This document shows positions 1-64,000 of a stretch of DNA of 64,000 bases, one piece after another. Made by a program: the position numbers and the translations under genes. The DNA is taken from positions 1,504,001 to 1,568,000 of the forward strand of contig CBDCTK010000002.1 of assembly GCA_965222225.1 (NCBI GenBank), in the 5' to 3' direction. This DNA comes from Candidatus Poribacteria bacterium. Its GTDB lineage: Bacteria; Poribacteria; WGA-4E; JAJDTR01. Under the pieces are notes generated by a model that did no database searches, had not been told where the DNA came from, and was given only the letters and a program-made list of their open reading frames with translations. Each line of letters starts with the position of its first letter. Position 1 is the first letter of the stretch.

Positions 1-1
1 T

Positions 2-265
2 GGCGAGGGGCATTTCGCCCACGGCTTAAACCCACTGCCAGCGAACTTCCAAGACCCCGGCATCATTCCGAACTTCCAAGAATCGTTCTTTTTCTGGCGT
101 ATCAGTAAAGGTGGACCGGGGTTACCACCATCCGCTACCCCTTGGAATTCCGCCATGCCGGTCTGGGAGAACTATTTGACTGAAGAAGAGATTTGGGATG
201 TCATCATCTTCTTGTCCGAGTACACCGGCTATAAGCCGAGAACGTTTGGCGATGCTGCCCACTAA
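2..265 (+). CDS. C-terminal part of a c-type cytochrome (5' end outside window)
   Basis: Manual frame-2 translation GEGHFAHGLNPLPANFQDP...FFWRISKGGPGLP...SAMPVWENYLTEEEIWDVIIFL, stop TAA 263-265; PANF/AMPxW pattern of class I cytochrome c; CxxCH not in window. Confidence 0.8.
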   Translation, partial: GEGHFAHGLNPLPANFQDPGIIPNFQESFFFWRISKGGPGLPPSATPWNSAMPVWENYLTEEEIWDVIIFLSEYTGYKPRTFGDAAH

Positions 266-453
266 GCTTCTGCAAAAAGTCCAACTCTGGTAAAGCAGCG
301 AAATTGTTCAATCGGCGATGGTAATTCAGTAGAGGGCCCCAAATTAAGCGAAACCTAGATTCGAATGGTTTCACATCTAAACCTGTCCTGCTTCGGTAGT
401 CAAAAAAGCCTTCTCCGCTGTGAAGACGGTACCGAACGGAGAATAATCTGCTA

Positions 454-2187
454 ATGAACCGATTATTTGTTAAAAAAACACTCGCTATATGTATCGTAGG
501 TTCCCTTCTATTGCCTGCAATTATGGCGTACCCAGTTTTTGCACAGGGCAAGACCGCCCCCGCTGCTTCCGAGGCTGGAAAGTCGCTTTACATGGACAAG
601 TGTGCTCATTGCCACGGTATTGAGGGGGATGGCAATGGGGATGCCGCCGAAAATTTGGTGCCAAGACCGAGGGATTTCACGTCAGGACTTTACAAAATTC
701 GCTCCACCGAGGGTGGAAACTTGCCGACAGCCCAGGACCTTTTTGAGGTGATTTCGAACGGTATGCCGGAATCTTCAATGCCAGCGTGGGAGGGACTTCT
801 CAGCGAGGCTGAGCGATGGAGCCTCGTTGCCCATATCAAGACATTCTTTGAGGGTTTTGAGGGAGCGTCGCTGCGGGTGATTGACCTGTCAGGCAAGGTA
901 CCTTATTCTGAGGAGAGCGTTGCCAAAGGAAAAGAGTTTTACGCCAAGCTTGGCTGCGTCGAATGTCACGGCGCACTCGGTCGAGGGGATGGTACATCTG
1001 CACCTGATCTCACGGATGAGTGGGGTTTCCGCACCTGGCCCGCAAATATGGAGCACAGTTGGAATTTCAGGGGTGGCTCAACGACTGGGGATATTTTCAA
1101 ACGATTTATTGGCGGGATTGCCGGGTCACCGATGCCGGCATTCGTTTCTGCTTTCCGACTCGGATTGACCGATGCCGAGACAGAGCGGATAACTGCACTT
1201 GAAGAGAATGACGAAATGACAGAGGAGGAGGAAACGGAGTATGCAGAGCTGGAGGAGAAAGCCTACGAGTATGAAAACATCATGCTCGATATTGAAGAGG
1301 GCAATGAAGTTTCGCCCGAAGATCTGAAGAAGGTCGACGATGCCATGAAGCCGATATACGAGAAGAGTTGGCATTTGGCGAACTATGTGAAATCGCTAGG
1401 GCGCAAGGAGCGCCCTGCAGCCGCAGTAGGTGACAAGGTGCTGCGCTCGCAATATCGCTTGGGCGACCTGCCGGGATTGAATAATGCCGCCTGGGGTGAA
1501 ATCGAGGAGGCGAGCTACTTCCCGCTCGTGGGTCAAGTTGTCATTGAACCGCGACAGTTCAACCCGTCCATAGATTCTGTGACGGCCAAGTCTTTCTATA
1601 ACGATAATGAAGTCGCGTTTCTCTTTACGTGGGACGATCGGACGAAAACGCTTCCGCAAGAGGATGACGAGACGGGCGAAACCGTTGAGGATGCCATTGC
1701 CATTCAGTTTCCTGTAAAGCTGCCTAAAAATCCTTCCGATCCCAAACCGTACTTCATCTGGGGTGGACGCCGTCCCGTTTACCTCTGGCAGTGGAAGGTT
1801 GCTGAACAAGACAAGATCACGGAGATGAACGCTAAGGGAATTGACAATGCCACTGTCCAATCGTCGCAAAGCCAGATGCAGGTTGAAGGCGTCTACGAAG
1901 ATGGGCGTTACCGTCTGTGGGTCAAGCGGACGCTAAGGACGGATGATAAAAATGACCTTCAACTTGAGCCCGGAACCTTTATCCCCATCGCATTCTCCGC
2001 CTGGGACGGCGCCAACGGCGACGTGAAAACTAAACGAGCCATTTCGACATGGTATACTTTCATTCTCGATCCTGTGCCGTCAAACAGACGTTTCGTGTAT
2101 CCGCCGCTTGTCGCGCTTATCTCTGTTGGGTTCCTTTTTGGCTTGAGAGGTAGCGCAAAGAGACGAACTAGTACGAATAGTACATGA
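454..2187 (+). CDS. Membrane-anchored diheme cytochrome c with C-terminal ethylbenzene-dehydrogenase-gamma-like (DOMON-type) domain
   Basis: Signal peptide, CAHCH and CVECH, PRDFT and SMPAW/PMPAF Met ligands, FTWDD...DAIAIQFP...IAFSAWDG, C-terminal TM helix. Confidence 0.85.
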   Translation: MNRLFVKKTLAICIVGSLLLPAIMAYPVFAQGKTAPAASEAGKSLYMDKCAHCHGIEGDGNGDAAENLVPRPRDFTSGLYKIRSTEGGNLPTAQDLFEVISNGMPESSMPAWEGLLSEAERWSLVAHIKTFFEGFEGASLRVIDLSGKVPYSEESVAKGKEFYAKLGCVECHGALGRGDGTSAPDLTDEWGFRTWPANMEHSWNFRGGSTTGDIFKRFIGGIAGSPMPAFVSAFRLGLTDAETERITALEENDEMTEEEETEYAELEEKAYEYENIMLDIEEGNEVSPEDLKKVDDAMKPIYEKSWHLANYVKSLGRKERPAAAVGDKVLRSQYRLGDLPGLNNAAWGEIEEASYFPLVGQVVIEPRQFNPSIDSVTAKSFYNDNEVAFLFTWDDRTKTLPQEDDETGETVEDAIAIQFPVKLPKNPSDPKPYFIWGGRRPVYLWQWKVAEQDKITEMNAKGIDNATVQSSQSQMQVEGVYEDGRYRLWVKRTLRTDDKNDLQLEPGTFIPIAFSAWDGANGDVKTKRAISTWYTFILDPVPSNRRFVYPPLVALISVGFLFGLRGSAKRRTSTNST

Positions 2188-2344
2188 TTAACATTCCTAA
2201 GGATAGTCCGACACTCTGTGTGAAACCCTGCACAGTTGACGATTCAGTGACAAGAAATAGAGAAATAAGAGAGTCGCAAATCCGTTGATATAACCTGAAA
2301 ACAACTCTATTCATTCTTAAGATAATTTCAAAAGGAGTTCAATT

Positions 2345-3133
2345 ATGAAAACCCAAGTTGTTACAGTCCTAACCTTGATTATTGCAGGCGTTTATGCCAC
2401 CGGTGCCATCGCTGCCGGCAAAGGCGAAGCTGTCGAATCACTTATGTTCCCCGCTAGTTATAAAGTCGGGAGTGTTTCTAATGGCGGCACCATCGCCGGC
2501 ACTGTGAAATTTGAAGGCACAGCGCCCGCAATGAAGAAACTTGAAATCACCAAGAATCCCGAAGTCTGTGGTTTAACCGACAATTTTGATGAATCGGTAG
2601 TAGTCGGCGAAGGCAGTGCTTTGAAAAACACCATCATATATCTGATGGATATTTCGTCAGGTGCGGGTTTTTCGAAGGACGCTAAGGTCAAATACGAACT
2701 CGATCAGAAAGGCTGTCATTTCAATCCGCATGTTCGTCTACTTCCCGTCGGACAACGATTGACCATGCTCAATCCCGACAAAATCATGCACAATGTCCAT
2801 ATTTTTAGTAGAGAGAACCCCGCATTCAATAGATCGCAACCGGGCAGCAGACGAAAGATGCCGGTTAAAGCGGTGAAGAAGGCGGAAGGACCTGTGGCTG
2901 TAAAATGTGACGTCCATGGCTGGATGAAAGCCTGGATTGCTTACATTCCTCATCCATACTTTGCACTCAGCGATGAGAACGGGAAATATACGCTTGAGAA
3001 CGTGCCTCCGGGCACCTACAAACTTGGCTACTGGCATGAAGCATGCGGAACGAATAATGATGCGCCTGCCTCAGTTACCGTGGATGCCGGCGGAAGCGTT
3101 ATGCAGGACTTTACACTCTCTCTCAAGAAGTAG
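2345..3133 (+). CDS. Secreted cupredoxin-like protein with carboxypeptidase-regulatory-like domain
   Basis: Signal peptide, LDQKGCHFNPHV, MHNVH, KCDVHGWM, LENVPPGTYKL; RBS AAGGAG. Confidence 0.75.
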   Translation: MKTQVVTVLTLIIAGVYATGAIAAGKGEAVESLMFPASYKVGSVSNGGTIAGTVKFEGTAPAMKKLEITKNPEVCGLTDNFDESVVVGEGSALKNTIIYLMDISSGAGFSKDAKVKYELDQKGCHFNPHVRLLPVGQRLTMLNPDKIMHNVHIFSRENPAFNRSQPGSRRKMPVKAVKKAEGPVAVKCDVHGWMKAWIAYIPHPYFALSDENGKYTLENVPPGTYKLGYWHEACGTNNDAPASVTVDAGGSVMQDFTLSLKK

Positions 3134-3268
3134 AGGTTATATGTCCACGCCGCAGTTGCCGGTTTCCCTACAAAGTTCAGTTACTTTCGGCTATTTCTCA
3201 ATAGGCTTTTGCAGTCTTTATCGGTAGTATGAAGGGCGATTGTTGCCTCCTTCAACTTTCAATTAAAG

Positions 3269-4186
3269 ATGTTCCCGATTGAAGTGGAAAATCTCTCGCA
3301 CGCCTACGGTGACCGAACCGCGTTGGCGGATGTCAGTTTTCGTATCAGTATGGGGGAGATTTTCGCCTTTCTTGGACCCAATGGCAGTGGAAAGACAACA
3401 CTCTTTAAAATTCTTGCGACCCTGATTCCCATGGGGTGCGGGGAGGTCACGCTTCTCGGGCATAATCTGGTAAGTGAAGCGTCTCGAGTCAGGAGACACT
3501 TGGGAGTTGTTTTTCAGCATCCAAGTTTGGATTTGAAGCTCACGGTTGCTGAGAACCTCCGGCATCACGGGCATCTTTACGGAATATGGGGTGCAGATTT
3601 AAAGCATCGCATCCGCTCGGTCCTCAAACAACAGGAATTGACCGGCCGCGCAGGAGACCTGGTAGAAACGCTCTCTGGAGGGTTGAGGCGGCGCGCCGAA
3701 CTTGCCAAAACGTTGCTCCATCAGCCTAGATTACTGTTGCTTGATGAACCAAGCACGGGGCTGGACCCGATTGCCCGTCGGAATTTGCTAGAATCGTTGA
3801 AAGACCTGCGTAAAACAGGGGAAGTGACGGTCGTTCTGACAACCCATATGCTGGACGAAGCCGAAACGTGTGACCGGATCGGGATTCTCAACTCGGGAGA
3901 ATTGGTCGCTATCGGAACACCCGATGAACTAAAAAGTCAAGTCAGTGGAGATGTTGTTATCGTTGATTCTCCGGTACCCGAACAACTAGCGCCGAGAATC
4001 AGCCGACGGTTTGGATGTGAGGTTACTTCAGTTGGCGACATGTTGCACATTGAATGCGATCGTGGACATGAGTTTGTTCGAGATATCGTTGCCGCATTTC
4101 CATCAGAAATTGACTCTGCACGCTATGGCAAACCGACGTTAGAGGATGTCTTCATCAAACTAACAGGACGCCGTTTCGTATCATAG
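3269..4186 (+). CDS. ABC transporter ATP-binding protein (DrrA-like)
   Basis: Walker A GPNGSGKT, LSGG, LLLLDEP, TTH, C-terminal PTLEDVF. Confidence 0.95.
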   Translation: MFPIEVENLSHAYGDRTALADVSFRISMGEIFAFLGPNGSGKTTLFKILATLIPMGCGEVTLLGHNLVSEASRVRRHLGVVFQHPSLDLKLTVAENLRHHGHLYGIWGADLKHRIRSVLKQQELTGRAGDLVETLSGGLRRRAELAKTLLHQPRLLLLDEPSTGLDPIARRNLLESLKDLRKTGEVTVVLTTHMLDEAETCDRIGILNSGELVAIGTPDELKSQVSGDVVIVDSPVPEQLAPRISRRFGCEVTSVGDMLHIECDRGHEFVRDIVAAFPSEIDSARYGKPTLEDVFIKLTGRRFVS

Positions 4187-4278
4187 ACTTCTCGCTGTCG
4201 CGTTAGAAGGGATATTGGAACAAGCAACATTACGAACAAGGAATCGGGTTCAAGTCAGCTTAGAAAGACAAACAACGC

Positions 4279-4461
4279 CTGGAAACACAGAAATACATCT
4301 ATTGGCAAGACGAGACGATGTATCGCGGCTACTTTGAAACCTATCCCGACTACTGAACCCAGGGAGAGACGATAGAAGAATATCTTCTCGACATCTTCAG
4401 GGAGTTGACAAGCAGCACCATTCCCTGTGTCCGAAAGATCGCCGAGTTGCGTGTCGCATGA
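4279..4461 (+). pseudogene. hicB: Decayed HicB-family antitoxin
   Basis: LETQKYIYWQDETMYRGYFETYPDY*TQGETIEEYLLDIFRELTSSTIPCVRKIAELRVA*; internal TGA 4354-4356; no ATG start. Confidence 0.7.
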
Positions 4462-4564
4462 TTGGTATCAAAACCCAAACACGAAGATATCTCAACCTGT
4501 GCCACGGCATAGAGAAATTAAAGATTCTCTGGCGAAACATATTGTCAAGATGCCAAAAGACTGA
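4457..4564 (+). pseudogene. hicA: C-terminal half of a HicA-family toxin
   Basis: HDWYQNPNTKISQPVPRHREIKDSLAKHIVKMPKD*; N-terminal half absent. Confidence 0.7.
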
Positions 4565-4570
4565 ATTATA

Positions 4571-5362
4571 TTGATAATAAAAATATTACTCCCCGTGACG
4601 ACAATCTGGTGGCGTGAAGTCATCAGGTTTCTGCGTCAGCGGAGCCGTTTGGTCAGCGCAATTGCGCAGCCACTGGTATTTTGGCTTCTGCTGGGTGGCG
4701 GGTTAAACGCTTCATTCCGTCCGTCCGGGCTTCAGGAGGGGACAAACTATATTACTTATTTCTACCCCGGCGTCTTGGTGCTCGTCCTGTTGTTCACGGC
4801 GATTTTTTCAACCATCGCCGTAGTGCAAGACCGACGAGAAGGATTTCTTCAAGGCGTTTTAGTTGCTCCGGTTTCCAGATGGAGCGTCGTGTTCGGACAA
4901 GCGTGCGGTGGAACTACATTAGCGCTCGTGCAAGGCGCACTTTTTCTCTTGCTGTCGCCGATTATTGGAATGTCCTTCAGTTTTGCTTCCATTCTGTCAA
5001 CAGTTGGCGTGATGGTGCTTCTGAGTTTTGGGCTCACGAGCATGGGGCTGATGATTGCGTGGCGGATGGATTCGACACAAGGATTTCATGCAGTGATGAA
5101 TCTGATCCTCATCCCGATTTGGCTGCTATCCGGGGCGTTTTTCCCCGTAGCCGGGGTGTCACCACTGCTTGAATGGGTCATGAAAATAAATCCGTTAACC
5201 TACGGCGTCGCGGCGTTACGCCAATGCCTCTATCTCAACAATCTTGAAGCGGTTGGTGAGATTCCTCAACTGTCTTTATCGCTCGTTGTTACCGGGTTGT
5301 TCTGTGTTGCGATGTATTTGGGCGCTACTCAAACAGCGTATCGTCGTGTGAATATTACGTGA
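4571..5362 (+). CDS. ABC-2 type permease
   Basis: Six hydrophobic segments, DRREGFL, LSGAFFP, NPLTYGV. Confidence 0.92.
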   Translation: MIIKILLPVTTIWWREVIRFLRQRSRLVSAIAQPLVFWLLLGGGLNASFRPSGLQEGTNYITYFYPGVLVLVLLFTAIFSTIAVVQDRREGFLQGVLVAPVSRWSVVFGQACGGTTLALVQGALFLLLSPIIGMSFSFASILSTVGVMVLLSFGLTSMGLMIAWRMDSTQGFHAVMNLILIPIWLLSGAFFPVAGVSPLLEWVMKINPLTYGVAALRQCLYLNNLEAVGEIPQLSLSLVVTGLFCVAMYLGATQTAYRRVNIT

Positions 5363-5413
5363 GAGAAACCCTTTCCAACGAATTCAGCGACCCAGAAAGG
5401 AGATTTTAATGAA

Positions 5414-6097
5414 ATGCTGAAATGGCTGAATTTCCCTGAATGGCTTCCAGAGAACGTATCCACTTATGGCGAAGAGGTAGATAAACTCTTCGTCCTAATC
5501 TACTGGATAACTTCCATTGTGTTTATAGCTGTAATGGCGGTACTCATCGGTTTTTTGATTAAGTATCGCTTTAAAGACGGACGTAAAGCGGATTATATTG
5601 AAGGTAGCACAACCCTTGAGATTACATGGACCGCGGCAACGACCGTCATTGTATTCGGTTTAGCCATGTTGAGCCTGCCGCAATGGAACAAACTCAAAGT
5701 CCCGTCCCAGTTTCCCAGTGGCCCTGATGATGTCCTAGTTCAAGTCAGCGCCAAACAATTCAACTGGGACATGACATATCCGGGAGCTGACGGTAAACTG
5801 GGAACTGCCGATGACCTGACGCTTGAGAATCAGTTACACGTACCCGTGAATAAGGTCGTGCACATCAAACTCACGTCGGAAGATGTCATCCACAGTTTCT
5901 TCTTACCGAATATGCGGGTCAAGCAGGATGCGTTACCCGGGCGGACCATTGACGTTTGGTTTGATGCAACGAAGGTAGGCAAGTACGAAATCCCATGTGC
6001 TGAACTCTGCGGGTTTGGGCACTCCGGAATGCTCGGATACCTCACCGTCCATACGGATGATGCCTATGCGAAGTGGGTAGAAGAAGCTTGGAAGTGA
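5414..6097 (+). CDS. coxB: Cytochrome c oxidase subunit II
   Basis: LEITWT, QFNW, DVIHSF, CuA motif CAELCGFGHSGM; no fused cytochrome c. Confidence 0.97.
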   Translation: MLKWLNFPEWLPENVSTYGEEVDKLFVLIYWITSIVFIAVMAVLIGFLIKYRFKDGRKADYIEGSTTLEITWTAATTVIVFGLAMLSLPQWNKLKVPSQFPSGPDDVLVQVSAKQFNWDMTYPGADGKLGTADDLTLENQLHVPVNKVVHIKLTSEDVIHSFFLPNMRVKQDALPGRTIDVWFDATKVGKYEIPCAELCGFGHSGMLGYLTVHTDDAYAKWVEEAWK

Positions 6098-6316
6098 CGG
6101 CAAGCGGGATGCTGAAGAACCTTAATAACCATTGCTGAAAACTGTTTCGTTGTCTGCAAGTGGGCGCCGCTGAAGGCAACGTCAAAGGCGAAATCCTGTC
6201 CTTACTTTAGTAGATTGGGACGCAAGAAAATGAGATAAACACAACCTAAGAAACGCCTGAATTTCCGGTTTAAGTGTAAGAAATAATTACCATTCACAGA
6301 AAGGAGTTCGTGTCGA

Positions 6317-8164
6317 ATGAACGATCACGCAAATGAATCGCATGACCATCATCACGAGGAAAGTTTTGTCAGTAAATATATTTTCTCACTCGACCACAAG
6401 ATGATTGGCAGGCAATTCTTAATCTATGGATTGATTATGTTCATGGTCGGCGGTGGGCTTGCGTTACTGTTCCGCTGGCAGCTTGCTTGGCCTGAAAAAC
6501 CACTCCCAATCATCGGGTTCTCCCAGGCGTATCTAGACGAAGGTGAAGTCGTCACCGGCGCAGACCGAATGTGGGAAAAATGGGGCGAGGACGATGAGGA
6601 GAACTGGGCTGAACGAACGATGCACGGCGGCATCATCGGACCAGAGTTGTTCAACGCGCTGTTTACAATGCACGCCACCATAATGGTTTTCTTTGTTGTT
6701 GTACCGTTGCTTGTTGGTGCGTTTGGGAATTTCCTCATCCCGTTGATGATTGGCACGAGAGACATGGCGTTTCCCGCGCTGAATATGCTGTCGTTCTGGT
6801 CGAGTGTGCTTGGCGCTTTCATTATGATGGCTGGGTTTCTCGTCCCCGGTGGGCACGCCGCCGCAGGGTGGACCGGATACGCGCCGCTCTCGTCGGTTCC
6901 TGACTTTACCGGTGTGTATTGGGGACAAAACCTTTGGTGTATCGCACTAATCGTTATGGGCGTTTCCTCGCTGATGGGGTCAATTAACTACATAACCACA
7001 ATTATCAACATGCGGGCGCCCGGGATGACGTACTTTCGTCTTCCACTCGTTATCTGGTCACTCTTTATTGTCGCAATTCTACTGCTGCTTGCGTTTCCCG
7101 TCGTAGCCTCGGCGCTTGCGCTGCTGCTTTTCGATAGAATGGCAGGCACCTCGTTCTTTTCGCCGGCAGGGGGCGGCGAACCACTCCTCTGGCAGCACCT
7201 CTTCTGGTTCTTTGGGCACCCGGAGGTTTACATTCTGATCCTTCCGGGCATGGGGCTCGTCTCGGAGATGATTTCGGTCTTTTCCAGAAAGCCGATTTTC
7301 GGGTATAAGTCAATGGTATTCGCCATGATTTCAATCGCCTTTCTGGGTTGGGTGGTGTGGGGACATCACATGTTCCAGAGCGGAATGAACCCGGCATTAA
7401 GCATGGGGTTCATGACGACGACGATGTTGATTGCCGTCCCTTCGGCGATAAAAACCTTTAACTGGATCGGCACCCTATTCCGTGGATCGATTCGGTTTGA
7501 AGTACCGATGTTGCATTCGCTCGCTTTTGTCTCCATGTTCGTAATTGGGGGGCTCAGCGGTATCTATATGGCAAACTCGCCTGTAGATATCCACATCCAC
7601 GATACCTACTACATCGTCGCGCATATCCATTACGTCGTCTTCGGCGGCAGCGTATTCGCGTTGTTCGGCGCAATCTTTTACTGGTTCCCCAAGATGTTCG
7701 GGCGTCACATGAATTCGACTCTTGGCAAGGTGCACTTCTGGTTGACTTTCCTAGCCTTTAACGGTGTATTTTTCCCAATGCACATCCTCGGTGTTGCCGG
7801 GCACATGCGCCGTATTTCCAACCCTCTGCAGTATGAATTTCTGCAAGACTTACAGCCAATAAACGTGTTCATTACCATCTGCGCGTTCATTTTGGGAACC
7901 ACTCAGATAATCTTGTTGGTAAATGTGTTCTGGAGTATATTCAAGGGTAAGGTAGCCGAACAGAATCCGTGGCACGCGAACACCCTAGAGTGGCAAGCGC
8001 CGACCCCAGTACCGCACGGTAATTTCGATCAGATTCCGCACGTTTACCACGGGCCCTATGAGTATAGCGTTCCCGGTGCTGATCGGGACTGGATTCCACA
8101 GACGCAGGCGGATGGTGAACCTTCTGACGGTGAACCGATACCAGCCGGCGCCACTGCCGATTAA
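6317..8164 (+). CDS. ctaD: Cytochrome c oxidase subunit I, A1 type
   Basis: DHKMIG, TMHA, WFFGHPEVY, WGHHMF, AHIHYV, MRR; RBS AAGGAG. Confidence 0.98.
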   Translation: MNDHANESHDHHHEESFVSKYIFSLDHKMIGRQFLIYGLIMFMVGGGLALLFRWQLAWPEKPLPIIGFSQAYLDEGEVVTGADRMWEKWGEDDEENWAERTMHGGIIGPELFNALFTMHATIMVFFVVVPLLVGAFGNFLIPLMIGTRDMAFPALNMLSFWSSVLGAFIMMAGFLVPGGHAAAGWTGYAPLSSVPDFTGVYWGQNLWCIALIVMGVSSLMGSINYITTIINMRAPGMTYFRLPLVIWSLFIVAILLLLAFPVVASALALLLFDRMAGTSFFSPAGGGEPLLWQHLFWFFGHPEVYILILPGMGLVSEMISVFSRKPIFGYKSMVFAMISIAFLGWVVWGHHMFQSGMNPALSMGFMTTTMLIAVPSAIKTFNWIGTLFRGSIRFEVPMLHSLAFVSMFVIGGLSGIYMANSPVDIHIHDTYYIVAHIHYVVFGGSVFALFGAIFYWFPKMFGRHMNSTLGKVHFWLTFLAFNGVFFPMHILGVAGHMRRISNPLQYEFLQDLQPINVFITICAFILGTTQIILLVNVFWSIFKGKVAEQNPWHANTLEWQAPTPVPHGNFDQIPHVYHGPYEYSVPGADRDWIPQTQADGEPSDGEPIPAGATAD

Positions 8165-8296
8165 CCACAGTCTGGGACGCTGTTGGACAGGGACACACAT
8201 TGATTCGTCAATTAATCAATAGACCAATCATTGTCCGTGTGCGTCCGCGTTCCTTTGCTCGTTACGTTTTACAAATCGTGTTAGGAGGTATCGCGT

Positions 8297-9433
8297 TTGA
8301 GGCAACAGTCTTTCCATGAAATAGATATGTACCATATATGGCTTCACCGAATCGCTGTATTGACAGCAGTGATGACTTTTATCCTAATCTGCATGGGAGG
8401 GCTTGTAACCAGCACGGATTCGGGGCTTGCCGTTCCCGATTGGCCCACAACATTTGGATACAACATGTTCCTCTATCCGTTGTCGAAAACGGTCAGCGGT
8501 TTTCTGTTTAGTGTTGATCCGACCCTGCAAACGGATTTGGACGAAGGTAACCTCTCCGAGAATCTGCGGAGTGCGCTTGAAAACAATGAGATTTCGATTT
8601 CAGAAAACGCTGTAATCTCGACTGAAGAAGAAGGGGGTAGGTGGAGGCTCACGGATAGTGAGAATGAACGAACCTATACCCTGATTAAATCGGACGCGAG
8701 GCTGGATGTCTACGTACACGGCGTTCTCTACGAACACACTCATCGATTGATTGGCTCAATCGTTGGGGTGCTAACGATTCTATTATTGGTGGCAATCTGG
8801 GCAAAGGACGATCGGAGATGGCTTATATTGCTGGGCGCGATCGCACTTCTTGCTGTCATCGTGCAAGGTGTGATGGGTGGTCTGCGTGTGACACACCTTA
8901 GCAGAGCCCTCGCAATCGTGCATGCCTGCTTTGCCCAAGTGTTTTTTGGGTTGACCGCCAGTCTCGTGCTGTTTACCTCGCGCGGATGGTTGCAAATCTG
9001 GCAAAGAATTGAAGATCCAGGTGCATCGCGTCTGAGGCGGCTAAGTGGAATTACGTTAGTGCTCATTTATGTTCAATTCATCTTCGGTGCAATATTGAGG
9101 CATACTGGGACTCGGCTGGATGCCCATCTGCTTTTTGCTGCCTTGGTGACAATTCACGTATTCTTGCTTTCTGGACGAGTGTTGAGCGATTACCTAGGGT
9201 ATTTGCGGCTTGTTCGTCCTGTATTGGTACTCAGCGGTTTGCTCGCTGTGCAATTGGTTTTGGGCGGTGCGGCATACGTTGCTGAATTCACTTCTGTCGG
9301 TGAAGTCGTGTCTTCTTCCATGAGCGTGATAATCACAACTGCCCATGTTGCAATCGGCGCGTTGATGCTGGTCATGTCCGTCGTAGTGACTGTGAGTGTT
9401 TATCGTCTTACAAGCTTAGACCGGACCCCTTGA
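8297..9433 (+). CDS. ctaA: Heme A synthase (COX15/CtaA) with inserted soluble domain
   Basis: GGLVTSTDSGLAVPDWP, EHTHR, QGVMGG, VHAC, QFIFGA, AHVAIG; RBS AGGAGGT before TTG. Confidence 0.9.
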   Translation: MRQQSFHEIDMYHIWLHRIAVLTAVMTFILICMGGLVTSTDSGLAVPDWPTTFGYNMFLYPLSKTVSGFLFSVDPTLQTDLDEGNLSENLRSALENNEISISENAVISTEEEGGRWRLTDSENERTYTLIKSDARLDVYVHGVLYEHTHRLIGSIVGVLTILLLVAIWAKDDRRWLILLGAIALLAVIVQGVMGGLRVTHLSRALAIVHACFAQVFFGLTASLVLFTSRGWLQIWQRIEDPGASRLRRLSGITLVLIYVQFIFGAILRHTGTRLDAHLLFAALVTIHVFLLSGRVLSDYLGYLRLVRPVLVLSGLLAVQLVLGGAAYVAEFTSVGEVVSSSMSVIITTAHVAIGALMLVMSVVVTVSVYRLTSLDRTP

Positions 9434-9454
9434 CGAGTAGAACTCGTTAGTGAT

Positions 9455-9570
9455 GAGGATCAAGCGATTGATTAGAGAGCGATCAACTGAGTGGATAACG
9501 AGGATCAAGGGAACGAACGGTGACCGCGATAGAGTTCCCATAGAAAATCCCATAATGACTGCGATAGAGC
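9455..9570 (+). repeat. Chained copies of the 30-nt GA-hairpin module
   Basis: Three chained GATCAA-hairpin units plus a partial one between ctaA and cyoE. Confidence 0.85.
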
Positions 9571-9607
9571 TTCCATAGGGAACGCAATAACCTGCGTTCA
9601 TTGAGGT

Positions 9608-10516
9608 ATGCGCATGATGTCAACAACTCAGACTCAAGACAATGACCTGTCCGAACTAAGCCGCCGAGTGTCAACTTTCGTGGAATTGACTAAGCCGCGA
9701 CTCGTAGCAATGATACTGATTACAACCTTCGCCGGCTTCTATCTCGCATCTTCGGATTCTCTCAATTGGCTTCAACTTGTTGAGGTGATTATCGGCACCG
9801 GGTTGTCGGCGGCAGGAGTGTTAGCTCTGAATCAATACCTCGAACGGGACCTAGATGCACAGATGGTAAGGACATGCAACCGTCCCTTGCCAGACAAGCG
9901 TGTCGAACCGACGACCGCGCTATTCTTTGGCGTGTTACTGACTGTTGGCGGCCTCGCATTTACGGCATTCTGCGTTAACTCGTTAAGCGCATTGGCCATC
10001 TCTGCTATCGTCGTGACCTATCTATTCGTCTATACGCCGCTCAAACAGAAGTCACCGCTCTGCACCATTGCCGGCGCGGTTCCGGGGGCATTGCCGCCCG
10101 TTATCGGCTGGGTCGCCGCACGAGGAACAATCAATATTGAAGCATGGACACTTTTCGCCATTCTTTTTCTCTGGCAGCTACCCCACTCCTTGTCGATTGC
10201 ATGCATCTACCGCGACGAATACGCGCAGGCGGGATTCCGATTGCTTCCGGTTGTTCACCCGGATGGCAAGAGCACGAGACGACAAATTGTGAGCAACTGT
10301 TTGGCTCTTCTTGTCGTAGCACTGCTGCCCACATTGGTCGGCATCGCGGGTATCCTTTACTTCTTCGCCGCGCTAGTCTTGAGCGTCTGCTTTCTTGCGT
10401 TCGGTATCAAGCTGTCAGTTTCTCCTACAACCGTATCTGCAAAACGGTTGCTATACGCCTCATTGATATATCTGCCGCTTGTATTTCTTGTAATGGCGCT
10501 TGATAAAACCGCGTGA
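9608..10516 (+). CDS. cyoE: Protoheme IX farnesyltransferase (heme O synthase)
   Basis: LTKPR, NQYLERDLDAQMVRTCNRPLP, YTPLK, GALPPVIGW, WQLPH. Confidence 0.97.
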   Translation: MRMMSTTQTQDNDLSELSRRVSTFVELTKPRLVAMILITTFAGFYLASSDSLNWLQLVEVIIGTGLSAAGVLALNQYLERDLDAQMVRTCNRPLPDKRVEPTTALFFGVLLTVGGLAFTAFCVNSLSALAISAIVVTYLFVYTPLKQKSPLCTIAGAVPGALPPVIGWVAARGTINIEAWTLFAILFLWQLPHSLSIACIYRDEYAQAGFRLLPVVHPDGKSTRRQIVSNCLALLVVALLPTLVGIAGILYFFAALVLSVCFLAFGIKLSVSPTTVSAKRLLYASLIYLPLVFLVMALDKTA

Positions 10517-10539
10517 TGAGATGAGGAATTTTAGCTCGG

Positions 10540-10650
10540 ATGAATGACCACAAAAAGCAGAGCCGAAACCGTCGCCTCGGGTTACTCCTATTTGCAATCT
10601 TTGTCACCCTATTTGTTGTCGCAACGATTATCGCGCTGGTGAAAAACTAA
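10540..10650 (+). CDS. 36-aa single-TM small protein (not in ORF track)
   Basis: MNDHKKQSRNRRLGLLLFAIFVTLFVVATIIALVKN*; upstream GAGGA; inside cox operon. Confidence 0.65.
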   Translation: MNDHKKQSRNRRLGLLLFAIFVTLFVVATIIALVKN

Positions 10651-10704
10651 AGTACAACAAGCAAATGAATACCATTCCCTTGGATACACTAGGCGTTAAT
10701 TCTG

Positions 10705-11310
10705 ATGACTGAAGCAGAACAAGCAACATACGAACATACCGCTGATACAGGTCAACTGATGAGCAATGCCCGTTTGGCTATACTGATACTTCTAGGCGCG
10801 GAAATCATGTTTTTCGCAGGCTTGATTGGGACATTCCTCGTGTTTCGATTGGGCAGTGTGACATGGCCGCCGCCCTCGCAGGCTGATGTGCGATTGCCGA
10901 TTGGCGTCACGGGGATTAATACGATTGTCCTGTTGTTAAGTGGTTATACCATGATTCGGGCGCTGCGGGTGGTGCGTAGGGACAGTCAGAAGGAACTTCG
11001 ACGCTGGCTACTCGTGACAGGTCTTCTCGGCGCAATTTTCCTTGTTGTACAAGGCTCCGAATGGGTTCGATTAGTGCATCACGGATTCACACTGTCGTCA
11101 GGTGTCTACGGTTCAATCTTTTATGTCCTCATCGGTTGCCATGCGCTGCACGTATTGGTTGCAGTCGTTTGGGAGTTGAGTGTTTTTGCCAAAGCGTTAG
11201 GCGGTGGCTTCTCGGCGGATCGCCACGTTGGCGTCGAAATCTGCACTATCTATTGGACATTTGTCGTGGGGTTGTGGCCCATACTATATGTAATGGTCTA
11301 TTTGGTCTAA
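10705..11310 (+). CDS. ctaE: Cytochrome c oxidase subunit III family protein (first copy)
   Basis: AEIMFFAGL, NTIVLLLSG, GCHALHV, YWTFV. Confidence 0.92.
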   Translation: MTEAEQATYEHTADTGQLMSNARLAILILLGAEIMFFAGLIGTFLVFRLGSVTWPPPSQADVRLPIGVTGINTIVLLLSGYTMIRALRVVRRDSQKELRRWLLVTGLLGAIFLVVQGSEWVRLVHHGFTLSSGVYGSIFYVLIGCHALHVLVAVVWELSVFAKALGGGFSADRHVGVEICTIYWTFVVGLWPILYVMVYLV

Positions 11311-11435
11311 ACTGAGGGAAATTAAAGATAGTTCCCAATCACGGTAACCTGCCACTTGACGGATCGGAGAGATGTCGGTGTCCGGCGATTCGGGAACGTA
11401 AGTACCGACTACAAATCGTGAATAAGGAGATCTTC

Positions 11436-11657
11436 ATGATTCGCCGCTATTTTCCGCTCGTGTTGAGGATTACAGTTTGTGCGCTGTTTGTAATACCGAC
11501 CGCAGTCCAAGCATGTCCCTCGTGCAAACTCGTTGATGACCCGATTGCGCAAGGTTTCAAATGGAGCATTCTGTTCCTTATGGCAATGCCCTATATCGTC
11601 TTCAGCCTGATTGGTGGTGGAGTATTTTTTTCGATTAAGCGCGTCAAACAGCGTTAA
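11436..11657 (+). CDS. Small membrane protein with CxxC after the signal sequence
   Basis: RBS AAGGAG then ATG 11436; AVQACPSCK, SILFLMAMPY TM. Confidence 0.8.
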   Translation: MIRRYFPLVLRITVCALFVIPTAVQACPSCKLVDDPIAQGFKWSILFLMAMPYIVFSLIGGGVFFSIKRVKQR

Positions 11658-11696
11658 AAACATGAATCGCATTCAGATATGAAAGGAGTATGAAAA

Positions 11697-12350
11697 TTGT
11701 CAGAAACTGCAGCCATAGATCATTCTGCTGATGTCTATGAGCCGTCTCTAACGCCTGACAGTCAGGGTAAGTTGGGGATGTGGCTTTTTCTCATTAGTGA
11801 TGCCATGTCGTTTGGGGCGTTGCTCGCTGTTTACGGTGCCGTGCGTGCGGGCGCAGCGGAGTGGGCACCCCCATCCGAAGTGCTCGGCATTAACCTCACA
11901 GCGGGTATGACCTTCCTGTTAATCTGTAGTAGTCTCACGATGGTCAAAGCGCTTGAATCCATTCAGAATGGCAACCAATCGAGAATGTGTGCCTATCTCG
12001 GGGTGACGATTCTGTGTGGGTTAATCTTCTTGGGATTGCAAGCGTATGAATGGACACACTTGATCACGCACGGCGAGCCCGGTCTCACCCTCACCACAAT
12101 TCCTCATCACGGGTTGTCTGGTGCTGAGATCTCCGGTTCGGTGCTTTTTGGTCCGACCTTCTACGCGATCACAGGTTTCCATGGTGCACACGTGACCGGC
12201 GGCGTCATCTACCTCATCGTTATCTTGATTCAGGGGTTACGAGGGGCGTATACAGCAGAATATAATCACAAAGTCGAGATCTTGGGGTTGTATTGGCATT
12301 TTGTTGACCTAGTCTGGATCATGGTCTTTACTTTCGTCTATCTAGTGTAA
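11697..12350 (+). CDS. ctaE: Cytochrome c oxidase subunit III family protein (second copy)
   Basis: KLGMWLFLISD, TFLLICSS, TGFHGAHV, LYWHFVDLVW. Confidence 0.95.
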   Translation: MSETAAIDHSADVYEPSLTPDSQGKLGMWLFLISDAMSFGALLAVYGAVRAGAAEWAPPSEVLGINLTAGMTFLLICSSLTMVKALESIQNGNQSRMCAYLGVTILCGLIFLGLQAYEWTHLITHGEPGLTLTTIPHHGLSGAEISGSVLFGPTFYAITGFHGAHVTGGVIYLIVILIQGLRGAYTAEYNHKVEILGLYWHFVDLVWIMVFTFVYLV

Positions 12351-12370
12351 TCACCAAATGGAGAATCAAG

Positions 12371-12703
12371 ATGGAACACGCTCACAAAGAACACCCGAAA
12401 TACATGAGGATATTTTGGATCCTTCTCGTACTCACGATCGCTGAAGTTGCCGTCGTTTACCTGCCGTTTCCAAAGGTTGTGACCACGCTTCTGCTTATCG
12501 GTATGGCATGCACTAAAGCGGCTTACGTCGCGCTCTATTTCATGCATCTGAAATTTGAACAGAAAACCTTGACAGCCATTGCGCTGACGCCCTTTATCAT
12601 CTGCGTGTTTCTCGTGTTTATGCTGTTGCCAGACCTAATGACAGATGCCCGGCACGCAGAAGAAGCTAAAGCCGAAAGTCATGCGGTGGATACATCGCAT
12701 TAG
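12371..12703 (+). CDS. ctaF: Cytochrome c oxidase subunit IV family protein
   Basis: LLVLTIAEV, KAAYVALYFMHLKFE. Confidence 0.92.
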   Translation: MEHAHKEHPKYMRIFWILLVLTIAEVAVVYLPFPKVVTTLLLIGMACTKAAYVALYFMHLKFEQKTLTAIALTPFIICVFLVFMLLPDLMTDARHAEEAKAESHAVDTSH

Positions 12704-12763
12704 CGTAAAGCATATCGTGGATGTGCGCGTCTGACACCTGCGATTCGACTTACACAGCACGCC

Positions 12764-13426
12764 ATGGAAGCCGACATAAAATCCTTAGAGAAGGCGACTA
12801 CTTCGAGAAAGCGTTTGCTGCCCGGTATACTCTGGGGAGTGCTAATTTTCGTGATAGCCGCCATCGTCGTCGCGAACATTTGGTCGGTCATGCATCGACC
12901 GAGTGAAACCTCCGTGTCGGAGAGTTCATTATCAAGACTCGCGGTTCATCACCAACTGCCGGATTTCGCTTTGACTAATCAGCACGGTCACGCGCTTTCA
13001 CTCGCCGATTTAGAAGGCAAGGTTTGGGTCGCGGATTTCATCTTCACAAGTTGCCCCACTATCTGTCCGGCGATGACTGATGAGATGACGCGGCTTCAAG
13101 ATGAGTTTCCGTCCGAATCCGGACTGCGTTTCGTCTCTTTCTCTGTCGATCCGGAACGTGATACCCCGGCGGTGCTCTCCCGCTACGCGGACAGCTTCGG
13201 AGCAGACCATAGTCGTTGGTTCTTCTTGACGGGCGAAAAAACACTGATTTATCAACTCGCGCACGACGGATTCAATCTGGCAGCCGGGCATCGGGGGAGT
13301 GAAATCCTTCATAGCACTCGCTTTGTTCTTGTGGATAGACAGGGAAACGTACGCGGCTACTATGATAGTCGAAATAAGACCAATCTCCAGCGCCTGCGGC
13401 GAGACATAAGTACCTTGCTGAAGTAG
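12764..13426 (+). CDS. sco: SCO family copper chaperone
   Basis: FIFTSCPTICP, SVDPERDTP, HSTRFVLVD. Confidence 0.95.
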   Translation: MEADIKSLEKATTSRKRLLPGILWGVLIFVIAAIVVANIWSVMHRPSETSVSESSLSRLAVHHQLPDFALTNQHGHALSLADLEGKVWVADFIFTSCPTICPAMTDEMTRLQDEFPSESGLRFVSFSVDPERDTPAVLSRYADSFGADHSRWFFLTGEKTLIYQLAHDGFNLAAGHRGSEILHSTRFVLVDRQGNVRGYYDSRNKTNLQRLRRDISTLLK

Positions 13427-13456
13427 CCAAAATCGCTTCGGAGAAAGAAGGTCGAA

Positions 13457-13726
13457 ATGATTAGGCTTGACGCGGCGCGGCTAGGTGTAGCGTTCCTTAT
13501 TTTCCTCATCAACCTTCCTTTCGGGTTTTACCGAGTCCGTTTCAGAAGATTCTCTCGCCCTTGGGGACGAACCATCTATCTCCCGATTCTCATCAACGTC
13601 CTAACCCGCCGTTTGATTCTGCAATGGGATTGGGGCGCAATTCCCTACCTTTTCACTGGAACGGTCTTGGGACATCTATTGGGTGGATTTTGGGGAAAAA
13701 AGCGCAAAAAACAAGAATCTTCCTAG
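13457..13726 (+). CDS. Small membrane protein, unknown function
   Basis: Three hydrophobic segments, INLPFGFYR motif, basic tail. Confidence 0.75.
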   Translation: MIRLDAARLGVAFLIFLINLPFGFYRVRFRRFSRPWGRTIYLPILINVLTRRLILQWDWGAIPYLFTGTVLGHLLGGFWGKKRKKQESS

Positions 13727-13779
13727 CGGCTTCGTGGTATAGATTCTACGCTGCAAGAGGATGACGGGAGGGGCAGTCG

Positions 13780-14607
13780 GTGAAAATCGTTCTAAGTCGG
13801 AAAGGATTTGACAGTTCTATCGGCGGATATCCGAGCCCAATATTGCCCGATGGCAAGATGCTCAGCTTGCCGATTCCCGGGGACTGGGAGACATTGACCT
13901 ATAGCGACATCATTGCGCCCGGAGGCAAAACCTATGCAGAAATCATTGAAGAACTGGATGCTGGGGCAGAGATTGGATGTGAAGGGGCTCACCTAGATCC
14001 CGATCTTGTGCCGGGCACATTGCCCCGTCCTCCGGACTGGCTTCCAGCATTTGGACAAGACAGTGCCGCGGCGTCCCATTTGCGGAATCAAGGAGTTTCC
14101 CGGGGCGATCTATTTCTGTTTTTCGGCTGGTTCCGACATACTGAGGAGGTTGAAGACAAAAGACGCTTTTACGGCAACCTCAACGGCTTCCACGCCATAT
14201 TCGGTTATTTGGAAATCGGCGATATTATTAGTGCCAATGAAGATACTCAGTTGCCGAATCGGTTGAATGGACATCCTCATGCTAGTACAGCACAAAAGAA
14301 ACGAATTAACAATACAATCTACGTCGCCGCGTCGAGGTTCAGTGATCACCTGGGTTATCCCGGTGCTGGTGTCTTTCAGTTTGACGATCGGAAGGTGTTA
14401 ACAAAGCAGGGAGAATCAAGGAGTCGCTGGAATCTCAACCCGAAAATTTTCCGACACGTCAGAATTTCTTACCACTCGGAGAACTCATGGAAGGACGGGT
14501 ATTTTCAGTCAGCAGGACGTGGCCAAGAATTTGTCATTCATGCGGATGAGGAAATCATTGAATGGGCTTTCCGTCTAATTAAAGATGCCCGCCTCTGGCA
14601 GCATTGA
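13780..14607 (+). CDS. Nmad3-like (nucleotide-modification-associated) protein
   Basis: MKIVLSRKGFDS..GGYPSPILPDG.MLSLPIP, HLDPDL, FGQ..AAASHL, GDLFLFFGWF, GRGQEFV. Confidence 0.75.
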   Translation: MKIVLSRKGFDSSIGGYPSPILPDGKMLSLPIPGDWETLTYSDIIAPGGKTYAEIIEELDAGAEIGCEGAHLDPDLVPGTLPRPPDWLPAFGQDSAAASHLRNQGVSRGDLFLFFGWFRHTEEVEDKRRFYGNLNGFHAIFGYLEIGDIISANEDTQLPNRLNGHPHASTAQKKRINNTIYVAASRFSDHLGYPGAGVFQFDDRKVLTKQGESRSRWNLNPKIFRHVRISYHSENSWKDGYFQSAGRGQEFVIHADEEIIEWAFRLIKDARLWQH

Positions 14608-14744
14608 ACAAGCCACGATTACTTTGTTCTTTACGCACTGGAATATGGCGGTCTCTCACCCCTAAAGTTCGGCTAGGATTTCAGGTCTTTACCCTGACGA
14701 AAAAATACATTCGCAAAAAGAAAACATAAATCGGAGGAGGAAGG

Positions 14745-16667
14745 ATGTTCAAGAAAATCTATGTGCCCGTTGACAATTCGGATCATTCTGATGCGAGCGT
14801 CAGTCTTGCCGTAGCGTTCTCCAAGAAATTTGGGTCGCAACTCGTCGGCTCCCACGTCTACGCGGCAAAGATGCACGACGTGCGATTCAAACAGATGGAG
14901 TACACTCTCCCCGAAGAATATCAGGACGAAGCCGAACTCGAAAAACAGCGCCGGATTCATGACACCCTGATTACGATGGGGCTTCAATTGATCTCCGACT
15001 CTTACCTTGAGGTAATGAAGAAAAAGTGCGTCGAAAATGATATTCCCTTTGAAGCGAAGATGCCGGAAGGCAAGCATTTCATCAAGCTGGCCGAGGACAT
15101 TCAGCAGTGCGATTACGACCTTGTAATAATGGGTGCCCTCGGTATGGGCGCGGTCAAGGACAGCCTGCTCGGCGGCGTCGTGGAGCGTGTTGTGCGGCGC
15201 ATCCAGACAGACACTCTCGTCGTCCGAAATACAGAGGGGATTCTTGACCAACCTGGGCATATCCTCGTCGGGATCGATGGTAGCCCCGAGTCCTTCGCCG
15301 GATTGAAAACAGCCATCCGCATCGGCAAAGCGTTTGACAGGCAAGTAGAAGCAATCGGCGTTTACGACCCTTATCTTCACTATGTCGTGTTCAATTCGGT
15401 GGTCAACGTTCTAACGGAGCGCGCCTCCAAAACCTTTAGATTCAAAGAACAGGAGCAACTGCACGAAGAGGTTATCGACACCGGGCTCGCCAAAATCTAT
15501 CAATCCCATCTGGAGATTGCCCGCACAATTGCCAAGGAAGATCACGGTTACAATCTCAAAATTACCTTGCTGGATGGCAAAGCCTTCGAGAAAGTCCTGC
15601 AATATACCCGAAAGACACAGCCATGGATGCTCGTGCTAGGGCGAATCGGCGTCCACAGCGAGACGGATATGGACATCGGCAGCAACACCGAAAACCTGTT
15701 GCGACTTGCACCGTGTAACGTATTGCTGTCAAGCGCCCGATACGTCCCCAAAATTGATGTTAAAGCCGAGGAGACGGTCGTCTGGACGCAGGAAGCCATG
15801 GATCGAATGGCGAAAGCGCCGCCACAGATACAGGGTATCGCGCGGACAGCCGTCCATCGCTACGCAATTGAACGAGGTCATTCCGTGATTACCGAGAGCG
15901 TGATTGAGCAGGCGATGGACGCCTTCATGCCGGGGCGTTCAGCGGATCGGATGACCAAGGTTGCCAAACAGATTGCTACGCAAACCGTTCTGGATTCGAA
16001 TGCCGTCAAGACCTTTATCTGTGCCGATTGCGGCTACGCAGCACGCGATCAGAAGCCTGTCAAATGCCCCGTCTGCAGCGTGGATGGGGACCACTTTCAG
16101 ATGGTCGACAAAGAATCACTCCGGAAAGTCGCTGACAAAGAAGGCGGCGTGAGTGAAGAACAGACATTCGACGGTCTCCGTCTCCAGTGGTCGGATCAGG
16201 CAAAGAAGGCGTTACGAAATGTACCGCGCGGTTTCATGCGGCGCAATGTCAAAGCGCGAATCGAAAAATCGGCGCGCACCCAGAAAATCAGCACTATAAC
16301 CAATGATTTCGCCATGCGGATTGTCAACGAAAGCATGAATCAGGCGTCCGCAATCCGCGAAGACGCCCCCGAACTTAAAGCCGTTGCCCAGTCCCGTGAA
16401 TCCTCGGATACCTCTCAAGGGGAAACGTTTGAGAGCGCGTTTGAGTGGGCGCCGGAGGCACGCGAACGTTTGAACCTCGTCCCCTCCGGGTTTATGCGAA
16501 ACATCACCCTATCCCGTGTTGAACAGCGCGCTCGAGAAGCGAATCTCACAACAATAAATCTAGAATTTGCCGCGCAGGTGATTGAGGAGGGACGCAGCTT
16601 GGATAACGAAGTCCTCGGCACATACTACCGGCAGGATCTCAGCGTGAATGACTCCAAAACCGAATAG
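14745..16667 (+). CDS. Tandem universal-stress-protein domains fused to three PCP_red-like domains and a rubredoxin-like knuckle
   Basis: IYVPVDNS, MGALG..LLGGVVERVV, ILVGIDGS, IGSNTENLLR; three W..EA..R/L..P repeats; CADC...CPVC; RBS GGAGG. Confidence 0.85.
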   Translation: MFKKIYVPVDNSDHSDASVSLAVAFSKKFGSQLVGSHVYAAKMHDVRFKQMEYTLPEEYQDEAELEKQRRIHDTLITMGLQLISDSYLEVMKKKCVENDIPFEAKMPEGKHFIKLAEDIQQCDYDLVIMGALGMGAVKDSLLGGVVERVVRRIQTDTLVVRNTEGILDQPGHILVGIDGSPESFAGLKTAIRIGKAFDRQVEAIGVYDPYLHYVVFNSVVNVLTERASKTFRFKEQEQLHEEVIDTGLAKIYQSHLEIARTIAKEDHGYNLKITLLDGKAFEKVLQYTRKTQPWMLVLGRIGVHSETDMDIGSNTENLLRLAPCNVLLSSARYVPKIDVKAEETVVWTQEAMDRMAKAPPQIQGIARTAVHRYAIERGHSVITESVIEQAMDAFMPGRSADRMTKVAKQIATQTVLDSNAVKTFICADCGYAARDQKPVKCPVCSVDGDHFQMVDKESLRKVADKEGGVSEEQTFDGLRLQWSDQAKKALRNVPRGFMRRNVKARIEKSARTQKISTITNDFAMRIVNESMNQASAIREDAPELKAVAQSRESSDTSQGETFESAFEWAPEARERLNLVPSGFMRNITLSRVEQRAREANLTTINLEFAAQVIEEGRSLDNEVLGTYYRQDLSVNDSKTE

Positions 16668-16816
16668 AGGCAATCCTCTCACGCAAGATACAGTGGAGCC
16701 GCCTTAGAGATGACGACCCGTTTCCTGACTCAAATGATTCATCTACGCCGTCAATCTGCGCGTCATTTAACAAGACATTCTGTGCAACCAAGAGTAATGC
16801 GGAAAGGAGATTCAAA

Positions 16817-18514
16817 TTGTTAAATATTCAACCGGGGTACCTTACTCTAGATGAACTGCTTGCAAAACGTCTGTTTCGAATTCCTCATTATCAGCGTGCT
16901 TACTCGTGGGAGCGCAAACACCGTAGGGACATGTTTAAGGATATTAAAAAACTCAGTGACAATCCAACGAGTTTCCATTTCATGTCGACGGTAGTCGGAT
17001 TGCGGCGCCAGACAAAGACAATCGTAACGGACCAGTTTAGCGAGATTGAGGTCGTAGATGGGCAGCAACGCCTGACTACGCTCGTGATTCTACTCAAAGC
17101 AATTGAGAGAAAACTGGATTGTTCCGTGCCCAACGAGAAACGGCTTGGACAAGAACTTCGAGAGCTTCTTGTCAAACAGGACGATGCGAGTCTTATTTTA
17201 CTGCAAACAAATCATGATCGAAGCCAGTATTTTGCCGACTTCCTGAGGTATGGAGCCTGTCCCCCAATCCTCAATGCCCGAACTCTTGCAGATCATGAAT
17301 TATTAAAGGCAATCAGCGAGTGTAATCTCTTCGTTGAAAACTGGAGCGATCGAATTGACCTATTGCGAATAATTAAGAATCAACTGACGTTCATATTTCA
17401 TGAGATTGATGATGAAGCAGCGGTTTATACGGTTTTCGAGGTTCTCAACAATAGAGGACTTAACGTTTCTTGGTTAGATAGACTGAAAAGCATGTTAATG
17501 TCATTAGCCTTTGAGGCCAATAGGGGAAATGTTGACGAACACATAGATGAACTTCACCAAATTTGGGGAAGGATTTACGAGACCATTGGACTGCGGCAAG
17601 AGTTAAACACCGAATCTCTAACCTTTGCTGCAACCCTTAAATCTCAATCTAGACGGAGCTCAGCTTTTGGCGAGGAAAGGGCTGTGGAAAGCCTTATGAC
17701 TCAGTGCGACGGAAACGCCTCCAAAGCTATTGCAACGTCGAAGTGGCTGCTGAAGGTCATCTCTGTCGTCAAACGGTTTTTGGAGGATATGCAACGTTCC
17801 AGAGAAGCCGTAACCAAAATTTCGCAAGCGAGATTGCTCGCTGTAGCAATTATCTTGAAAGATTTTTCTTGTAATGAAGAAAAAGAACTCCTCGATCAGT
17901 GGGAGAATACGACATTCCGTATATTCGGTCTATGTAGAAAAGATGCCCGCACAGGCGTCGGCGATTACGTTAGACTAGCTTGGGACATATTGAACGATGC
18001 AAATTTAAATGCTAGGCACGTTTCGGAAAGAGTGACGCAAATCGGTGAGGGGAAAGATCGAAACGTTGAATCGGCTCTTCTTGAACTCGAAAATAGCAAT
18101 TGTTACGAAGGATGGCAGGACCAACTCAGATACCTGCTGTATCGCTATGAAGAACATCTGGCAGAACAGCAGGGCCAGAGATTTCGTAGTGAACAATGGA
18201 ATCGCATTTGGCAAGAATCGGCTGCTAAATCAATAGAACATATATTTCCACAGTCAAGAGGCAGTCAGGAACCGCTAGAAAACCAAGAAGGTGTTTTCGT
18301 CCATAGACTTGGAAATCTGCTACTTTTACCGCCTAGTCTTAATTCAGCGCTTCAAGATAGAGAACCAAGAGCAAAAGTGAACGACTATAGAGATACGGGA
18401 CTTCTCATTGCTGCTGAAGTAACACGAACTATAGAGCGGGACGGATGGGGTTTGGAACAAATCATGGAGCGCGAACAACGGCTGCTTAATTGGATTCGGT
18501 GTGAATGGGAGTAG
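16817..18514 (+). CDS. DUF262-DUF1524 protein (GmrSD/SspE-like nuclease)
   Basis: IPHYQRAYSW, VVDGQQRLTT, FEVLNNRG, SIEHIFPQ, LGNLLLL..LNS. Confidence 0.92.
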   Translation: MLNIQPGYLTLDELLAKRLFRIPHYQRAYSWERKHRRDMFKDIKKLSDNPTSFHFMSTVVGLRRQTKTIVTDQFSEIEVVDGQQRLTTLVILLKAIERKLDCSVPNEKRLGQELRELLVKQDDASLILLQTNHDRSQYFADFLRYGACPPILNARTLADHELLKAISECNLFVENWSDRIDLLRIIKNQLTFIFHEIDDEAAVYTVFEVLNNRGLNVSWLDRLKSMLMSLAFEANRGNVDEHIDELHQIWGRIYETIGLRQELNTESLTFAATLKSQSRRSSAFGEERAVESLMTQCDGNASKAIATSKWLLKVISVVKRFLEDMQRSREAVTKISQARLLAVAIILKDFSCNEEKELLDQWENTTFRIFGLCRKDARTGVGDYVRLAWDILNDANLNARHVSERVTQIGEGKDRNVESALLELENSNCYEGWQDQLRYLLYRYEEHLAEQQGQRFRSEQWNRIWQESAAKSIEHIFPQSRGSQEPLENQEGVFVHRLGNLLLLPPSLNSALQDREPRAKVNDYRDTGLLIAAEVTRTIERDGWGLEQIMEREQRLLNWIRCEWE

Positions 18515-18645
18515 TGGCAAATTTGGATCGACCAAGCGGTATGGGGATTGCAAACTGCTCTAGTTTGGTTCTCAGATTTGTACCGCATTCCCCGCCTTAG
18601 CCGGAATTATCCGCGAATAGGGATTCAAGGAGGAATAGGTATTTC

Positions 18646-19365
18646 ATGAAAGATACTGAGGTGATTGAAAGATTCGTAGCACACCTAGCGCAACATGGCC
18701 ACCAAGGTCTCAAGGTGGATGAAATCCCGGACGAGAAGGAACGAAATTTACCCGAGATTGATGCAATTGCTGGTCCGTTTGCTATCGAACACACGAGTAT
18801 CGACACAGTCCCACATCAACGCCGGAATGACGATTGGTTTCTGCAAGTCATCGAAGGGCTTGAACAAGAGCTCTCCGGCGGACTCCCGTTTCACCTTGTT
18901 GTTATACTTGAATATGAGGCCGTTACCAAAGGACAAGACTGGAAGCGAATTCGCCAAGCACTCAAGAACTGGGTTGTTGATCGAGCGAAATACTTGCCAG
19001 ATGGGGACCATATTCTTGATGGCGTTTTTGGCATTCCGTTCAAACTTCATGTGCACAAGGATACTGATTTGCCTTCACATCTTTTTTTTGTCCGTTCTAC
19101 TCCTGAGGATGACACCCTTTCCGAGCGCGTCGGAAAGCAGCTTGATAAAAAGGCGAAGAAACTAGCCAAATATCAAACGAAAGGAAAGACGACATTACTT
19201 CTCGTTGAGAGTTCTGATTTTGCTCTTATGAGCAGAACAATGATGCGAGGTACGATAAAAGAAACGTACGTAGGTGGTAATCTGTCTGGAGTAGACCAAA
19301 TTTGGTACGCCGAAAGATTTGACGAGGATAATATCAAGTTCACGGATTTCACCTCCCTTCTGTGA
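18646..19365 (+). CDS. Hypothetical protein, possible PD-(D/E)xK nuclease fold
   Basis: RBS AAGGAGG; PD...PEIDAIAGPFAIEHT and KKAKKLAKY...LLLVES; fold call is tentative. Confidence 0.55.
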   Translation: MKDTEVIERFVAHLAQHGHQGLKVDEIPDEKERNLPEIDAIAGPFAIEHTSIDTVPHQRRNDDWFLQVIEGLEQELSGGLPFHLVVILEYEAVTKGQDWKRIRQALKNWVVDRAKYLPDGDHILDGVFGIPFKLHVHKDTDLPSHLFFVRSTPEDDTLSERVGKQLDKKAKKLAKYQTKGKTTLLLVESSDFALMSRTMMRGTIKETYVGGNLSGVDQIWYAERFDEDNIKFTDFTSLL

Positions 19366-19388
19366 ACGCCATGAAACCTAGCAAAGTT

Positions 19389-19468
19389 CGTAGGGTGCGA
19401 ATCGTCGATTTCCCCTCTTGCTGCGATCAAACGAGAGGATAACGAGTGCGATAGAGATCCCACCATCC
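19389..19468 (+). repeat. GTAG REP with GA-hairpin module
   Basis: GTAGGGTGCG ... GATCAA AC GA GA GGATA AC GA GT GCGATAG AGATCCCACC. Confidence 0.8.
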
Positions 19469-19616
19469 GTTTTTCCGCGAGCGATGTTTCGCACTGCGTT
19501 CCAAGTAACACGCCTTATTCTCCGTTGCGCTTGCATCTAGCCACCCCTTGTGCTAACATTTCAACTGGACTACAACACCTTCACACATGACTATCAACTA
19601 CTGAGAAGGAAAAAAT

Positions 19617-20681
19617 ATGGGCAATTTGAACATAACGAAATGTCTTCCCGGATTTTTATTAGCGTTATTCTGTGTCGGAATCTCCGGCTGCGATCTTATC
19701 CAGCAAGCAATCCTTTCGGACCTGCCGGACGACGCCGATGCCGTCCTCCTTCGCGTAACCATGATCTATCCAAGAGATTGCATTGGAGACGCCGGTTACT
19801 GTGATAGTTTCCATATCGGAGTAAGAACGGCTGAGGCAGAACTCGGGATTAGCCTCACCGAGGTTGCCGGAATGGAGAGCGACCCGGCAGCAACAGAAAT
19901 GCAGTTAAGGGAAGCCGCTCAAAACTCAGACCTCGTTCTAGCGGCAGGTTACCAAATGGGAGCGCCCCTTGCGCGAGTGGCACCGGAATTTCCCGATGTG
20001 AGATTTGCGATTTTTGATGTCGTCCTTGATATTCCGAATGTTGCCTCCATCAATTACAAGGCAAACGAAGGCTCGTTTCTCGTCGGCGCGATCGCCGCGT
20101 TGAAATCTGAAAGTGGGAAAATAGGCTATATTGGCGGAGCCGATGTTCCCTTACTACACGAATTTGAAGCCGGTTACATCGCAGGAGTTAACGCCGTCAA
20201 TCCTGACGCTGGAGTTACGGTCGAATACATCAGCGAGGATGAAACCGGTTTTGGCATGCCGGACAGAGCAAAAGAGATAGCGTTAGCCCAATATGCAAGT
20301 GGAATTGATGTCATCTACGTTGCTGCGGGCGGATCCGGTAACGGAGTGCTCGAAGCTGCACGAGAGCAGCAAAAATTTGTCATTTGGGTTGACTCCAACG
20401 GCAATTACCTCGAACCCGGCATAGTTTTGACGAGCATGGTCAAAGAACTTTCAGATTCCGTCATCAAAGTCATCAGTGAGACCGCCGCCGGGACTTTTGT
20501 AGGGGGAGTACGATACCTCGGACTCGAAGATGGTGGAGTCAGCTATGCCGTAGATGAACACAATCAGTCTCTATTTTCCCACGAGATTCTAGATCGTGTT
20601 GAATCGTTGAAAGCGCAAATCGTTGCGGGCGAAATTATCGTTCCCGATCGCATCATTCTTCCGCGCGAACAAAGCCAATGA
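19617..20681 (+). CDS. BMP-family ABC substrate-binding lipoprotein
   Basis: Lipobox ISGC, PEFPDVRFAIFD, EGSFLVGAIAA, IWVDSN, GVSYA. Confidence 0.9.
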   Translation: MGNLNITKCLPGFLLALFCVGISGCDLIQQAILSDLPDDADAVLLRVTMIYPRDCIGDAGYCDSFHIGVRTAEAELGISLTEVAGMESDPAATEMQLREAAQNSDLVLAAGYQMGAPLARVAPEFPDVRFAIFDVVLDIPNVASINYKANEGSFLVGAIAALKSESGKIGYIGGADVPLLHEFEAGYIAGVNAVNPDAGVTVEYISEDETGFGMPDRAKEIALAQYASGIDVIYVAAGGSGNGVLEAAREQQKFVIWVDSNGNYLEPGIVLTSMVKELSDSVIKVISETAAGTFVGGVRYLGLEDGGVSYAVDEHNQSLFSHEILDRVESLKAQIVAGEIIVPDRIILPREQSQ

Positions 20682-20783
20682 TCTCATCATCGTTAGGGGA
20701 GGCATCTGTGCCTATCCTAACGGTGGCATGAGCAACGAATTCAAAAGCGAGAAAAACCTACATTTCAAAATGAAGATTTCTCA

Positions 20784-21002
20784 ATGACAGCACAACTCGA
20801 AAAAGACTTTGCGGAAGCCTCGAAACTTTCACCAAGCGAACAAGATGCCCTTGCAGAATGGCTGTTTGCCGAACTCCAATCTGAGAAACGGTGGACTAAA
20901 CAATTCGCTGATTCTCAAAATACAGTGCCCAAACTGGCTTCTGAAGCGCTCGCCGAACATCATAGTGGTCATACTCAAGAATTAGATCTCAATCGCCGAT
21001 GA
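20784..21002 (+). CDS. Small antitoxin-like protein, no intact toxin next to it
   Basis: LEKDFAEASKLSPSEQDALAEWL..ELQSEKRW...LASEALAEH pattern of addiction-module antidotes. Confidence 0.55.
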   Translation: MTAQLEKDFAEASKLSPSEQDALAEWLFAELQSEKRWTKQFADSQNTVPKLASEALAEHHSGHTQELDLNRR

Positions 21003-21080
21003 TATCAGATTGCGTTTCTCGCAATCACGTATCACGCAGAAGTTCCAAGCCACACATGTCTCAATTAAACGGAGGTCCTG

Positions 21081-21932
21081 GTGTCCAACAAATCCCCGCT
21101 GAATTTTGCCGAAATCCTTGTGTGCCTTGATGGTTCAAAATATTCTCGGGCGGCGGTGGAATATGCCACGCAAATTGCCGTTGAACACGACGCCTCACTT
21201 ACGGGTGTCGGTGTGATTGATCTTCCCGGTATCCTACGCGCAAGCGGTCCTGCTCCGATTGGAGCTATGCGCTCCGGCGATCTCACTGAGCAACACCACG
21301 TCAAAGAGGCGCAGGGTCTCGTCTCCCGAATCCTAAAAGACTTTGAGAAAACCTGTCGTGAAAAAGATATTCGCCATACCATCCATTCAGAAGCCGGCAG
21401 CCCGTTTCGGGAAATTATTGAGGAATCAAAATTTCACGACTTTATTATTCTCGGGCAAAAAACCTTTTTTCGACACGGCATCGGACGCGAGCGAGGTAAC
21501 ACTCTACATCGGATCCTGCACAACGGATTAACAGCAGTTTTTGCCGTCCCCGATTCTGCCAGAGAGATTAAAAAAGTGCTTGTTGCATACGATAACAGCG
21601 TCCAAGTCACTAAAGCAATTCAGATGTTTCTACTGCTCCACATCTGGAATCAGTGCGACATTACTCTTCTGAATATCAATAACGATGCGGCTCGCGCAAA
21701 GCAATTGCTCAATAGGCTTGGCGATTACGTGGGAAGATACGGAATACAGCCGACAAAAGTACACTTGAAAGGACGTCCGGATAAAGTCGTTCTGTCGTAT
21801 ATCCGAGAACATGAAATCGACCTACTCGTTATGGGGGCGTATGGCAAACGAACCGCGTCGGAGTTTGTCGTCGGTAGTGTGACGAAATCCCTTGTTACTC
21901 AGGCAGGTATTCCGCTGTTTATTTATCATTAA
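21081..21932 (+). CDS. Universal stress protein (two USP domains)
   Basis: ILVCLDGS, VLVAYDNS, LLVMGAYG...VGSVT; RBS GGAGG. Confidence 0.93.
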   Translation: MSNKSPLNFAEILVCLDGSKYSRAAVEYATQIAVEHDASLTGVGVIDLPGILRASGPAPIGAMRSGDLTEQHHVKEAQGLVSRILKDFEKTCREKDIRHTIHSEAGSPFREIIEESKFHDFIILGQKTFFRHGIGRERGNTLHRILHNGLTAVFAVPDSAREIKKVLVAYDNSVQVTKAIQMFLLLHIWNQCDITLLNINNDAARAKQLLNRLGDYVGRYGIQPTKVHLKGRPDKVVLSYIREHEIDLLVMGAYGKRTASEFVVGSVTKSLVTQAGIPLFIYH

Positions 21933-22127
21933 CTGGAATCAATGAATTCTTTTCCAACCAGATAAGTTGCGATTGCGCAATTTCGACGGTCATGTGTGTC
22001 TCGGGAATAGAATCGGGATACGATGACCGAAACGAAACAATAAAGACTTGTCAATGACCTCAGTTACGAGTAGCACACATGCGGCGCCAGCCTTCAGGGG
22101 GCAGTCAAGGATTAAGCATCGTAAACC

Positions 22128-23021
22128 ATGAAAACGTACAGCGACCTCCCTAGCGATGGCGGATCTGGCATCATCGGGCAGGTGACTCAACAAGTCAGTC
22201 GCACCCAAAAACGGTTAGAATCGATACACCATACCGTTGCCATCATGAGCGGGAAGGGCGGTGTGGGCAAAAGTTCGATAACGGCGAATCTTGCCTCGGC
22301 CCTCGCTTTGCGGGGCAACAGCGTTGGCGTACTCGACGCCGACATCAACGGGCCCTCGATCGCCAAGATGATAGGCGTGAGAGGCATGAAAGTTGATTAC
22401 GGCGCGGACGGTGTTAAACCCGTTATTAGTCCGCTAGGGGTCAGAGTCATGTCAATGGATCTGTTTCTGAAGGACGACGAAACGCCAGTCTTATGGGAAG
22501 CCCAAACACAGAAAGATGCGTTCACTTGGCGCGGAACCATGGAGGTGTCTGCGCTCCGCGAGTTTCTGTCTGACACCGAATGGGGAGTTCTTGACTACCT
22601 CCTGATCGATCTGCCACCAGGCACCGATCGATTGCCGAATTTAATCGATTTGTTACCGACACTCGGCGGCACGGTCGTCGTCACAATTCCTTCTAGCGTC
22701 TCGCAACTTGTCGTCAAGAAATCGTTGACGATGGCGAAGAAATTGCTCAACACGCCGGTCGTGGGCATCGTCGAAAATATGGCGGCATACGTTTGCGCAG
22801 ATTGCGGGAAAACTGAAGACCTGTTTCCTACAGGCAATACGGAAGAGATGGCGCGTCAATTTGGCGTCTCACTACTCGGCAGAATACCGTTCGATCCGCG
22901 TATCTCTACGGCTGCAGATAACGGTAACGCATTCGTGGAAAAATTTGCTGACACCCCGGCAGGCGCTGGCTTGACGAAAATAGCGGCGAAAATCGAATCC
23001 TTCTTCAACCACGAAACTTAA
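22128..23021 (+). CDS. mrp: Mrp/NBP35 (ApbC) Fe-S carrier ATPase
   Basis: SGKGGVGKS, DADINGPS, WRG, IDLPPGT, VENMA..CADC, IPFDP. Confidence 0.92.
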   Translation: MKTYSDLPSDGGSGIIGQVTQQVSRTQKRLESIHHTVAIMSGKGGVGKSSITANLASALALRGNSVGVLDADINGPSIAKMIGVRGMKVDYGADGVKPVISPLGVRVMSMDLFLKDDETPVLWEAQTQKDAFTWRGTMEVSALREFLSDTEWGVLDYLLIDLPPGTDRLPNLIDLLPTLGGTVVVTIPSSVSQLVVKKSLTMAKKLLNTPVVGIVENMAAYVCADCGKTEDLFPTGNTEEMARQFGVSLLGRIPFDPRISTAADNGNAFVEKFADTPAGAGLTKIAAKIESFFNHET

Positions 23022-23162
23022 CATTTATGCTGGGTACTGTAAGCGAGTTTGCAATATGCAGGTGTGTAAGTCATGAGAACGCTGATAGGAACCATTCAAT
23101 GGAATGTCGGCGAGCAGATACATCTTGATCGAATTATTAATTTCGATGCGGACACATTCTTA

Positions 23163-23408
23163 GAACCTGTTTGAAAAGTACAGTTTGTAGGGTGCGATCA
23201 ACCGACTGATTAAGGAGGGCGATAGAAATCCCCTCAAGCGAGTGGATAGCGAGTGCGATAGCTATATGTAGGGTGCGCACTGCGCACCAGCCTTTGGGGT
23301 TGATTTCTTGTAGGGTGCGATCAACTGAGCGAATAGCGACTGCGATCAAGGGAATGGATAATGACCGCGATAGAATTCCCATAGAAATCCCGTGCGATAG
23401 AGATCCTA
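23163..23408 (+). repeat. REP/GA-hairpin mosaic starting with a left MITE end
   Basis: GAACCTGTTTGAAAA at 23163, GTAGGGTGCGCACTGCGCACC, four hairpin modules. Confidence 0.85.
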
Positions 23409-23425
23409 AGTGAACGAGAGGAAAA

Positions 23426-23890
23426 ATGTGCGAGTTAGCGAATAGCCTCGCTAAATTGAAGCATCTCTGTCAAAACGGACGAGTATCAGAACATACATTC
23501 TACGAAATAGCTCATCCATTAGCTGAAAAACGATATGAGCCACTGCGGGTGTTCTTGATAGAGATGTTGGAGTCTCCGAACGCTACATGTCGTCTGAATG
23601 CAGTGCATTTGTTGGGTGGTCATTGGCACGAGAAACCAGACATTGGAGAAAAGTTAGTCGAATTGCTAACAAATGATCCCAACGATGATATCCGCATGCT
23701 GTCCGCGAGCGCACTATCCCATATCAAATATGTTGAATCGCGGGAAATACTGCATCAGTGCGCCAATGACCCGAAGCAGGCATCCTTTGTCAAAGAAAGC
23801 TGCGTTGACGCCATTCGTGTCCTTGATGGAACTTCACAAGTTCAAATCCTTCGCGAACAACTAAATCAGATTGGGAATGAGGGTGGGTAA
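23426..23890 (+). CDS. HEAT-repeat protein
   Basis: CRLNAVHLLG, DPNDDIRMLSASALS, FVKESCVDAI. Confidence 0.75.
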   Translation: MCELANSLAKLKHLCQNGRVSEHTFYEIAHPLAEKRYEPLRVFLIEMLESPNATCRLNAVHLLGGHWHEKPDIGEKLVELLTNDPNDDIRMLSASALSHIKYVESREILHQCANDPKQASFVKESCVDAIRVLDGTSQVQILREQLNQIGNEGG

Positions 23891-23947
23891 AAACAAGTCA
23901 CTCGTAGTAAGTACGTATTCATCAACTTCCGCTCTTGGAGTCAACTA

Positions 23948-24460
23948 ATGAAATTCCTATGCCTTGAATGCAACACAGCCATGAAATTCAAAGAATCGAA
24001 AACGCCCGAAGGTGGCACGTTGACCGCAATATTCGAGTGCCCGGACTGCTTTGGGGAATTCGCAATGCACATGAACCCGTGGGAAACCCAAATGCTCAAG
24101 TCACTTGACGTTCAGCTCGGTGGAAAAAGTGAAAATGCACCCCCGATGCAGATGGTGCGTTCCTTTCTGAGTGACCAGAAGGAAGGAACGCTCTCATCAA
24201 GTCACACTCCCCAGCCAGCCTCGGAATCGGAAGGTGGTAGATGTCCCTTTACATCGGTGGTTGCCGACGCGTTTCAGGATCAGAGGTCGGAACCTGCCGA
24301 TCTCGTATGGACCGAAGAAGCACTTGAACGCCTGAATCGAATTCCGAGTTTTGTCCAATCAATGGCTAAAGCCGGAATTGAAGATTTCGCCCGCGAAAAA
24401 GGGATAGCAAAAATTACTGCCGAGGTGATGGACACTGCGCGCGGCAACTTCGGCATGTAG
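23948..24460 (+). CDS. Zn-ribbon plus PCP_red-like domain protein
   Basis: CLEC...CPDC, RCPF, LVWTEEALERLNRIPSFV..MAK..IE.FAREKG..KIT. Confidence 0.85.
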   Translation: MKFLCLECNTAMKFKESKTPEGGTLTAIFECPDCFGEFAMHMNPWETQMLKSLDVQLGGKSENAPPMQMVRSFLSDQKEGTLSSSHTPQPASESEGGRCPFTSVVADAFQDQRSEPADLVWTEEALERLNRIPSFVQSMAKAGIEDFAREKGIAKITAEVMDTARGNFGM

Positions 24461-24486
24461 CGCCGTGACCCGGATGAAATACGAGA

Positions 24487-25008
24487 GTGCCCTCTGGTTT
24501 CACGTTCCACCGATTTATGCGCATATTCGTCGAACTCATCATACGTTGGATTCACCTTGTTGCCGCAATCGTTTGGCTAGGTGGAATCTTTTTTTCCGTG
24601 AGCATCGCATCGCCGATGCTAAGGAAGCATTTGCCTGCTTTCGAAGGCATCCGGCACACCGTAGCAATTCGGAATCGCCTGCGTCACGTAATCCGTTTCA
24701 CTATCCATATTCTACTGATCACGGGTGCGATGAATGTCTTCATCGTTGGTCTGAACACGCAGATGAATTTCCCGCAGAACTACGCCATCGCCTTTGTAGC
24801 GAAACTCGCCTTTGTCGGATTGATGACGCTGTTCCATAGTCTGCATATTGCCGTTTTCAACAGGCGCATGGAAACTGCATCGACCAACCCGAATGTTAAT
24901 GAGTTAGAGGTTGTGAGACTGCAGCGGCTGACGGACGGATGCGGTATCATTGCACTGCTAATTGGTCTCATCGTCCTGGCCCTTTCCTTGCGATTGGATG
25001 CAGGGTAA
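24487..25008 (+). CDS. CopD/DUF4149-like four-helix membrane protein (start may be ATG 24517)
   Basis: RWIHLVAAIVWLGG, LLITG, KLAFV..LH. Confidence 0.75.
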   Translation: MPSGFTFHRFMRIFVELIIRWIHLVAAIVWLGGIFFSVSIASPMLRKHLPAFEGIRHTVAIRNRLRHVIRFTIHILLITGAMNVFIVGLNTQMNFPQNYAIAFVAKLAFVGLMTLFHSLHIAVFNRRMETASTNPNVNELEVVRLQRLTDGCGIIALLIGLIVLALSLRLDAG

Positions 25009-25074
25009 TGGATTGGGCGCTGGAATCCCGATTCGCAAAGATGGAAAGATTGGATTGGCAGGAAGTCTGGAAAA

Positions 25075-26376
25075 ATGGAAACTAAAGTCCAAGCCGTCTC
25101 ATGGAATATTACGCGGCTATGCAATCTCAAATGTGAGCACTGTTATCTGCCCGCCGGATTTGTAGATACCAACGATTTTCCGACCGGCTACTATCGGGAT
25201 GCAGAGTTGACACAGTCCCAATGCTTCCGCGTGATTGATGAGATTGCCGAAATCAATCCCAACATCCTACTGATTCTCACAGGCGGCGAACCATTGTTGC
25301 GTCCCGACATACTGGAAATCTCTGAGTATGCCGCGCAAACCGGATTCTTAGTCGTGATGGGTACCAACGGGGCGTTGCTGAACGATGAGGTAGTTCTGCG
25401 GATGAGCGACCACGGTGTGAGTGGTGCAGGGATTAGCTTGGATGCGGTGGATGCAGTTAATCACGACAGGTTCAGGGGTATGGAAGGTGCCTATGAAGCC
25501 ACGATGTACGGGATTGAAGCGCTGAAACGCGCCAATCTGGACTTTCTGGTGCAAACCTCGGTGACGCGCTGGAATTACGATGAAATTCCTCAGATTGTTG
25601 AGTTCGCTTATCAATTGGGCGCCAAGGTCATTAATATCTACTTCCTCGTCAAAACAGGGCGCGGAAAGACGGTCATGGACATCACGCCGTCGCAGTACGA
25701 GAAGCTGCTCTCGAAGCTTTTTGAGCTACAGGCGGAATATCGGGGCAAAATGCTCGTCGCGGCGAAATGCGCACCCCACTACAAGCGCGCAATTTACGAG
25801 CAACAGTCCGATTCGCCGTTTCTGCAAGCCTATCCGAGCGGCACATGCCCTTGCGGGATCTACTATTGCCGTATCACGCCCGAAGGCGATTTGACGCCGT
25901 GTCCATACATGCCTGTCAGCGTCGGCAATCTGAAAGACGAGAGTTTTGCAGAATTATGGAACAAATCGAAAGTTTTTCAAGACCTGAGAAATCGTCAGCT
26001 ATTGGAAGGGAAATGCGGCGCGTGTGAGTTTCGTGATGTTTGCGGTGGTTGCCGTGCGCGCGCCTACGCCGCTACGGGGAACTACCTTGCCGAGGATACG
26101 TCGTGCGAGTATCAACCGGGGCAATACGGCAGCCAGACTATCAGTTTTGAGAAGACGACACCCTTCGCGGCGGAGGTAGACTATGAATTGCGCTGGACAG
26201 ATCTAGCGCAGAAGAGATTAAAGCGTGTTCCCTCCTTCGCGCGAGGGATGGTTATCAAAAGCGTCGAAAAGTACGCGCGCGAACACGATTACCGCGAAAT
26301 CACGCCCGAAACGATGAAGGCGGTCAAAGAACGGTTCGACAAAACGGGGATTCCCTCATTCCGCCCTCGCCGTTAG
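25075..26376 (+). CDS. Radical SAM/SPASM enzyme of AhbC/AhbD/NirJ type with C-terminal PCP_red-like domain
   Basis: WNITRLCNLKCEHCY, TGGEPL, GTNG, ISLD, CAPHY, C..G...TPCPY, KCGACEF..VCGGCRARAY; LRWTDLAQKRLKRVPSFAR. Confidence 0.9.
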   Translation: METKVQAVSWNITRLCNLKCEHCYLPAGFVDTNDFPTGYYRDAELTQSQCFRVIDEIAEINPNILLILTGGEPLLRPDILEISEYAAQTGFLVVMGTNGALLNDEVVLRMSDHGVSGAGISLDAVDAVNHDRFRGMEGAYEATMYGIEALKRANLDFLVQTSVTRWNYDEIPQIVEFAYQLGAKVINIYFLVKTGRGKTVMDITPSQYEKLLSKLFELQAEYRGKMLVAAKCAPHYKRAIYEQQSDSPFLQAYPSGTCPCGIYYCRITPEGDLTPCPYMPVSVGNLKDESFAELWNKSKVFQDLRNRQLLEGKCGACEFRDVCGGCRARAYAATGNYLAEDTSCEYQPGQYGSQTISFEKTTPFAAEVDYELRWTDLAQKRLKRVPSFARGMVIKSVEKYAREHDYREITPETMKAVKERFDKTGIPSFRPRR

Positions 26377-26483
26377 CTTCTTGAAAAGTGGGATCGGCGA
26401 TCATCAAATCGCCGCTTAGCCTTCTAACCGCGCACAAGTATTTTGTGTTTCACGCCTAATGTGAGCATAAAGGAGAACAAACA

Positions 26484-26897
26484 GTGAGTACCCAAACCAA
26501 AATTGAACAACGCCTATCCGCCGTTGAAAATCGCTTGAATCGGCTCGAGGATCTTTTGATTGGTATCAGTCAAAAACTGGACCGGAAACCCCCGCAAACG
26601 GAAATAAACGAAAAGAAGGGGGAAGTGCTCAAGGAATGGGTCACGGATTACGTTTCAATGCGGCTACAACAACTTGTGCCGGAGACCTGCGACCATCCCG
26701 CTGAAGCCAACCTAAGCGAAGGTCCCTTTCTTGACAACACCACGACACGTTGCACTGAAGAGGTCGTCCATCGTGTCAAACGCATTCCCATCCCGTTTGT
26801 TCGCGAAATGGTTGTGCAGCGAGTCGCCGAGAATGCGCGAAACGCCGACGTAGACGTGGTCGACATTGAGTTCTTTGAGAAAGCCGCTACCTTTTGA
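26484..26897 (+). CDS. Coiled-coil protein with C-terminal PCP_red-like domain
   Basis: IEQRLSAVENRLNRLE; CTEEVVHRVKRIPIPFVREMV..RV...AR; RBS AAGGAG. Confidence 0.75.
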   Translation: MSTQTKIEQRLSAVENRLNRLEDLLIGISQKLDRKPPQTEINEKKGEVLKEWVTDYVSMRLQQLVPETCDHPAEANLSEGPFLDNTTTRCTEEVVHRVKRIPIPFVREMVVQRVAENARNADVDVVDIEFFEKAATF

Positions 26898-27015
26898 CAG
26901 TGCAAAGCTACAGAGGAGTTTCCTCTACCGCATTTCCATTTGGAGGATTTTCTTAAAGTCTCAATCTAAACTCCTGTAAGATGAGTGTCGTGCACCGTAC
27001 ATCCGTATTACGCCT

Positions 27016-27396
27016 ATGGAATGGGTACTTAACGTCTTCTCCGAATATATCGAAAACGACTTCAAAAAGCGACTGGGAAATCCGAAGCCCACGGTTGATG
27101 ACCTGTGGGATACGTTCAAGGTGCTTTTTCCGACAACCACCGCGCGGCTGCTAGTTCAAGAACCGGTTGGGAACACCGTCAGATTCAAGGCGCTTGCTTT
27201 CTACCACGCGGATGAGATGGGCCCCCTAATCGAGGATCCGATGGGCTATATCAAAAAGCATTTCGGCGGCGGGAAATTCAAAATTAACTTCTATTGTGGA
27301 ATGCAATTCATTGCCACAATCAACTTCAAACCCGAAGGACCAGAAATCTGGCGCGACTTGCCCGAGCTCCCCGAGTCACATATTCCTGCCGATTAA
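27016..27396 (+). CDS. Hypothetical protein
   Basis: 126-aa co-directional ORF in operon context. Confidence 0.7.
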   Translation: MEWVLNVFSEYIENDFKKRLGNPKPTVDDLWDTFKVLFPTTTARLLVQEPVGNTVRFKALAFYHADEMGPLIEDPMGYIKKHFGGGKFKINFYCGMQFIATINFKPEGPEIWRDLPELPESHIPAD

Positions 27397-27415
27397 ATCG
27401 GACACACATTGGATA

Positions 27416-27838
27416 ATGGGCGATCAACAACCACTGACGACATGCCCCGACTGCAATAGCGCGAACATCCAAAGAATCGGAGAAAATGGATATTTCTGCC
27501 TCGATTGTGAATGGGACAACTTGTCGTTTGTCGCTGGCAATAATGATTCGCTAGTTTCCGCGCTCCGGCACGGCGACATCAATGCTCGACGAGAGGCGGC
27601 ACAAGCGCTAATCAACATTGGAGACACCGACCGCGACCTTGCAACTTCAGACGACCTAGCGCCCCTGCTTGAAGCCCTTGATGACAGCGAGGACGATGTC
27701 CGCTACTTCTCCGTCGTCGCCTTAGGAAAGCTCGGAGATACCGCCGCGCTCCCCAAACTAAAAAAGCTAGAACAACACGATTCCTCAGAGCTTGTCAAGC
27801 AAGGCGCCAAAACCGCAATTGAACGCCTCCAAACCTAG
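27416..27838 (+). CDS. Zn-ribbon plus HEAT-repeat protein
   Basis: ATG 27416; CPDC...CLDC; ARREAAQAL, DVRYFSVVALGKLGD. Confidence 0.8.
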   Translation: MGDQQPLTTCPDCNSANIQRIGENGYFCLDCEWDNLSFVAGNNDSLVSALRHGDINARREAAQALINIGDTDRDLATSDDLAPLLEALDDSEDDVRYFSVVALGKLGDTAALPKLKKLEQHDSSELVKQGAKTAIERLQT

Positions 27839-27899
27839 CGATCCGGTAAGGTTGGCGCTGCCTATCGTCTTTTTTAACAAATCATGCCTTTAATCCGTC

Positions 27900-28319
27900 A
27901 TGCTAACTATTTCCGACCTCCCCTCCGTTAACGCCACGCTCAACACCATCAGCGTCATACTCCTGACCATTGGCTACCTCTGTATCCGCTCCCGAAAAAC
28001 TATCGCCCACAGAAACTGCATGATAGCCGCCTTCATTGTCTCAGCTCTATTTCTAACCTCTTACCTGACCTACCACTACCACGCCGGATCGACTCCCTTT
28101 GAGGGTGAAGGCTGGATTCGAGGAGTCTACTTCACCGTCCTCATTCCGCACATCGTCCTTGCCGCTCTTATCCTTCCGCTTGCACTGACTACGCTCTACT
28201 TCGCCATCCGCAAGCAGTTCGCCAAACACCGACGAATTGCCCGGTGGACGCTCCCAATCTGGCTATACGTTTCTGTCACTGGCGTAATTGTGTACTGGAT
28301 GCTCTACCACCTCCAGTAA
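27900..28319 (+). CDS. DUF420 family membrane protein
   Basis: LPSVNATLN, HRNCM, FLTSYL.YH, HRRIARWTLPIWLYVSVTG. Confidence 0.92.
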   Translation: MLTISDLPSVNATLNTISVILLTIGYLCIRSRKTIAHRNCMIAAFIVSALFLTSYLTYHYHAGSTPFEGEGWIRGVYFTVLIPHIVLAALILPLALTTLYFAIRKQFAKHRRIARWTLPIWLYVSVTGVIVYWMLYHLQ

Positions 28320-28424
28320 CCTCTCGCCATCCGTTAATCCACTCTCGCTTTCTTTTTGAAATTGTCTCAAGCATTATAGTATACTCTCACACGAAACCTG
28401 CACTGTGACGAGGAAACGGAAAAC

Positions 28425-29174
28425 ATGAGACCACAACACCCCGAATCTTTCCATACCGGCGAACCCTTAGACATCAGCGAGATTGGCGCTCCGACGCCGG
28501 ACGGCAATCCCCAAACAAGTTCACGACGATTATTCCTGCAACTTTACGCTTTTACGGGAGCCTCTCAACCAGATGCGTTAATCGAACCACTTCGCGCAAT
28601 TAACTTGGAGTCCGTCCTTTATCACGATTTGAACGATCCGACAGGGGTCGGCATACTCTTAATCGCGACGGATCCCGCCGACTTGGTGACCCAGGCACGA
28701 ACACTCTTTGGCAGCCAACCCTTCTCCGCATTGCGACCAAGACCGGAATTAACCATGATCGGCAGAACCTATTCAACAGGACGTGAACCCAATCTTGAGG
28801 ACTGGCTGTTGGTCAAGCCGCGTCGGAATGTCCTCAATCCGGCGCTGCGCTGGGCGATCTGGTACCCGTTGCGCCGCAAACCTGAATTTTATCTCCTCGC
28901 GCCGCCCGACCAGGGGAAAATTCTTGCGGAGCACGGCATGATGGGACGCGCCTATGCCGAAGCCGGCTATGCCAACGACATCCGTGTGGCTTGCTTCGGA
29001 CTGGATCAGCATGACAACGAGTTCGTGATAGGATTGGTCGGCGCCGAACTCTATCCATTGTCGCGCCTCGTGCAGGACATGCGGAAAACGCAGCAAACCG
29101 CCAAATACATTGACTCGCTCGGGCCATTTTTCGTCGGACAAGTTTGTTGGCAAAGCCCGATGCGGGCTGATTGA
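28425..29174 (+). CDS. Chlorite-dismutase family protein, probably coproheme decarboxylase-like (ChdC/HemQ)
   Basis: WYPLRRKPEF, proximal His in EHGMMG, FGLD...EFVI, LVQDMR, PFFVG; by eye Asp rather than Arg at the distal position. Confidence 0.75.
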   Translation: MRPQHPESFHTGEPLDISEIGAPTPDGNPQTSSRRLFLQLYAFTGASQPDALIEPLRAINLESVLYHDLNDPTGVGILLIATDPADLVTQARTLFGSQPFSALRPRPELTMIGRTYSTGREPNLEDWLLVKPRRNVLNPALRWAIWYPLRRKPEFYLLAPPDQGKILAEHGMMGRAYAEAGYANDIRVACFGLDQHDNEFVIGLVGAELYPLSRLVQDMRKTQQTAKYIDSLGPFFVGQVCWQSPMRAD

Positions 29175-29311
29175 TTCTGGTTGCCCCATTTCCTCGCTGG
29201 AATTAAACGCCACCATAAGCCTAGCCGTCAAAAACATCAAGGTCCGAGTGGAATCTGGGTACACGGCACTCTGCGAAAATCCAAATCTCTCCGAAACTTG
29301 TACGTAAGAGT

Positions 29312-30037
29312 ATGAAAAACATCATCTCAATCTGCGGTAAAGAGTTATATACCTATTTCGTCTCGCCGATTGCCTACTTCGTTTTTTTCGTGTTTATAGC
29401 GGTTACCGGGTTCTTATTCAGTGCCATATTCTTCTATGAACACGAGATTGGCGGTTCAGCCATGGCAGTCATGCAGGTTGTGTTTGGCAATATCAGTATC
29501 ATCTTGCTGTTTTTTACGCCTGCGCTGACGATGAAACTGTTCGCAGAAGAGCGGAAATCCGGCACGATTGAATTGCTTCTTACCTCGCCGGTAACAGACA
29601 CCGAGGTCGTAGTTGGCAAATTCCTGGCGAGTTTGAGTTTGCTACTCATTATGCTTTTATTGACATTCCTTTTCCCAATCCTTATCCTCCCATTTGGCAA
29701 GCTTGACACCGGTCCAGTTTTGAGCGGCTACTTGGGGCTCTTGCTACTTGGATCTTGTTTTCTCTCGCTCGGGTTGCTGTTCTCTTCAATGAGCAAAAAC
29801 CAAGTGGTCTCTGCACTGACTAGCTTCGGGTTGTTACTCACGCTATGGGTTATTGGTTCCTTGTCGAATGGCGCCGGAAAGCTAGGCGAGATTTTAGCCT
29901 ACCTTTCTCTCACCGAGCATTTCGAGGATTTTGCCCGCGGTGTGGTATCACTCAAGCACGCTGTGTACTACCTCAGTTTCATCAGTGTCTGTCTGTTCGC
30001 CACGGTTAAGTCTGTTGAATCCTCAAAATGGAGGTAA
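29312..30037 (+). CDS. ABC permease, GldF-like
   Basis: KELYTYFVSPIAY, MKLFAEERKSGTIELLLTSP, NQVVS, HFEDFARGV. Confidence 0.9.
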   Translation: MKNIISICGKELYTYFVSPIAYFVFFVFIAVTGFLFSAIFFYEHEIGGSAMAVMQVVFGNISIILLFFTPALTMKLFAEERKSGTIELLLTSPVTDTEVVVGKFLASLSLLLIMLLLTFLFPILILPFGKLDTGPVLSGYLGLLLLGSCFLSLGLLFSSMSKNQVVSALTSFGLLLTLWVIGSLSNGAGKLGEILAYLSLTEHFEDFARGVVSLKHAVYYLSFISVCLFATVKSVESSKWR

Positions 30038-30277
30038 GAACCTGTTTGAAAAGTACATTTGTAGGATCAAGCGAGTGGATAACGAGCTATATGTAGGGTG
30101 CGCACTGCGCACCAGCCTTTGGGGTTGATTTCTTCTAGGATCAACTGAGCGAATAGCGAAGGCGATAGTAAATCTTGATAGAGATCCTACAGGTATGTAG
30201 CAGCCAACAATGAAAACATGAAAAAACTTTCTCAAATACCCAAAAATCGCTTTGTCACCTTTTTTTCAAACAGGCTC
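30038..30277. mobile_element. 240-bp MITE-like element with IS5-like ends carrying REP modules
   Basis: 15-bp TIRs GAACCTGTTTGAAAA (30038-30052) / TTTTCAAACAGGCTC (30263-30277), one mismatch; TAA on both sides. Confidence 0.8.
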
Positions 30278-30287
30278 TAAGGTTGCA

Positions 30288-31940
30288 ATGACATCCGAAG
30301 AAAAATCCCGGACGCGCGCGAACCTTGCCCCACTCCTCGGTTTCTTGACGCTCATCCTCCTGTTCGGTGCGCTCGCCAGTTATCTCCTTGCGGCTACCGG
30401 TGCTTTCTGGATTCTACTCCTGCTCGGTTTAGGGACTCTGATTGCCTTCGTTGCACTCAACGCGCAAATCGTTACGCTGTTTTTTGTCAGCCGACAGGCA
30501 CGTTACGGCGCAAATGTAGCGATTAGTATTATTGGGCTTGTTGGAATAATGGTCATCATCAACGTCATTGTCGGTCATAAGTTAGATTTGACAGCAGATT
30601 TGACAGCAGACAAACTTTATACCCTGTCGGATCAGACGAAGAAAATTCTGCGCGGCTTGGATCGCGAGGTCAAGGTACTTGCGTTCTTCAGCAACAATGC
30701 CGACAACCCGAGGATGCAAAATCAACTTGCGTTTGGCCGAGATGTGTTGGGCAGGTACGCGCGTGAAACGGACAAACTAGAGGTTGAGTTCATTGATCCG
30801 GAGGCAGATCCCCATACCAGTGAAATGTATGACATCCAGTTTGGCGGTACGGTGGTTTTTGAGAGTGGTCAAAAGCGAGAACAGGTGACCGCTGTTGACG
30901 AGCAAAAATTTACCAGCGCAATCATGAAGGTGGTACGCGACGAGATTAAGCGCGTCTATTTCCTGATAGGTCACGAGGAACGCGGAATTGACGCATTTGA
31001 TGCCGATGGCTATCAGCAAGCGAAAGAGGGGTTAGAAAAACAGAATTATGCCGTAGAGCCGCTAACGCTGACCACCGAGCCTGATGTCCCCGCTGACTGC
31101 AACGCCCTCGTAATTGCTGCTCCGAAAACCTCGCTTATATCCCACGAGGTCAAGGCAATCGCCAGATACCTCGAACGTAACGGCAAGCTGCTCTTGATGT
31201 TTGAGCCTTCAATACTCTCGGCGGAAGACCCGAATCAACAGTTGGTTGACTTGGTTGCTCAGTGGGGTGTCTCGGTTGGAAATGACTATGTTCTTGTATT
31301 CGATCCGCGTTTCTCGTACGTGTTTGTGGGACCCGAAGCACCATTCATTAGACAGTTAGAGTTTCATGAAGTCACACGGTATGTTCAGTCCGCGATCTTC
31401 CAAACAGCACGATCGGTAACGCCAAAAGACGTGAATAGAGCCAATCTCAACGTAAAATCGCTTGCCAAGACAATTGATACCGTTGGAGTATGTTGGGGCG
31501 AGACCGAGCGCGGGGAAGATGGGGTATTGCTACCGGAAGCGTCCTACACCGAAGGCGTTGATACGCCGCCGCCTTTGTCCCTCGCCGTTGCGGTCGAGCT
31601 GAAGGACGAAATCGAGGAGACAGAGGAAGGGGACTCGTCCGAGAAACCGGAGGATGCCAAATCCACCGAGATACGAACACGCATCGTTGTCCTTGGCGAT
31701 TCAGATTTTGCGTCAAACGCCTATTTTGCCAATTCTGGCGGCGGCGACCTTTTTCTGAATGCAATAAACTGGTTAACGCTTGAGGAAGACCTAATCGCTA
31801 TTCGCCCTATCGGCCCGAGTCAACAATCTCTCCGGCGCATGACCGCGAGCGAAGCGAGGCTTGTGCAAATGACTTCAATATTCCTGATTCCGATTGTCGT
31901 CTTCATTATTGGCGTCACGGTGTGGTGGCATCGCCGTTAG
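30288..31940 (+). CDS. GldG-family ABC auxiliary component
   Basis: DLTADKLYTLSDQT, VYFLIGHEE, LVIAAPK, IVVLGDSDF, FLNAINWL, C-terminal TM. Confidence 0.9.
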   Translation: MTSEEKSRTRANLAPLLGFLTLILLFGALASYLLAATGAFWILLLLGLGTLIAFVALNAQIVTLFFVSRQARYGANVAISIIGLVGIMVIINVIVGHKLDLTADLTADKLYTLSDQTKKILRGLDREVKVLAFFSNNADNPRMQNQLAFGRDVLGRYARETDKLEVEFIDPEADPHTSEMYDIQFGGTVVFESGQKREQVTAVDEQKFTSAIMKVVRDEIKRVYFLIGHEERGIDAFDADGYQQAKEGLEKQNYAVEPLTLTTEPDVPADCNALVIAAPKTSLISHEVKAIARYLERNGKLLLMFEPSILSAEDPNQQLVDLVAQWGVSVGNDYVLVFDPRFSYVFVGPEAPFIRQLEFHEVTRYVQSAIFQTARSVTPKDVNRANLNVKSLAKTIDTVGVCWGETERGEDGVLLPEASYTEGVDTPPPLSLAVAVELKDEIEETEEGDSSEKPEDAKSTEIRTRIVVLGDSDFASNAYFANSGGGDLFLNAINWLTLEEDLIAIRPIGPSQQSLRRMTASEARLVQMTSIFLIPIVVFIIGVTVWWHRR

Positions 31941-31974
31941 CTTTCTTCGCTTTCACTTAGCTCGACTTTGTGCA

Positions 31975-32346
31975 TTTGTAGTGCATTTGTAGGGTGCGAT
32001 CAACCGACTGATTAAGGAGGGCGATAGCTATATGTAGGGTGCGCACTGCGCACCAGCCTTTGGGGTTGATTTCTTGTAGGGAGCGATCAAAGGAATGAAT
32101 AATGACTGCGATAGCTATATGTAGGGTGCGATCAAACGAGTGGATAACGAGTGCGATAGAAATCCCCTGCGCACCAGCCTTTGGGGTTGATTTCTTGTAC
32201 GGTGCAATCAAAGGAATGAATAATGACTGCGATAGAAAATCCTGATAGAAATCCTGACAGGTGTATAGCAGGCGACCACAAAAGCATGAAAAAGCCGCGC
32301 CCAAAGTGACCGGAATTGCTTTGCCACCTATTATTCAAACAGGCTC
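31975..32346 (+). repeat. REP/GA-hairpin mosaic ending in a right MITE end
   Basis: Four hairpin modules, GTAG REP, subterminal region similar to 30186-30277, ends TTCAAACAGGCTC. Confidence 0.85.
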
Positions 32347-32364
32347 TTAACCCCTGATATCTTC

Positions 32365-34140
32365 ATGAACTTTCGAACAACCTTAATCATCTTCATTTTA
32401 TTCGCTCTCTCTGCAGGCGGCTACTTCCTGTTTTGGGATGGCGATACAGAGGAAAGTTCTGATTCAAATGAGCAACCAAGAATCAGCGAAATCTACGAAC
32501 TAAGCGTTGACACCGTGCAACGAATTCGGCTGTCGTTCAAAGATTCAGCCTACCGGCCTCTGTCCTTGGCAAAGGATGACAACGGCGAATGGCAGTTGAC
32601 GGATCCCGTCATAGCTTATGCGAATAGGAGCAAAGTGTCCGAGATGCTGGACGATCTCCTAAACAAACGGGTCAAACGTACGCTGGAGGTCAGTGGACTT
32701 TCCCGGTACGAACTAGATCCGCCGAACATCCGGATTGATTTGTGGAACGAAGGCGAGGCGCCAACCCAATCTTTCCTGATTGGCAATAAGACCGTCAACT
32801 ACTCGGTCTACGCCAAAGAAGCCTCGGAATCCCACATCTTCCTAATCGAATCCAGCGCGCTCCAGGATCTCACAAAATCGCCCGCTGACATCAGGACGCG
32901 CAACGCATTGAAGTTTGAACCGGAGGCGGTTAACGGAATCACGCTTGCGGTTGCTGGCGACGAGCCGATTCGCTGCCGCATGGAAGGTGAGGCGGAGTGG
33001 CGGATGGTGGCGCCTATTCAGGTCAAAGGCGATGCAAAAGAGATTCGCTCGGTTTTGGATGCGCTGCACCTGTTGAAAGTGGCGGAATTTACAAAAGACG
33101 GCGCCATCAATCTGGCAGAATACGGTCTTGAGGTACCGCGGATCCGCGTAACCCTCCAACTGGGGGGCGAATCGAAGGAATTGCTAGTCGGATCGGACAT
33201 CCTAAATGCAACGCGAATCTATGTTAAGCCCGGCGCGCGTGATGCCGTCTATGCGGTCAACAGGGAGATTTATGCTACTTTGAACAAGACGGTCTTCGAT
33301 CTCCGCGGCAAACGCGTCATCGACTTTCAGCGGACCGCAACCAATCGCTTCGAAATCCAAAGACAGGGGCAGGCAAAGATTGTCTGCGCGAAAGACTTGA
33401 AAGGTAATTGGCAGATTGAAGAACCGATTGCCCTGAAAGCAGACGCGGAAATTGTGGATGACATCCTTTTTGGCGTTGACTCACTCAAAGCGGTCGAATT
33501 TGTGGCGGAACAGCCGACAAGCCTAAGCCGTTACGGTCTAGATGCTCCGTCGCTTCAAGTCTCATTCTTCCCGCTAGACGCGGAGCCCGCCGTCTTACTG
33601 CTCGGGAAAATCAAAGGTGATAAGGTCTATGCGAAAGTCAAGAATGCCAAGCGTGTCCTCCTAGTGAAAAGCGACCTGCTAGAGCTTATCGGGTCGGGGA
33701 TTGCGGGGCTCCGCGATAAACAGGTTCTTCAATTTGAGAGTGATGACGCATTTAAACTCAGCTTACGACACGGTGACGTACAACTGACCTGTCAAAAGCA
33801 GGGGGTGAGCTGGCGGCTCGTTTCGCCTGTGCAGGAGGACGCGAACAATGGCGCCGTGAATAGCATGATTTATCGACTCGGTGGCTTGAAAGCCGATAAA
33901 TACTTGGCATCGGCGCCGGGCCTCAACGTCACACGCCTTAACAAACCGGAGGTGCAAGCCACTGTCACCTTAAATAATCTGAAGGAATTCACATTGCAAA
34001 TCGGGATGGCGAATGAACACGACCAACGCTACGCCCGTCTCCGCGCTACGCCGGATACGGTTTTTCTGCTTGAACCCTCGATCTCGGACGAACTCAGAAA
34101 AACCGTCGCCGACCTTCGCCAAGAAAGCAGTGGCTTGTAG
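32365..34140 (+). CDS. DUF4340 repeat protein (Gld-like ABC partner)
   Basis: N-terminal anchor, three W...P...A / YGL..P / LL.G / VY.K repeats. Confidence 0.85.
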   Translation: MNFRTTLIIFILFALSAGGYFLFWDGDTEESSDSNEQPRISEIYELSVDTVQRIRLSFKDSAYRPLSLAKDDNGEWQLTDPVIAYANRSKVSEMLDDLLNKRVKRTLEVSGLSRYELDPPNIRIDLWNEGEAPTQSFLIGNKTVNYSVYAKEASESHIFLIESSALQDLTKSPADIRTRNALKFEPEAVNGITLAVAGDEPIRCRMEGEAEWRMVAPIQVKGDAKEIRSVLDALHLLKVAEFTKDGAINLAEYGLEVPRIRVTLQLGGESKELLVGSDILNATRIYVKPGARDAVYAVNREIYATLNKTVFDLRGKRVIDFQRTATNRFEIQRQGQAKIVCAKDLKGNWQIEEPIALKADAEIVDDILFGVDSLKAVEFVAEQPTSLSRYGLDAPSLQVSFFPLDAEPAVLLLGKIKGDKVYAKVKNAKRVLLVKSDLLELIGSGIAGLRDKQVLQFESDDAFKLSLRHGDVQLTCQKQGVSWRLVSPVQEDANNGAVNSMIYRLGGLKADKYLASAPGLNVTRLNKPEVQATVTLNNLKEFTLQIGMANEHDQRYARLRATPDTVFLLEPSISDELRKTVADLRQESSGL

Positions 34141-34151
34141 CCAGTGGAAGT

Positions 34152-34465
34152 TTGTAGGATCAACCGAGTGGATAACGAGGGCGATAGTCTTGTAGTGAGC
34201 TATATGTAGGGTGCGATCAAAGGAATGAATAATGACTGCGATAGAAATCCCCTGCGCACCAGCCTTTGGGGTTGATTTCTTGTAGGATCAACCGAGTGGA
34301 TAACGAGGGCGATAGTCTTGTAGTGAGCTATATGTAGGGTGCGATCAAAGGAATGAATAATGACTGCGATCAAGCGACCGGATAGGGAGCGCGATAGTCT
34401 TGTAGGGAGCGATCAAGCGAGTGGATAACGAGGGCGATAGTCTTGTAGTGTGGGATCAAGGGAGT
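34152..34465 (+). repeat. REP/GA-hairpin mosaic with internal duplication
   Basis: Six hairpin modules; 34152-34245 repeated at 34280-34370. Confidence 0.9.
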
Positions 34466-34596
34466 CTAAGTAGGATGTCTCTACTCTTCACGCGTCGCGT
34501 TTTCTGATTTTCGACCTGGTTATTTAGCAGGACAATTCGTTGAACATCCGATCTTGGTGGTTTTACGCGTCATATATTACGCATCATATTCTTAAC

Positions 34597-34645
34597 TAAC
34601 CACTAACCACTAACCACTAACCACTAACCACTAGCCACTAGCCAC
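34597..34645 (+). repeat. Heptamer tandem repeat (TARCCAC)x7
   Basis: Five TAACCAC and two TAGCCAC, ending 12 nt before the ATG at 34658. Confidence 0.95.
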
Positions 34646-34657
34646 TGTTTTTTACCC

Positions 34658-35659
34658 ATGCCTGCAAATCTGCCGCCCGAATACTACAAACTTAAACACC
34701 AACTCGAAGCCGCCAAGACGGACGAGGAACGCCTATCGTTGCTTGAAGAGATGCTCCGCATTACGCCTAAGCACAAAGGCTCCGAGAAAGTGATTTCCGA
34801 TCTTCGGCGACGAATCGCCAAGCTGCGTAACGCCCCTGACAAAAAGGGCGCGACTAAACGACATAGCCACCTCATCCCCAAACAGGGCGCGGGACAAATC
34901 ATACTACTTGGGGCACCGAACGTCGGAAAATCCCGGTTTCTAGCGAGTTGCACCAACGCCAAACCCGATATATCGCGCACTCCTTTCACTACACGTGAAC
35001 CGGCAGTCGGCATGTTAAACTACGAGAATATCCAGTTTCAAATCATTGATACGCCACCGGTGACTGCCGACTTCGTACAACCCGAAATCCTCGATCTCGC
35101 CAGAAATTCAGACATACTACTGATTATTGTCAACCTCGGTGGCGACGACGTGTTGGACGAGGTTGGGGTCGTGACATCCAAACTAAAAGCCGCCAAAATT
35201 GTGATTGCCCGGGAGGTCCATGACGACGGAGTAGACGAGAACAGTTCCTCTACCGAGAGCAGTTCAAGCAAACCGGCTCTAATTGTTGCGAACCAAATAG
35301 ACGTCCCAAACGCCTCTGACCGGCTGGAAATTCTGAGTGAATTTTATGGCGAAACCTTTGAGATTTATCCTCTGTCTGCCGCCACTGGCGAAGGACGCGA
35401 GCACTTGGAGAAAGCAATCTACGACAAACTGGAAATCCTGCGAGTGTACACCAAATCCCCCGGAAAACGCGTCGATCGCGACGATCCGATTGTGCTGCCG
35501 ATGGGCAGCACGGTAATAGATGCCGCCATGAGGCTGCATCGTGACTTCGCCGCGAACCTGAAGTTCGCCCGTGTCTGGGGTGTCAACTGGCACGATGGAC
35601 AATCCGTTAGTCGTGATGACCACGTCCACGATGGCGACATCTTGGAATTCCACATATAG
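34658..35659 (+). CDS. DRG/OBG-like GTP-binding protein with TGS domain
   Basis: MPANLPPEY, PKHKG, GAPNVGKS, FTT, IIDTP, NQID, SA, RVYTK..LHRDF..ARVWG. Confidence 0.9.
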   Translation: MPANLPPEYYKLKHQLEAAKTDEERLSLLEEMLRITPKHKGSEKVISDLRRRIAKLRNAPDKKGATKRHSHLIPKQGAGQIILLGAPNVGKSRFLASCTNAKPDISRTPFTTREPAVGMLNYENIQFQIIDTPPVTADFVQPEILDLARNSDILLIIVNLGGDDVLDEVGVVTSKLKAAKIVIAREVHDDGVDENSSSTESSSSKPALIVANQIDVPNASDRLEILSEFYGETFEIYPLSAATGEGREHLEKAIYDKLEILRVYTKSPGKRVDRDDPIVLPMGSTVIDAAMRLHRDFAANLKFARVWGVNWHDGQSVSRDDHVHDGDILEFHI

Positions 35660-35678
35660 TTCCGCTTTCGGGTGACCT

Positions 35679-37259
35679 ATGAAAAGATCCTCGCCATTCC
35701 TGATCTGCTCTCTGATTATTCACGTCGGCGCCCTCTTACTGGCGATGTTGCTCTGGGTTGAACCACTTCAACCTCCACTACTTCCGCCCGAGTTTGATGT
35801 TGAATTTTTCCGATTCGTCTGGCCCAAGACCCTGCCGCGCGAACCAATAAAGACTCCAGTCGAACAGCCGCCCGAACCCTTAGTTCAAGCGGTACCACCT
35901 TCCCCGTCAAAGCCAAAACCCGCCGTAAATATGGATTGGAGGGTAACCGAAACAGTCCCATCGGGCGAACGCGATGCAATGCCCGCTAAACCGAACGAGC
36001 CATCCATCGCGGAAACTATTACCGGCACTCCGCACGGCACCCCATCCGCCCGCGACAAACTCCAATCGGAAGGCATCCAGGCAGTTAACCTGCCCCAAAT
36101 CGACCACGGGAACACGTCCGACATTCACGTCGAGCGTTCAAACGTTGTTGTTGCAGGTGTCGAGAAAGAACTCGATGCGGATTCGCCGGATATCGAACTC
36201 GACGAATTGAAATACTGGCATCGCCGCGGCGGCGCCATTGGCGGGACATCGATGGGCAACTCATCCGCCGGTGGTGGCGGCGGAATGGTGGCAACCGGAA
36301 CACCGATACATCTCGACATGATGAACGCCATCGGGCGCGATATCGCCGAGGCAGCCACAACGCGCCAAGTCGATCTCGTATTTGTCATTGACAAAACCGG
36401 CAGTATGAGGGACAATGTGCGTGGTATCCGCGCCTATGTCGACACTATCTTCGATCGACTAACGCGGGCGGGACACGACACTGCCGTCGGCCTCGTGACC
36501 TTCGGCGAGGTTAAAATCTAGAAGTTAAAGGCGCGCGGCGTTACTACCGACCACGGGGCGTTCAAAAACTGGCTGCACAAGGTCAAGATTGAGGGCGGCG
36601 GGGATTTCGCTGAATCGTCCCTTGACGCCCTCGTCACCGCGCAAACCAAATTGAAGTTCAGACGCGGTGCCCAGCGATTCTTCGTCCTCGCAAGCGACGG
36701 TCCTTTCCACGATGCGGATTACGACGGCAAATCAAGGCATTGCCTTGACGATGTCATCGCCTCCCTGCAGCGCGAAGAGATTCGGGTTGATGTCATCGGA
36801 ATCGACTATCTCCCGGTGAAACAGTTGGCGTGGGGGACAGGCGGTAAATGGCGCAAAATCCCCGGCAGGGGAGTTGGAGAGTACACAATCCCGATAACGC
36901 TGACTGCCAAAATGCTTTCTGCGTTTGGTGCGCTCAACTTCAAGGACAATTCGCTAAATGATGAACTCATCGTGCAAATCCCCCGCAATTCGCGTCCTAA
37001 ACGGATCGCAGTCACCTTGAAGGTGCTCAATCCGCTGGGCGAACGATGCTACGGTCCCGTTACGGATCGCCTTGATACCATTAATGAAAAGCAAACGGTC
37101 GTTAGATTAAACCCGGTAATCGACACTGCCGAAATTCGGAGGTTGAAGGGAACCTACACCGTCATTTACCGCCTTGAAAACGACCTTGGTCACCGCAGCA
37201 TTCTACGTCGCACCTTCGATTGGGCGCCGCTGGAAATCGTTGAAGGAAAAACCGAATGA
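35679..37259 (+). pseudogene. Membrane-anchored VWA-domain protein interrupted by one in-frame TAG
   Basis: MIDAS DKTGSM; TAG 36519-36521; same frame continues KLKARGVTTD..EGGGDFAESSLDAL..KFRRGAQRFFVLASDGPFH to 37259. Confidence 0.8.
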
Positions 37260-39508
37260 CATCCAAGATTTGCATCCTTCCCCACATCCTAACGCTGTTG
37301 CTGTTCACCGTTTTGCCGGTCAATGCCCAAGAGCAAACGCAAAGCCGGGAGGATTGCGCCGCAATTGAAAACGCTCACCGCCTCTACTATTCGCGTCAAT
37401 ACCTAGAGGCAATCGAAGCCTATCAAACGATTCTCAAAACCGTGTTATCGAAGGCGACCAAGGCTGAAATCCGTATGAACATGGGACAATGCTACGCCAA
37501 ACGCGGCGGCGACGCCTTGGCTATTCAGACGTTCCAAGCGGTGATCGAGGACGACCCAAACGGATCGTACGCCACTCAGGCGACTCACCAGATTGGGAAT
37601 CTCTTTGTCCGGCGGTATCAGTACAAGGAAGCCATCCTCGCCTGCAAAAAACTGGCAGAGTCGTATCCCGAAACGCGAACCTCCGCGCTTGCCGAATACC
37701 TGATCGCCACATATTTCTATGCGCAGGGAAAGCGGGAACTCGCGACAGAAGGCTATCTTCGTTTTCTTGAGGATTACCCGGCTGCGCCGTATTCAATTAG
37801 CGCAATCTATAATCTAATCGTACTCTACACCGAAGCCAAGAAATACGCCGACGCCGAAGCCTTGATTCGAAATCAACTCCGCAAAAACCCCAAAGATACC
37901 GATATGATGGAGAAGCTGGGCGACCTGTATAAGACTCAAGGCAAACACGAGGATGCGTTGAACCTCTACACCGCCGCGCTGGCGCACGCGCCGGAGGACA
38001 TCAGCCTTCGCGAGAAACTTGGAGGCCTGTACGCGGAGAAGGGGCAACTTGAACGGGCGATCGAGGAATGGACGCGGATCATTGAGAACAATCCGGCGGG
38101 TGCAAATCGGTATCGGCAAGCCGCTGAAATCTACACGGCGCATCGGATGTATGACAAGGCGATCGAATCTTATAAACAGGCAATCAAACTCGACCCGCAC
38201 AGTGCCTACCTGTGTGCGCAACTCGCCGGCGTTTATAAGATTCAAGGCAAAATCAATCTCGTGGTCGGGACGTGCCTCGAAGGGCTGCGGAAAGTGGAAA
38301 TCGGCTATCACGGAAGGGAAATTCTCATTGAAGAGATTGCCGATATCTACGAGGGTGAGCAACGGGAGCGTCTGCTTGAGAAGGTCATCGCGCAAGTAAA
38401 GGACTACGTGACTAGAGATCCGCGGAATCCGAAATTCGTCCTCGCGCTGGCGGAACTCTATTTCTATCACAACCGCTACAATCTCGCGCTTGAGCAGTTC
38501 CGCCGGTTGCCGCAACTGTACGCCGTTGATAGAGGTACTATCCTCCAAAAATATGCCATTCTGCTTCAACGAGCAGAACACCCCGCCGCCGCGGAGTTTT
38601 TTCGGGCAATTATCGACATCTTTCCGGCGTCCGGGGTTGCCCGCAATTCACGGATAAGACTCGCGCGTCTTTATGAGCGCGCGGGGCAGCCGCGTGAGGC
38701 TATCGACGTCTTGACGAACATGAAAGGAGTACACTTGGACGCGGAGGCGCGCTCCCTGGTGGCGCACCTCTGGTTGCACGGAGTCCACGACGTTGACGCC
38801 GCGATGCCCATCTATCAAGCCTTGGCGAATCAGCCGCTGCCGGCAGCGGGCAGGACGGAAGCCCAACTCGGCGTCGCCGAGTGCTACCTCTTGCAGGGTG
38901 AATACGACCTCGCCCGTGAGAGCCTTGAGCGAATTGTTGGCGGCCGAGTGCATCTGAGGCCCGCGGCGCAAAAATTCATCGGCGACTCCTATCTGTTTCA
39001 AGGCGATTTCGAGAAAGCCACTGCCGAATATAAGAAGGTGCTCGACCTCTCGCCGTCCGATGAGTCGAGCAACGATGCGCTGGATCGGATGATTCTCATC
39101 CAGTCGAATTCCGATTATGTGAATGTCCCGCTGGATGGTTACGTGCGCGGACTAAAAGCAAACTTGAACGGCAAGCTGGAAGAGGCACTGCGGATATGTC
39201 GCGAAACAATCGAGGCATTTCCCGAAGCCTTGATTGTTGACGACACGTGGCTGTTAATGGGCGACATTCACAAAAGCCAAGACAGGTACGGCGACGCCAT
39301 CGCGGCGTACGAGAAGGTCGTCGCCGAGGGTAGCCTCACCGCCGCCGAGGGACTGAACGAGATTGCCGTGGTCTATCACCGGGGTTTGCGGGACACAAAA
39401 AAAGCGTTGCAAACCTACCGCCAGCTCGTCCGAGATTATCCCGAAAGCGTCATTGTCCCCTACGCACGCCAACAAGTGGACGCCCTAGCCAAGCTTCAAC
39501 CAAACTAG
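37256..39508 (+). CDS. Secreted tetratricopeptide-repeat protein
   Basis: Signal peptide, many TPR units, ATGA overlap with upstream gene. Confidence 0.92.
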   Translation: MTSKICILPHILTLLLFTVLPVNAQEQTQSREDCAAIENAHRLYYSRQYLEAIEAYQTILKTVLSKATKAEIRMNMGQCYAKRGGDALAIQTFQAVIEDDPNGSYATQATHQIGNLFVRRYQYKEAILACKKLAESYPETRTSALAEYLIATYFYAQGKRELATEGYLRFLEDYPAAPYSISAIYNLIVLYTEAKKYADAEALIRNQLRKNPKDTDMMEKLGDLYKTQGKHEDALNLYTAALAHAPEDISLREKLGGLYAEKGQLERAIEEWTRIIENNPAGANRYRQAAEIYTAHRMYDKAIESYKQAIKLDPHSAYLCAQLAGVYKIQGKINLVVGTCLEGLRKVEIGYHGREILIEEIADIYEGEQRERLLEKVIAQVKDYVTRDPRNPKFVLALAELYFYHNRYNLALEQFRRLPQLYAVDRGTILQKYAILLQRAEHPAAAEFFRAIIDIFPASGVARNSRIRLARLYERAGQPREAIDVLTNMKGVHLDAEARSLVAHLWLHGVHDVDAAMPIYQALANQPLPAAGRTEAQLGVAECYLLQGEYDLARESLERIVGGRVHLRPAAQKFIGDSYLFQGDFEKATAEYKKVLDLSPSDESSNDALDRMILIQSNSDYVNVPLDGYVRGLKANLNGKLEEALRICRETIEAFPEALIVDDTWLLMGDIHKSQDRYGDAIAAYEKVVAEGSLTAAEGLNEIAVVYHRGLRDTKKALQTYRQLVRDYPESVIVPYARQQVDALAKLQPN

Positions 39509-39517
39509 CGAGACACC

Positions 39518-40002
39518 CCGTAGGGTGGGATCAAACGACCAGCTTCTTTCCGCGTTTCTGAACTATATGTAGGGATCAACTGAGTGGATAACGAAGGCGA
39601 TAGTCTTGTAGTGTGCGATCAAGGAAGCGAATAGCGACCGATCAAGGAAGCGAATAGCGACCGATCAAGGAAGCGAATAGCGACCGCGATAGAGATCTTC
39701 TAGGGAGCGATCAAAGGAATGAATAATGACTGCGATAGCTATATGTAGGGTGCGCACTGCGCACCAGCCTTTGGGGTTGATTTCTTGTAGCGATCAAGGG
39801 AATGGATAATGACCACGATAGAACTCCCATAGAAATCCCCTGCCCACCATTCCTTGCTACTTGCTTAACAGCGACTTAATCGTAGGATTGGCTATTATGG
39901 CTACACCAAGGAATCTACATTTCACTTACTCTGCGTCCGCTGAATTTCGTCCGAAAATCAGAAATGCGTTCGGAAATCATGGTGGGCAGTGCCCACCCTA
40001 CA
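39518..40002. repeat. REP/GA-hairpin mosaic with inverted REP
   Basis: Six hairpin modules incl. a triplication at 39617-39691; inverted GGTGGGCAGTGCCCACCCTAC near 39981-40001. Confidence 0.85.
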
Positions 40003-40064
40003 ACTCTCTCGCATCACGCTTTCAACCAATCACTCACCTCAAAAAACCGGAGCCTTTCTCCCTC

Positions 40065-41078
40065 ATGAACTACGCCGAAGTCCTCTCCGAACTCGAAAAC
40101 CTCGTCAGCGAAACATTCGACCTCTGGGATCACAATCGCATCGGATTCCAATGGCAAAACTACACTTGGAATCACACCATGCGCGTCCGCGCCATGAGCA
40201 TCGAACTCGGTAGACGTGAAGGCGGCGACACCACGAAATTGGAGGTCGCCGGCACCCTGCACGACATCACCAAGCGATACGATGGCGAAATCCTCACCGA
40301 CGAAGGCGGCAAACGCGTTCTGGACCATAACGGATTCTGGTTAAACGAGCCTCTGGAACCGTCGCGAAGCAACGTCGTTACCCAGCTCTACCACGACAAC
40401 GACCTCTACGGGTCAGTCCACCACGAATCCGGTGCCGTCATCACGGAAAAGATTCTGGAGATGTACGACTTCGACCAGGACTTCGTCGACGCTGTTCGCG
40501 CCATCGTCTTGGCTCATCTGAAGCCGACAAACCTCGGCGACGAAGATTATGACATGCTCTATCGCAACATTGAAAACCAAATCCTGTATGACGTGGACAC
40601 GATAGATCCGAATCTCGGCTACACCGCCTTCTTCCGCAACGTCCACATCCACTCCTATTTTGCCCTCCGGCGCGACGGGTTCAATCTCGAAACCTATGTC
40701 CGCGGACTCCCCCGCTTTGTTGACACGAAACAGGAATTTGTCGGCAAACTGCTCACCGAATCCGCGCGCGAGATTGCCGAAGCGCGGCAGGATCGGAAGC
40801 GAGCGCTATTTGCGGAAATGAACGCCGAACTTGACGACATGCCCACCAACCGAAAATACGGTCTGCTCGGAGTCGTCGAATACTTCGTCGGCGAGACCGA
40901 AGACCCGCACTTTGCGCACCAACTCAACCACCTCAAATACGAATGGATCGCCAAGCGCCGCAAATGGATCGCCGAATCTGAAAAAAACGCCGCCGCCCGC
41001 GACAATGCCTCCGCGGCGCTTGACCGCGTCATCAACTTCACGTCCCTCCTGGAGCGCGAGGGTCAAGGGCTTATGTAG
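40065..41078 (+). CDS. HD-domain protein
   Basis: ATG 40065; NHTMRV, LHDITK, VHH, LAH, YDVD; upstream ORF extension lies in repeat DNA. Confidence 0.85.
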   Translation: MNYAEVLSELENLVSETFDLWDHNRIGFQWQNYTWNHTMRVRAMSIELGRREGGDTTKLEVAGTLHDITKRYDGEILTDEGGKRVLDHNGFWLNEPLEPSRSNVVTQLYHDNDLYGSVHHESGAVITEKILEMYDFDQDFVDAVRAIVLAHLKPTNLGDEDYDMLYRNIENQILYDVDTIDPNLGYTAFFRNVHIHSYFALRRDGFNLETYVRGLPRFVDTKQEFVGKLLTESAREIAEARQDRKRALFAEMNAELDDMPTNRKYGLLGVVEYFVGETEDPHFAHQLNHLKYEWIAKRRKWIAESEKNAAARDNASAALDRVINFTSLLEREGQGLM

Positions 41079-41520
41079 GGCGCCCACTATGTAGGGTGCG
41101 ATCAACCTATATGTAGGGTGCGCACTGCGCACCAGCCTTTTTTCATAGTCATCAACTTCACGACCCTCTTGTAGCGCGAAGCGCACGGACTAATATAAGG
41201 TGCGATCAACCTATATGTAGGGCGGGATCAAGCGAATGGATAATGAGCCGGATGGGCTATCGCGTTCGCTATTCACTCACTTGATCGATAGAACTCCCCC
41301 ATCCTTTTTTTACAATTGTTTGGTTTATCTGTAGGAGCGATCTCCGAATCGCGACTCTCCCGATCGCCTACCCACTCCGGAAGAGCGGCACGTCGATAGT
41401 TGTAGTTGTAGGGTGGGCACTGCCCACCATCCTTATGGTAATGGCTCCTAATGCAGTGCGGATGGAGATGGTGGGCGGTGGATCTCTATTGCAGTCATTA
41501 TCCATTCCTTTGATGGGTGC
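41074..41520. repeat. REP mosaic downstream of RAYT remnant
   Basis: GTAG REPs of three types and inverted hairpin doublet 41218-41286. Confidence 0.85.
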
Positions 41521-41569
41521 GTCCATTGTTGAATCAACATTGACAGGTTTGGTGTCACCTCCGCCACAA

Positions 41570-41914
41570 CTACTCTCCCACATTACTTTCGATGCGACTG
41601 AAATCGGGGATATGTGGATGGATATCATTACATGTACAACACCAATCCGCCGGATACCCTCCTCTTTTTACCCATTTATGAAAACTTGAGGGTGCCCACT
41701 GATGCGGACATTGAGCGTACCCGTGCCTCACAGGGTTATAATGGATGTAATCGAGATGGATCTGAAAATCCGCTTCGTCTCGAAGGGCATGTTCCCAAAA
41801 CCGACGTTGCCAAATGTTGCGCTCTCGGTGTTTTCGGCGGGAATTAGATTTGTCTTGTTCTAACCGGGGTGGTGGGAGAGATTTTGTGAATAGTGCTTTC
41901 AGCCTACCGACGCG
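41570..41914 (-). pseudogene. C-terminal half of a REP-associated tyrosine transposase (RAYT)
   Basis: GRLKALFTK, IWQRRFWEHALRDE.DF..HLDYIHYNPVRHG...W..SSF; N-terminal HUH half replaced by repeat DNA. Confidence 0.9.
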
Positions 41915-42792
41915 ACCCTCCCGATCGCCTACCCGCCCCGGAAGAGCGGCACGTCGATAGTTGTAGGGTGCGATCAACCTATATGTAGGGTGCGATCAAA
42001 GGAATGAATAATGACTGCGATTAACCTATATGTAGGGTGCGCACTGCGCACCAGCCTTTGGGGTTGATTCCACCATCCTTTGTAGGCGGAGCCTCTTGCT
42101 CCGCCGCTGCATTTGCCCAACCCGAATCGAAAGTCGCGATTCGCAGATGGAATGCACAAAGACTATCGCGCTCATTATCCATTCGCTTGATCGCACCAGC
42201 CTTTTCATAGTCATCAACTTCACGACCCACTTGGAGCGCGATAGAACTCTTACCATCCTTTTTACAATTGTTTTCTTTGGTTTATCAGTAGGAGCGATCT
42301 CCGAATCGCGACTCTCCCGATCGCCTACCCGCTCCGGAAGAGCAGCATGTCGATAGTTGTAGTTGTAGGGTGCGCACTGCGCCCCATCCTTTATACAATT
42401 GTTTTGTTTGGTTTATCTGTAGGAGCAATCTCCGAATCGCGACTCTCCCGATCGCCTACCCGCCCCGGAAGAGCGGCATGTCGATAGTTGTAGTTGTAGG
42501 GTGCGATTAACCTATATGTAGGGATCAACTGAGCGGATAGCGAAGGCGATAGTTCTTGTAGGGTGGGCACCGCTCACCCTCCTTTCTATGCAGAGCATCC
42601 TGCTCCGCCGCTGCATTTGCCCAACCCGAATCGAAAGTCGCGATTCGCAGATGGAATGCACAAAGACTATCGCGCTCATTATCCATTCGCTTGATCGCAC
42701 CAGCCTTTTCATTGTCATCAACTTCACGGCCCTCTTGGAGCGGCGACGCGCACGGGATTTACTATCGCGGTCGCTATCCGCTCCCTTGATCC
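41915..42792. repeat. Large REP mosaic upstream of RAYT remnant
   Basis: ~80-bp GTAGGAGCGATCTCCGAATCGCGAC module (41331, 42288, 42419, partial 41911), two composite units, five hairpin modules. Confidence 0.9.
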
Positions 42793-42796
42793 ACAC

Positions 42797-43297
42797 CTAA
42801 AATTGCGTCACACTGCTATAAATCTGGGTTTCGTTCAGGGTGTCCATAAACGGACCCTGCTTAGCTGTTCGAACCGTAACCGTCAAATTCCCGTTGTTCG
42901 TGTCCCGTTCGTCATCCTTCGAGATGAACGAATGCGGCACCTCACCGCGCAACAGCCGGTACGGACTCCCCGCATCGCGAGACCAGCGTAAATCGAGGAG
43001 CCGTCCGTCATAAATCTTAATCCCCTGCATTCCGCCGCGAATCGAGTAAATCCTGACATTCGTCGTGAACTCCGACTCCGAAATCGCGCTCACCCCAATC
43101 TGCGGCGTCAAGACACTCGGATTCCACAACAGCCGATTCCCTCGGTCATTAGTCAGATAAATACGAATATCAAGCCGCCCGAGCCGCGAAACCGAATCAA
43201 CCTCAATCCCCTCGAAATTCTGAATCCGCCCGGAGTCGCAACCAAACAACGCAACCGCGCACCCCAAAACAAGCCACCCCAATGATGCTCGAAACAT
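42797..43297 (-). CDS. Hypothetical lipoprotein
   Basis: ATG 43297 with GGAGG RBS; lipobox LFGC. Confidence 0.8.
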   Translation of the reverse strand: MFRASLGWLVLGCAVALFGCDSGRIQNFEGIEVDSVSRLGRLDIRIYLTNDRGNRLLWNPSVLTPQIGVSAISESEFTTNVRIYSIRGGMQGIKIYDGRLLDLRWSRDAGSPYRLLRGEVPHSFISKDDERDTNNGNLTVTVRTAKQGPFMDTLNETQIYSSVTQF

Positions 43298-43352
43298 TAT
43301 GTGCCTCCCCAAATCCTTACTATACAATATTGTATAACCGCCGCAACAAATC

Positions 43353-43382
43353 ATAATACCATCTCCCCGATTCCCCTGTCAA
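43353..43382 (-). promoter_or_regulatory. Sigma70-type promoter for the lipoprotein gene
   Basis: TTGACA-18-TATTAT with TGn extension. Confidence 0.6.
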
Positions 43383-43431
43383 CACAACACAAATTCAGAC
43401 GTTTGATAGCGCCTCACACAAACTGACCCCT

Positions 43432-43806
43432 CACCACTAATCACTCTCCACTGCCTTAACCACTCTGCACTGCCTTAACCACTCTGCACTGCCTTAACCA
43501 CTCACCACTGTCTTAACCACTCTGCACTGTCTTAACCACTCTCCACTGCCTTGATCACTCTCCACTGCCTTAACCACTCTCCACTGCCTTAACCACTCTG
43601 CACTGTCTTAACCACTCTGCACTGCCTTAACCACTCTCCACTGTCTTAACCACTCTGCACTGTCTTAACCACTCTGCACTGCCTTTAACCACTCTGCACT
43701 GCCTTAACCACTCTCCACTGTCTTAACCACTCTGCACTGTCTTAACCACTCTGCACTGCCTTTAACCACTCTCCACTGCCTTAACCACTCTCCACTGCCT
43801 TTAACC
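43432..43806 (+). repeat. 19-bp tandem repeat, about 19 copies
   Basis: Unit TTAACCACTCT(C/G)CACTG(C/T)C. Confidence 0.97.
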
Positions 43807-43914
43807 GTTTTCCATTTGCTTTCCCTCCCTCGTATCGGCTAAACTATCCCCAACCTAAACAGACGATATGACTCTCGATTCAAACGGGTCGCTAGCCACT
43901 GACCACCGCTTCTC

Positions 43915-44694
43915 ATGTCCCGACTCATCGCATTGATAACCCGCTACCTATACGCCGCGCTCGCCTGCCTCTATCTCTTCACGCTCGGCGTTTTCCGCGA
44001 AAAAAATCGGCTGCTAATCTCATCAATCTGTGCCCACTTCGGTTACGGCGAAAAAGCCCCCATACCTCTGCTCCCTACGGTTGAAATCTCTGAACTTGTC
44101 CCCGAGGAGCTCCCCATCCAAATCCGTGAACCGGTTGAAGCCGACGGCAACATCTCCCTTGTCGAGATTGCCGTTATCTCCAAACTCGTTAAATCTCGGA
44201 ATCCCGCCGCAATATTCGAAATCGGCACTTTTGACGGACGAACAACGCTAAACATGGCGGCGAACTCCCCTCCGGACGCCCGAATCTACACACTGGATCT
44301 CCCGAGCCAATCCAAGACCGAGTTGCCAATCGACCGCGGCGAGGAAAAATACATCGACAAAGACGCCTCGGGGGCACGATTCATCGGCACGGACTGCGAA
44401 TCGAAAATAACCCAACTCCACGGCGATTCCGCCACCTTTGATTTTTCGCCCTATCGCGATACGGTAGACATGATATTTGTGGACGGCGCCCACTCCTACG
44501 AATACGTGCTCCACGATTCGCGGGGTGCCCTCAAACTCTTAAAGGATGGGAAGGGTTTGATTCTGTGGCACGATTATGATAAGATTTGGTGGAGCGGTTT
44601 GACCAATGCCTTGAACGAACTCTATACGGAACAAAACGAATTCGGCGGCGCGATGCACATCAACGGCACTTCATTGGTCTGCCTTATCCTGTAA
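43915..44694 (+). CDS. Class I SAM-dependent methyltransferase
   Basis: IFEIGTFDGRTT, YTLDL, GDSA, FVDGAHSY, LWHDY. Confidence 0.9.
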   Translation: MSRLIALITRYLYAALACLYLFTLGVFREKNRLLISSICAHFGYGEKAPIPLLPTVEISELVPEELPIQIREPVEADGNISLVEIAVISKLVKSRNPAAIFEIGTFDGRTTLNMAANSPPDARIYTLDLPSQSKTELPIDRGEEKYIDKDASGARFIGTDCESKITQLHGDSATFDFSPYRDTVDMIFVDGAHSYEYVLHDSRGALKLLKDGKGLILWHDYDKIWWSGLTNALNELYTEQNEFGGAMHINGTSLVCLIL

Positions 44695-44747
44695 CGTAAT
44701 GCTAACATTAACGTATATAGGGAATGTTAATATATTGATGGATTTGG

Positions 44748-44886
44748 CGCGATCAACTGAGCGATCAACTGAGCGAATAGCGAAGGCGATAGTTCTTGTA
44801 GCGATAGAGATCTTCTAGCGAGGATCAAGCGAATGGCTAATGAGTGCGATAGTGAATCCTGATAGAAAGTCTTGATAGAGATCCCC
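44748..44886 (+). repeat. GA-hairpin mosaic
   Basis: Hairpin modules at 44763 and 44823 plus fragments. Confidence 0.85.
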
Positions 44887-45031
44887 TTGCCCCGACTGAA
44901 TAGTGAAATCCCGATTCCCGACTGGTCTGCTTTATCCTGTATCACAATCGTAAAATGGACGTATCCATCCCTGAACAATCAACTTTTTGCATGATCGACT
45001 AGCCACTAGTCACTAACCACTGTCTTTCGCC

Positions 45032-46006
45032 ATGCCCCAACACGACTTCGATTCCATTCTCCTCGTGGCATTCGGCGGCCCCACCCCCGGCTGCTGCCAC
45101 AAATACAATTCCTGTCCCGGCGAAGCGCACTGTTTCGTCGAAGGTATCGCGGGAGCGTCGCTGTCAAAAGCGGCGCGCGTCAAAGAGGTCGCCAACCATT
45201 ACACATTACTCGGCGGATTCTCACCGTTCAACGAATTGACAAAGGGCCAAGCCGACGCGCTCGGCGCCGCGCTAACCGCGAGAGGCGTTGATGTCCCCGT
45301 GTACACCGGGTTCCGTCACTGGTCTCCTTACGTGCGCGAGGTCATCCCGCAAATGGTGGAGAACGGACACCGTAACATCCTTGCAATCATCATGGCGCCG
45401 CACCAGTCCAAAGTCAGTTGGGACTGGTACCAGCAGACCGTGACCGAAGCCATCGATAACCTTGAGGGAGATAAACCCGTCGTCAACTACCTTGAGCCGT
45501 GGTTTCGAAGCAGAGGTTACATCACGGCGATTACCGAACTTATCCGCGAGGCTTGCAAAGATCTCCAACCTTCGGAATTCGAAAATGCCGCACTCGTTTT
45601 CACCGCGCACGCCATCCCGAAAACCGCCGCAAAAGCGTCGCCCTACACCGGGCAATTTCGTCGCACTGCCGGGTTGGTAACCGCGCAACTCGGTCGAGAA
45701 CTGTTCGATCTCGCCTACCAAAGCGCGCCCGATAATCCTTCTGTCCCTTGGATGCAGCCCGACATCAACGCCCTCATCCGCGAACGCTATCGCAAACACG
45801 TGGACACCGTCATCGCGTCCCCGATCGGCTTCCTATGCGACCACGTCGAAATCCTCTACGACCTCGATCACGAAGCCCATGCCACCGCCGCGCACTACGA
45901 CATTAACTTCGTCCGCGCCGGCACTGTCGGAACCCACCCCGCCTTCATCGACATGCTCGCCGACCACTGCTGCGACGAAGTCTACACAGAACATCCGCCC
46001 CAATAG
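45032..46006 (+). CDS. hemH: Ferrochelatase (probably coproporphyrin ferrochelatase)
   Basis: LLVAFGGP, HY..GGFSP, RHWSP, FTAHAIP, AYQS...W.QP, PIGFLCDHVEILYDLD. Confidence 0.93.
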   Translation: MPQHDFDSILLVAFGGPTPGCCHKYNSCPGEAHCFVEGIAGASLSKAARVKEVANHYTLLGGFSPFNELTKGQADALGAALTARGVDVPVYTGFRHWSPYVREVIPQMVENGHRNILAIIMAPHQSKVSWDWYQQTVTEAIDNLEGDKPVVNYLEPWFRSRGYITAITELIREACKDLQPSEFENAALVFTAHAIPKTAAKASPYTGQFRRTAGLVTAQLGRELFDLAYQSAPDNPSVPWMQPDINALIRERYRKHVDTVIASPIGFLCDHVEILYDLDHEAHATAAHYDINFVRAGTVGTHPAFIDMLADHCCDEVYTEHPPQ

Positions 46007-46009
46007 TTG

Positions 46010-46305
46010 TCTTGTACGGTGCGATCAAAGGAATGAATAATGACCGATCAACCGAGTGAACAGCGAGGGCGATAGTCTTGTAGGATCAAGCGACCGATCA
46101 ACTGAGCGAATAGCGAAGGCGATAGAGATCTTCTAGGGAGCGCGATAGAACTCGTACCAGCCTTTGGGGTTGATTCCACCATCCATTGTAGGCGCGAATC
46201 CCCTTGCTCCGCCGCTGCATTTGCCCAACCCGAATCGAAAGCCGCGTTTCGCAGACGGAATCCACCAAGACTATCGCGCTCATTATCCATTCGCTTGATC
46301 CCCGC
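46010..46305. repeat. REP/GA-hairpin mosaic with composite unit
   Basis: Three forward modules, one reverse module 46271-46300. Confidence 0.85.
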
Positions 46306-46328
46306 CCCACTCCACACCCTTTTTCCTC

Positions 46329-46357
46329 TTGACATCATCGCCAAAATGGCCTATAAT
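46329..46357 (+). promoter_or_regulatory. Perfect consensus sigma70 promoter
   Basis: TTGACA-17-TATAAT; 9-bp inverted repeat ATCATCGCC/GGCGATGAT brackets the -10. Confidence 0.85.
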
Positions 46358-46393
46358 TGCTAACTGTTCGGCGATGATAAGGAGGAACGCACG

Positions 46394-46795
46394 GTGATTA
46401 CACCCCCACAAATCGCATTGGTAGTGACGAACCTCGTCGCAGTCGTGGGAATTGTCTATTACATGTCAACAGTCTTGGGCAAGCGGATAGATGCGCTCGA
46501 CAAGCGCATGGACGATTTGAATGTCAATATGAATGCCCGATTCAGCGATATGAATGCCCGGTTCAGCGATATGAATGCCCGGTTCAGCGATATGAATGTG
46601 CGATTCAATGAGTTAAGCCACCAAATAGACACCCGCATCGACGATATGAGCACAAATATTAATACCCGTTTTGACGACCTCCGCACCCAGATGAACCGCG
46701 AGCACGACGCCTTATCCAAAAAGGTCGACACCCTGACCCACACCGTCACCGACCACATCGCCGACCAATCAATTCACCAAGACCCACGAGTCTAA
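46394..46795 (+). CDS. Membrane-anchored coiled-coil protein, paralogue 1
   Basis: RBS AAGGAGG; N-terminal TM; MNARFSD heptads on 21-nt repeats; DDLR.QMNREHD...IHQ.PRV. Confidence 0.85.
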   Translation: MITPPQIALVVTNLVAVVGIVYYMSTVLGKRIDALDKRMDDLNVNMNARFSDMNARFSDMNARFSDMNVRFNELSHQIDTRIDDMSTNINTRFDDLRTQMNREHDALSKKVDTLTHTVTDHIADQSIHQDPRV

Positions 46796-46861
46796 TCCCC
46801 TCCAATCCTTCCCCTCTTCCAATCTGCATTGCGTCAATCCCTCTATATTCTTATACCTTGT

Positions 46862-47250
46862 TGTAGGATCAAGCGACCGAATAGGGAGCGCGATAGTTCT
46901 TGTAGGATCAAGCGAGTGGATAACGAGCGATCAAAGGAATGAATAATGACTGCGATAGCTATATGTAGCTATATGTAGGATCAAACGACCGAATAGGGAG
47001 CGATCAAAGGAATGAATAATGACTGCGATAGAAATCCCACCAGCCTTTGGGGTTGATTCCACCATCCATTGTAGGCAGAGCATCTTACTCCGCCGCTGCA
47101 TTTGCACACCCCGATCGAAAGCCGCGATTCGCAGACGGAATCCACCAAGACTATCGCGCTCATTATCCATTCGCTTGATCGCACCCTACATATGACTCCA
47201 CTACGTTCAACCGTTTTCTCCACTCACCACTCACCACTCACCACTGCTTT
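46862..47250. repeat. REP/GA-hairpin mosaic plus CCACTCA tract
   Basis: Five forward and one reverse module; heptamers at 47218-47246. Confidence 0.85.
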
Positions 47251-47326
47251 TCCTTGTCTTCCCGCCCCATTCCACATATACTTATATTAACGTATAAATA
47301 ATCCCCTTCGCCGGCCCCCTACTCCA

Positions 47327-48322
47327 ATGCCCTACCCCCTACTCCTCCTCCTATCCCTCGCGAACGCCCAACTGGGCTACGACGACATCAACCTCGAATT
47401 TAAGCGAGGCAAATGCCGAAGCTGCCACCCCGCCATCTGGCGCGAATGGAGCGGCTCCATGCACGCCAAAGCCTGGACCGACCCCATCTACCAAGCCGCC
47501 GCGAACCAAATCGCGGACCGCGAAAAATCCTGCGACCCCTGCCACGCGCCCGAACCCATCCTCATCACCGGGATCGGCGATTTTCCGAAACTCCGACCCG
47601 ATGACCGCGAGAGCGGCGTCACCTGCCTCGTGTGCCACGTCGACGCCGACGGCGCCATGCACGGACCGCCCGCCAGCACCGATGCGCTGTTCCACGCCAA
47701 CGTCACCGACGAAGCCCACACCAAACCGACCAAACTCTGCGCCACCTGTCATGGCCAACCGAGCGTCCCCGAACACAACCAGCTTGAAAGCTTCAAAGGC
47801 AGCCCCGCCGACAAGTCCGGCAAATCCTGCGCGCACTGCCACATGCCCCGCGTCACGCGCCTGCAAAGCGTCCGGAGCTACGAGGAGATTTCCGGCAGGC
47901 GCCATACATGGGACGGCAGCCGCAGCGTTGCCATGCTCAAACGCGCCGCCGATCTCGAGGTCAAGGTAACCGGCGGCATCGCCTACGTCTCAATCCGAAA
48001 CAAAGCCGGACACAAGCTTCCCGGCGAAGCGTTACGCACACTGACGCTCCAAGTCGGCATCTCCGCCGCGGATGGCGAGCGAATGCGCCAAGAGCAGGTA
48101 ACCATCTCCGCCGCCTCCGGAGATACCGGCGGCGACAACCGCTTGGCAGCCGACGAAACGCGCACCTTCCAATTCCCGCTCAACGGCGGGCGACGAGTTC
48201 ACGCGTCACTCCTCTACCGCCTCACCCCGACAACCCCCGAATCCGAATCCATCACCATGGCGGAGTCAACCCACCCACAGCCCGTTGATACGGCGCAATC
48301 AACCGATCAAACGAGTGAATAA
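47327..48322 (+). CDS. Pentaheme c-type cytochrome
   Basis: CRSCH, CDPCH, CLVCH, CATCH, CAHCH; EW..SMHA; N.AGH.LPG. Confidence 0.9.
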   Translation: MPYPLLLLLSLANAQLGYDDINLEFKRGKCRSCHPAIWREWSGSMHAKAWTDPIYQAAANQIADREKSCDPCHAPEPILITGIGDFPKLRPDDRESGVTCLVCHVDADGAMHGPPASTDALFHANVTDEAHTKPTKLCATCHGQPSVPEHNQLESFKGSPADKSGKSCAHCHMPRVTRLQSVRSYEEISGRRHTWDGSRSVAMLKRAADLEVKVTGGIAYVSIRNKAGHKLPGEALRTLTLQVGISAADGERMRQEQVTISAASGDTGGDNRLAADETRTFQFPLNGGRRVHASLLYRLTPTTPESESITMAESTHPQPVDTAQSTDQTSE

Positions 48323-48810
48323 CGAGTGATCAAAGGAATGAATAATGACTGCGATAGCTATATGTAGCTATATGTAGGGTGGGCATTGCCCACCAGCCTT
48401 TTTCCCTATTGATATCCTGCCCCGCCGCTGCATTTGCACAACCCGCGTCGAAAGCCGCGATTCGCAGATGGAATCCACCAAGACTATCGCCTTCCCTATC
48501 CAGTCAGTTGATCCCACCAGCCTTTTTCCCTATTGATATCCTGCCCCGCCGCTGCATTTGCACAACCCGCGTCGAAAGCCGCGATTCGCAGACGGAATCC
48601 ACAAAGACTATCGCCTTCCCTATCCAGTCAGTTGATCCCACCAGCCTTTTTCCTTGTGCGGGCGAGGAGACCTCGCCCCTACGATGGATACGGTCACACA
48701 TGCGCATCCGTCGGGGTTAGCTATCGTCCTCGTTGTTCACTCGGTTGATCGATAGAGATCCCCTTGCTCCGCCCGAATGTTTGTCGCGACCTGGAGATCG
48801 CTCCTACAGG
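48305..48810. repeat. REP mosaic with two tandem 124-bp units
   Basis: CACCAGCC at 48391, 48515, 48639; inverted REP near 48785-48808. Confidence 0.9.
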
Positions 48811-48857
48811 CTGTCGAACCTCCGGCGCTTTTCCGCACAGACGGCTGTCTTTTCCGA

Positions 48858-48886
48858 TTGACATCAATGACACCGTCGGTTATAAT
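48858..48886 (+). promoter_or_regulatory. Perfect consensus sigma70 promoter
   Basis: TTGACA-17-TATAAT upstream of ATG 48957. Confidence 0.85.
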
Positions 48887-48956
48887 TCTCTGCCGCAAGC
48901 GCCCTGCGCCGCGCGCTCCGAACACGGCACGTACCACTATACGACGAGGCATATTC

Positions 48957-49463
48957 ATGGATTGGACACTCACCGCACAAATAGTAGCGATCGTGGCCAT
49001 ATACTTGGGCGGCATTTTAGGCATTGGACGCTTCGTGACGCAATCGCTAGGCAAGCGGATAGACGATCTGAAGTCAATGACAGAGTCCGACCATCTTGCC
49101 GTTGCCAGGATGATTCAAGGACTTGACAAGCGTATAGACGGTCTCGACAAGCGTATAGACGGTCTCGACAAGCGTATAGACGGTCTCGACAAGCGTATAG
49201 ACGGTCTCGACAAGCGGATAGGCGATCTTGGCTCCAACATGAATGAGCGCTTCGGCGATGTGAACAACCGAATCGGCGATCTTGACAAGCGGATAGACGA
49301 TCTTGGCTCCAACATGAACGCGCGGTTCAGCGAAATGAATGCGAACATAAATGCACGGGTCGACGACCTCCGATCACAAATGAACCGCGAACACGACAAC
49401 CTCTCCCAAAAAATCGACGCCCACATCACGAATCAAGAAATCCATCAGACCCCGCGAGTTTGA
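48957..49463 (+). CDS. Membrane-anchored coiled-coil protein, paralogue 2
   Basis: ATG 48957; TM; GLDKRID heptads on 21-nt repeats; shared C-terminus. Confidence 0.85.
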   Translation: MDWTLTAQIVAIVAIYLGGILGIGRFVTQSLGKRIDDLKSMTESDHLAVARMIQGLDKRIDGLDKRIDGLDKRIDGLDKRIDGLDKRIGDLGSNMNERFGDVNNRIGDLDKRIDDLGSNMNARFSEMNANINARVDDLRSQMNREHDNLSQKIDAHITNQEIHQTPRV

Positions 49464-49701
49464 GGATAACCCGTCTACGGGTGCGATCGGGTATCATCAA
49501 ATCCCCGATTTCCCTTCATATCGCGCACCACCCTTTGTAGCCGGCAATCAACCGACTGAATACTATTATGTAGGGTGCACATTATGTAGGGTGCGCACTG
49601 CGCACCAGCCTTTTTCCTTATTGATAACCAAACCCGTGCAATAGCCCATCTTGCTCATTGTCCGTTCCCTTGAGGAATCTCTATCGCGCTCGCTTGCTCC
49701 C

Positions 49702-49730
49702 TTGACACCATCACCAAAATAGGCTATGAT
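49702..49730 (+). promoter_or_regulatory. Sigma70 promoter
   Basis: TTGACA-17-TATGAT, duplicated at 50285. Confidence 0.8.
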
Positions 49731-49792
49731 TTGTATGCACCGAGATAATAGTAAGTCCAACCGTCATAACTTATGAGAAGGAGTATTGAATC

Positions 49793-50203
49793 GTGTCCTT
49801 GAAGGAACTCATACCGCTACTGGCACTCGTCGTTACGAATCTGGTTGCAGTGGCGGGAATTGTCTATTATATGGCATCCACGCTAGGCAAGCGAATAGGC
49901 GATCTTGATAAGCGAATAGACGGTCTTGACAAGCGTATAGACAGTCTTGATAAGCGAATAGACGGTCTTGACAAGCGAATAGACGATCTTGGCTCCAATA
50001 TGAATGAGCGCTTCAGCGATCTGAACGCGAATCTCAACGCGCGGTTCAGCGAAATCAATGCGAATATAAATGCCCGGGTCGACGACCTCCGGTCACAAAT
50101 GAACCGCGAACACGATAACCTCGCCCGAAAAGTCGACAGCCTGACCGACACTGTCACCGCCCACATCACGAATCAAGAAATCCACCAGCCCCCGCGAGTC
50201 TAA
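49793..50203 (+). CDS. Membrane-anchored coiled-coil protein, paralogue 3
   Basis: RBS AAGGAG, GTG start, TM, LDKRID heptads. Confidence 0.85.
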   Translation: MSLKELIPLLALVVTNLVAVAGIVYYMASTLGKRIGDLDKRIDGLDKRIDSLDKRIDGLDKRIDDLGSNMNERFSDLNANLNARFSEINANINARVDDLRSQMNREHDNLARKVDSLTDTVTAHITNQEIHQPPRV

Positions 50204-50284
50204 TCCCCTCCTTCCCCTCTTCCATCCTTCCCCCTCACCACTGCTTTTCCCCCCTCCCCACTGCCTTTCCCACTGCTTTCCGCC

Positions 50285-50313
50285 TTGACACCATCACCAA
50301 AATAGGCTATGAT
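50285..50313 (+). promoter_or_regulatory. Sigma70 promoter (duplicate)
   Basis: TTGACA-17-TATGAT identical to 49702-49730. Confidence 0.8.
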
Positions 50314-50375
50314 TTGGTATGCACCGAGACAATAGTAAGTCCAACCGTCATAACTATGAGAAGGAGTATTGAATC

Positions 50376-50852
50376 GTGTCCTTGAAGGAACTCATACCGC
50401 TACTGGCACTCGTCGTTACAAATCTGGTTGCAGTGGCGGGAATTGTCTATTATATGGCATCCGCGCTAGGCAAGCGAATAGACGATCTTGACAAGCGGAT
50501 AGACGATCTTGGCTCCAACATAAATGAGCGCTTCAGCGATGTGAACAATCGAATCGGCGATCTTGACAAGCGAATAGACGACCTTAGCTCCAACATGAAT
50601 GAGCGCTTCAGCGATGTGAACAACCGAATCGGCGATCTTGACAAGCGTATAGACGATCTTGGCTCCAACATGAATGAGCGCTTCAGCGATATGAACGCGA
50701 ATCTCAACGCGCGGTTCAGCGAAATCAATGCGAACATAAATGCGCGGGTCGACGACCTCCGATCACAGATGCACCGTGAACACGACAACCTCTCCCAAAA
50801 AATCGACGCCCACATCACGAATCAAGAAATCCATCAGACCCCGCGAGTTTGA
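50376..50852 (+). CDS. Membrane-anchored coiled-coil protein, paralogue 4
   Basis: Same N-terminus as paralogue 3, 25-aa repeats, C-terminus as paralogue 2. Confidence 0.85.
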   Translation: MSLKELIPLLALVVTNLVAVAGIVYYMASALGKRIDDLDKRIDDLGSNINERFSDVNNRIGDLDKRIDDLSSNMNERFSDVNNRIGDLDKRIDDLGSNMNERFSDMNANLNARFSEINANINARVDDLRSQMHREHDNLSQKIDAHITNQEIHQTPRV

Positions 50853-50867
50853 GGATAACCCGCCTAC

Positions 50868-51730
50868 GGGTGCGATCAAGCGAGTGGATAACGAGCGATC
50901 AAGGAAGCGAATAGCGACCGCGATAGAGATCTTCTAGGGAGCGCGATAGAACTCTTACCAGCCTTTTTCCCTATTTTGATATCCTGCCCCGCCGCTGCAT
51001 TTGCCCAACCCGCGTCGAAAGTCGCGATTCGCAGATGGAATCCACCAAGACTATCGCCTTCCTTATCCAGTCAGTTGATCCCCCAGCCTTTTTCCTTATT
51101 GATAGCCTGCCCCGCCGCTGCATTTGCCCAACCCGCGTCGAAAGTCGCGATTCGCAGATGGAATCCACCAAGACTATCGCCTTCCCTATCCAGTCAGTTG
51201 ATCCCACCAGCCTTTTTCCCTATTGATATCCTGCCCCGCCGCTGCATTTACCCAACCCGAATCGAAAGCCGCGATTCGCAGATGGAATCCACAAAGACTA
51301 TCGCCTTCCCTATCCAGTCAGTCGATCCCACCAGCCTTTTCGGCCGCTTGCTCCACCACGTTGTAGGGTGCGCACTGCGCACCAGCCTTTGGGGTTGATT
51401 CCACCATCCTTTGTAGGCAGAGCATCTTGCTCCGCCGCTGCATTTGCACAACCCGCGTCGAAAGCCGCGATTCGCAGATGGAATCCACCAAGACCATCGC
51501 CTTCCCTATCCAGTCAGTTGATCCCACCAGCCTTTTTCCTTGCCCGACCTACGGGTATGGGTAGGAACTACAGGGACTAAATGCCGGTGGACGATGCGCA
51601 CCCTACATATGACTCCACTACGTTCAACCGTTTTCTCCACTCTCCACTCCCCACTCTCCACTGTCTTTCCCACTCCCCACTAGCCACTGTTTCTAACCAC
51701 TCTCCACTCCCCACTAGTCACTGTTTTTCC
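50868..51730. repeat. REP mosaic with three tandem 124-bp units, a fourth unit and CCACT heptamer tract
   Basis: CCAGCC at 50958, 51083, 51207, 51331; heptamers 51635-51725. Confidence 0.9.
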
Positions 51731-51739
51731 CACTTGACC

Positions 51740-51768
51740 TTGACAAAGCACCAAAATAATTGTATACT
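51740..51768 (+). promoter_or_regulatory. Sigma70 promoter
   Basis: TTGACA-17-TATACT; spacer shares CACCAAAATA with the paralogue promoters. Confidence 0.75.
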
Positions 51769-51854
51769 AAACCCAATGCCATACAATATAAAGGCTTAAT
51801 ATATGTATGCCATCGCCATCTCCCCTGCCCCCGGGGGCAAAAAACATCAAAAAC

Positions 51855-51891
51855 TGTGACATTCTGTGATATTTTGTGACAATATGTGACA
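51855..51891 (+). promoter_or_regulatory. Four phased direct repeats (putative binding array)
   Basis: TGTGA(C/T)A at 51855, 51865, 51875, 51885. Confidence 0.65.
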
Positions 51892-51941
51892 ATCCGCGAA
51901 CAAAAACCCACAATCCCCACGCCCGCAAAGGACTATCCAAA

Positions 51942-52688
51942 ATGACGAAGAAACAAGAGAATCAACCGGTTGTAGGAATATCCGCAGACTCAAACCAACT
52001 CCACCTAACAGAGCAACAAGAACTGGCAATTGAACTTTGGGAGATGGGAGACTTCAAACAGATCGCCGCCGCTGTCGGCGTAACCCCGGAAGTCCTGAGG
52101 GACTGGGAAGATCAAAACATCTTCCGCGTTGCTCGCCTCAATAAAGGAGATAACTATGGAGCGAACATGGACGAACTGCAAGCCGTCGCCCTAACCTTAG
52201 ATAGCGTGTCATTCGCCGATGCAGAAGAGGTCCTTGAATTAGATGCGGGCACCATCGCCGATTGGGCGACAGACTCGGACTCCGTGTTCGCTTGCCTGCT
52301 CCGAGAGATGAAGGCCATATCCATGGAGCCTACTCATGCCGAATGGTGCGCCAAGCACGAAGCCGAAAACAAAGCGCTGAAAGACCAGCAGATGCTCGCC
52401 ATCCCCCACATCCTCGCCGGAAAGTCCGATGCCCAAGTCGCCGAAGCCGTGGGCGTCGCCAGAGAAACCGTTAACCGCTGGAGAAACCACGATGAAGACT
52501 TCATACAAGATGAGCTGTCCCAAAGCCGCGTCGCCCAAGTCAATGCCCGGGTAATCGCCCTCTCAAGCGTCAACGCCAAGGCTATCGAGGTCATGGAGGA
52601 ACTCCTCGACAGCGATGACGAACAAATCCGGATGCGCGCCGCCATGCACCTTCTCAAAACCGTCCCCCTCACCCACAAAAATCAGTAG
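51942..52688 (+). CDS. Multi-HTH protein (phBC6A51/terminase-small-subunit-like homeodomains)
   Basis: RBS AAGGA; QIAAAVGVTPEVLRDW, AEEVLELDAGTIADW, QVAEAVGVARETVNRW; LLDSDDEQIRMRAA. Confidence 0.75.
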   Translation: MTKKQENQPVVGISADSNQLHLTEQQELAIELWEMGDFKQIAAAVGVTPEVLRDWEDQNIFRVARLNKGDNYGANMDELQAVALTLDSVSFADAEEVLELDAGTIADWATDSDSVFACLLREMKAISMEPTHAEWCAKHEAENKALKDQQMLAIPHILAGKSDAQVAEAVGVARETVNRWRNHDEDFIQDELSQSRVAQVNARVIALSSVNAKAIEVMEELLDSDDEQIRMRAAMHLLKTVPLTHKNQ

Positions 52689-52714
52689 CCGGCATACGCC
52701 GTATGCCTTGCATA

Positions 52715-52840
52715 CCTCAACCGACTGAATACTATATGTAGTACTATATGTAGGGTGCGCATTGCGCACCAGCCTTTTTCCTTGCACCAGCCTTTTTCCC
52801 TATTGATATCCTGCCCCGCCGCTGCATTTGCACAACCCTC
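52715..52840 (+). repeat. REP and partial composite unit
   Basis: GTAGGGTGCGCATTGCGCACC then CCCTATTGATATCCTGCCCCGCCGCTGCATTTGC. Confidence 0.8.
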
Positions 52841-53210
52841 GTTCGTTCGCCGCGCCCGTTTTACGTAACCGCCGCGCACCCCAAAAACACGGAGCGCACA
52901 TTAGCGCACTTTGGCGCACACGCCGCCATCCCGTTCAAACCCGCGCCGTTACGGGTTTCGCGCCCCGAATCGGCGCCGGAACCTAGCGTGCGCTCCCATT
53001 CCTCAATCACCGCCTCTAAATCATGGTAATCCCTCAGCCACACGACAATATCGCCACTAACTACTCTCCACTCCCCACTCTCCCCTGTCTTTCTCACTGT
53101 TTTTTGAAACCCCCAAATCCCGCTCTTCGTTTTTTTCTTTGCAACGAAATGTCCGTCAAGAGTCCCGTCATCCGATTCTCCGATCCATCAAAATAATCGA
53201 AAAAAAACTC

Positions 53211-53239
53211 TTGACAAATTTCCGAATCTGTTATATTAT
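53211..53239 (+). promoter_or_regulatory. Sigma70 promoter with A-rich upstream tract
   Basis: TTGACA-17-TATTAT about 320 nt before ATG 53558. Confidence 0.7.
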
Positions 53240-53557
53240 ACTCACAAGTTGTGGTCTTGATGCGTCACGACTGTATCCTTCGATCACGGCTTCATCATAA
53301 TCTAATACGCTCCAAACCGTGGAAAACCCCGCGGAAACCGGAGCAAATACAACTTCCCATTTTTCATGCAACATTCAGTGTGAGGGGTAGTCCCTCAAAC
53401 GAGGTTCCGCATCTTAAAGGAATCTTGTCGATTCTCTTTTATTTCGAAAGGAAAACTACCAATTATGGATAGTTCGATTCAGTCTTGTGAAACTCGCAAG
53501 AACGACAAACCCAAATTGAATGCTACAGCTAACACAAAACCCAGGAGGTATAATAAA

Positions 53558-56500
53558 ATGATGTGTAGCAATTGGAAAATTAGCGTATTCGGTATCGTCG
53601 CGCTCATGCTAGCCTTCGGGCTTGCCACGACCGATGCCTTGGCACAGACAGAATACAGTCCCGTAACGGTAGAAGTTACTGCCCGGTCCAGCGGGGACAG
53701 CCCTGTCATCATCAACGCTTTGAGAGCAGCCGATGTGGTGGACATTACGTTTGTAATTAACACAACAGCTATCGCTACGGCAGATCCCACCGGCACGATT
53801 ACCATCACGATTCCCTCCGGATGGTCCCGCGCGTTCATGACCAGCGATACGCTCGATACGCTAGAGCCGGCTCGGGATCAGCGGGCGGGCGCTATTATAG
53901 CATTCGACAGCGCCGATACTAACGCTGATGACGCTGATGACATTACGCTTGACGCCCGTGGCAATCGACTGATTGCCACTGTCAAAAAGGATGTAATCGG
54001 TAGTACAATTACCTGGCACTATCGCAACGTAAAGCTTCCGGCTAGCGCCAGCACCTACGCCTTCGGAGTGCATTCGACGATACACGGAGGCTTGCCTCGC
54101 CTCGATCCGAGCACTATCATCGGTGACGTGGTTAGTAGAACCGAGACGACGAAAGGCGATGGCCGTAACATCGTGCTTGCTGTCGGCTCGGTGGCGAACG
54201 GCATGGGAAAATTCGTGTTGACCAGTCCATCGTTTCCTAAGGGGAATGATAAGTACAAATCCGGCGAAGGTGAAACTTCAACATATAATTACGAAAAACA
54301 CAATCTGGTGTATGCAGGGCAGGCACTGGGGAATTTGGTGTTTACCTTCACCGCCGCCGGAACAATGTATAAGGGTTCCACAGTCACGCTCGTCCTGCCG
54401 GGCGGCACTCTCGCGGAAGGAACTACTGTCAATACCCTGCCAATATGGATTGACCCCGAGAAACCTTTGCGAAACGAGAACAATGACGGCGTAGCCGACC
54501 AGAACGAGGTGAGCGTGAGCGGAGCGGATATTGACGATGCCCTTACGACAGAGTCTACGGTGACAGCCAAACTTGGAGCCACCAGGCAAGCCGGTCATCC
54601 GATTAGGTTTACCGTCAAGAACGTAAAGGCGCCCAAAGTTGAAGGCATCACCCAGGTGACCGCAGCGTTTGTCGCCCAAATGAATTCGCTAGTAGCCGTG
54701 GACGGTGATGATGCCGGTACCGCCGCCAAAGTCGGAGATACGGTCTACTTCACCGTGTATGGGACACACGGAGACAACAGCCACAAGGTGGCAGTTGACG
54801 ACCTCTCCATGAGTCGAACAGGAGATGCCGAGGCCAACCTGATGTTGACATTCACCTCCGGGGGCGTGATGTTAGAAGGCTCCGTGGTCGAAATCATGGT
54901 GCCTGCCGGTTGGATGCCATCGCCCTACATCAACATAATAGGTGATACCAATCCCGCCGGACACGTGGCTGTAGAGAGCGACGGTGGCGCCCTCTCGATG
55001 GTTAAGGTCTCCAACCGGAGTATCATAATTACCCTCGCGAGCAAATTGGCTAAAGACAGTACGCTTACCGCCACCTATTACGCCGCCAAAGCCCCCAAGA
55101 CGCAGCGAAGCTATACCTTCTCTTCAAAGGCGAGTTCCCATAAACAGGCAACCCCGATGCCAATCACCAGCCCGACGATTAGCGTTATCACCGGGCACGG
55201 CAGCGGAACCATCGCCTTGAACCGAGGCGGCGCCGCCTTTGCGCGGGCGACGAGGAAAACCAACGTCGGCACGCTTACGTTCATCTATTCCCCTGCCGGG
55301 CTTATGCCGACGGGTTCGGTGATTCGAATTAGTTGGCCCAACAACTGGTCGGCGCCGCGAAACGACAACGCCGATGGCAGACACGACGAAGGCGAGATCC
55401 TGGTGTCCCCCGCCGACAAAGCGACGCTTGTGCTTACGCGAGGCACCGGTACCGACATGCACACGGCGAGCATAACCACCACGAAGACGCTGATGGCAAG
55501 TGACCGCATAACGGTCGCCTACCGCAACGTCATGGTTCCCGACGTGGACCCGCGTTCCGACGTGTTCGAGACGAGAGTGCTCTCGGGGACCGGGGATATT
55601 GCCCTCCCCGGCGCCAGGCTCGACTCCAGCCCGGTGGTCGGCATCGGGCAAGCCCCGGACGGCTCCGGAAGCATCATGGCGAGCATCAACGAAGCGGACG
55701 CCGGCTCGAAGGTTGACATGATCGACTTCACCTATACCGCGGGCGGATCGATGTCCATCGGCGCCCAGGTGCTGATTGTCGTACCGGAGGGCTGGTCGGT
55801 GCCGATACTTGAGAACAACGATGGCGTGACTGACACCGGCGAGACCACGGCGACAGGCGCGGGCGCGCCGGCACTCGCTATTAGCGGCAACATGTTGACC
55901 GTTACACTTGGCGCCCCCTTGAGCAGCGGCGAGCAGTTCAAGATTACCTACAAGAACGCCATGGCGCCGGGGGCGGGCGGCTCCTACATCTTCGGCGCGA
56001 AGTCAAGCGTGAGATCCGGCGGAACGCTTACGGCGCTTTCGCAGAGCCCGACCATCACCGTGTCCCAAGTGGCGTCCGGCTCTATTGCGCTGACATCAGC
56101 CAGCGGTCCGTTGACCTCCGCCGCTCCCGACGTGGACCTCGGAAACTTGGTGTTTACCTTCGCCGCAGGCACGCAGATGCAGCCCGGGGCGCAGGTGATA
56201 ATCACCATTCCTCTAGGTTGGACGCTCCCCTTTGTCGACAACGACGACGGCGTTGACACCGCCGGCGAGGTGTCGTTGACCGGCATGGCGGATCTCAGCG
56301 TGTCCGGAGGCGGCTCGCAACCCTGGAGGTTGAGCGCCACCGCGACCGGTACGCTGGAAGCCGGCAATACGCTGACATTTACCTACAAGACGGTGACCGC
56401 GCCTTCGGCGGAAGCCACCTACCTGTTCATGACGGAGGCGTCCATCAGCGCCGGCGCAACGACCCTCCCGCTTTCAGTTCAGCCGAAGGTGATTGTCCGA

Positions 56501-58948
56501 GCGTCGGTCGCCGCCATTGCCGCTCATGCCATGCCGACCAAGGTATTTGTTGGCGATGACATAGCTGTCACCGTCGACCTCTGGAGCGCCGCTGGCGAAC
56601 TCGCCAAGGCATTGGGCGATAGGGTTGTCATGCTGTCCAGTTCGTCTGAAACCGCCAGCTTTACCGATGCCGATGGGAATGCGATTACCTCAATCACCAT
56701 TGCGGACAACACCTCGTCGGCGTCTGCCACTTACGGTGATTCCACCGCTGGCATGGCAACGATAACCGCTACCTCCGGCGAAATGACCTCCTCCGTGGAT
56801 GTCGAGGTCAAGTCTACTATACGCGATCTGGTGGTCGATGTGCCGATCGCAAGGCAGGGTTCCACGTTTACGGTCTCTGCAACCGGTAAAGGCGGCGGGG
56901 GTACCGTGACGCTTCTGGATTCCGAGGGCGAAAAAGTGGGAACGAAGAAAGCACTTGATCCGATCGGCGACGTTGATCCCGATGGCGATCAGGAGTACTC
57001 CCGTTCCGTTACGCTGCCTGCGGTGCTTGAGGATGGCATGTATACCGTAAGCGTCGAAATTCAGGGGGATGTCAATAACGAGTTGACGGTTCAGGTGTTG
57101 AACGACCAGACGCCCCCGACCATCAGCGACGCCGATGCGTCTGAGGCAGTGGTTGTCAACGGCGATACACTCACTCTCTCCGCTGATGTCGCCATGAACG
57201 AATCGATGGTTGCCATTGCTTCGGTTATCGCGGATATCGGCGGGCTGGATTCCACGCAAACCACGGTGGCGTTGGACGAACTTTCGAGTTCGCCCGGCAA
57301 ATACTTCACCATCATCACGGTTGACGATGCCAATGAAGCGGAAGACGGTGAGTACACCATCACCATCACCGCGACCGATGCCATCGGCAACACGGGATCA
57401 GACACGGTCATGGTCACCTTGGAGAACGATCCGAGCGAGCTGAATTCTGCCGAGGTTACTCCGGCAAGCGGCAAGCCCGGCGAAACTATCTGGATTAAGG
57501 CGACCGGTTCCGAGGGCGGAAGCCCCGAAGCCACCGTCAATAATTCCGACAGCGGAATGATGATTGCTCAGGTGACGCTCGAAGAGGAAGAGGGTAACGC
57601 CGGAAATTACGTTGCCGGACTCATGATTGTTGAGGACGCGCACCCGGTCGGTGTCTACGATGTCACCGTAACCCTCGGTACGAAGATGATGACGCTTTCC
57701 GGCGCCTTGACAATCGTTCCTCCGGGATACGAGTTCACCCTCGATATTCCGGCAGGTCGCAGCATGATCCACATTCCGCTCGCCGTTGCTCAGGTGAACG
57801 GCGTGGACATGGAAATCAACACCGTCCGAGACGTGTTCAGTGCGTTGGGCGATGCTGTCGGCTTCATTACCACGCTTGCCGACGATGGCGTCACCTTTAA
57901 TAGTTACCTTGGTGACGACGCACCCGGCAGCGCCTTCGGCGATACGGCTATCGGTGACGATACCGGCCTGATTGTGAATATGACGTCCGCCATGACGCTT
58001 GCCCTCAAGGGCGATGCGCTAGGGAGCGGCGGGTCAGCCACGATGAACCTGCGCGCTGGGCTGAATCTCGTCGGCGTGCCGCTGCAAACCGGCATTTTGC
58101 CGACGCTCAGCGCTGCGATTAATCACCCGGTTTTCGCCGGGATCACGCACATTGTGATCATGGACGAAAACGGGCAATTCCAGAACGTCCTCGCAGGCAC
58201 CGCTACGGACGGCCCTCTCATGGGTGGCACGGGTTATTTTGTCATCGCGAGCGCGGCGTTAGCGTTGCCGGTATCTGGTGTTGCGTGGGAGAACGATGGC
58301 GGCAGCGGCAGCAGCGCTGCTCCGGTCGTACTCAACGCGTCAACAACCTCGGTACTGCATGTGCAGGGTAGACTGATTGACGAAGTCGGCATGATGTCGC
58401 TTGACGGTTTGAACGTCTCCTTCAAGAACCTGTCCAGCGGCACCGTTCTCGGCAGCACCGTCGCAACGGATGACTACAGCATGACCTTCGTGAAAATCGA
58501 TACGACCGCCGCGAAGGTTGGCGATATCCTTGAGATAAACGCCGACTCCGGGAATCCGCTGCTCGGTGTCCGTCCGGTACAGCATGTTGTGACCGCTGCG
58601 GATGTGCTCAACGGCAGTATCAGCCTGCCCGACCTCGTGTCCTACGAGATTCCGGCGCAGTCCGAACTGCTGGCTAACTATCCGAACCCGTTCAATCCTG
58701 AAACATGGATTCCGTACCGTCTAGCTGAAGACGCCAGTGTCTCCGTGACCATCTACGGAGCGTCCGGCAGCCTCGTCCGCACCATCGACGTTGGCTTCAC
58801 GCCGGCGGCTGTCTACGAAGGACGTTCGGACGCCATCTACTGGGATGGCCGGAACAACTTCGGTGAGCAGGTCTCTAGCGGTATCTACTTCTATCACCTG
58901 AACGCGGGCGACTTCTCAGCCACTCGCAAGATGGTAATCGTGAAGTAG
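53558..58948 (+). CDS. ~1800-aa secreted beta-rich repeat protein with C-terminal T9SS-type-A/FlgD-Ig-like sorting domain
   Basis: RBS AGGAGGT; signal peptide; repeated FT..A.G.M..G..V.I..P.GW..P..DN.DG...GE modules; NYPNPFNPETWIPY...YWDGRN..GE.VSSGIYFY...RKMVIVK. Confidence 0.9.
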   Translation: MMCSNWKISVFGIVALMLAFGLATTDALAQTEYSPVTVEVTARSSGDSPVIINALRAADVVDITFVINTTAIATADPTGTITITIPSGWSRAFMTSDTLDTLEPARDQRAGAIIAFDSADTNADDADDITLDARGNRLIATVKKDVIGSTITWHYRNVKLPASASTYAFGVHSTIHGGLPRLDPSTIIGDVVSRTETTKGDGRNIVLAVGSVANGMGKFVLTSPSFPKGNDKYKSGEGETSTYNYEKHNLVYAGQALGNLVFTFTAAGTMYKGSTVTLVLPGGTLAEGTTVNTLPIWIDPEKPLRNENNDGVADQNEVSVSGADIDDALTTESTVTAKLGATRQAGHPIRFTVKNVKAPKVEGITQVTAAFVAQMNSLVAVDGDDAGTAAKVGDTVYFTVYGTHGDNSHKVAVDDLSMSRTGDAEANLMLTFTSGGVMLEGSVVEIMVPAGWMPSPYINIIGDTNPAGHVAVESDGGALSMVKVSNRSIIITLASKLAKDSTLTATYYAAKAPKTQRSYTFSSKASSHKQATPMPITSPTISVITGHGSGTIALNRGGAAFARATRKTNVGTLTFIYSPAGLMPTGSVIRISWPNNWSAPRNDNADGRHDEGEILVSPADKATLVLTRGTGTDMHTASITTTKTLMASDRITVAYRNVMVPDVDPRSDVFETRVLSGTGDIALPGARLDSSPVVGIGQAPDGSGSIMASINEADAGSKVDMIDFTYTAGGSMSIGAQVLIVVPEGWSVPILENNDGVTDTGETTATGAGAPALAISGNMLTVTLGAPLSSGEQFKITYKNAMAPGAGGSYIFGAKSSVRSGGTLTALSQSPTITVSQVASGSIALTSASGPLTSAAPDVDLGNLVFTFAAGTQMQPGAQVIITIPLGWTLPFVDNDDGVDTAGEVSLTGMADLSVSGGGSQPWRLSATATGTLEAGNTLTFTYKTVTAPSAEATYLFMTEASISAGATTLPLSVQPKVIVRASVAAIAAHAMPTKVFVGDDIAVTVDLWSAAGELAKALGDRVVMLSSSSETASFTDADGNAITSITIADNTSSASATYGDSTAGMATITATSGEMTSSVDVEVKSTIRDLVVDVPIARQGSTFTVSATGKGGGGTVTLLDSEGEKVGTKKALDPIGDVDPDGDQEYSRSVTLPAVLEDGMYTVSVEIQGDVNNELTVQVLNDQTPPTISDADASEAVVVNGDTLTLSADVAMNESMVAIASVIADIGGLDSTQTTVALDELSSSPGKYFTIITVDDANEAEDGEYTITITATDAIGNTGSDTVMVTLENDPSELNSAEVTPASGKPGETIWIKATGSEGGSPEATVNNSDSGMMIAQVTLEEEEGNAGNYVAGLMIVEDAHPVGVYDVTVTLGTKMMTLSGALTIVPPGYEFTLDIPAGRSMIHIPLAVAQVNGVDMEINTVRDVFSALGDAVGFITTLADDGVTFNSYLGDDAPGSAFGDTAIGDDTGLIVNMTSAMTLALKGDALGSGGSATMNLRAGLNLVGVPLQTGILPTLSAAINHPVFAGITHIVIMDENGQFQNVLAGTATDGPLMGGTGYFVIASAALALPVSGVAWENDGGSGSSAAPVVLNASTTSVLHVQGRLIDEVGMMSLDGLNVSFKNLSSGTVLGSTVATDDYSMTFVKIDTTAAKVGDILEINADSGNPLLGVRPVQHVVTAADVLNGSISLPDLVSYEIPAQSELLANYPNPFNPETWIPYRLAEDASVSVTIYGASGSLVRTIDVGFTPAAVYEGRSDAIYWDGRNNFGEQVSSGIYFYHLNAGDFSATRKMVIVK

Positions 58949-58967
58949 GTCTAGCCTGTGCTAAACC

Positions 58968-59025
58968 AATTAGCTGCTAGGCGCTTGGCGAAAACATCGT
59001 TGTTGCGCTTAGCAGCTAATTTTTT
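58968..59025 (+). terminator. Intrinsic terminator
   Basis: 17-bp stem AATTAGCTGCTAGGCGC/GCGCTTAGCAGCTAATT, 20-nt loop, T run. Confidence 0.75.
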
Positions 59026-59119
59026 GTAGAGTCCCTGCTACTGCTCGGTCTGGATTGCCAAATCCAGACCGGTGCCAACTTTCTAACCTTCGAGCCTTCC
59101 GCCCTTGCTAATAATCAAA

Positions 59120-59148
59120 TTGAAATCAAATACAAACCGTGCTATAAT
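59120..59148 (+). promoter_or_regulatory. Sigma70 promoter with extended -10
   Basis: TTGAAA-17-TATAAT preceded by TGC. Confidence 0.7.
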
Positions 59149-59189
59149 AAATCCCAATCACCAAACTGTTTGTCGGGTGCACACTGCTT

Positions 59190-60185
59190 GTAGGGTGCGC
59201 ACTGCGCACCAGCCTTTTTCCTTATTGCGCATTCCTTATGCCGCAACAAAAATCACTGCCTCATAACACCATAACTCATCTTCAACTGTGTTTATCTTCT
59301 CTTGGGCGGGTACACACAATCGCGCATCTCAATGTAGGGTGGGCACCGCCCACCAGCCTTTTTCCCTATGGCGCATTTCCTTATGCCTCAACAAACATCA
59401 CTGCCTCATAACATCATAAACGTTGACACCTCGTGTTTATCTTCTTTATGGATACAATTTCAACAATCACCTGTCTTAATGATGGCGGTTACACAATCCC
59501 GCATCTCAATGTAGGGTGGGCACTGCCCACCAGCCTTTTTCCTTATGGCGCATTCCTTATGGCGCAACAAACATCACTGCCTCATAACATCATAAACGTT
59601 GACACATCGTGTTTATCTTCTTTATGGATACAATTTCAACAATCACCTGTCTTAATGATGGCGGTTACACAATCCCGCATCTCAATGTAGGGTGGGCACC
59701 GCCCACCAGCCTTTTTCCTTATGGCGCATTCCTTATGGCGCAACAAACATCACTGCCTCATAACATCATAAACGTTGACACATCGTGTTTATCTTCTTTT
59801 GGATACAATTTCGACAATCACTTGTCTTTACGATAGCGGTTACACAATCCCGCATCTCAATGTAGGGTGGGCACCGCCCACCAGCCTTTTTCCTTATGCC
59901 TCTACAAACATCACTGCCTCATAACATCATAAACGTTGACACATCGTGTTTTTTTTCTTTTGGATACAATTTCAACAATCACCTGTCTTAATGATGGCGG
60001 GATCAAGCGACCGAATAGGGAGTGCGATAGCCGTTTTGTCGAATCATCGGTTCCGACGGCCTCATAACATCATAAATCTTCACACCTCGTGTTTATCTTC
60101 TTTACTTTCAGCTTATGTTTGTTTTTTGTCTATGTTTTAGGACTTTAAATTGGCTTTGTAGGGTGCGCACCGCGCACCAGCCTTT
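59190..60185 (+). repeat. Tandem array of ~176-bp REP-headed units
   Basis: GTAG REPs at 59190, 59334, 59511, 59687, 59862, 60158; near-identical unit bodies. Confidence 0.95.
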
Positions 60186-60224
60186 ACTTACTGTACGTTT
60201 TTTTGGAGGTTAAATATTAAAGTT

Positions 60225-63200
60225 ATGAACAGTCTCAGAGGAAGTACCGTTTGGTTTCTCTGTTGTGTAACGCTCGCCGCGGGACTCATGATCGCCGCTG
60301 ACGGCATCGTCCACGCGCAGTCGACCGAGTCGTTCACGCTGGATGGGACGATTAACGATTCCGATGGTGTGCCGGCGGCGGGGTTGTCTGTCGAAGCCTC
60401 CGGTTTCCCGGTCAAGACCGTAACGGACGGCAACGGGTACTATAGCCTTCCGTTTTTCTCGCTCTCGCGAGGCAAAATAAGCGTTAACGACACAATAATT
60501 ATTACGGTGGAAGACCGCGACGAAATCGTTTCGGTGAAGAACTACGTTGTCACCGCCGCTGATATCGCCGCCGTACCCCAGGGCGCAACCGTCCCCATTC
60601 AGTTGTCCAAGCTGCAGACGGAAGTCAGCACAACCGCCCTGCCCGCGGACGGCTCGTCAATTGCCATCATCAATGTGCTCATTCAGGTTGACGGCGAGAA
60701 CGTTGTCGGCGACACCTTGTCTATCACCGCCGACCAAGGCACCGTAGGCGGCGTGACCGACAACGGCGACGGCACCTATACTGCAACGTATACCGCGCCG
60801 GAACTCGTACTCGCCGACGACTCGACGGATACCATTACGATCACGTCGACGAACACGAGCGAAACCACCGCCACCGACGTAACCCTCACCCCCGTGCCCA
60901 CGCTGGTTAGCGTAGCCGCCGAGCCGAGTGTCTATACCGCCGGTTCGGGTGAGATGGGTAGCATTACCGTCTCCGTGTCGCGCGGCGGGAATCCCGTAAC
61001 GGATGCCGACATCTCCATTAGCCGCAGCCGCGCCGATGGCGGTAACGATACCGGGGCAGTCGGAGATCTAACGAACAACGGCGACGGCACCTATACCGCA
61101 ACCTACACCCCGTCCGAGATGGTCGGGCGAGTGAACCTCACCGCAAGCGACAGTGTCTCCGGCGCCGCCGGCTCGACTGCTGTCAACGTGAACGCCGGTC
61201 CCCCGGCAAACGTCGTCGTTACCGGCACGCCGACCACAGTCTCTAGCGACGGCTCCGGCGTCGTGACCGTCATGGTCACGGACGAGTCCGGGAATCCGGT
61301 TGGCGGGCAAATGCCTACTGGAAACGCCGATAAGGGTACCGTTGGTGATTTCACCGAATCCGATGAACCCGGCACCTACACCGCGCCGTATACCGCGCCG
61401 ACCGTCGAAGAAGACGGCACCGACTCTATCACTGTCGCCGTGGGCGATACCACCGGCGAGACCACCGTAGACCTCACGACCGAACCCGCGATGATGGTCG
61501 GACAACTCATCGTTATAGGTATGGTCAATAAAGCGGATGGCACCGGTTCCGTCCCCGGCGTTAATGTGGAAGTCTCCGTAAACGGTACCCCGATCGCTAC
61601 GACTACCACGGATGATAACGGCCAGTACAGCGTTACACACGTCGACGCGGGCAACAATGCCGCCAGTACCGGCGACATCGTCACAGTCGTCGTTACCGAT
61701 GGCGACGGCGTTGAACGCGGCGACGCAATGATGGTGCTCGCGAACGCCGATCTCGGCGGCGAACCCCTAGTCATTAATGTTGACACTGATATTGTCTCGA
61801 CGACTCCCGTGCTTGCCGTTACCGGCACCGTCTACCACGAAGGCGGCTCGCTTCCCGTCGGAGCCGGTTTGACCGTGAACGTCATGAATGCGGACACCGG
61901 AATTACTGTAAGCGGAACCACGGATGCGAACGGTGGCTACAGCGTCACCCTTGTCGGAACGGCGGGAAGCCTTGCCGGCGGAACCGGCGACACCCTAAAC
62001 GTCACCGTCATGCGGGACGGAGCGGAAATTGGTTCTGAGTCGAAGGAACTCTCCTCCGACGAGGTTGATGTCGCGCACGCTGTCGTTGATGTGAAAACAG
62101 GCTTGAAAGCCTCTACCCCCACGCTCGTTGTGACCGGAACCGTGTATCTCCTCGACAGCGAAATTGCCGCGGGTCCCGGCTTGACCGTAACCGTAACGAA
62201 TCCGGATACCGGGCTTGAAGTCTCGGGCACCACTGGCGACGATGGAACTTATAGCGTAACGCTCGTTAGCACGGAAGGCCCCGCCGCCGAAACCGGCGAC
62301 ACCGTCACCGTCACCGTGTCCGCCGATGGCGAAGACATGGGCTCCGACAGCCACACCCTTTCCGAATCGGAAATTGGCGCGGGCATCGTCATGGTGGACG
62401 TCGACAGCGGACTTCCCGCCGAATCTGCAATCTTCATTGTTACCGGTAGCGTGCTCCTTGAAGATGGAATGAGCCCCGCCCCCGGCGGACTCACTGTCAC
62501 CGTCGAGAACATGAACCGGCCCGGTACGACTTGGGAAACCGTCACCGAAGAGGGCGGCGGATACAACGTTTCTATGGTCAGCGCCGAGATGGCGGTCGCC
62601 GCCACGCACGACGAACTCGTTCTGCAGGTCACGGTTATGGCTGGCGGGGAACCCGTCGGCACAACCTCCCTTACCCTGACCACGGAAGAGGTTGTCGCGA
62701 CACACATTCCTGATGTGGATATCCGGACTACGCTCATTGCCGAACCCTCGAACCAAATCATTGTGCTCGGCACTGTCACCAATCCCGACGGTACACCCGC
62801 CGGCGAAGGCGTTGAAATCCGAATTACGCTCGGAATGAACCCGACGCGAACGTTGCAAACCGCGGCGGGCGGCGATTATAGCACCACCTATCTCGACCCC
62901 AATATGCCGGTCGTCAGCGTCGGTGACACGCTCATGGTCGCTGTGCTGGACCGCGTAACCGGTTCCGCCGCGAACGAAACCATGACTATCGCCTCTTACC
63001 ACGTCATCGCCGGCAGTGTCAGGTTTGACATGACTCTCATCCCCGATGACATCGCCCCGACCCCGGTCGCTGCCAGCAGCCAGAAGTTTGTGCAGAAGAC
63101 CGAAACTGTCGATTTTGACGGCAGTGGTTCCACGGATAATGTTGGGATCGATACTTATATGTGGGATTTCGGAGACGGCAATACCGCCGATACCATGAAC

Positions 63201-64000
63201 GCATCCCACCAATACGCCAACTCCGGTAAATACGTCGTAACCCTCACGGTAATGGACCTCGCCGGAAACGAAGCCTCGATGTCGATTGAGGTTTTTGTCG
63301 ACACCGTGCGCCTCGGAGGTTTGTCGCTCAACACGCTCCACGCGAGAGAGGTTATCGAGAAGATTGTGAGTTTGGCGATTGCACGCACCGATATCGGTCA
63401 AAGCATCGGCACGGAAGCCTTGATCCGGATGATGCGAAACGATCCCGCGGTTCAGGCGGCCGTTATCAAAGCCGTGAACACAATCCTGCCCCCGGGAATC
63501 CTGCCAGGTCAGTTGCTTGGTGCGGAGTTGCCGCTTATCTTCGAGGATTACGAAAACATTGACCTCGAGAACTTCGGCAATGCCGTCACGGCGCGCCCCG
63601 GAAGCGGAATGGGCATCCTCGAATCGAAGGATGGCGGGTTCGAGAGAATCGTAAACGGCAACAAGCTGGACCTTTACCTCGCCGCGCCGCGCGGAGACGT
63701 GGGCAGCGTCACCTTCAGGTTCGACGGAGCGGGGTTTGACCCCCTAAGCCAAGTCGGAACGCAAGATGCCAGAGAAGTCGTAGCCGGCATGACCATGCCC
63801 CATACCTTCCAGTTGGAAGAGGAGCAAGCCGCTCTGCTGCTGCCATCCTGGCACGGTCTCGGCGATAGCTCCGGTATATTCTCCGCCGTCAACCTGCGGT
63901 ACGCATCCGACGAACTGCCGCCGGAATTCGCGAATCTCATTTCTCGGGGTCGCCAAGTGCCAGTGAATCCCGCCGATTACGCCAGCGCACCCCTCAGCCC
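60225..64000 (+). CDS. Large secreted invasin/Ig-like and PKD-domain protein (3' end outside window; absent from ORF track)
   Basis: GGAGGT then ATG 60225; signal peptide; VTDNGDGTYTATY repeats; ~100-aa VTGTV..GLTV.V.N..G.YSV..AA.GD repeats; PKD FDGSGS.D...Y.WDFGDG in same frame at 63162. Confidence 0.9.
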   Translation, partial: MNSLRGSTVWFLCCVTLAAGLMIAADGIVHAQSTESFTLDGTINDSDGVPAAGLSVEASGFPVKTVTDGNGYYSLPFFSLSRGKISVNDTIIITVEDRDEIVSVKNYVVTAADIAAVPQGATVPIQLSKLQTEVSTTALPADGSSIAIINVLIQVDGENVVGDTLSITADQGTVGGVTDNGDGTYTATYTAPELVLADDSTDTITITSTNTSETTATDVTLTPVPTLVSVAAEPSVYTAGSGEMGSITVSVSRGGNPVTDADISISRSRADGGNDTGAVGDLTNNGDGTYTATYTPSEMVGRVNLTASDSVSGAAGSTAVNVNAGPPANVVVTGTPTTVSSDGSGVVTVMVTDESGNPVGGQMPTGNADKGTVGDFTESDEPGTYTAPYTAPTVEEDGTDSITVAVGDTTGETTVDLTTEPAMMVGQLIVIGMVNKADGTGSVPGVNVEVSVNGTPIATTTTDDNGQYSVTHVDAGNNAASTGDIVTVVVTDGDGVERGDAMMVLANADLGGEPLVINVDTDIVSTTPVLAVTGTVYHEGGSLPVGAGLTVNVMNADTGITVSGTTDANGGYSVTLVGTAGSLAGGTGDTLNVTVMRDGAEIGSESKELSSDEVDVAHAVVDVKTGLKASTPTLVVTGTVYLLDSEIAAGPGLTVTVTNPDTGLEVSGTTGDDGTYSVTLVSTEGPAAETGDTVTVTVSADGEDMGSDSHTLSESEIGAGIVMVDVDSGLPAESAIFIVTGSVLLEDGMSPAPGGLTVTVENMNRPGTTWETVTEEGGGYNVSMVSAEMAVAATHDELVLQVTVMAGGEPVGTTSLTLTTEEVVATHIPDVDIRTTLIAEPSNQIIVLGTVTNPDGTPAGEGVEIRITLGMNPTRTLQTAAGGDYSTTYLDPNMPVVSVGDTLMVAVLDRVTGSAANETMTIASYHVIAGSVRFDMTLIPDDIAPTPVAASSQKFVQKTETVDFDGSGSTDNVGIDTYMWDFGDGNTADTMNASHQYANSGKYVVTLTVMDLAGNEASMSIEVFVDTVRLGGLSLNTLHAREVIEKIVSLAIARTDIGQSIGTEALIRMMRNDPAVQAAVIKAVNTILPPGILPGQLLGAELPLIFEDYENIDLENFGNAVTARPGSGMGILESKDGGFERIVNGNKLDLYLAAPRGDVGSVTFRFDGAGFDPLSQVGTQDAREVVAGMTMPHTFQLEEEQAALLLPSWHGLGDSSGIFSAVNLRYASDELPPEFANLISRGRQVPVNPADYASAPLS

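Follow-up and report, generated by a model that had tools for sequence, protein, structure and literature searches.

The genome of a sponge-symbiont Poribacteria bacterium carries approximately 1000 copies of a hairpin module, an element of about 35 bases whose stems change pairwise. This holds in the window (the whole 64,000-nt stretch of DNA that was analyzed) and genome-wide. Recognition of the module seems to depend on shape and on a small set of invariant letters, and the stem letters drift freely as long as they remain paired. The module probably forms the core of a mobile mini-element of approximately 34–37 nt that is lineage-specific and non-autonomous.

Results

Architecture of the hairpin module

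The element has the consensus ATCAA-XX-GA-YY-G(RWY)A-ZZ-GA-WW-GCGATAGARATCC, and one unit consists of the hairpin and its GCGATAGARATCC tail. In intact copies the GA strand folds with a 3-bp ATC/GAT stem at the base, followed by an AA/GC mismatch, two free pairs, a tandem G.A, two more free pairs and a G...A-closed loop, so that the helix has only four free Watson-Crick pairs split by the conserved tandem G.A. Near-invariant features are the AA/GC mismatch, the tandem G.A and the closing G...A of the loop; the AA (97–99% conserved) and the GC (95–98%) face each other in the stem. The same helix was returned by RNAalifold, which also placed ATC/GAT at the base and showed AA/GC as an internal loop. 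The pattern GATCAA-N17-GCGAT leaves the GA positions free, and therefore conservation of the tandem GA is not imposed by the search; GA/GA was present in 687 of the 774 genomic copies with this pattern (89%), and none of the eight commonest combinations at these positions was a Watson-Crick replacement. Conserved unpaired bases are thus present in the stem, as in REPs, and an enzyme may require them.

Module copies in the window

The search pattern GATCAA-N2-GA-N9-GA-N2-GCGAT, with at most 2 mismatches, gave 48 matches in the window (30 distinct sequences) compared to 0.23 expected from 100 shuffles (Table 1). The preliminary description had counted about 55 copies; copies are indeed numerous, but the excess over 48 consists of truncated or partial copies, for example at 9459–9502 and 39618–39662. 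The stem combinations that it named at 23196, 23344, 30139, 32085, 32130, 34368 and 41259–41286 (−) were all verified, and its true mismatches at 19425 (inner A.A), 23319 (outer C.T/T.C) and 34411 (outer G.G) are real. The copies at 48486 and 48610 (−) lie within a tandem unit of ~123 nt.

Table 1. Module copies and associated features in the window (stem combinations as outer + inner).
Feature	Position	Strand	Stems and remarks
Module	9503..9530	+	GG/CC + AC/GT
Module	19425..19452	+	AC/GT + GA/AC (A.A mismatch)
Module	23196..23223	+	CC/GG + CT/AG; immediately 3′ of GTAGGGTGC
Module	23232..23259	+	GC/GT + GT/GC; 5′ flank degenerate
Classical GTAG REP hairpin GTAGGGTGCGCACTGCGCACCAGCC	23268..23292	+	no insert, 'empty' host repeat
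Module	23319..23346	+	CT/CT (outer stem mismatched, C.T/T.C) + GC/GC; GCGAT-chained to 23344 copy
Module	23344..23371	+	GG/CC + AT/AT
Module	30139..30166	+	CT/AG + GC/GC
Module	31998..32025	+	CC/GG + CT/AG
Module	32085..32112	+	AG/CT + AT/AT; commonest variant in genome (48 copies)
GTAG REP hairpin	32121..32179	+	unit inserted in apex, 'filled' host repeat
Unit in 32121..32179 REP	module 32130..32157	+	AC/GT + GT/AC; tail AGAAATCCC
Module	32206..32233	+	AG/CT + AT/AT
Module	34158..34185	+	CC/GG + GT/AC
Module	34215..34242	+	AG/CT + AT/AT
Module	34286..34313	+	CC/GG + GT/AC
Two chained modules	34343..34395	+	AG/CT + AT/AT; GC/GC + CC/GG (34368); GAT in common
Module	34411..34438	+	GC/GG (outer G.G mismatch) + GT/AC
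Module	39574..39601	+	CT/AG + GT/AC
Three tandem 23-nt partial copies	39617..39690	+	array closes with a full copy, GG/CC + GC/GC, AA in place of first GA
Module	39709..39736	+	AG/CT + AT/AT
Module	39792..39819	+	GG/CC + AT/AT
Module	41226..41253	+	GC/GC + AT/AT; tail-to-tail with 41259..41286 copy
Module	41259..41286	−	GT/AC + GT/GC
Module	41488..41515	−	AG/CT + AT/AT; 55 nt from RAYT remnant
Truncated RAYT (Y1 HUH transposase)	41570..41995	−	C-terminal half only, YIHYNPV tyrosine motif kept
Listed site	41994..42021	+	
Module	42165..42192	−	GC/GC + AT/AT
Module	42523..42550	+	CT/AG + GC/GC
Module	42669..42696	−	GC/GC + AT/AT
Module	42764..42791	−	GG/CC + GC/GC
Module	44763..44790	+	CT/AG + GC/GC; 12-nt partial duplicate just before
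Module	44823..44850	+	GC/GT + AT/AT
Module	46046..46073	+	CC/GG + GT/GC
Module	46096..46123	+	CT/AG + GC/GC
Module	46273..46300	−	GC/GC + AT/AT
Module	46867..46894	+	GC/GC + CC/GG
Module	46929..46956	+	AG/CT + AT/AT
Module	47002..47029	+	AG/CT + AT/AT
Module	47153..47180	−	GC/GC + AT/AT
Module	48328..48355	+	AG/CT + AT/AT
Three modules	48486..48750	−	48486, 48610: CT/AG + CT/GG; 48723: CC/GG + GT/AC
Module	50897..50924	+	GG/CC + GC/GC
Four modules, ~123-nt tandem array	51053..51523	−	CT/AG outer stem; at 51053, 51176, 51300, 51496
Module	60001..60028	+	GC/GT + CC/GG

Covariation of the stems

Among the 30 distinct window sequences, standard pairs filled 96.7% of the 120 cells compared to 56.8% after shuffling, and the observed value was reached by 0 of 500 shuffles; slid controls on the window copies gave 19–55% standard pairs, and changes on both sides were seen in 4/4 pairs. 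Genome-wide there are 687 copies with the exact skeleton, and approximately 1190 when decayed copies are added. The exact copies represent 289 variants with no master sequence. In these 289 unique cores, canonical pairs made up 91–94% of the cells as opposed to 49–81% in shuffled sets (0/1000 shuffles reached the observed value), so the covariation survives the collapse of duplicates, and 677 of the 687 copies have unique flanks. Mutual information was 0.46–1.26 bits at the four paired columns; no other column pair exceeded 0.28 bits, and adjacent stem columns gave 0.02.

The four stem pairs vary almost independently of one another, near linkage equilibrium. Together with the lack of a master sequence, this would fit an active mechanism that rewrites the stems pairwise, such as hairpin-templated repair or a programmed diversifier. 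However, the mismatches GA/GA and AA/GC, 89–99% conserved, would not survive correction templated by the hairpin, and the variants form a single-step mutational network: one Hamming-1 component holds 213 of the 289 variants (527/687 copies), has a diameter of 23, and is joined by 221 transition and 99 transversion edges, with abundant G.T intermediates. Particular haplotypes have been amplified, one core to 48 copies, and therefore the stems are inherited on copying. An active mechanism, which had been offered earlier as one source of the diversity, is not needed and is extremely improbable; the data fit neutral drift under selection for propagation, which suffices.

The folding strand and its orientation

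In the unique cores, G.T/T.G pairs outnumbered A.C/C.A pairs by 150 to 25 (~6:1), and therefore the GA strand is the folding strand. With RNA parameters, the top strand was more stable than the bottom strand in 656/687 copies, the mean energy was −4.0 kcal/mol, and the proposed fold was predicted in 578/687; with DNA nearest-neighbour parameters the hairpin was marginal (mean −0.9 kcal/mol) and the proposed fold was predicted in 70/687. That selection acts on the single-strand fold of the GA strand, as previously proposed, is upheld by the covariation, by the excess of G.T over A.C, and by GA/GA never being repaired to Watson-Crick pairs.

The GA strand is located on the C-rich strand in 333 of 482 clusters (69%), a bias that was as extreme in 0 of 2000 circular shifts and that is already 69% among intact copies; the heads of GTAG REPs have the same strand bias (73%). 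Module orientation thus tracks GC skew, not gene direction. dnaA lies at 2.61 Mb, beside the cumulative-skew minimum at 2.54 Mb, and with the GA strand on the C-rich strand this makes it lagging-strand sequence, not lagging-strand template. The folding strand is not on the lagging-strand template, where it would be expected for IS200/IS605, and the polarity is opposite to that of IS608-type elements.

Selection at the level of RNA, either on a transcribed hairpin that is bound by protein or affects mRNA fate, or through mobilization by an RNA intermediate as was reportedly proposed for Nostoc small dispersed repeats, appears quite unlikely. Loops of the G-N-R-N-A type and tandem sheared G.A pairs are well known from RNA, RNA parameters predict the fold far more often than DNA parameters do, and G.U wobbles are tolerated while A.C pairs are not. 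Di Nocera et al. saw in the G.T pairs of REPs a hint that these function as RNA (PMC3733652, in the excerpts used). However, DNA hairpins also tolerate G.T wobbles, and module orientation follows GC skew: flanking genes, placed with a crude custom ORF caller, showed no directional bias of the module (253 sense versus 226 antisense; 163 sense-only versus 151 antisense-only intergenic regions). Orthologous loci in congeners are empty or decayed, and Rfam gave 0 matches at the gathering score for the whole window and 0 at E≤1 for 31900–34700.

Distribution among genomes

High copy numbers are found in just two genera of Poribacteria. All 10 genomes of the genus have 381–1018 copies, and of the 176 genomes of the phylum, 154 have none. 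The second genus carries the module in a different REP, and there the tail also differs. A literature search found no paper on REPs in Poribacteria, and together with the Rfam search it matched no described family. What is already known for REPs, according to excerpts of PMC3733652 and PMC3333891, is that stems covary and that stem mismatches are required.

Genomic context

The module had been placed usually after GTAG. GTAG is enriched, occurring at varying distances within 20 nt upstream in 261 of 918 copies (28%) compared to 3.7% of random 20-mers, but 72% of the copies are without it; in excerpts of PMC3733652, a terminal GTAG conserved in >90% of members is a criterion for REPs. Like REPs, the module is a short imperfect extragenic palindrome in more than 100 copies, and 737/918 module copies are outside the crude ORF calls. 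Modules showed no preferred position relative to genes. Heptamer repeats are also present in this genome.

Copies do chain through GCGAT, but seldom (5 pairs at a start-to-start distance of 25), and inverted doublets exist but are the minority: of 281 neighbour pairs no more than 300 nt apart, 66 are inverted, with spacing that is not fixed, and the other 215 are in direct orientation. Neighbours in arrays carry different stems (identical in 1/48 and 0/66 pairs), and the cores of inverted pairs are never identical. Composite tandem arrays occur at 48400–48640 and 50950–51520 of the window and also in genome G001.

Insertion into other repeats and turnover between species

Four host repeat families have both empty and filled copies (45/3, 72/5, 160/22 and 9/1), in which an insert of 33–37 nt occupies one fixed site per family with 3, 5, 12 and 1 distinct cores. 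The insertion point is directly 3′ of G-[C/G]-G, and targets include other REP hairpins and the module's own GCGATAG end. Across the four families the short target is specific and there is no consistent target duplication; junctions vary by 1–2 nt, with an ambiguity of 0–2 nt, and 2 nt were lost at one host site. Identity with a plain REP was rejected on this insertion at a fixed site of four other repeat families, with differing stems.

Orthologous intergenic regions measure 47–63 nt in some congeners and 258–1397 nt in others, where they are repeat-filled and in opposite orientation, and at one insertion site beside a Y1 gene, 3 species have the insert and 3 lack it. Since orthologous sites are empty in some congeners, the module was recently mobile; it is gained and lost on the time scale of species divergence.

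When copies were classed by 0, 1, 2 or 3 mismatches in the 17 fixed positions (n = 665, 273, 142 and 112), all four pairs were intact in 88, 80, 55 and 38%, respectively. A.C/C.A cells climbed from 0.9% to 9.2% along these classes, while G.U stayed at 10–14%. Stem pairing therefore decays along with the fixed letters, and we consider it likely that selection acts on propagation and not on each locus. Sites kept by the host for structure or regulation (nucleoid-protein binding, terminators, insulators), with purifying selection on the fold at each locus, would account for extragenic copies in high number in every species of the genus and for the conserved fold, and such roles are reported for E. 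coli REPs and BIMEs in published abstracts. This explanation is nevertheless very unlikely, given that sites in sister species are empty or independently filled in opposite orientation, that stems and fixed positions decay together, that position and orientation relative to genes are not preferred, and that most genomes of the phylum have no module.

RAYT and Y1 genes

The RAYT in the window has its N-terminal part overwritten by repeats. The hairpin that flanks this remnant and the intact orthologues is a different, classical one, GTAGGGTGCGCACYGCGCACCAGCC, in which the module is an insertion present in some copies only. Each of four further Y1 gene types comes with a REP of its own, different from the module. 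Consistent flanking of any Y1/RAYT gene by the module itself was not found across species; modules there are insertions only. Inverted modules do enclose two Y1 genes, one of them the window RAYT remnant, and these are 2 of the 22 ORFs flanked in this way (4552 ORFs total). Orthologues of the window-type RAYT (>60% identity) are intact in 4/9 congeners and truncated in this genome (G000); no match was found in G006 or G008, which have 381 and 692 module copies, and in the second module-bearing genus the gene was not found in 2 of 4 genomes. Many genomes that lack the module have the other widespread Y1 type. Neither of the two Y1 types searched across relatives co-occurs with the module. The proposal that the module is the likely substrate of the RAYT is not supported in that form: RAYT/Y1 genes have different REPs of their own, and the window-type RAYT, truncated here, was not found in two module-rich congeners. 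A module-RAYT link is putative.

Discussion

Re-copying may be restricted to those copies that keep the shape and a few fixed letters, and the four free base pairs would drift by single substitutions, via G.T intermediates, over a large neutral network. Such drift would leave no master sequence. By analogy with E. coli TnpA-REP and its AA/GC-mismatched REP, the shape would most likely be read by a HUH Y1 enzyme (RAYT-type) that is supplied in trans and acts on ssDNA at the replication fork.

Alternatively, the module may not be independently mobile but may be an apical extension of a GTAG REP that spreads in REP/BIME-like mosaics through a RAYT with loose cleavage, with isolated 35-nt units as by-products of excision or strand transfer. 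The REP flanking the window-type RAYT does hold modules in its apex, GTAG is enriched upstream, GTAG REP heads share the strand bias, composite tandem arrays exist, and the loose cut sites of E. coli TnpA-REP can yield BIME variants and tandem copies (excerpts of PMC3333891). We regard this as unlikely, because most copies have no nearby GTAG, four unrelated host repeats are entered at one fixed site by cores that differ between copies, the second genus has another REP and another tail, and neighbouring modules almost never have stems in common.

A bolder reading, which we regard as less likely than not, goes beyond a mobile mini-element: the 34–37-nt unit would be a free-standing 'hyperparasite' of REPs with a near-pure non-Watson-Crick shape code (AA/GC bubble, tandem G.A, G...A-closed loop), replication-coupled, with the folding strand on the nascent lagging strand, and moved by an enzyme other than the RAYTs of the invaded REPs or by a new kind of RAYT activity. 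If so, it would be among the smallest site-specific mobile DNAs known.

The module family can be viewed as a natural mutational scan of the tolerance of a putative hairpin-reading enzyme, since a single genome contains a 28-nt fold in 289 working variants and in hundreds of decayed ones, and nine congeners have comparable sets. Whether letters are read as sequence or as shape could be tested directly, using the Y1 proteins encoded in these genomes and a small set of oligonucleotides. That a unit of ~35 nt can act as a site-specific mobile element colonizing other REPs is relevant to the origin of BIME-like mosaics and to how small mobile DNA can be. In uncultured sponge symbionts the element also reshapes intergenic regions, one and the same locus ranging from 47 nt to 1.4 kb between sister species, and short-read assemblies break at module sites.

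Comparison with known systems

GTAG REPs with their RAYT (REPtrons), including E. coli REP/TnpA-REP, are likewise short imperfect extragenic palindromes in hundreds of copies, and here too RAYT genes lie among module repeats. In excerpts of PMC3733652, REP stems vary by complementary changes with G.T permitted, and AA/GC is a named mismatch of the E. coli REP. The module resembles the E. coli REP in this stem variation, in its mosaic and tandem arrays, and in keeping AA opposite GC beside a GAT/ATC stem. E. coli TnpA-REP requires ssDNA, GTAG and a two-base stem mismatch, and a perfect stem abolishes both binding and cleavage (PMC3333891, excerpts). Unlike a REPtron repeat, the module has GTAG near only a minority of copies and four free pairs split by the tandem G.A, lacks a master sequence, inserts into other REPs, and does not appear to flank any RAYT as its own repeat.

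REPINs are inverted REP doublets whose spacer is defined and which are linked to a RAYT that is single-copy and inherited vertically; compensatory hairpin changes are common in them (Bertels and Rainey 2011, PMC3116915, in part). The module shares these changes and forms a within-genome population of non-autonomous replicating elements; however, its pairs are mostly direct, the inverted ones have scattered distances, and no RAYT co-occurs. As with the IS200/IS605 family (IS608, ISDra2; from the introduction of PMC3333891), the module has no consistent target duplication and lies next to a short specific sequence, a hairpin would be recognized on one strand, and orientation, judged from strand bias, would be tied to replication direction. 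In contrast to that family, the module is one hairpin without a transposase gene, and its folding strand is on lagging-strand sequence.

The small dispersed repeats (SDR) of Nostoc punctiforme, attributed to Elhai et al. 2008, are reportedly dispersed elements of 21–27 nt that insert into each other and into other repeats, and are said to share a secondary structure with compensatory changes and to occur among heptamer repeats. Heptamer repeats are common to both genomes, while phylum, sequence and size differ. The attC site of integrons is a recombination site that is read as folded ssDNA, with structure and a few unpaired bases outweighing sequence. Its enzyme class and architecture are unrelated to those considered here and attC belongs to gene cassettes, so that the resemblance is one of analogy only.

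Copies of the module and covariation of its stems

The preliminary description claimed a hairpin module from the sequence, of the form GATCAA-XX-GA-YY-GRWYA-ZZ-GA-WW-GCGAT, in which XX/WW and YY/ZZ make up four stem pairs. The motif was confirmed: 48 copies (≤2 mismatches in 15 fixed positions) were counted in the window compared to 0.23 expected by chance, all in spacers between ORFs, and all the copies and exceptions named in that description were verified. The genome of the window (5.70 Mb, two contigs) carries 687 exact-skeleton copies in 289 distinct versions, the commonest of which occurs 48 times. When mismatches were counted over 17 fixed positions, 665, 273, 142 and 112 copies had 0, 1, 2 and 3, respectively, and the reversed-pattern control gave 0, 0, 0 and 6 matches. 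With the GA dinucleotides left free, 774 copies of GATCAA-N17-GCGAT were found in the genome, compared to 5–34 at other spacings; GA/GA was present in 687 of the 774, and Watson-Crick replacement was absent from the eight commonest combinations. The 20+25-nt flanks were unique in 677 of the 687 exact copies, so these are not segmental duplicates.

The four proposed pairs were canonical in 91–94% of the 289 unique cores (hairpin variants) compared to 49–81% in column shuffles, and 0 of 1000 shuffles reached the observed share. In the window modules alone, 96.7% of cells were paired, compared to 56.8% when shuffled and 19–55% in slid controls, and changes on both sides were seen in all four pairs. 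The same helix was recovered independently by RNAalifold, which also placed a 3-bp ATC/GAT stretch without variation at its base and an internal loop of AA opposite GC. In an all-pairs scan the four stem pairs had the highest mutual information of all column pairs (0.46–1.26 bits, with 0.02 for adjacent stem columns and ≤0.28 elsewhere), and they vary almost independently of one another. The covariation survived the collapse of duplicates, with the stem pairs as the top four in mutual information. Guide-target style pairing of the flanks or tail with the stems was rejected, as the column scan singles out only the four stem pairs.

Certain letters are absent from the module: stem column 1 lacks T, the last column of the 5′ arm lacks purines, and neither GA has A directly before it or T directly after it. 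A thermodynamic cause of the GA-neighbour rule was rejected, because model-hairpin energies (Turner 2004 and Mathews 2004 parameters) fail to yield the order of preference seen, C > T > G > A.

The folding strand

Where cells of the unique cores depart from Watson-Crick pairing, G.T/T.G outnumbered A.C/C.A by 150 to 25, and the strand under selection is therefore the top strand, which carries GA. On the complement, the G.T cells would turn into A.C mismatches and GA/GA into TC/TC. This excess, together with the stem covariation, supports the earlier proposal that the module is selected on its fold. Under RNA parameters, the top strand had a mean of -4.0 kcal/mol compared to -1.5 for the bottom strand, and the proposed fold was obtained in 578 of 687 copies. 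Under DNA parameters, from tables not known to treat sheared G.A pairs separately, the hairpin was marginal (-0.9 kcal/mol) and the proposed fold was obtained in 70 of 687 copies.

The orientation of the module points to DNA, through its near-even split relative to genes and through its link to GC skew (see below). Of the copies in co-directional spacers, 253 were sense and 226 antisense, with gene directions taken from a crude in-house ORF caller.

Contigs from four sequencing runs, two of DNA type and two of RNA, were compared over 29900–35000. The short-read contigs ended at the repeat-rich spacers, where word depth was in the thousands and the listed joints had sides of <31 nt, so that the comparison bears on neither transcription nor excision polymorphism.

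The module as a mobile unit

The flanks of module copies were joined and the joined form was sought elsewhere in the genome, with empty and filled sites (without and with the module) counted by explicit patterns for each host repeat family. Four other repeat families occur genome-wide in both states.

Empty and filled states of the four host repeat families
Host repeat	Empty	Filled	Different hairpin cores
Loop of GTAGGAGCGATCTCCGAATCG	45	3	3
3′ arm of GTAG REP	72	5	5
5′ arm of GTAG REP	160	22	12
CCCC-hairpin REP	9	1	1

The insert measures 33–37 nt and lies at a single site within each family; it starts with ATCAA, continues with the hairpin and GCGAT, and finishes in the tail AGARATCC(C). The number of different cores among the inserts indicates that the insertions were independent. 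At its left end the insert is preceded by G-[C/G]-G; the junctions carry 0–2 nt of ambiguity, and a consistent target duplication was absent. Modules are chained because the unit, hairpin plus tail, also inserts into its own GCGATAG; neighbouring modules in arrays had identical stems in 1 of 48 and 0 of 66 pairs. One window spacer of 424 nt measures 62–63 nt in three congeners and 258 nt in one, and its orthologue in another congener is 1397 nt long with modules in the opposite orientation; other spacers vary similarly in length across species whose genes are 76–90% identical. Beside one gene for an HUH transposase (Y1), three species carry the insertion and three have the empty site. The module is thus a mobile unit, not merely a REP.

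Positions of features in the window
Feature	Position	Strand	Remark
Truncated RAYT	41570-41995	-	C-terminal half only
Spacer compared among congeners	31941-32364
Repeat GTAGGAGCGATCTCCGAATCGCGACTCTCCCGATCGCCTAC	41285-42500		three occurrences; about 45–95 copies genome-wide; one of the unit's insertion hosts
Tandem arrays of a ~123-nt unit	48400-48640, 50950-51520		between small coiled-coil genes; unit contains a minus-strand module and a second hairpin, CGAATCG...CGATTCG
Four small paralogous coiled-coil ORFs	46394-46795, 48777-49463, 49793-50203, 50376-50852		among repeat arrays; weak HSBP1-like Pfam matches
Spacer with short ORF-like stretch	20682-21080		belongs to an 811-nt insert in two congeners with two apparent small genes by eye, which may be a toxin-antitoxin-like pair; spacer 93–182 nt in three other congeners
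1827-aa ORF	53465-58948		Ig-like domains; weak C-terminal sorting-domain match; DUF2808 match, unusual outside cyanobacteria
Tandem heptamers CCACTAA, CCACTCA, CCACTAG	34610-34650, 44995-45025, 47220-47250, 51630-51730		upstream, abutting start codons

Origin of the stem diversity

All four pairs were intact in 88, 80, 55 and 38% of copies with 0, 1, 2 and 3 fixed-position mismatches, respectively; over the same range A.C/C.A cells rose from 0.9% to 9.2%, and G.U stayed at 10–14%. Stem pairing and fixed letters thus decay together, which indicates that intact copies are filtered for the top-strand fold and that old copies decay neutrally. One network of single substitutions joins 213 of the 289 variants (527 of 687 copies), with a diameter of 23 and with 221 transition and 99 transversion edges. 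This network and the amplified haplotypes fit stems that are inherited on copying and then drift neutrally for a long time under a constraint on shape. Active diversification of the stems, which the preliminary description had offered beside long selection, has a low probability: a rewriting mechanism is unneeded, and it would have wiped out the conserved GA/GA and AA/GC mismatches as well. Selection by the host for the sites of module copies also has a low probability.

Orientation and replication strand

Module orientation is arranged in long domains (153 runs compared to 240 expected). The GC skew of the 5.6-Mb contig of this genome changes sign about six times, not twice, a pattern that points to large inversions or to a problem in the assembly. 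A simple two-replichore reading was therefore rejected, and module orientation was compared with local skew. The Spearman correlation of orientation with coding-balanced GC skew was negative (-0.53 to -0.56, 100-kb bins), and the GA strand was the C-rich strand in 333 of 482 module clusters, a result equally extreme in 0 of 2000 circular shifts. Since dnaA, at 2.61 Mb, adjoins the cumulative-skew minimum at 2.54 Mb, the usual skew polarity seems to hold in this genome, and the GA strand would then be the lagging-strand sequence. Among intact copies the strand bias already stands at 69%, and decayed ones show 59–63%. GTAG REP heads have the same bias (73%). The strand bias of the module is probably linked to replication.

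Genome-wide, the CCACT strand of the tandem heptamers lies on the C-rich strand in 57 of 75 heptamer pairs, and the heptamers are also present in the congeners' orthologous spacers.

RAYT and other Y1 genes

The truncated RAYT of the window is flanked by two inverted modules with identical stems. Four congeners have intact orthologues of it, whose conserved flanks are a classical hairpin, GTAGGGTGCGCACYGCGCACCAGCC, and the module is present in the apex of some of these hairpins. The best Pfam Y1_Tnp match of the genome is flanked by the CCCC-hairpin REP. Three other Y1 types have GTAGGGGACGCAGATCTGCGTCCCCTAC, GTAGGTTGGGTTGAACG-like repeats and GTAGTAGGCATAC-like repeats at their flanks. Across 61 relatives, the distribution of the module was followed by neither of the two Y1 types searched; the window-type RAYT was unmatched in two module-rich congeners and in 2 of 4 genomes of a second genus, and a 157-aa Y1 type is frequent in genera that lack the module. 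The claim that the module is the substrate of the RAYT is therefore unproven, as the RAYT and Y1 types carry REPs of their own and the two searched do not track the module. Y1 genes made up 2/22 of the ORFs bracketed by inverted modules, from 4552 ORFs, an enrichment that may only mirror the landing of the module in REPs.

The 157-aa IS200-like protein (C2:3080258-3080728 on the 5.6-Mb contig; L013-L026 among the relatives) is 67–91% identical across many Poribacteria. The hairpins on either side of its gene are always inverted and of the AAGCCCCAGAGGGGCGACAGGTGTATAG type, frequently as tandem copies, and together with the gene they are a separate REP system.

Distribution

In a search of 176 genomes of the phylum, exact copies numbered 381–1018 in each of the 10 genomes of the genus. 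A second genus, in a sister family, had 127–154 copies in 4 of 4 genomes, with a narrower stem repertoire, a different tail and a different host REP. One further genome had 16 copies and seven had 1–4; the module was absent from the remaining 154 of 176. The entire collection of viral contigs yielded 2 exact matches, judged by estimate to be at chance level.

Comparison with known repeat systems

The module had no Rfam match at gathering score over the window or at E≤1 over 31900–34700, and full-text searches combining Poribacteria with REP terms returned nothing relevant. In 2008, Elhai et al. reportedly described nested repeats of very small size in Nostoc that show compensatory changes. According to passages of PMC3733652, GTAG REP families in general have stems that vary in a complementary manner, G.T pairs and even a conserved unpaired GA, and a passage of PMC3116915 describes compensatory changes in REPINs. 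The description that suits the module best is that of an extreme and new REP variant: a shape-coded mini-element of ~35 nt that colonises other REPs.

As a mechanistic precedent, E. coli TnpA-REP fits best. In the passages on this enzyme in PMC3333891, it acts on single-stranded DNA only, needs GTAG and a two-base stem mismatch, fails on a perfected stem, and makes loosely defined cuts that give rise to BIME variants. The two-base mismatch of the E. coli REP is given in a passage of PMC3733652 as AA/GC, and these two dinucleotides are also the ones that are invariant in the module.
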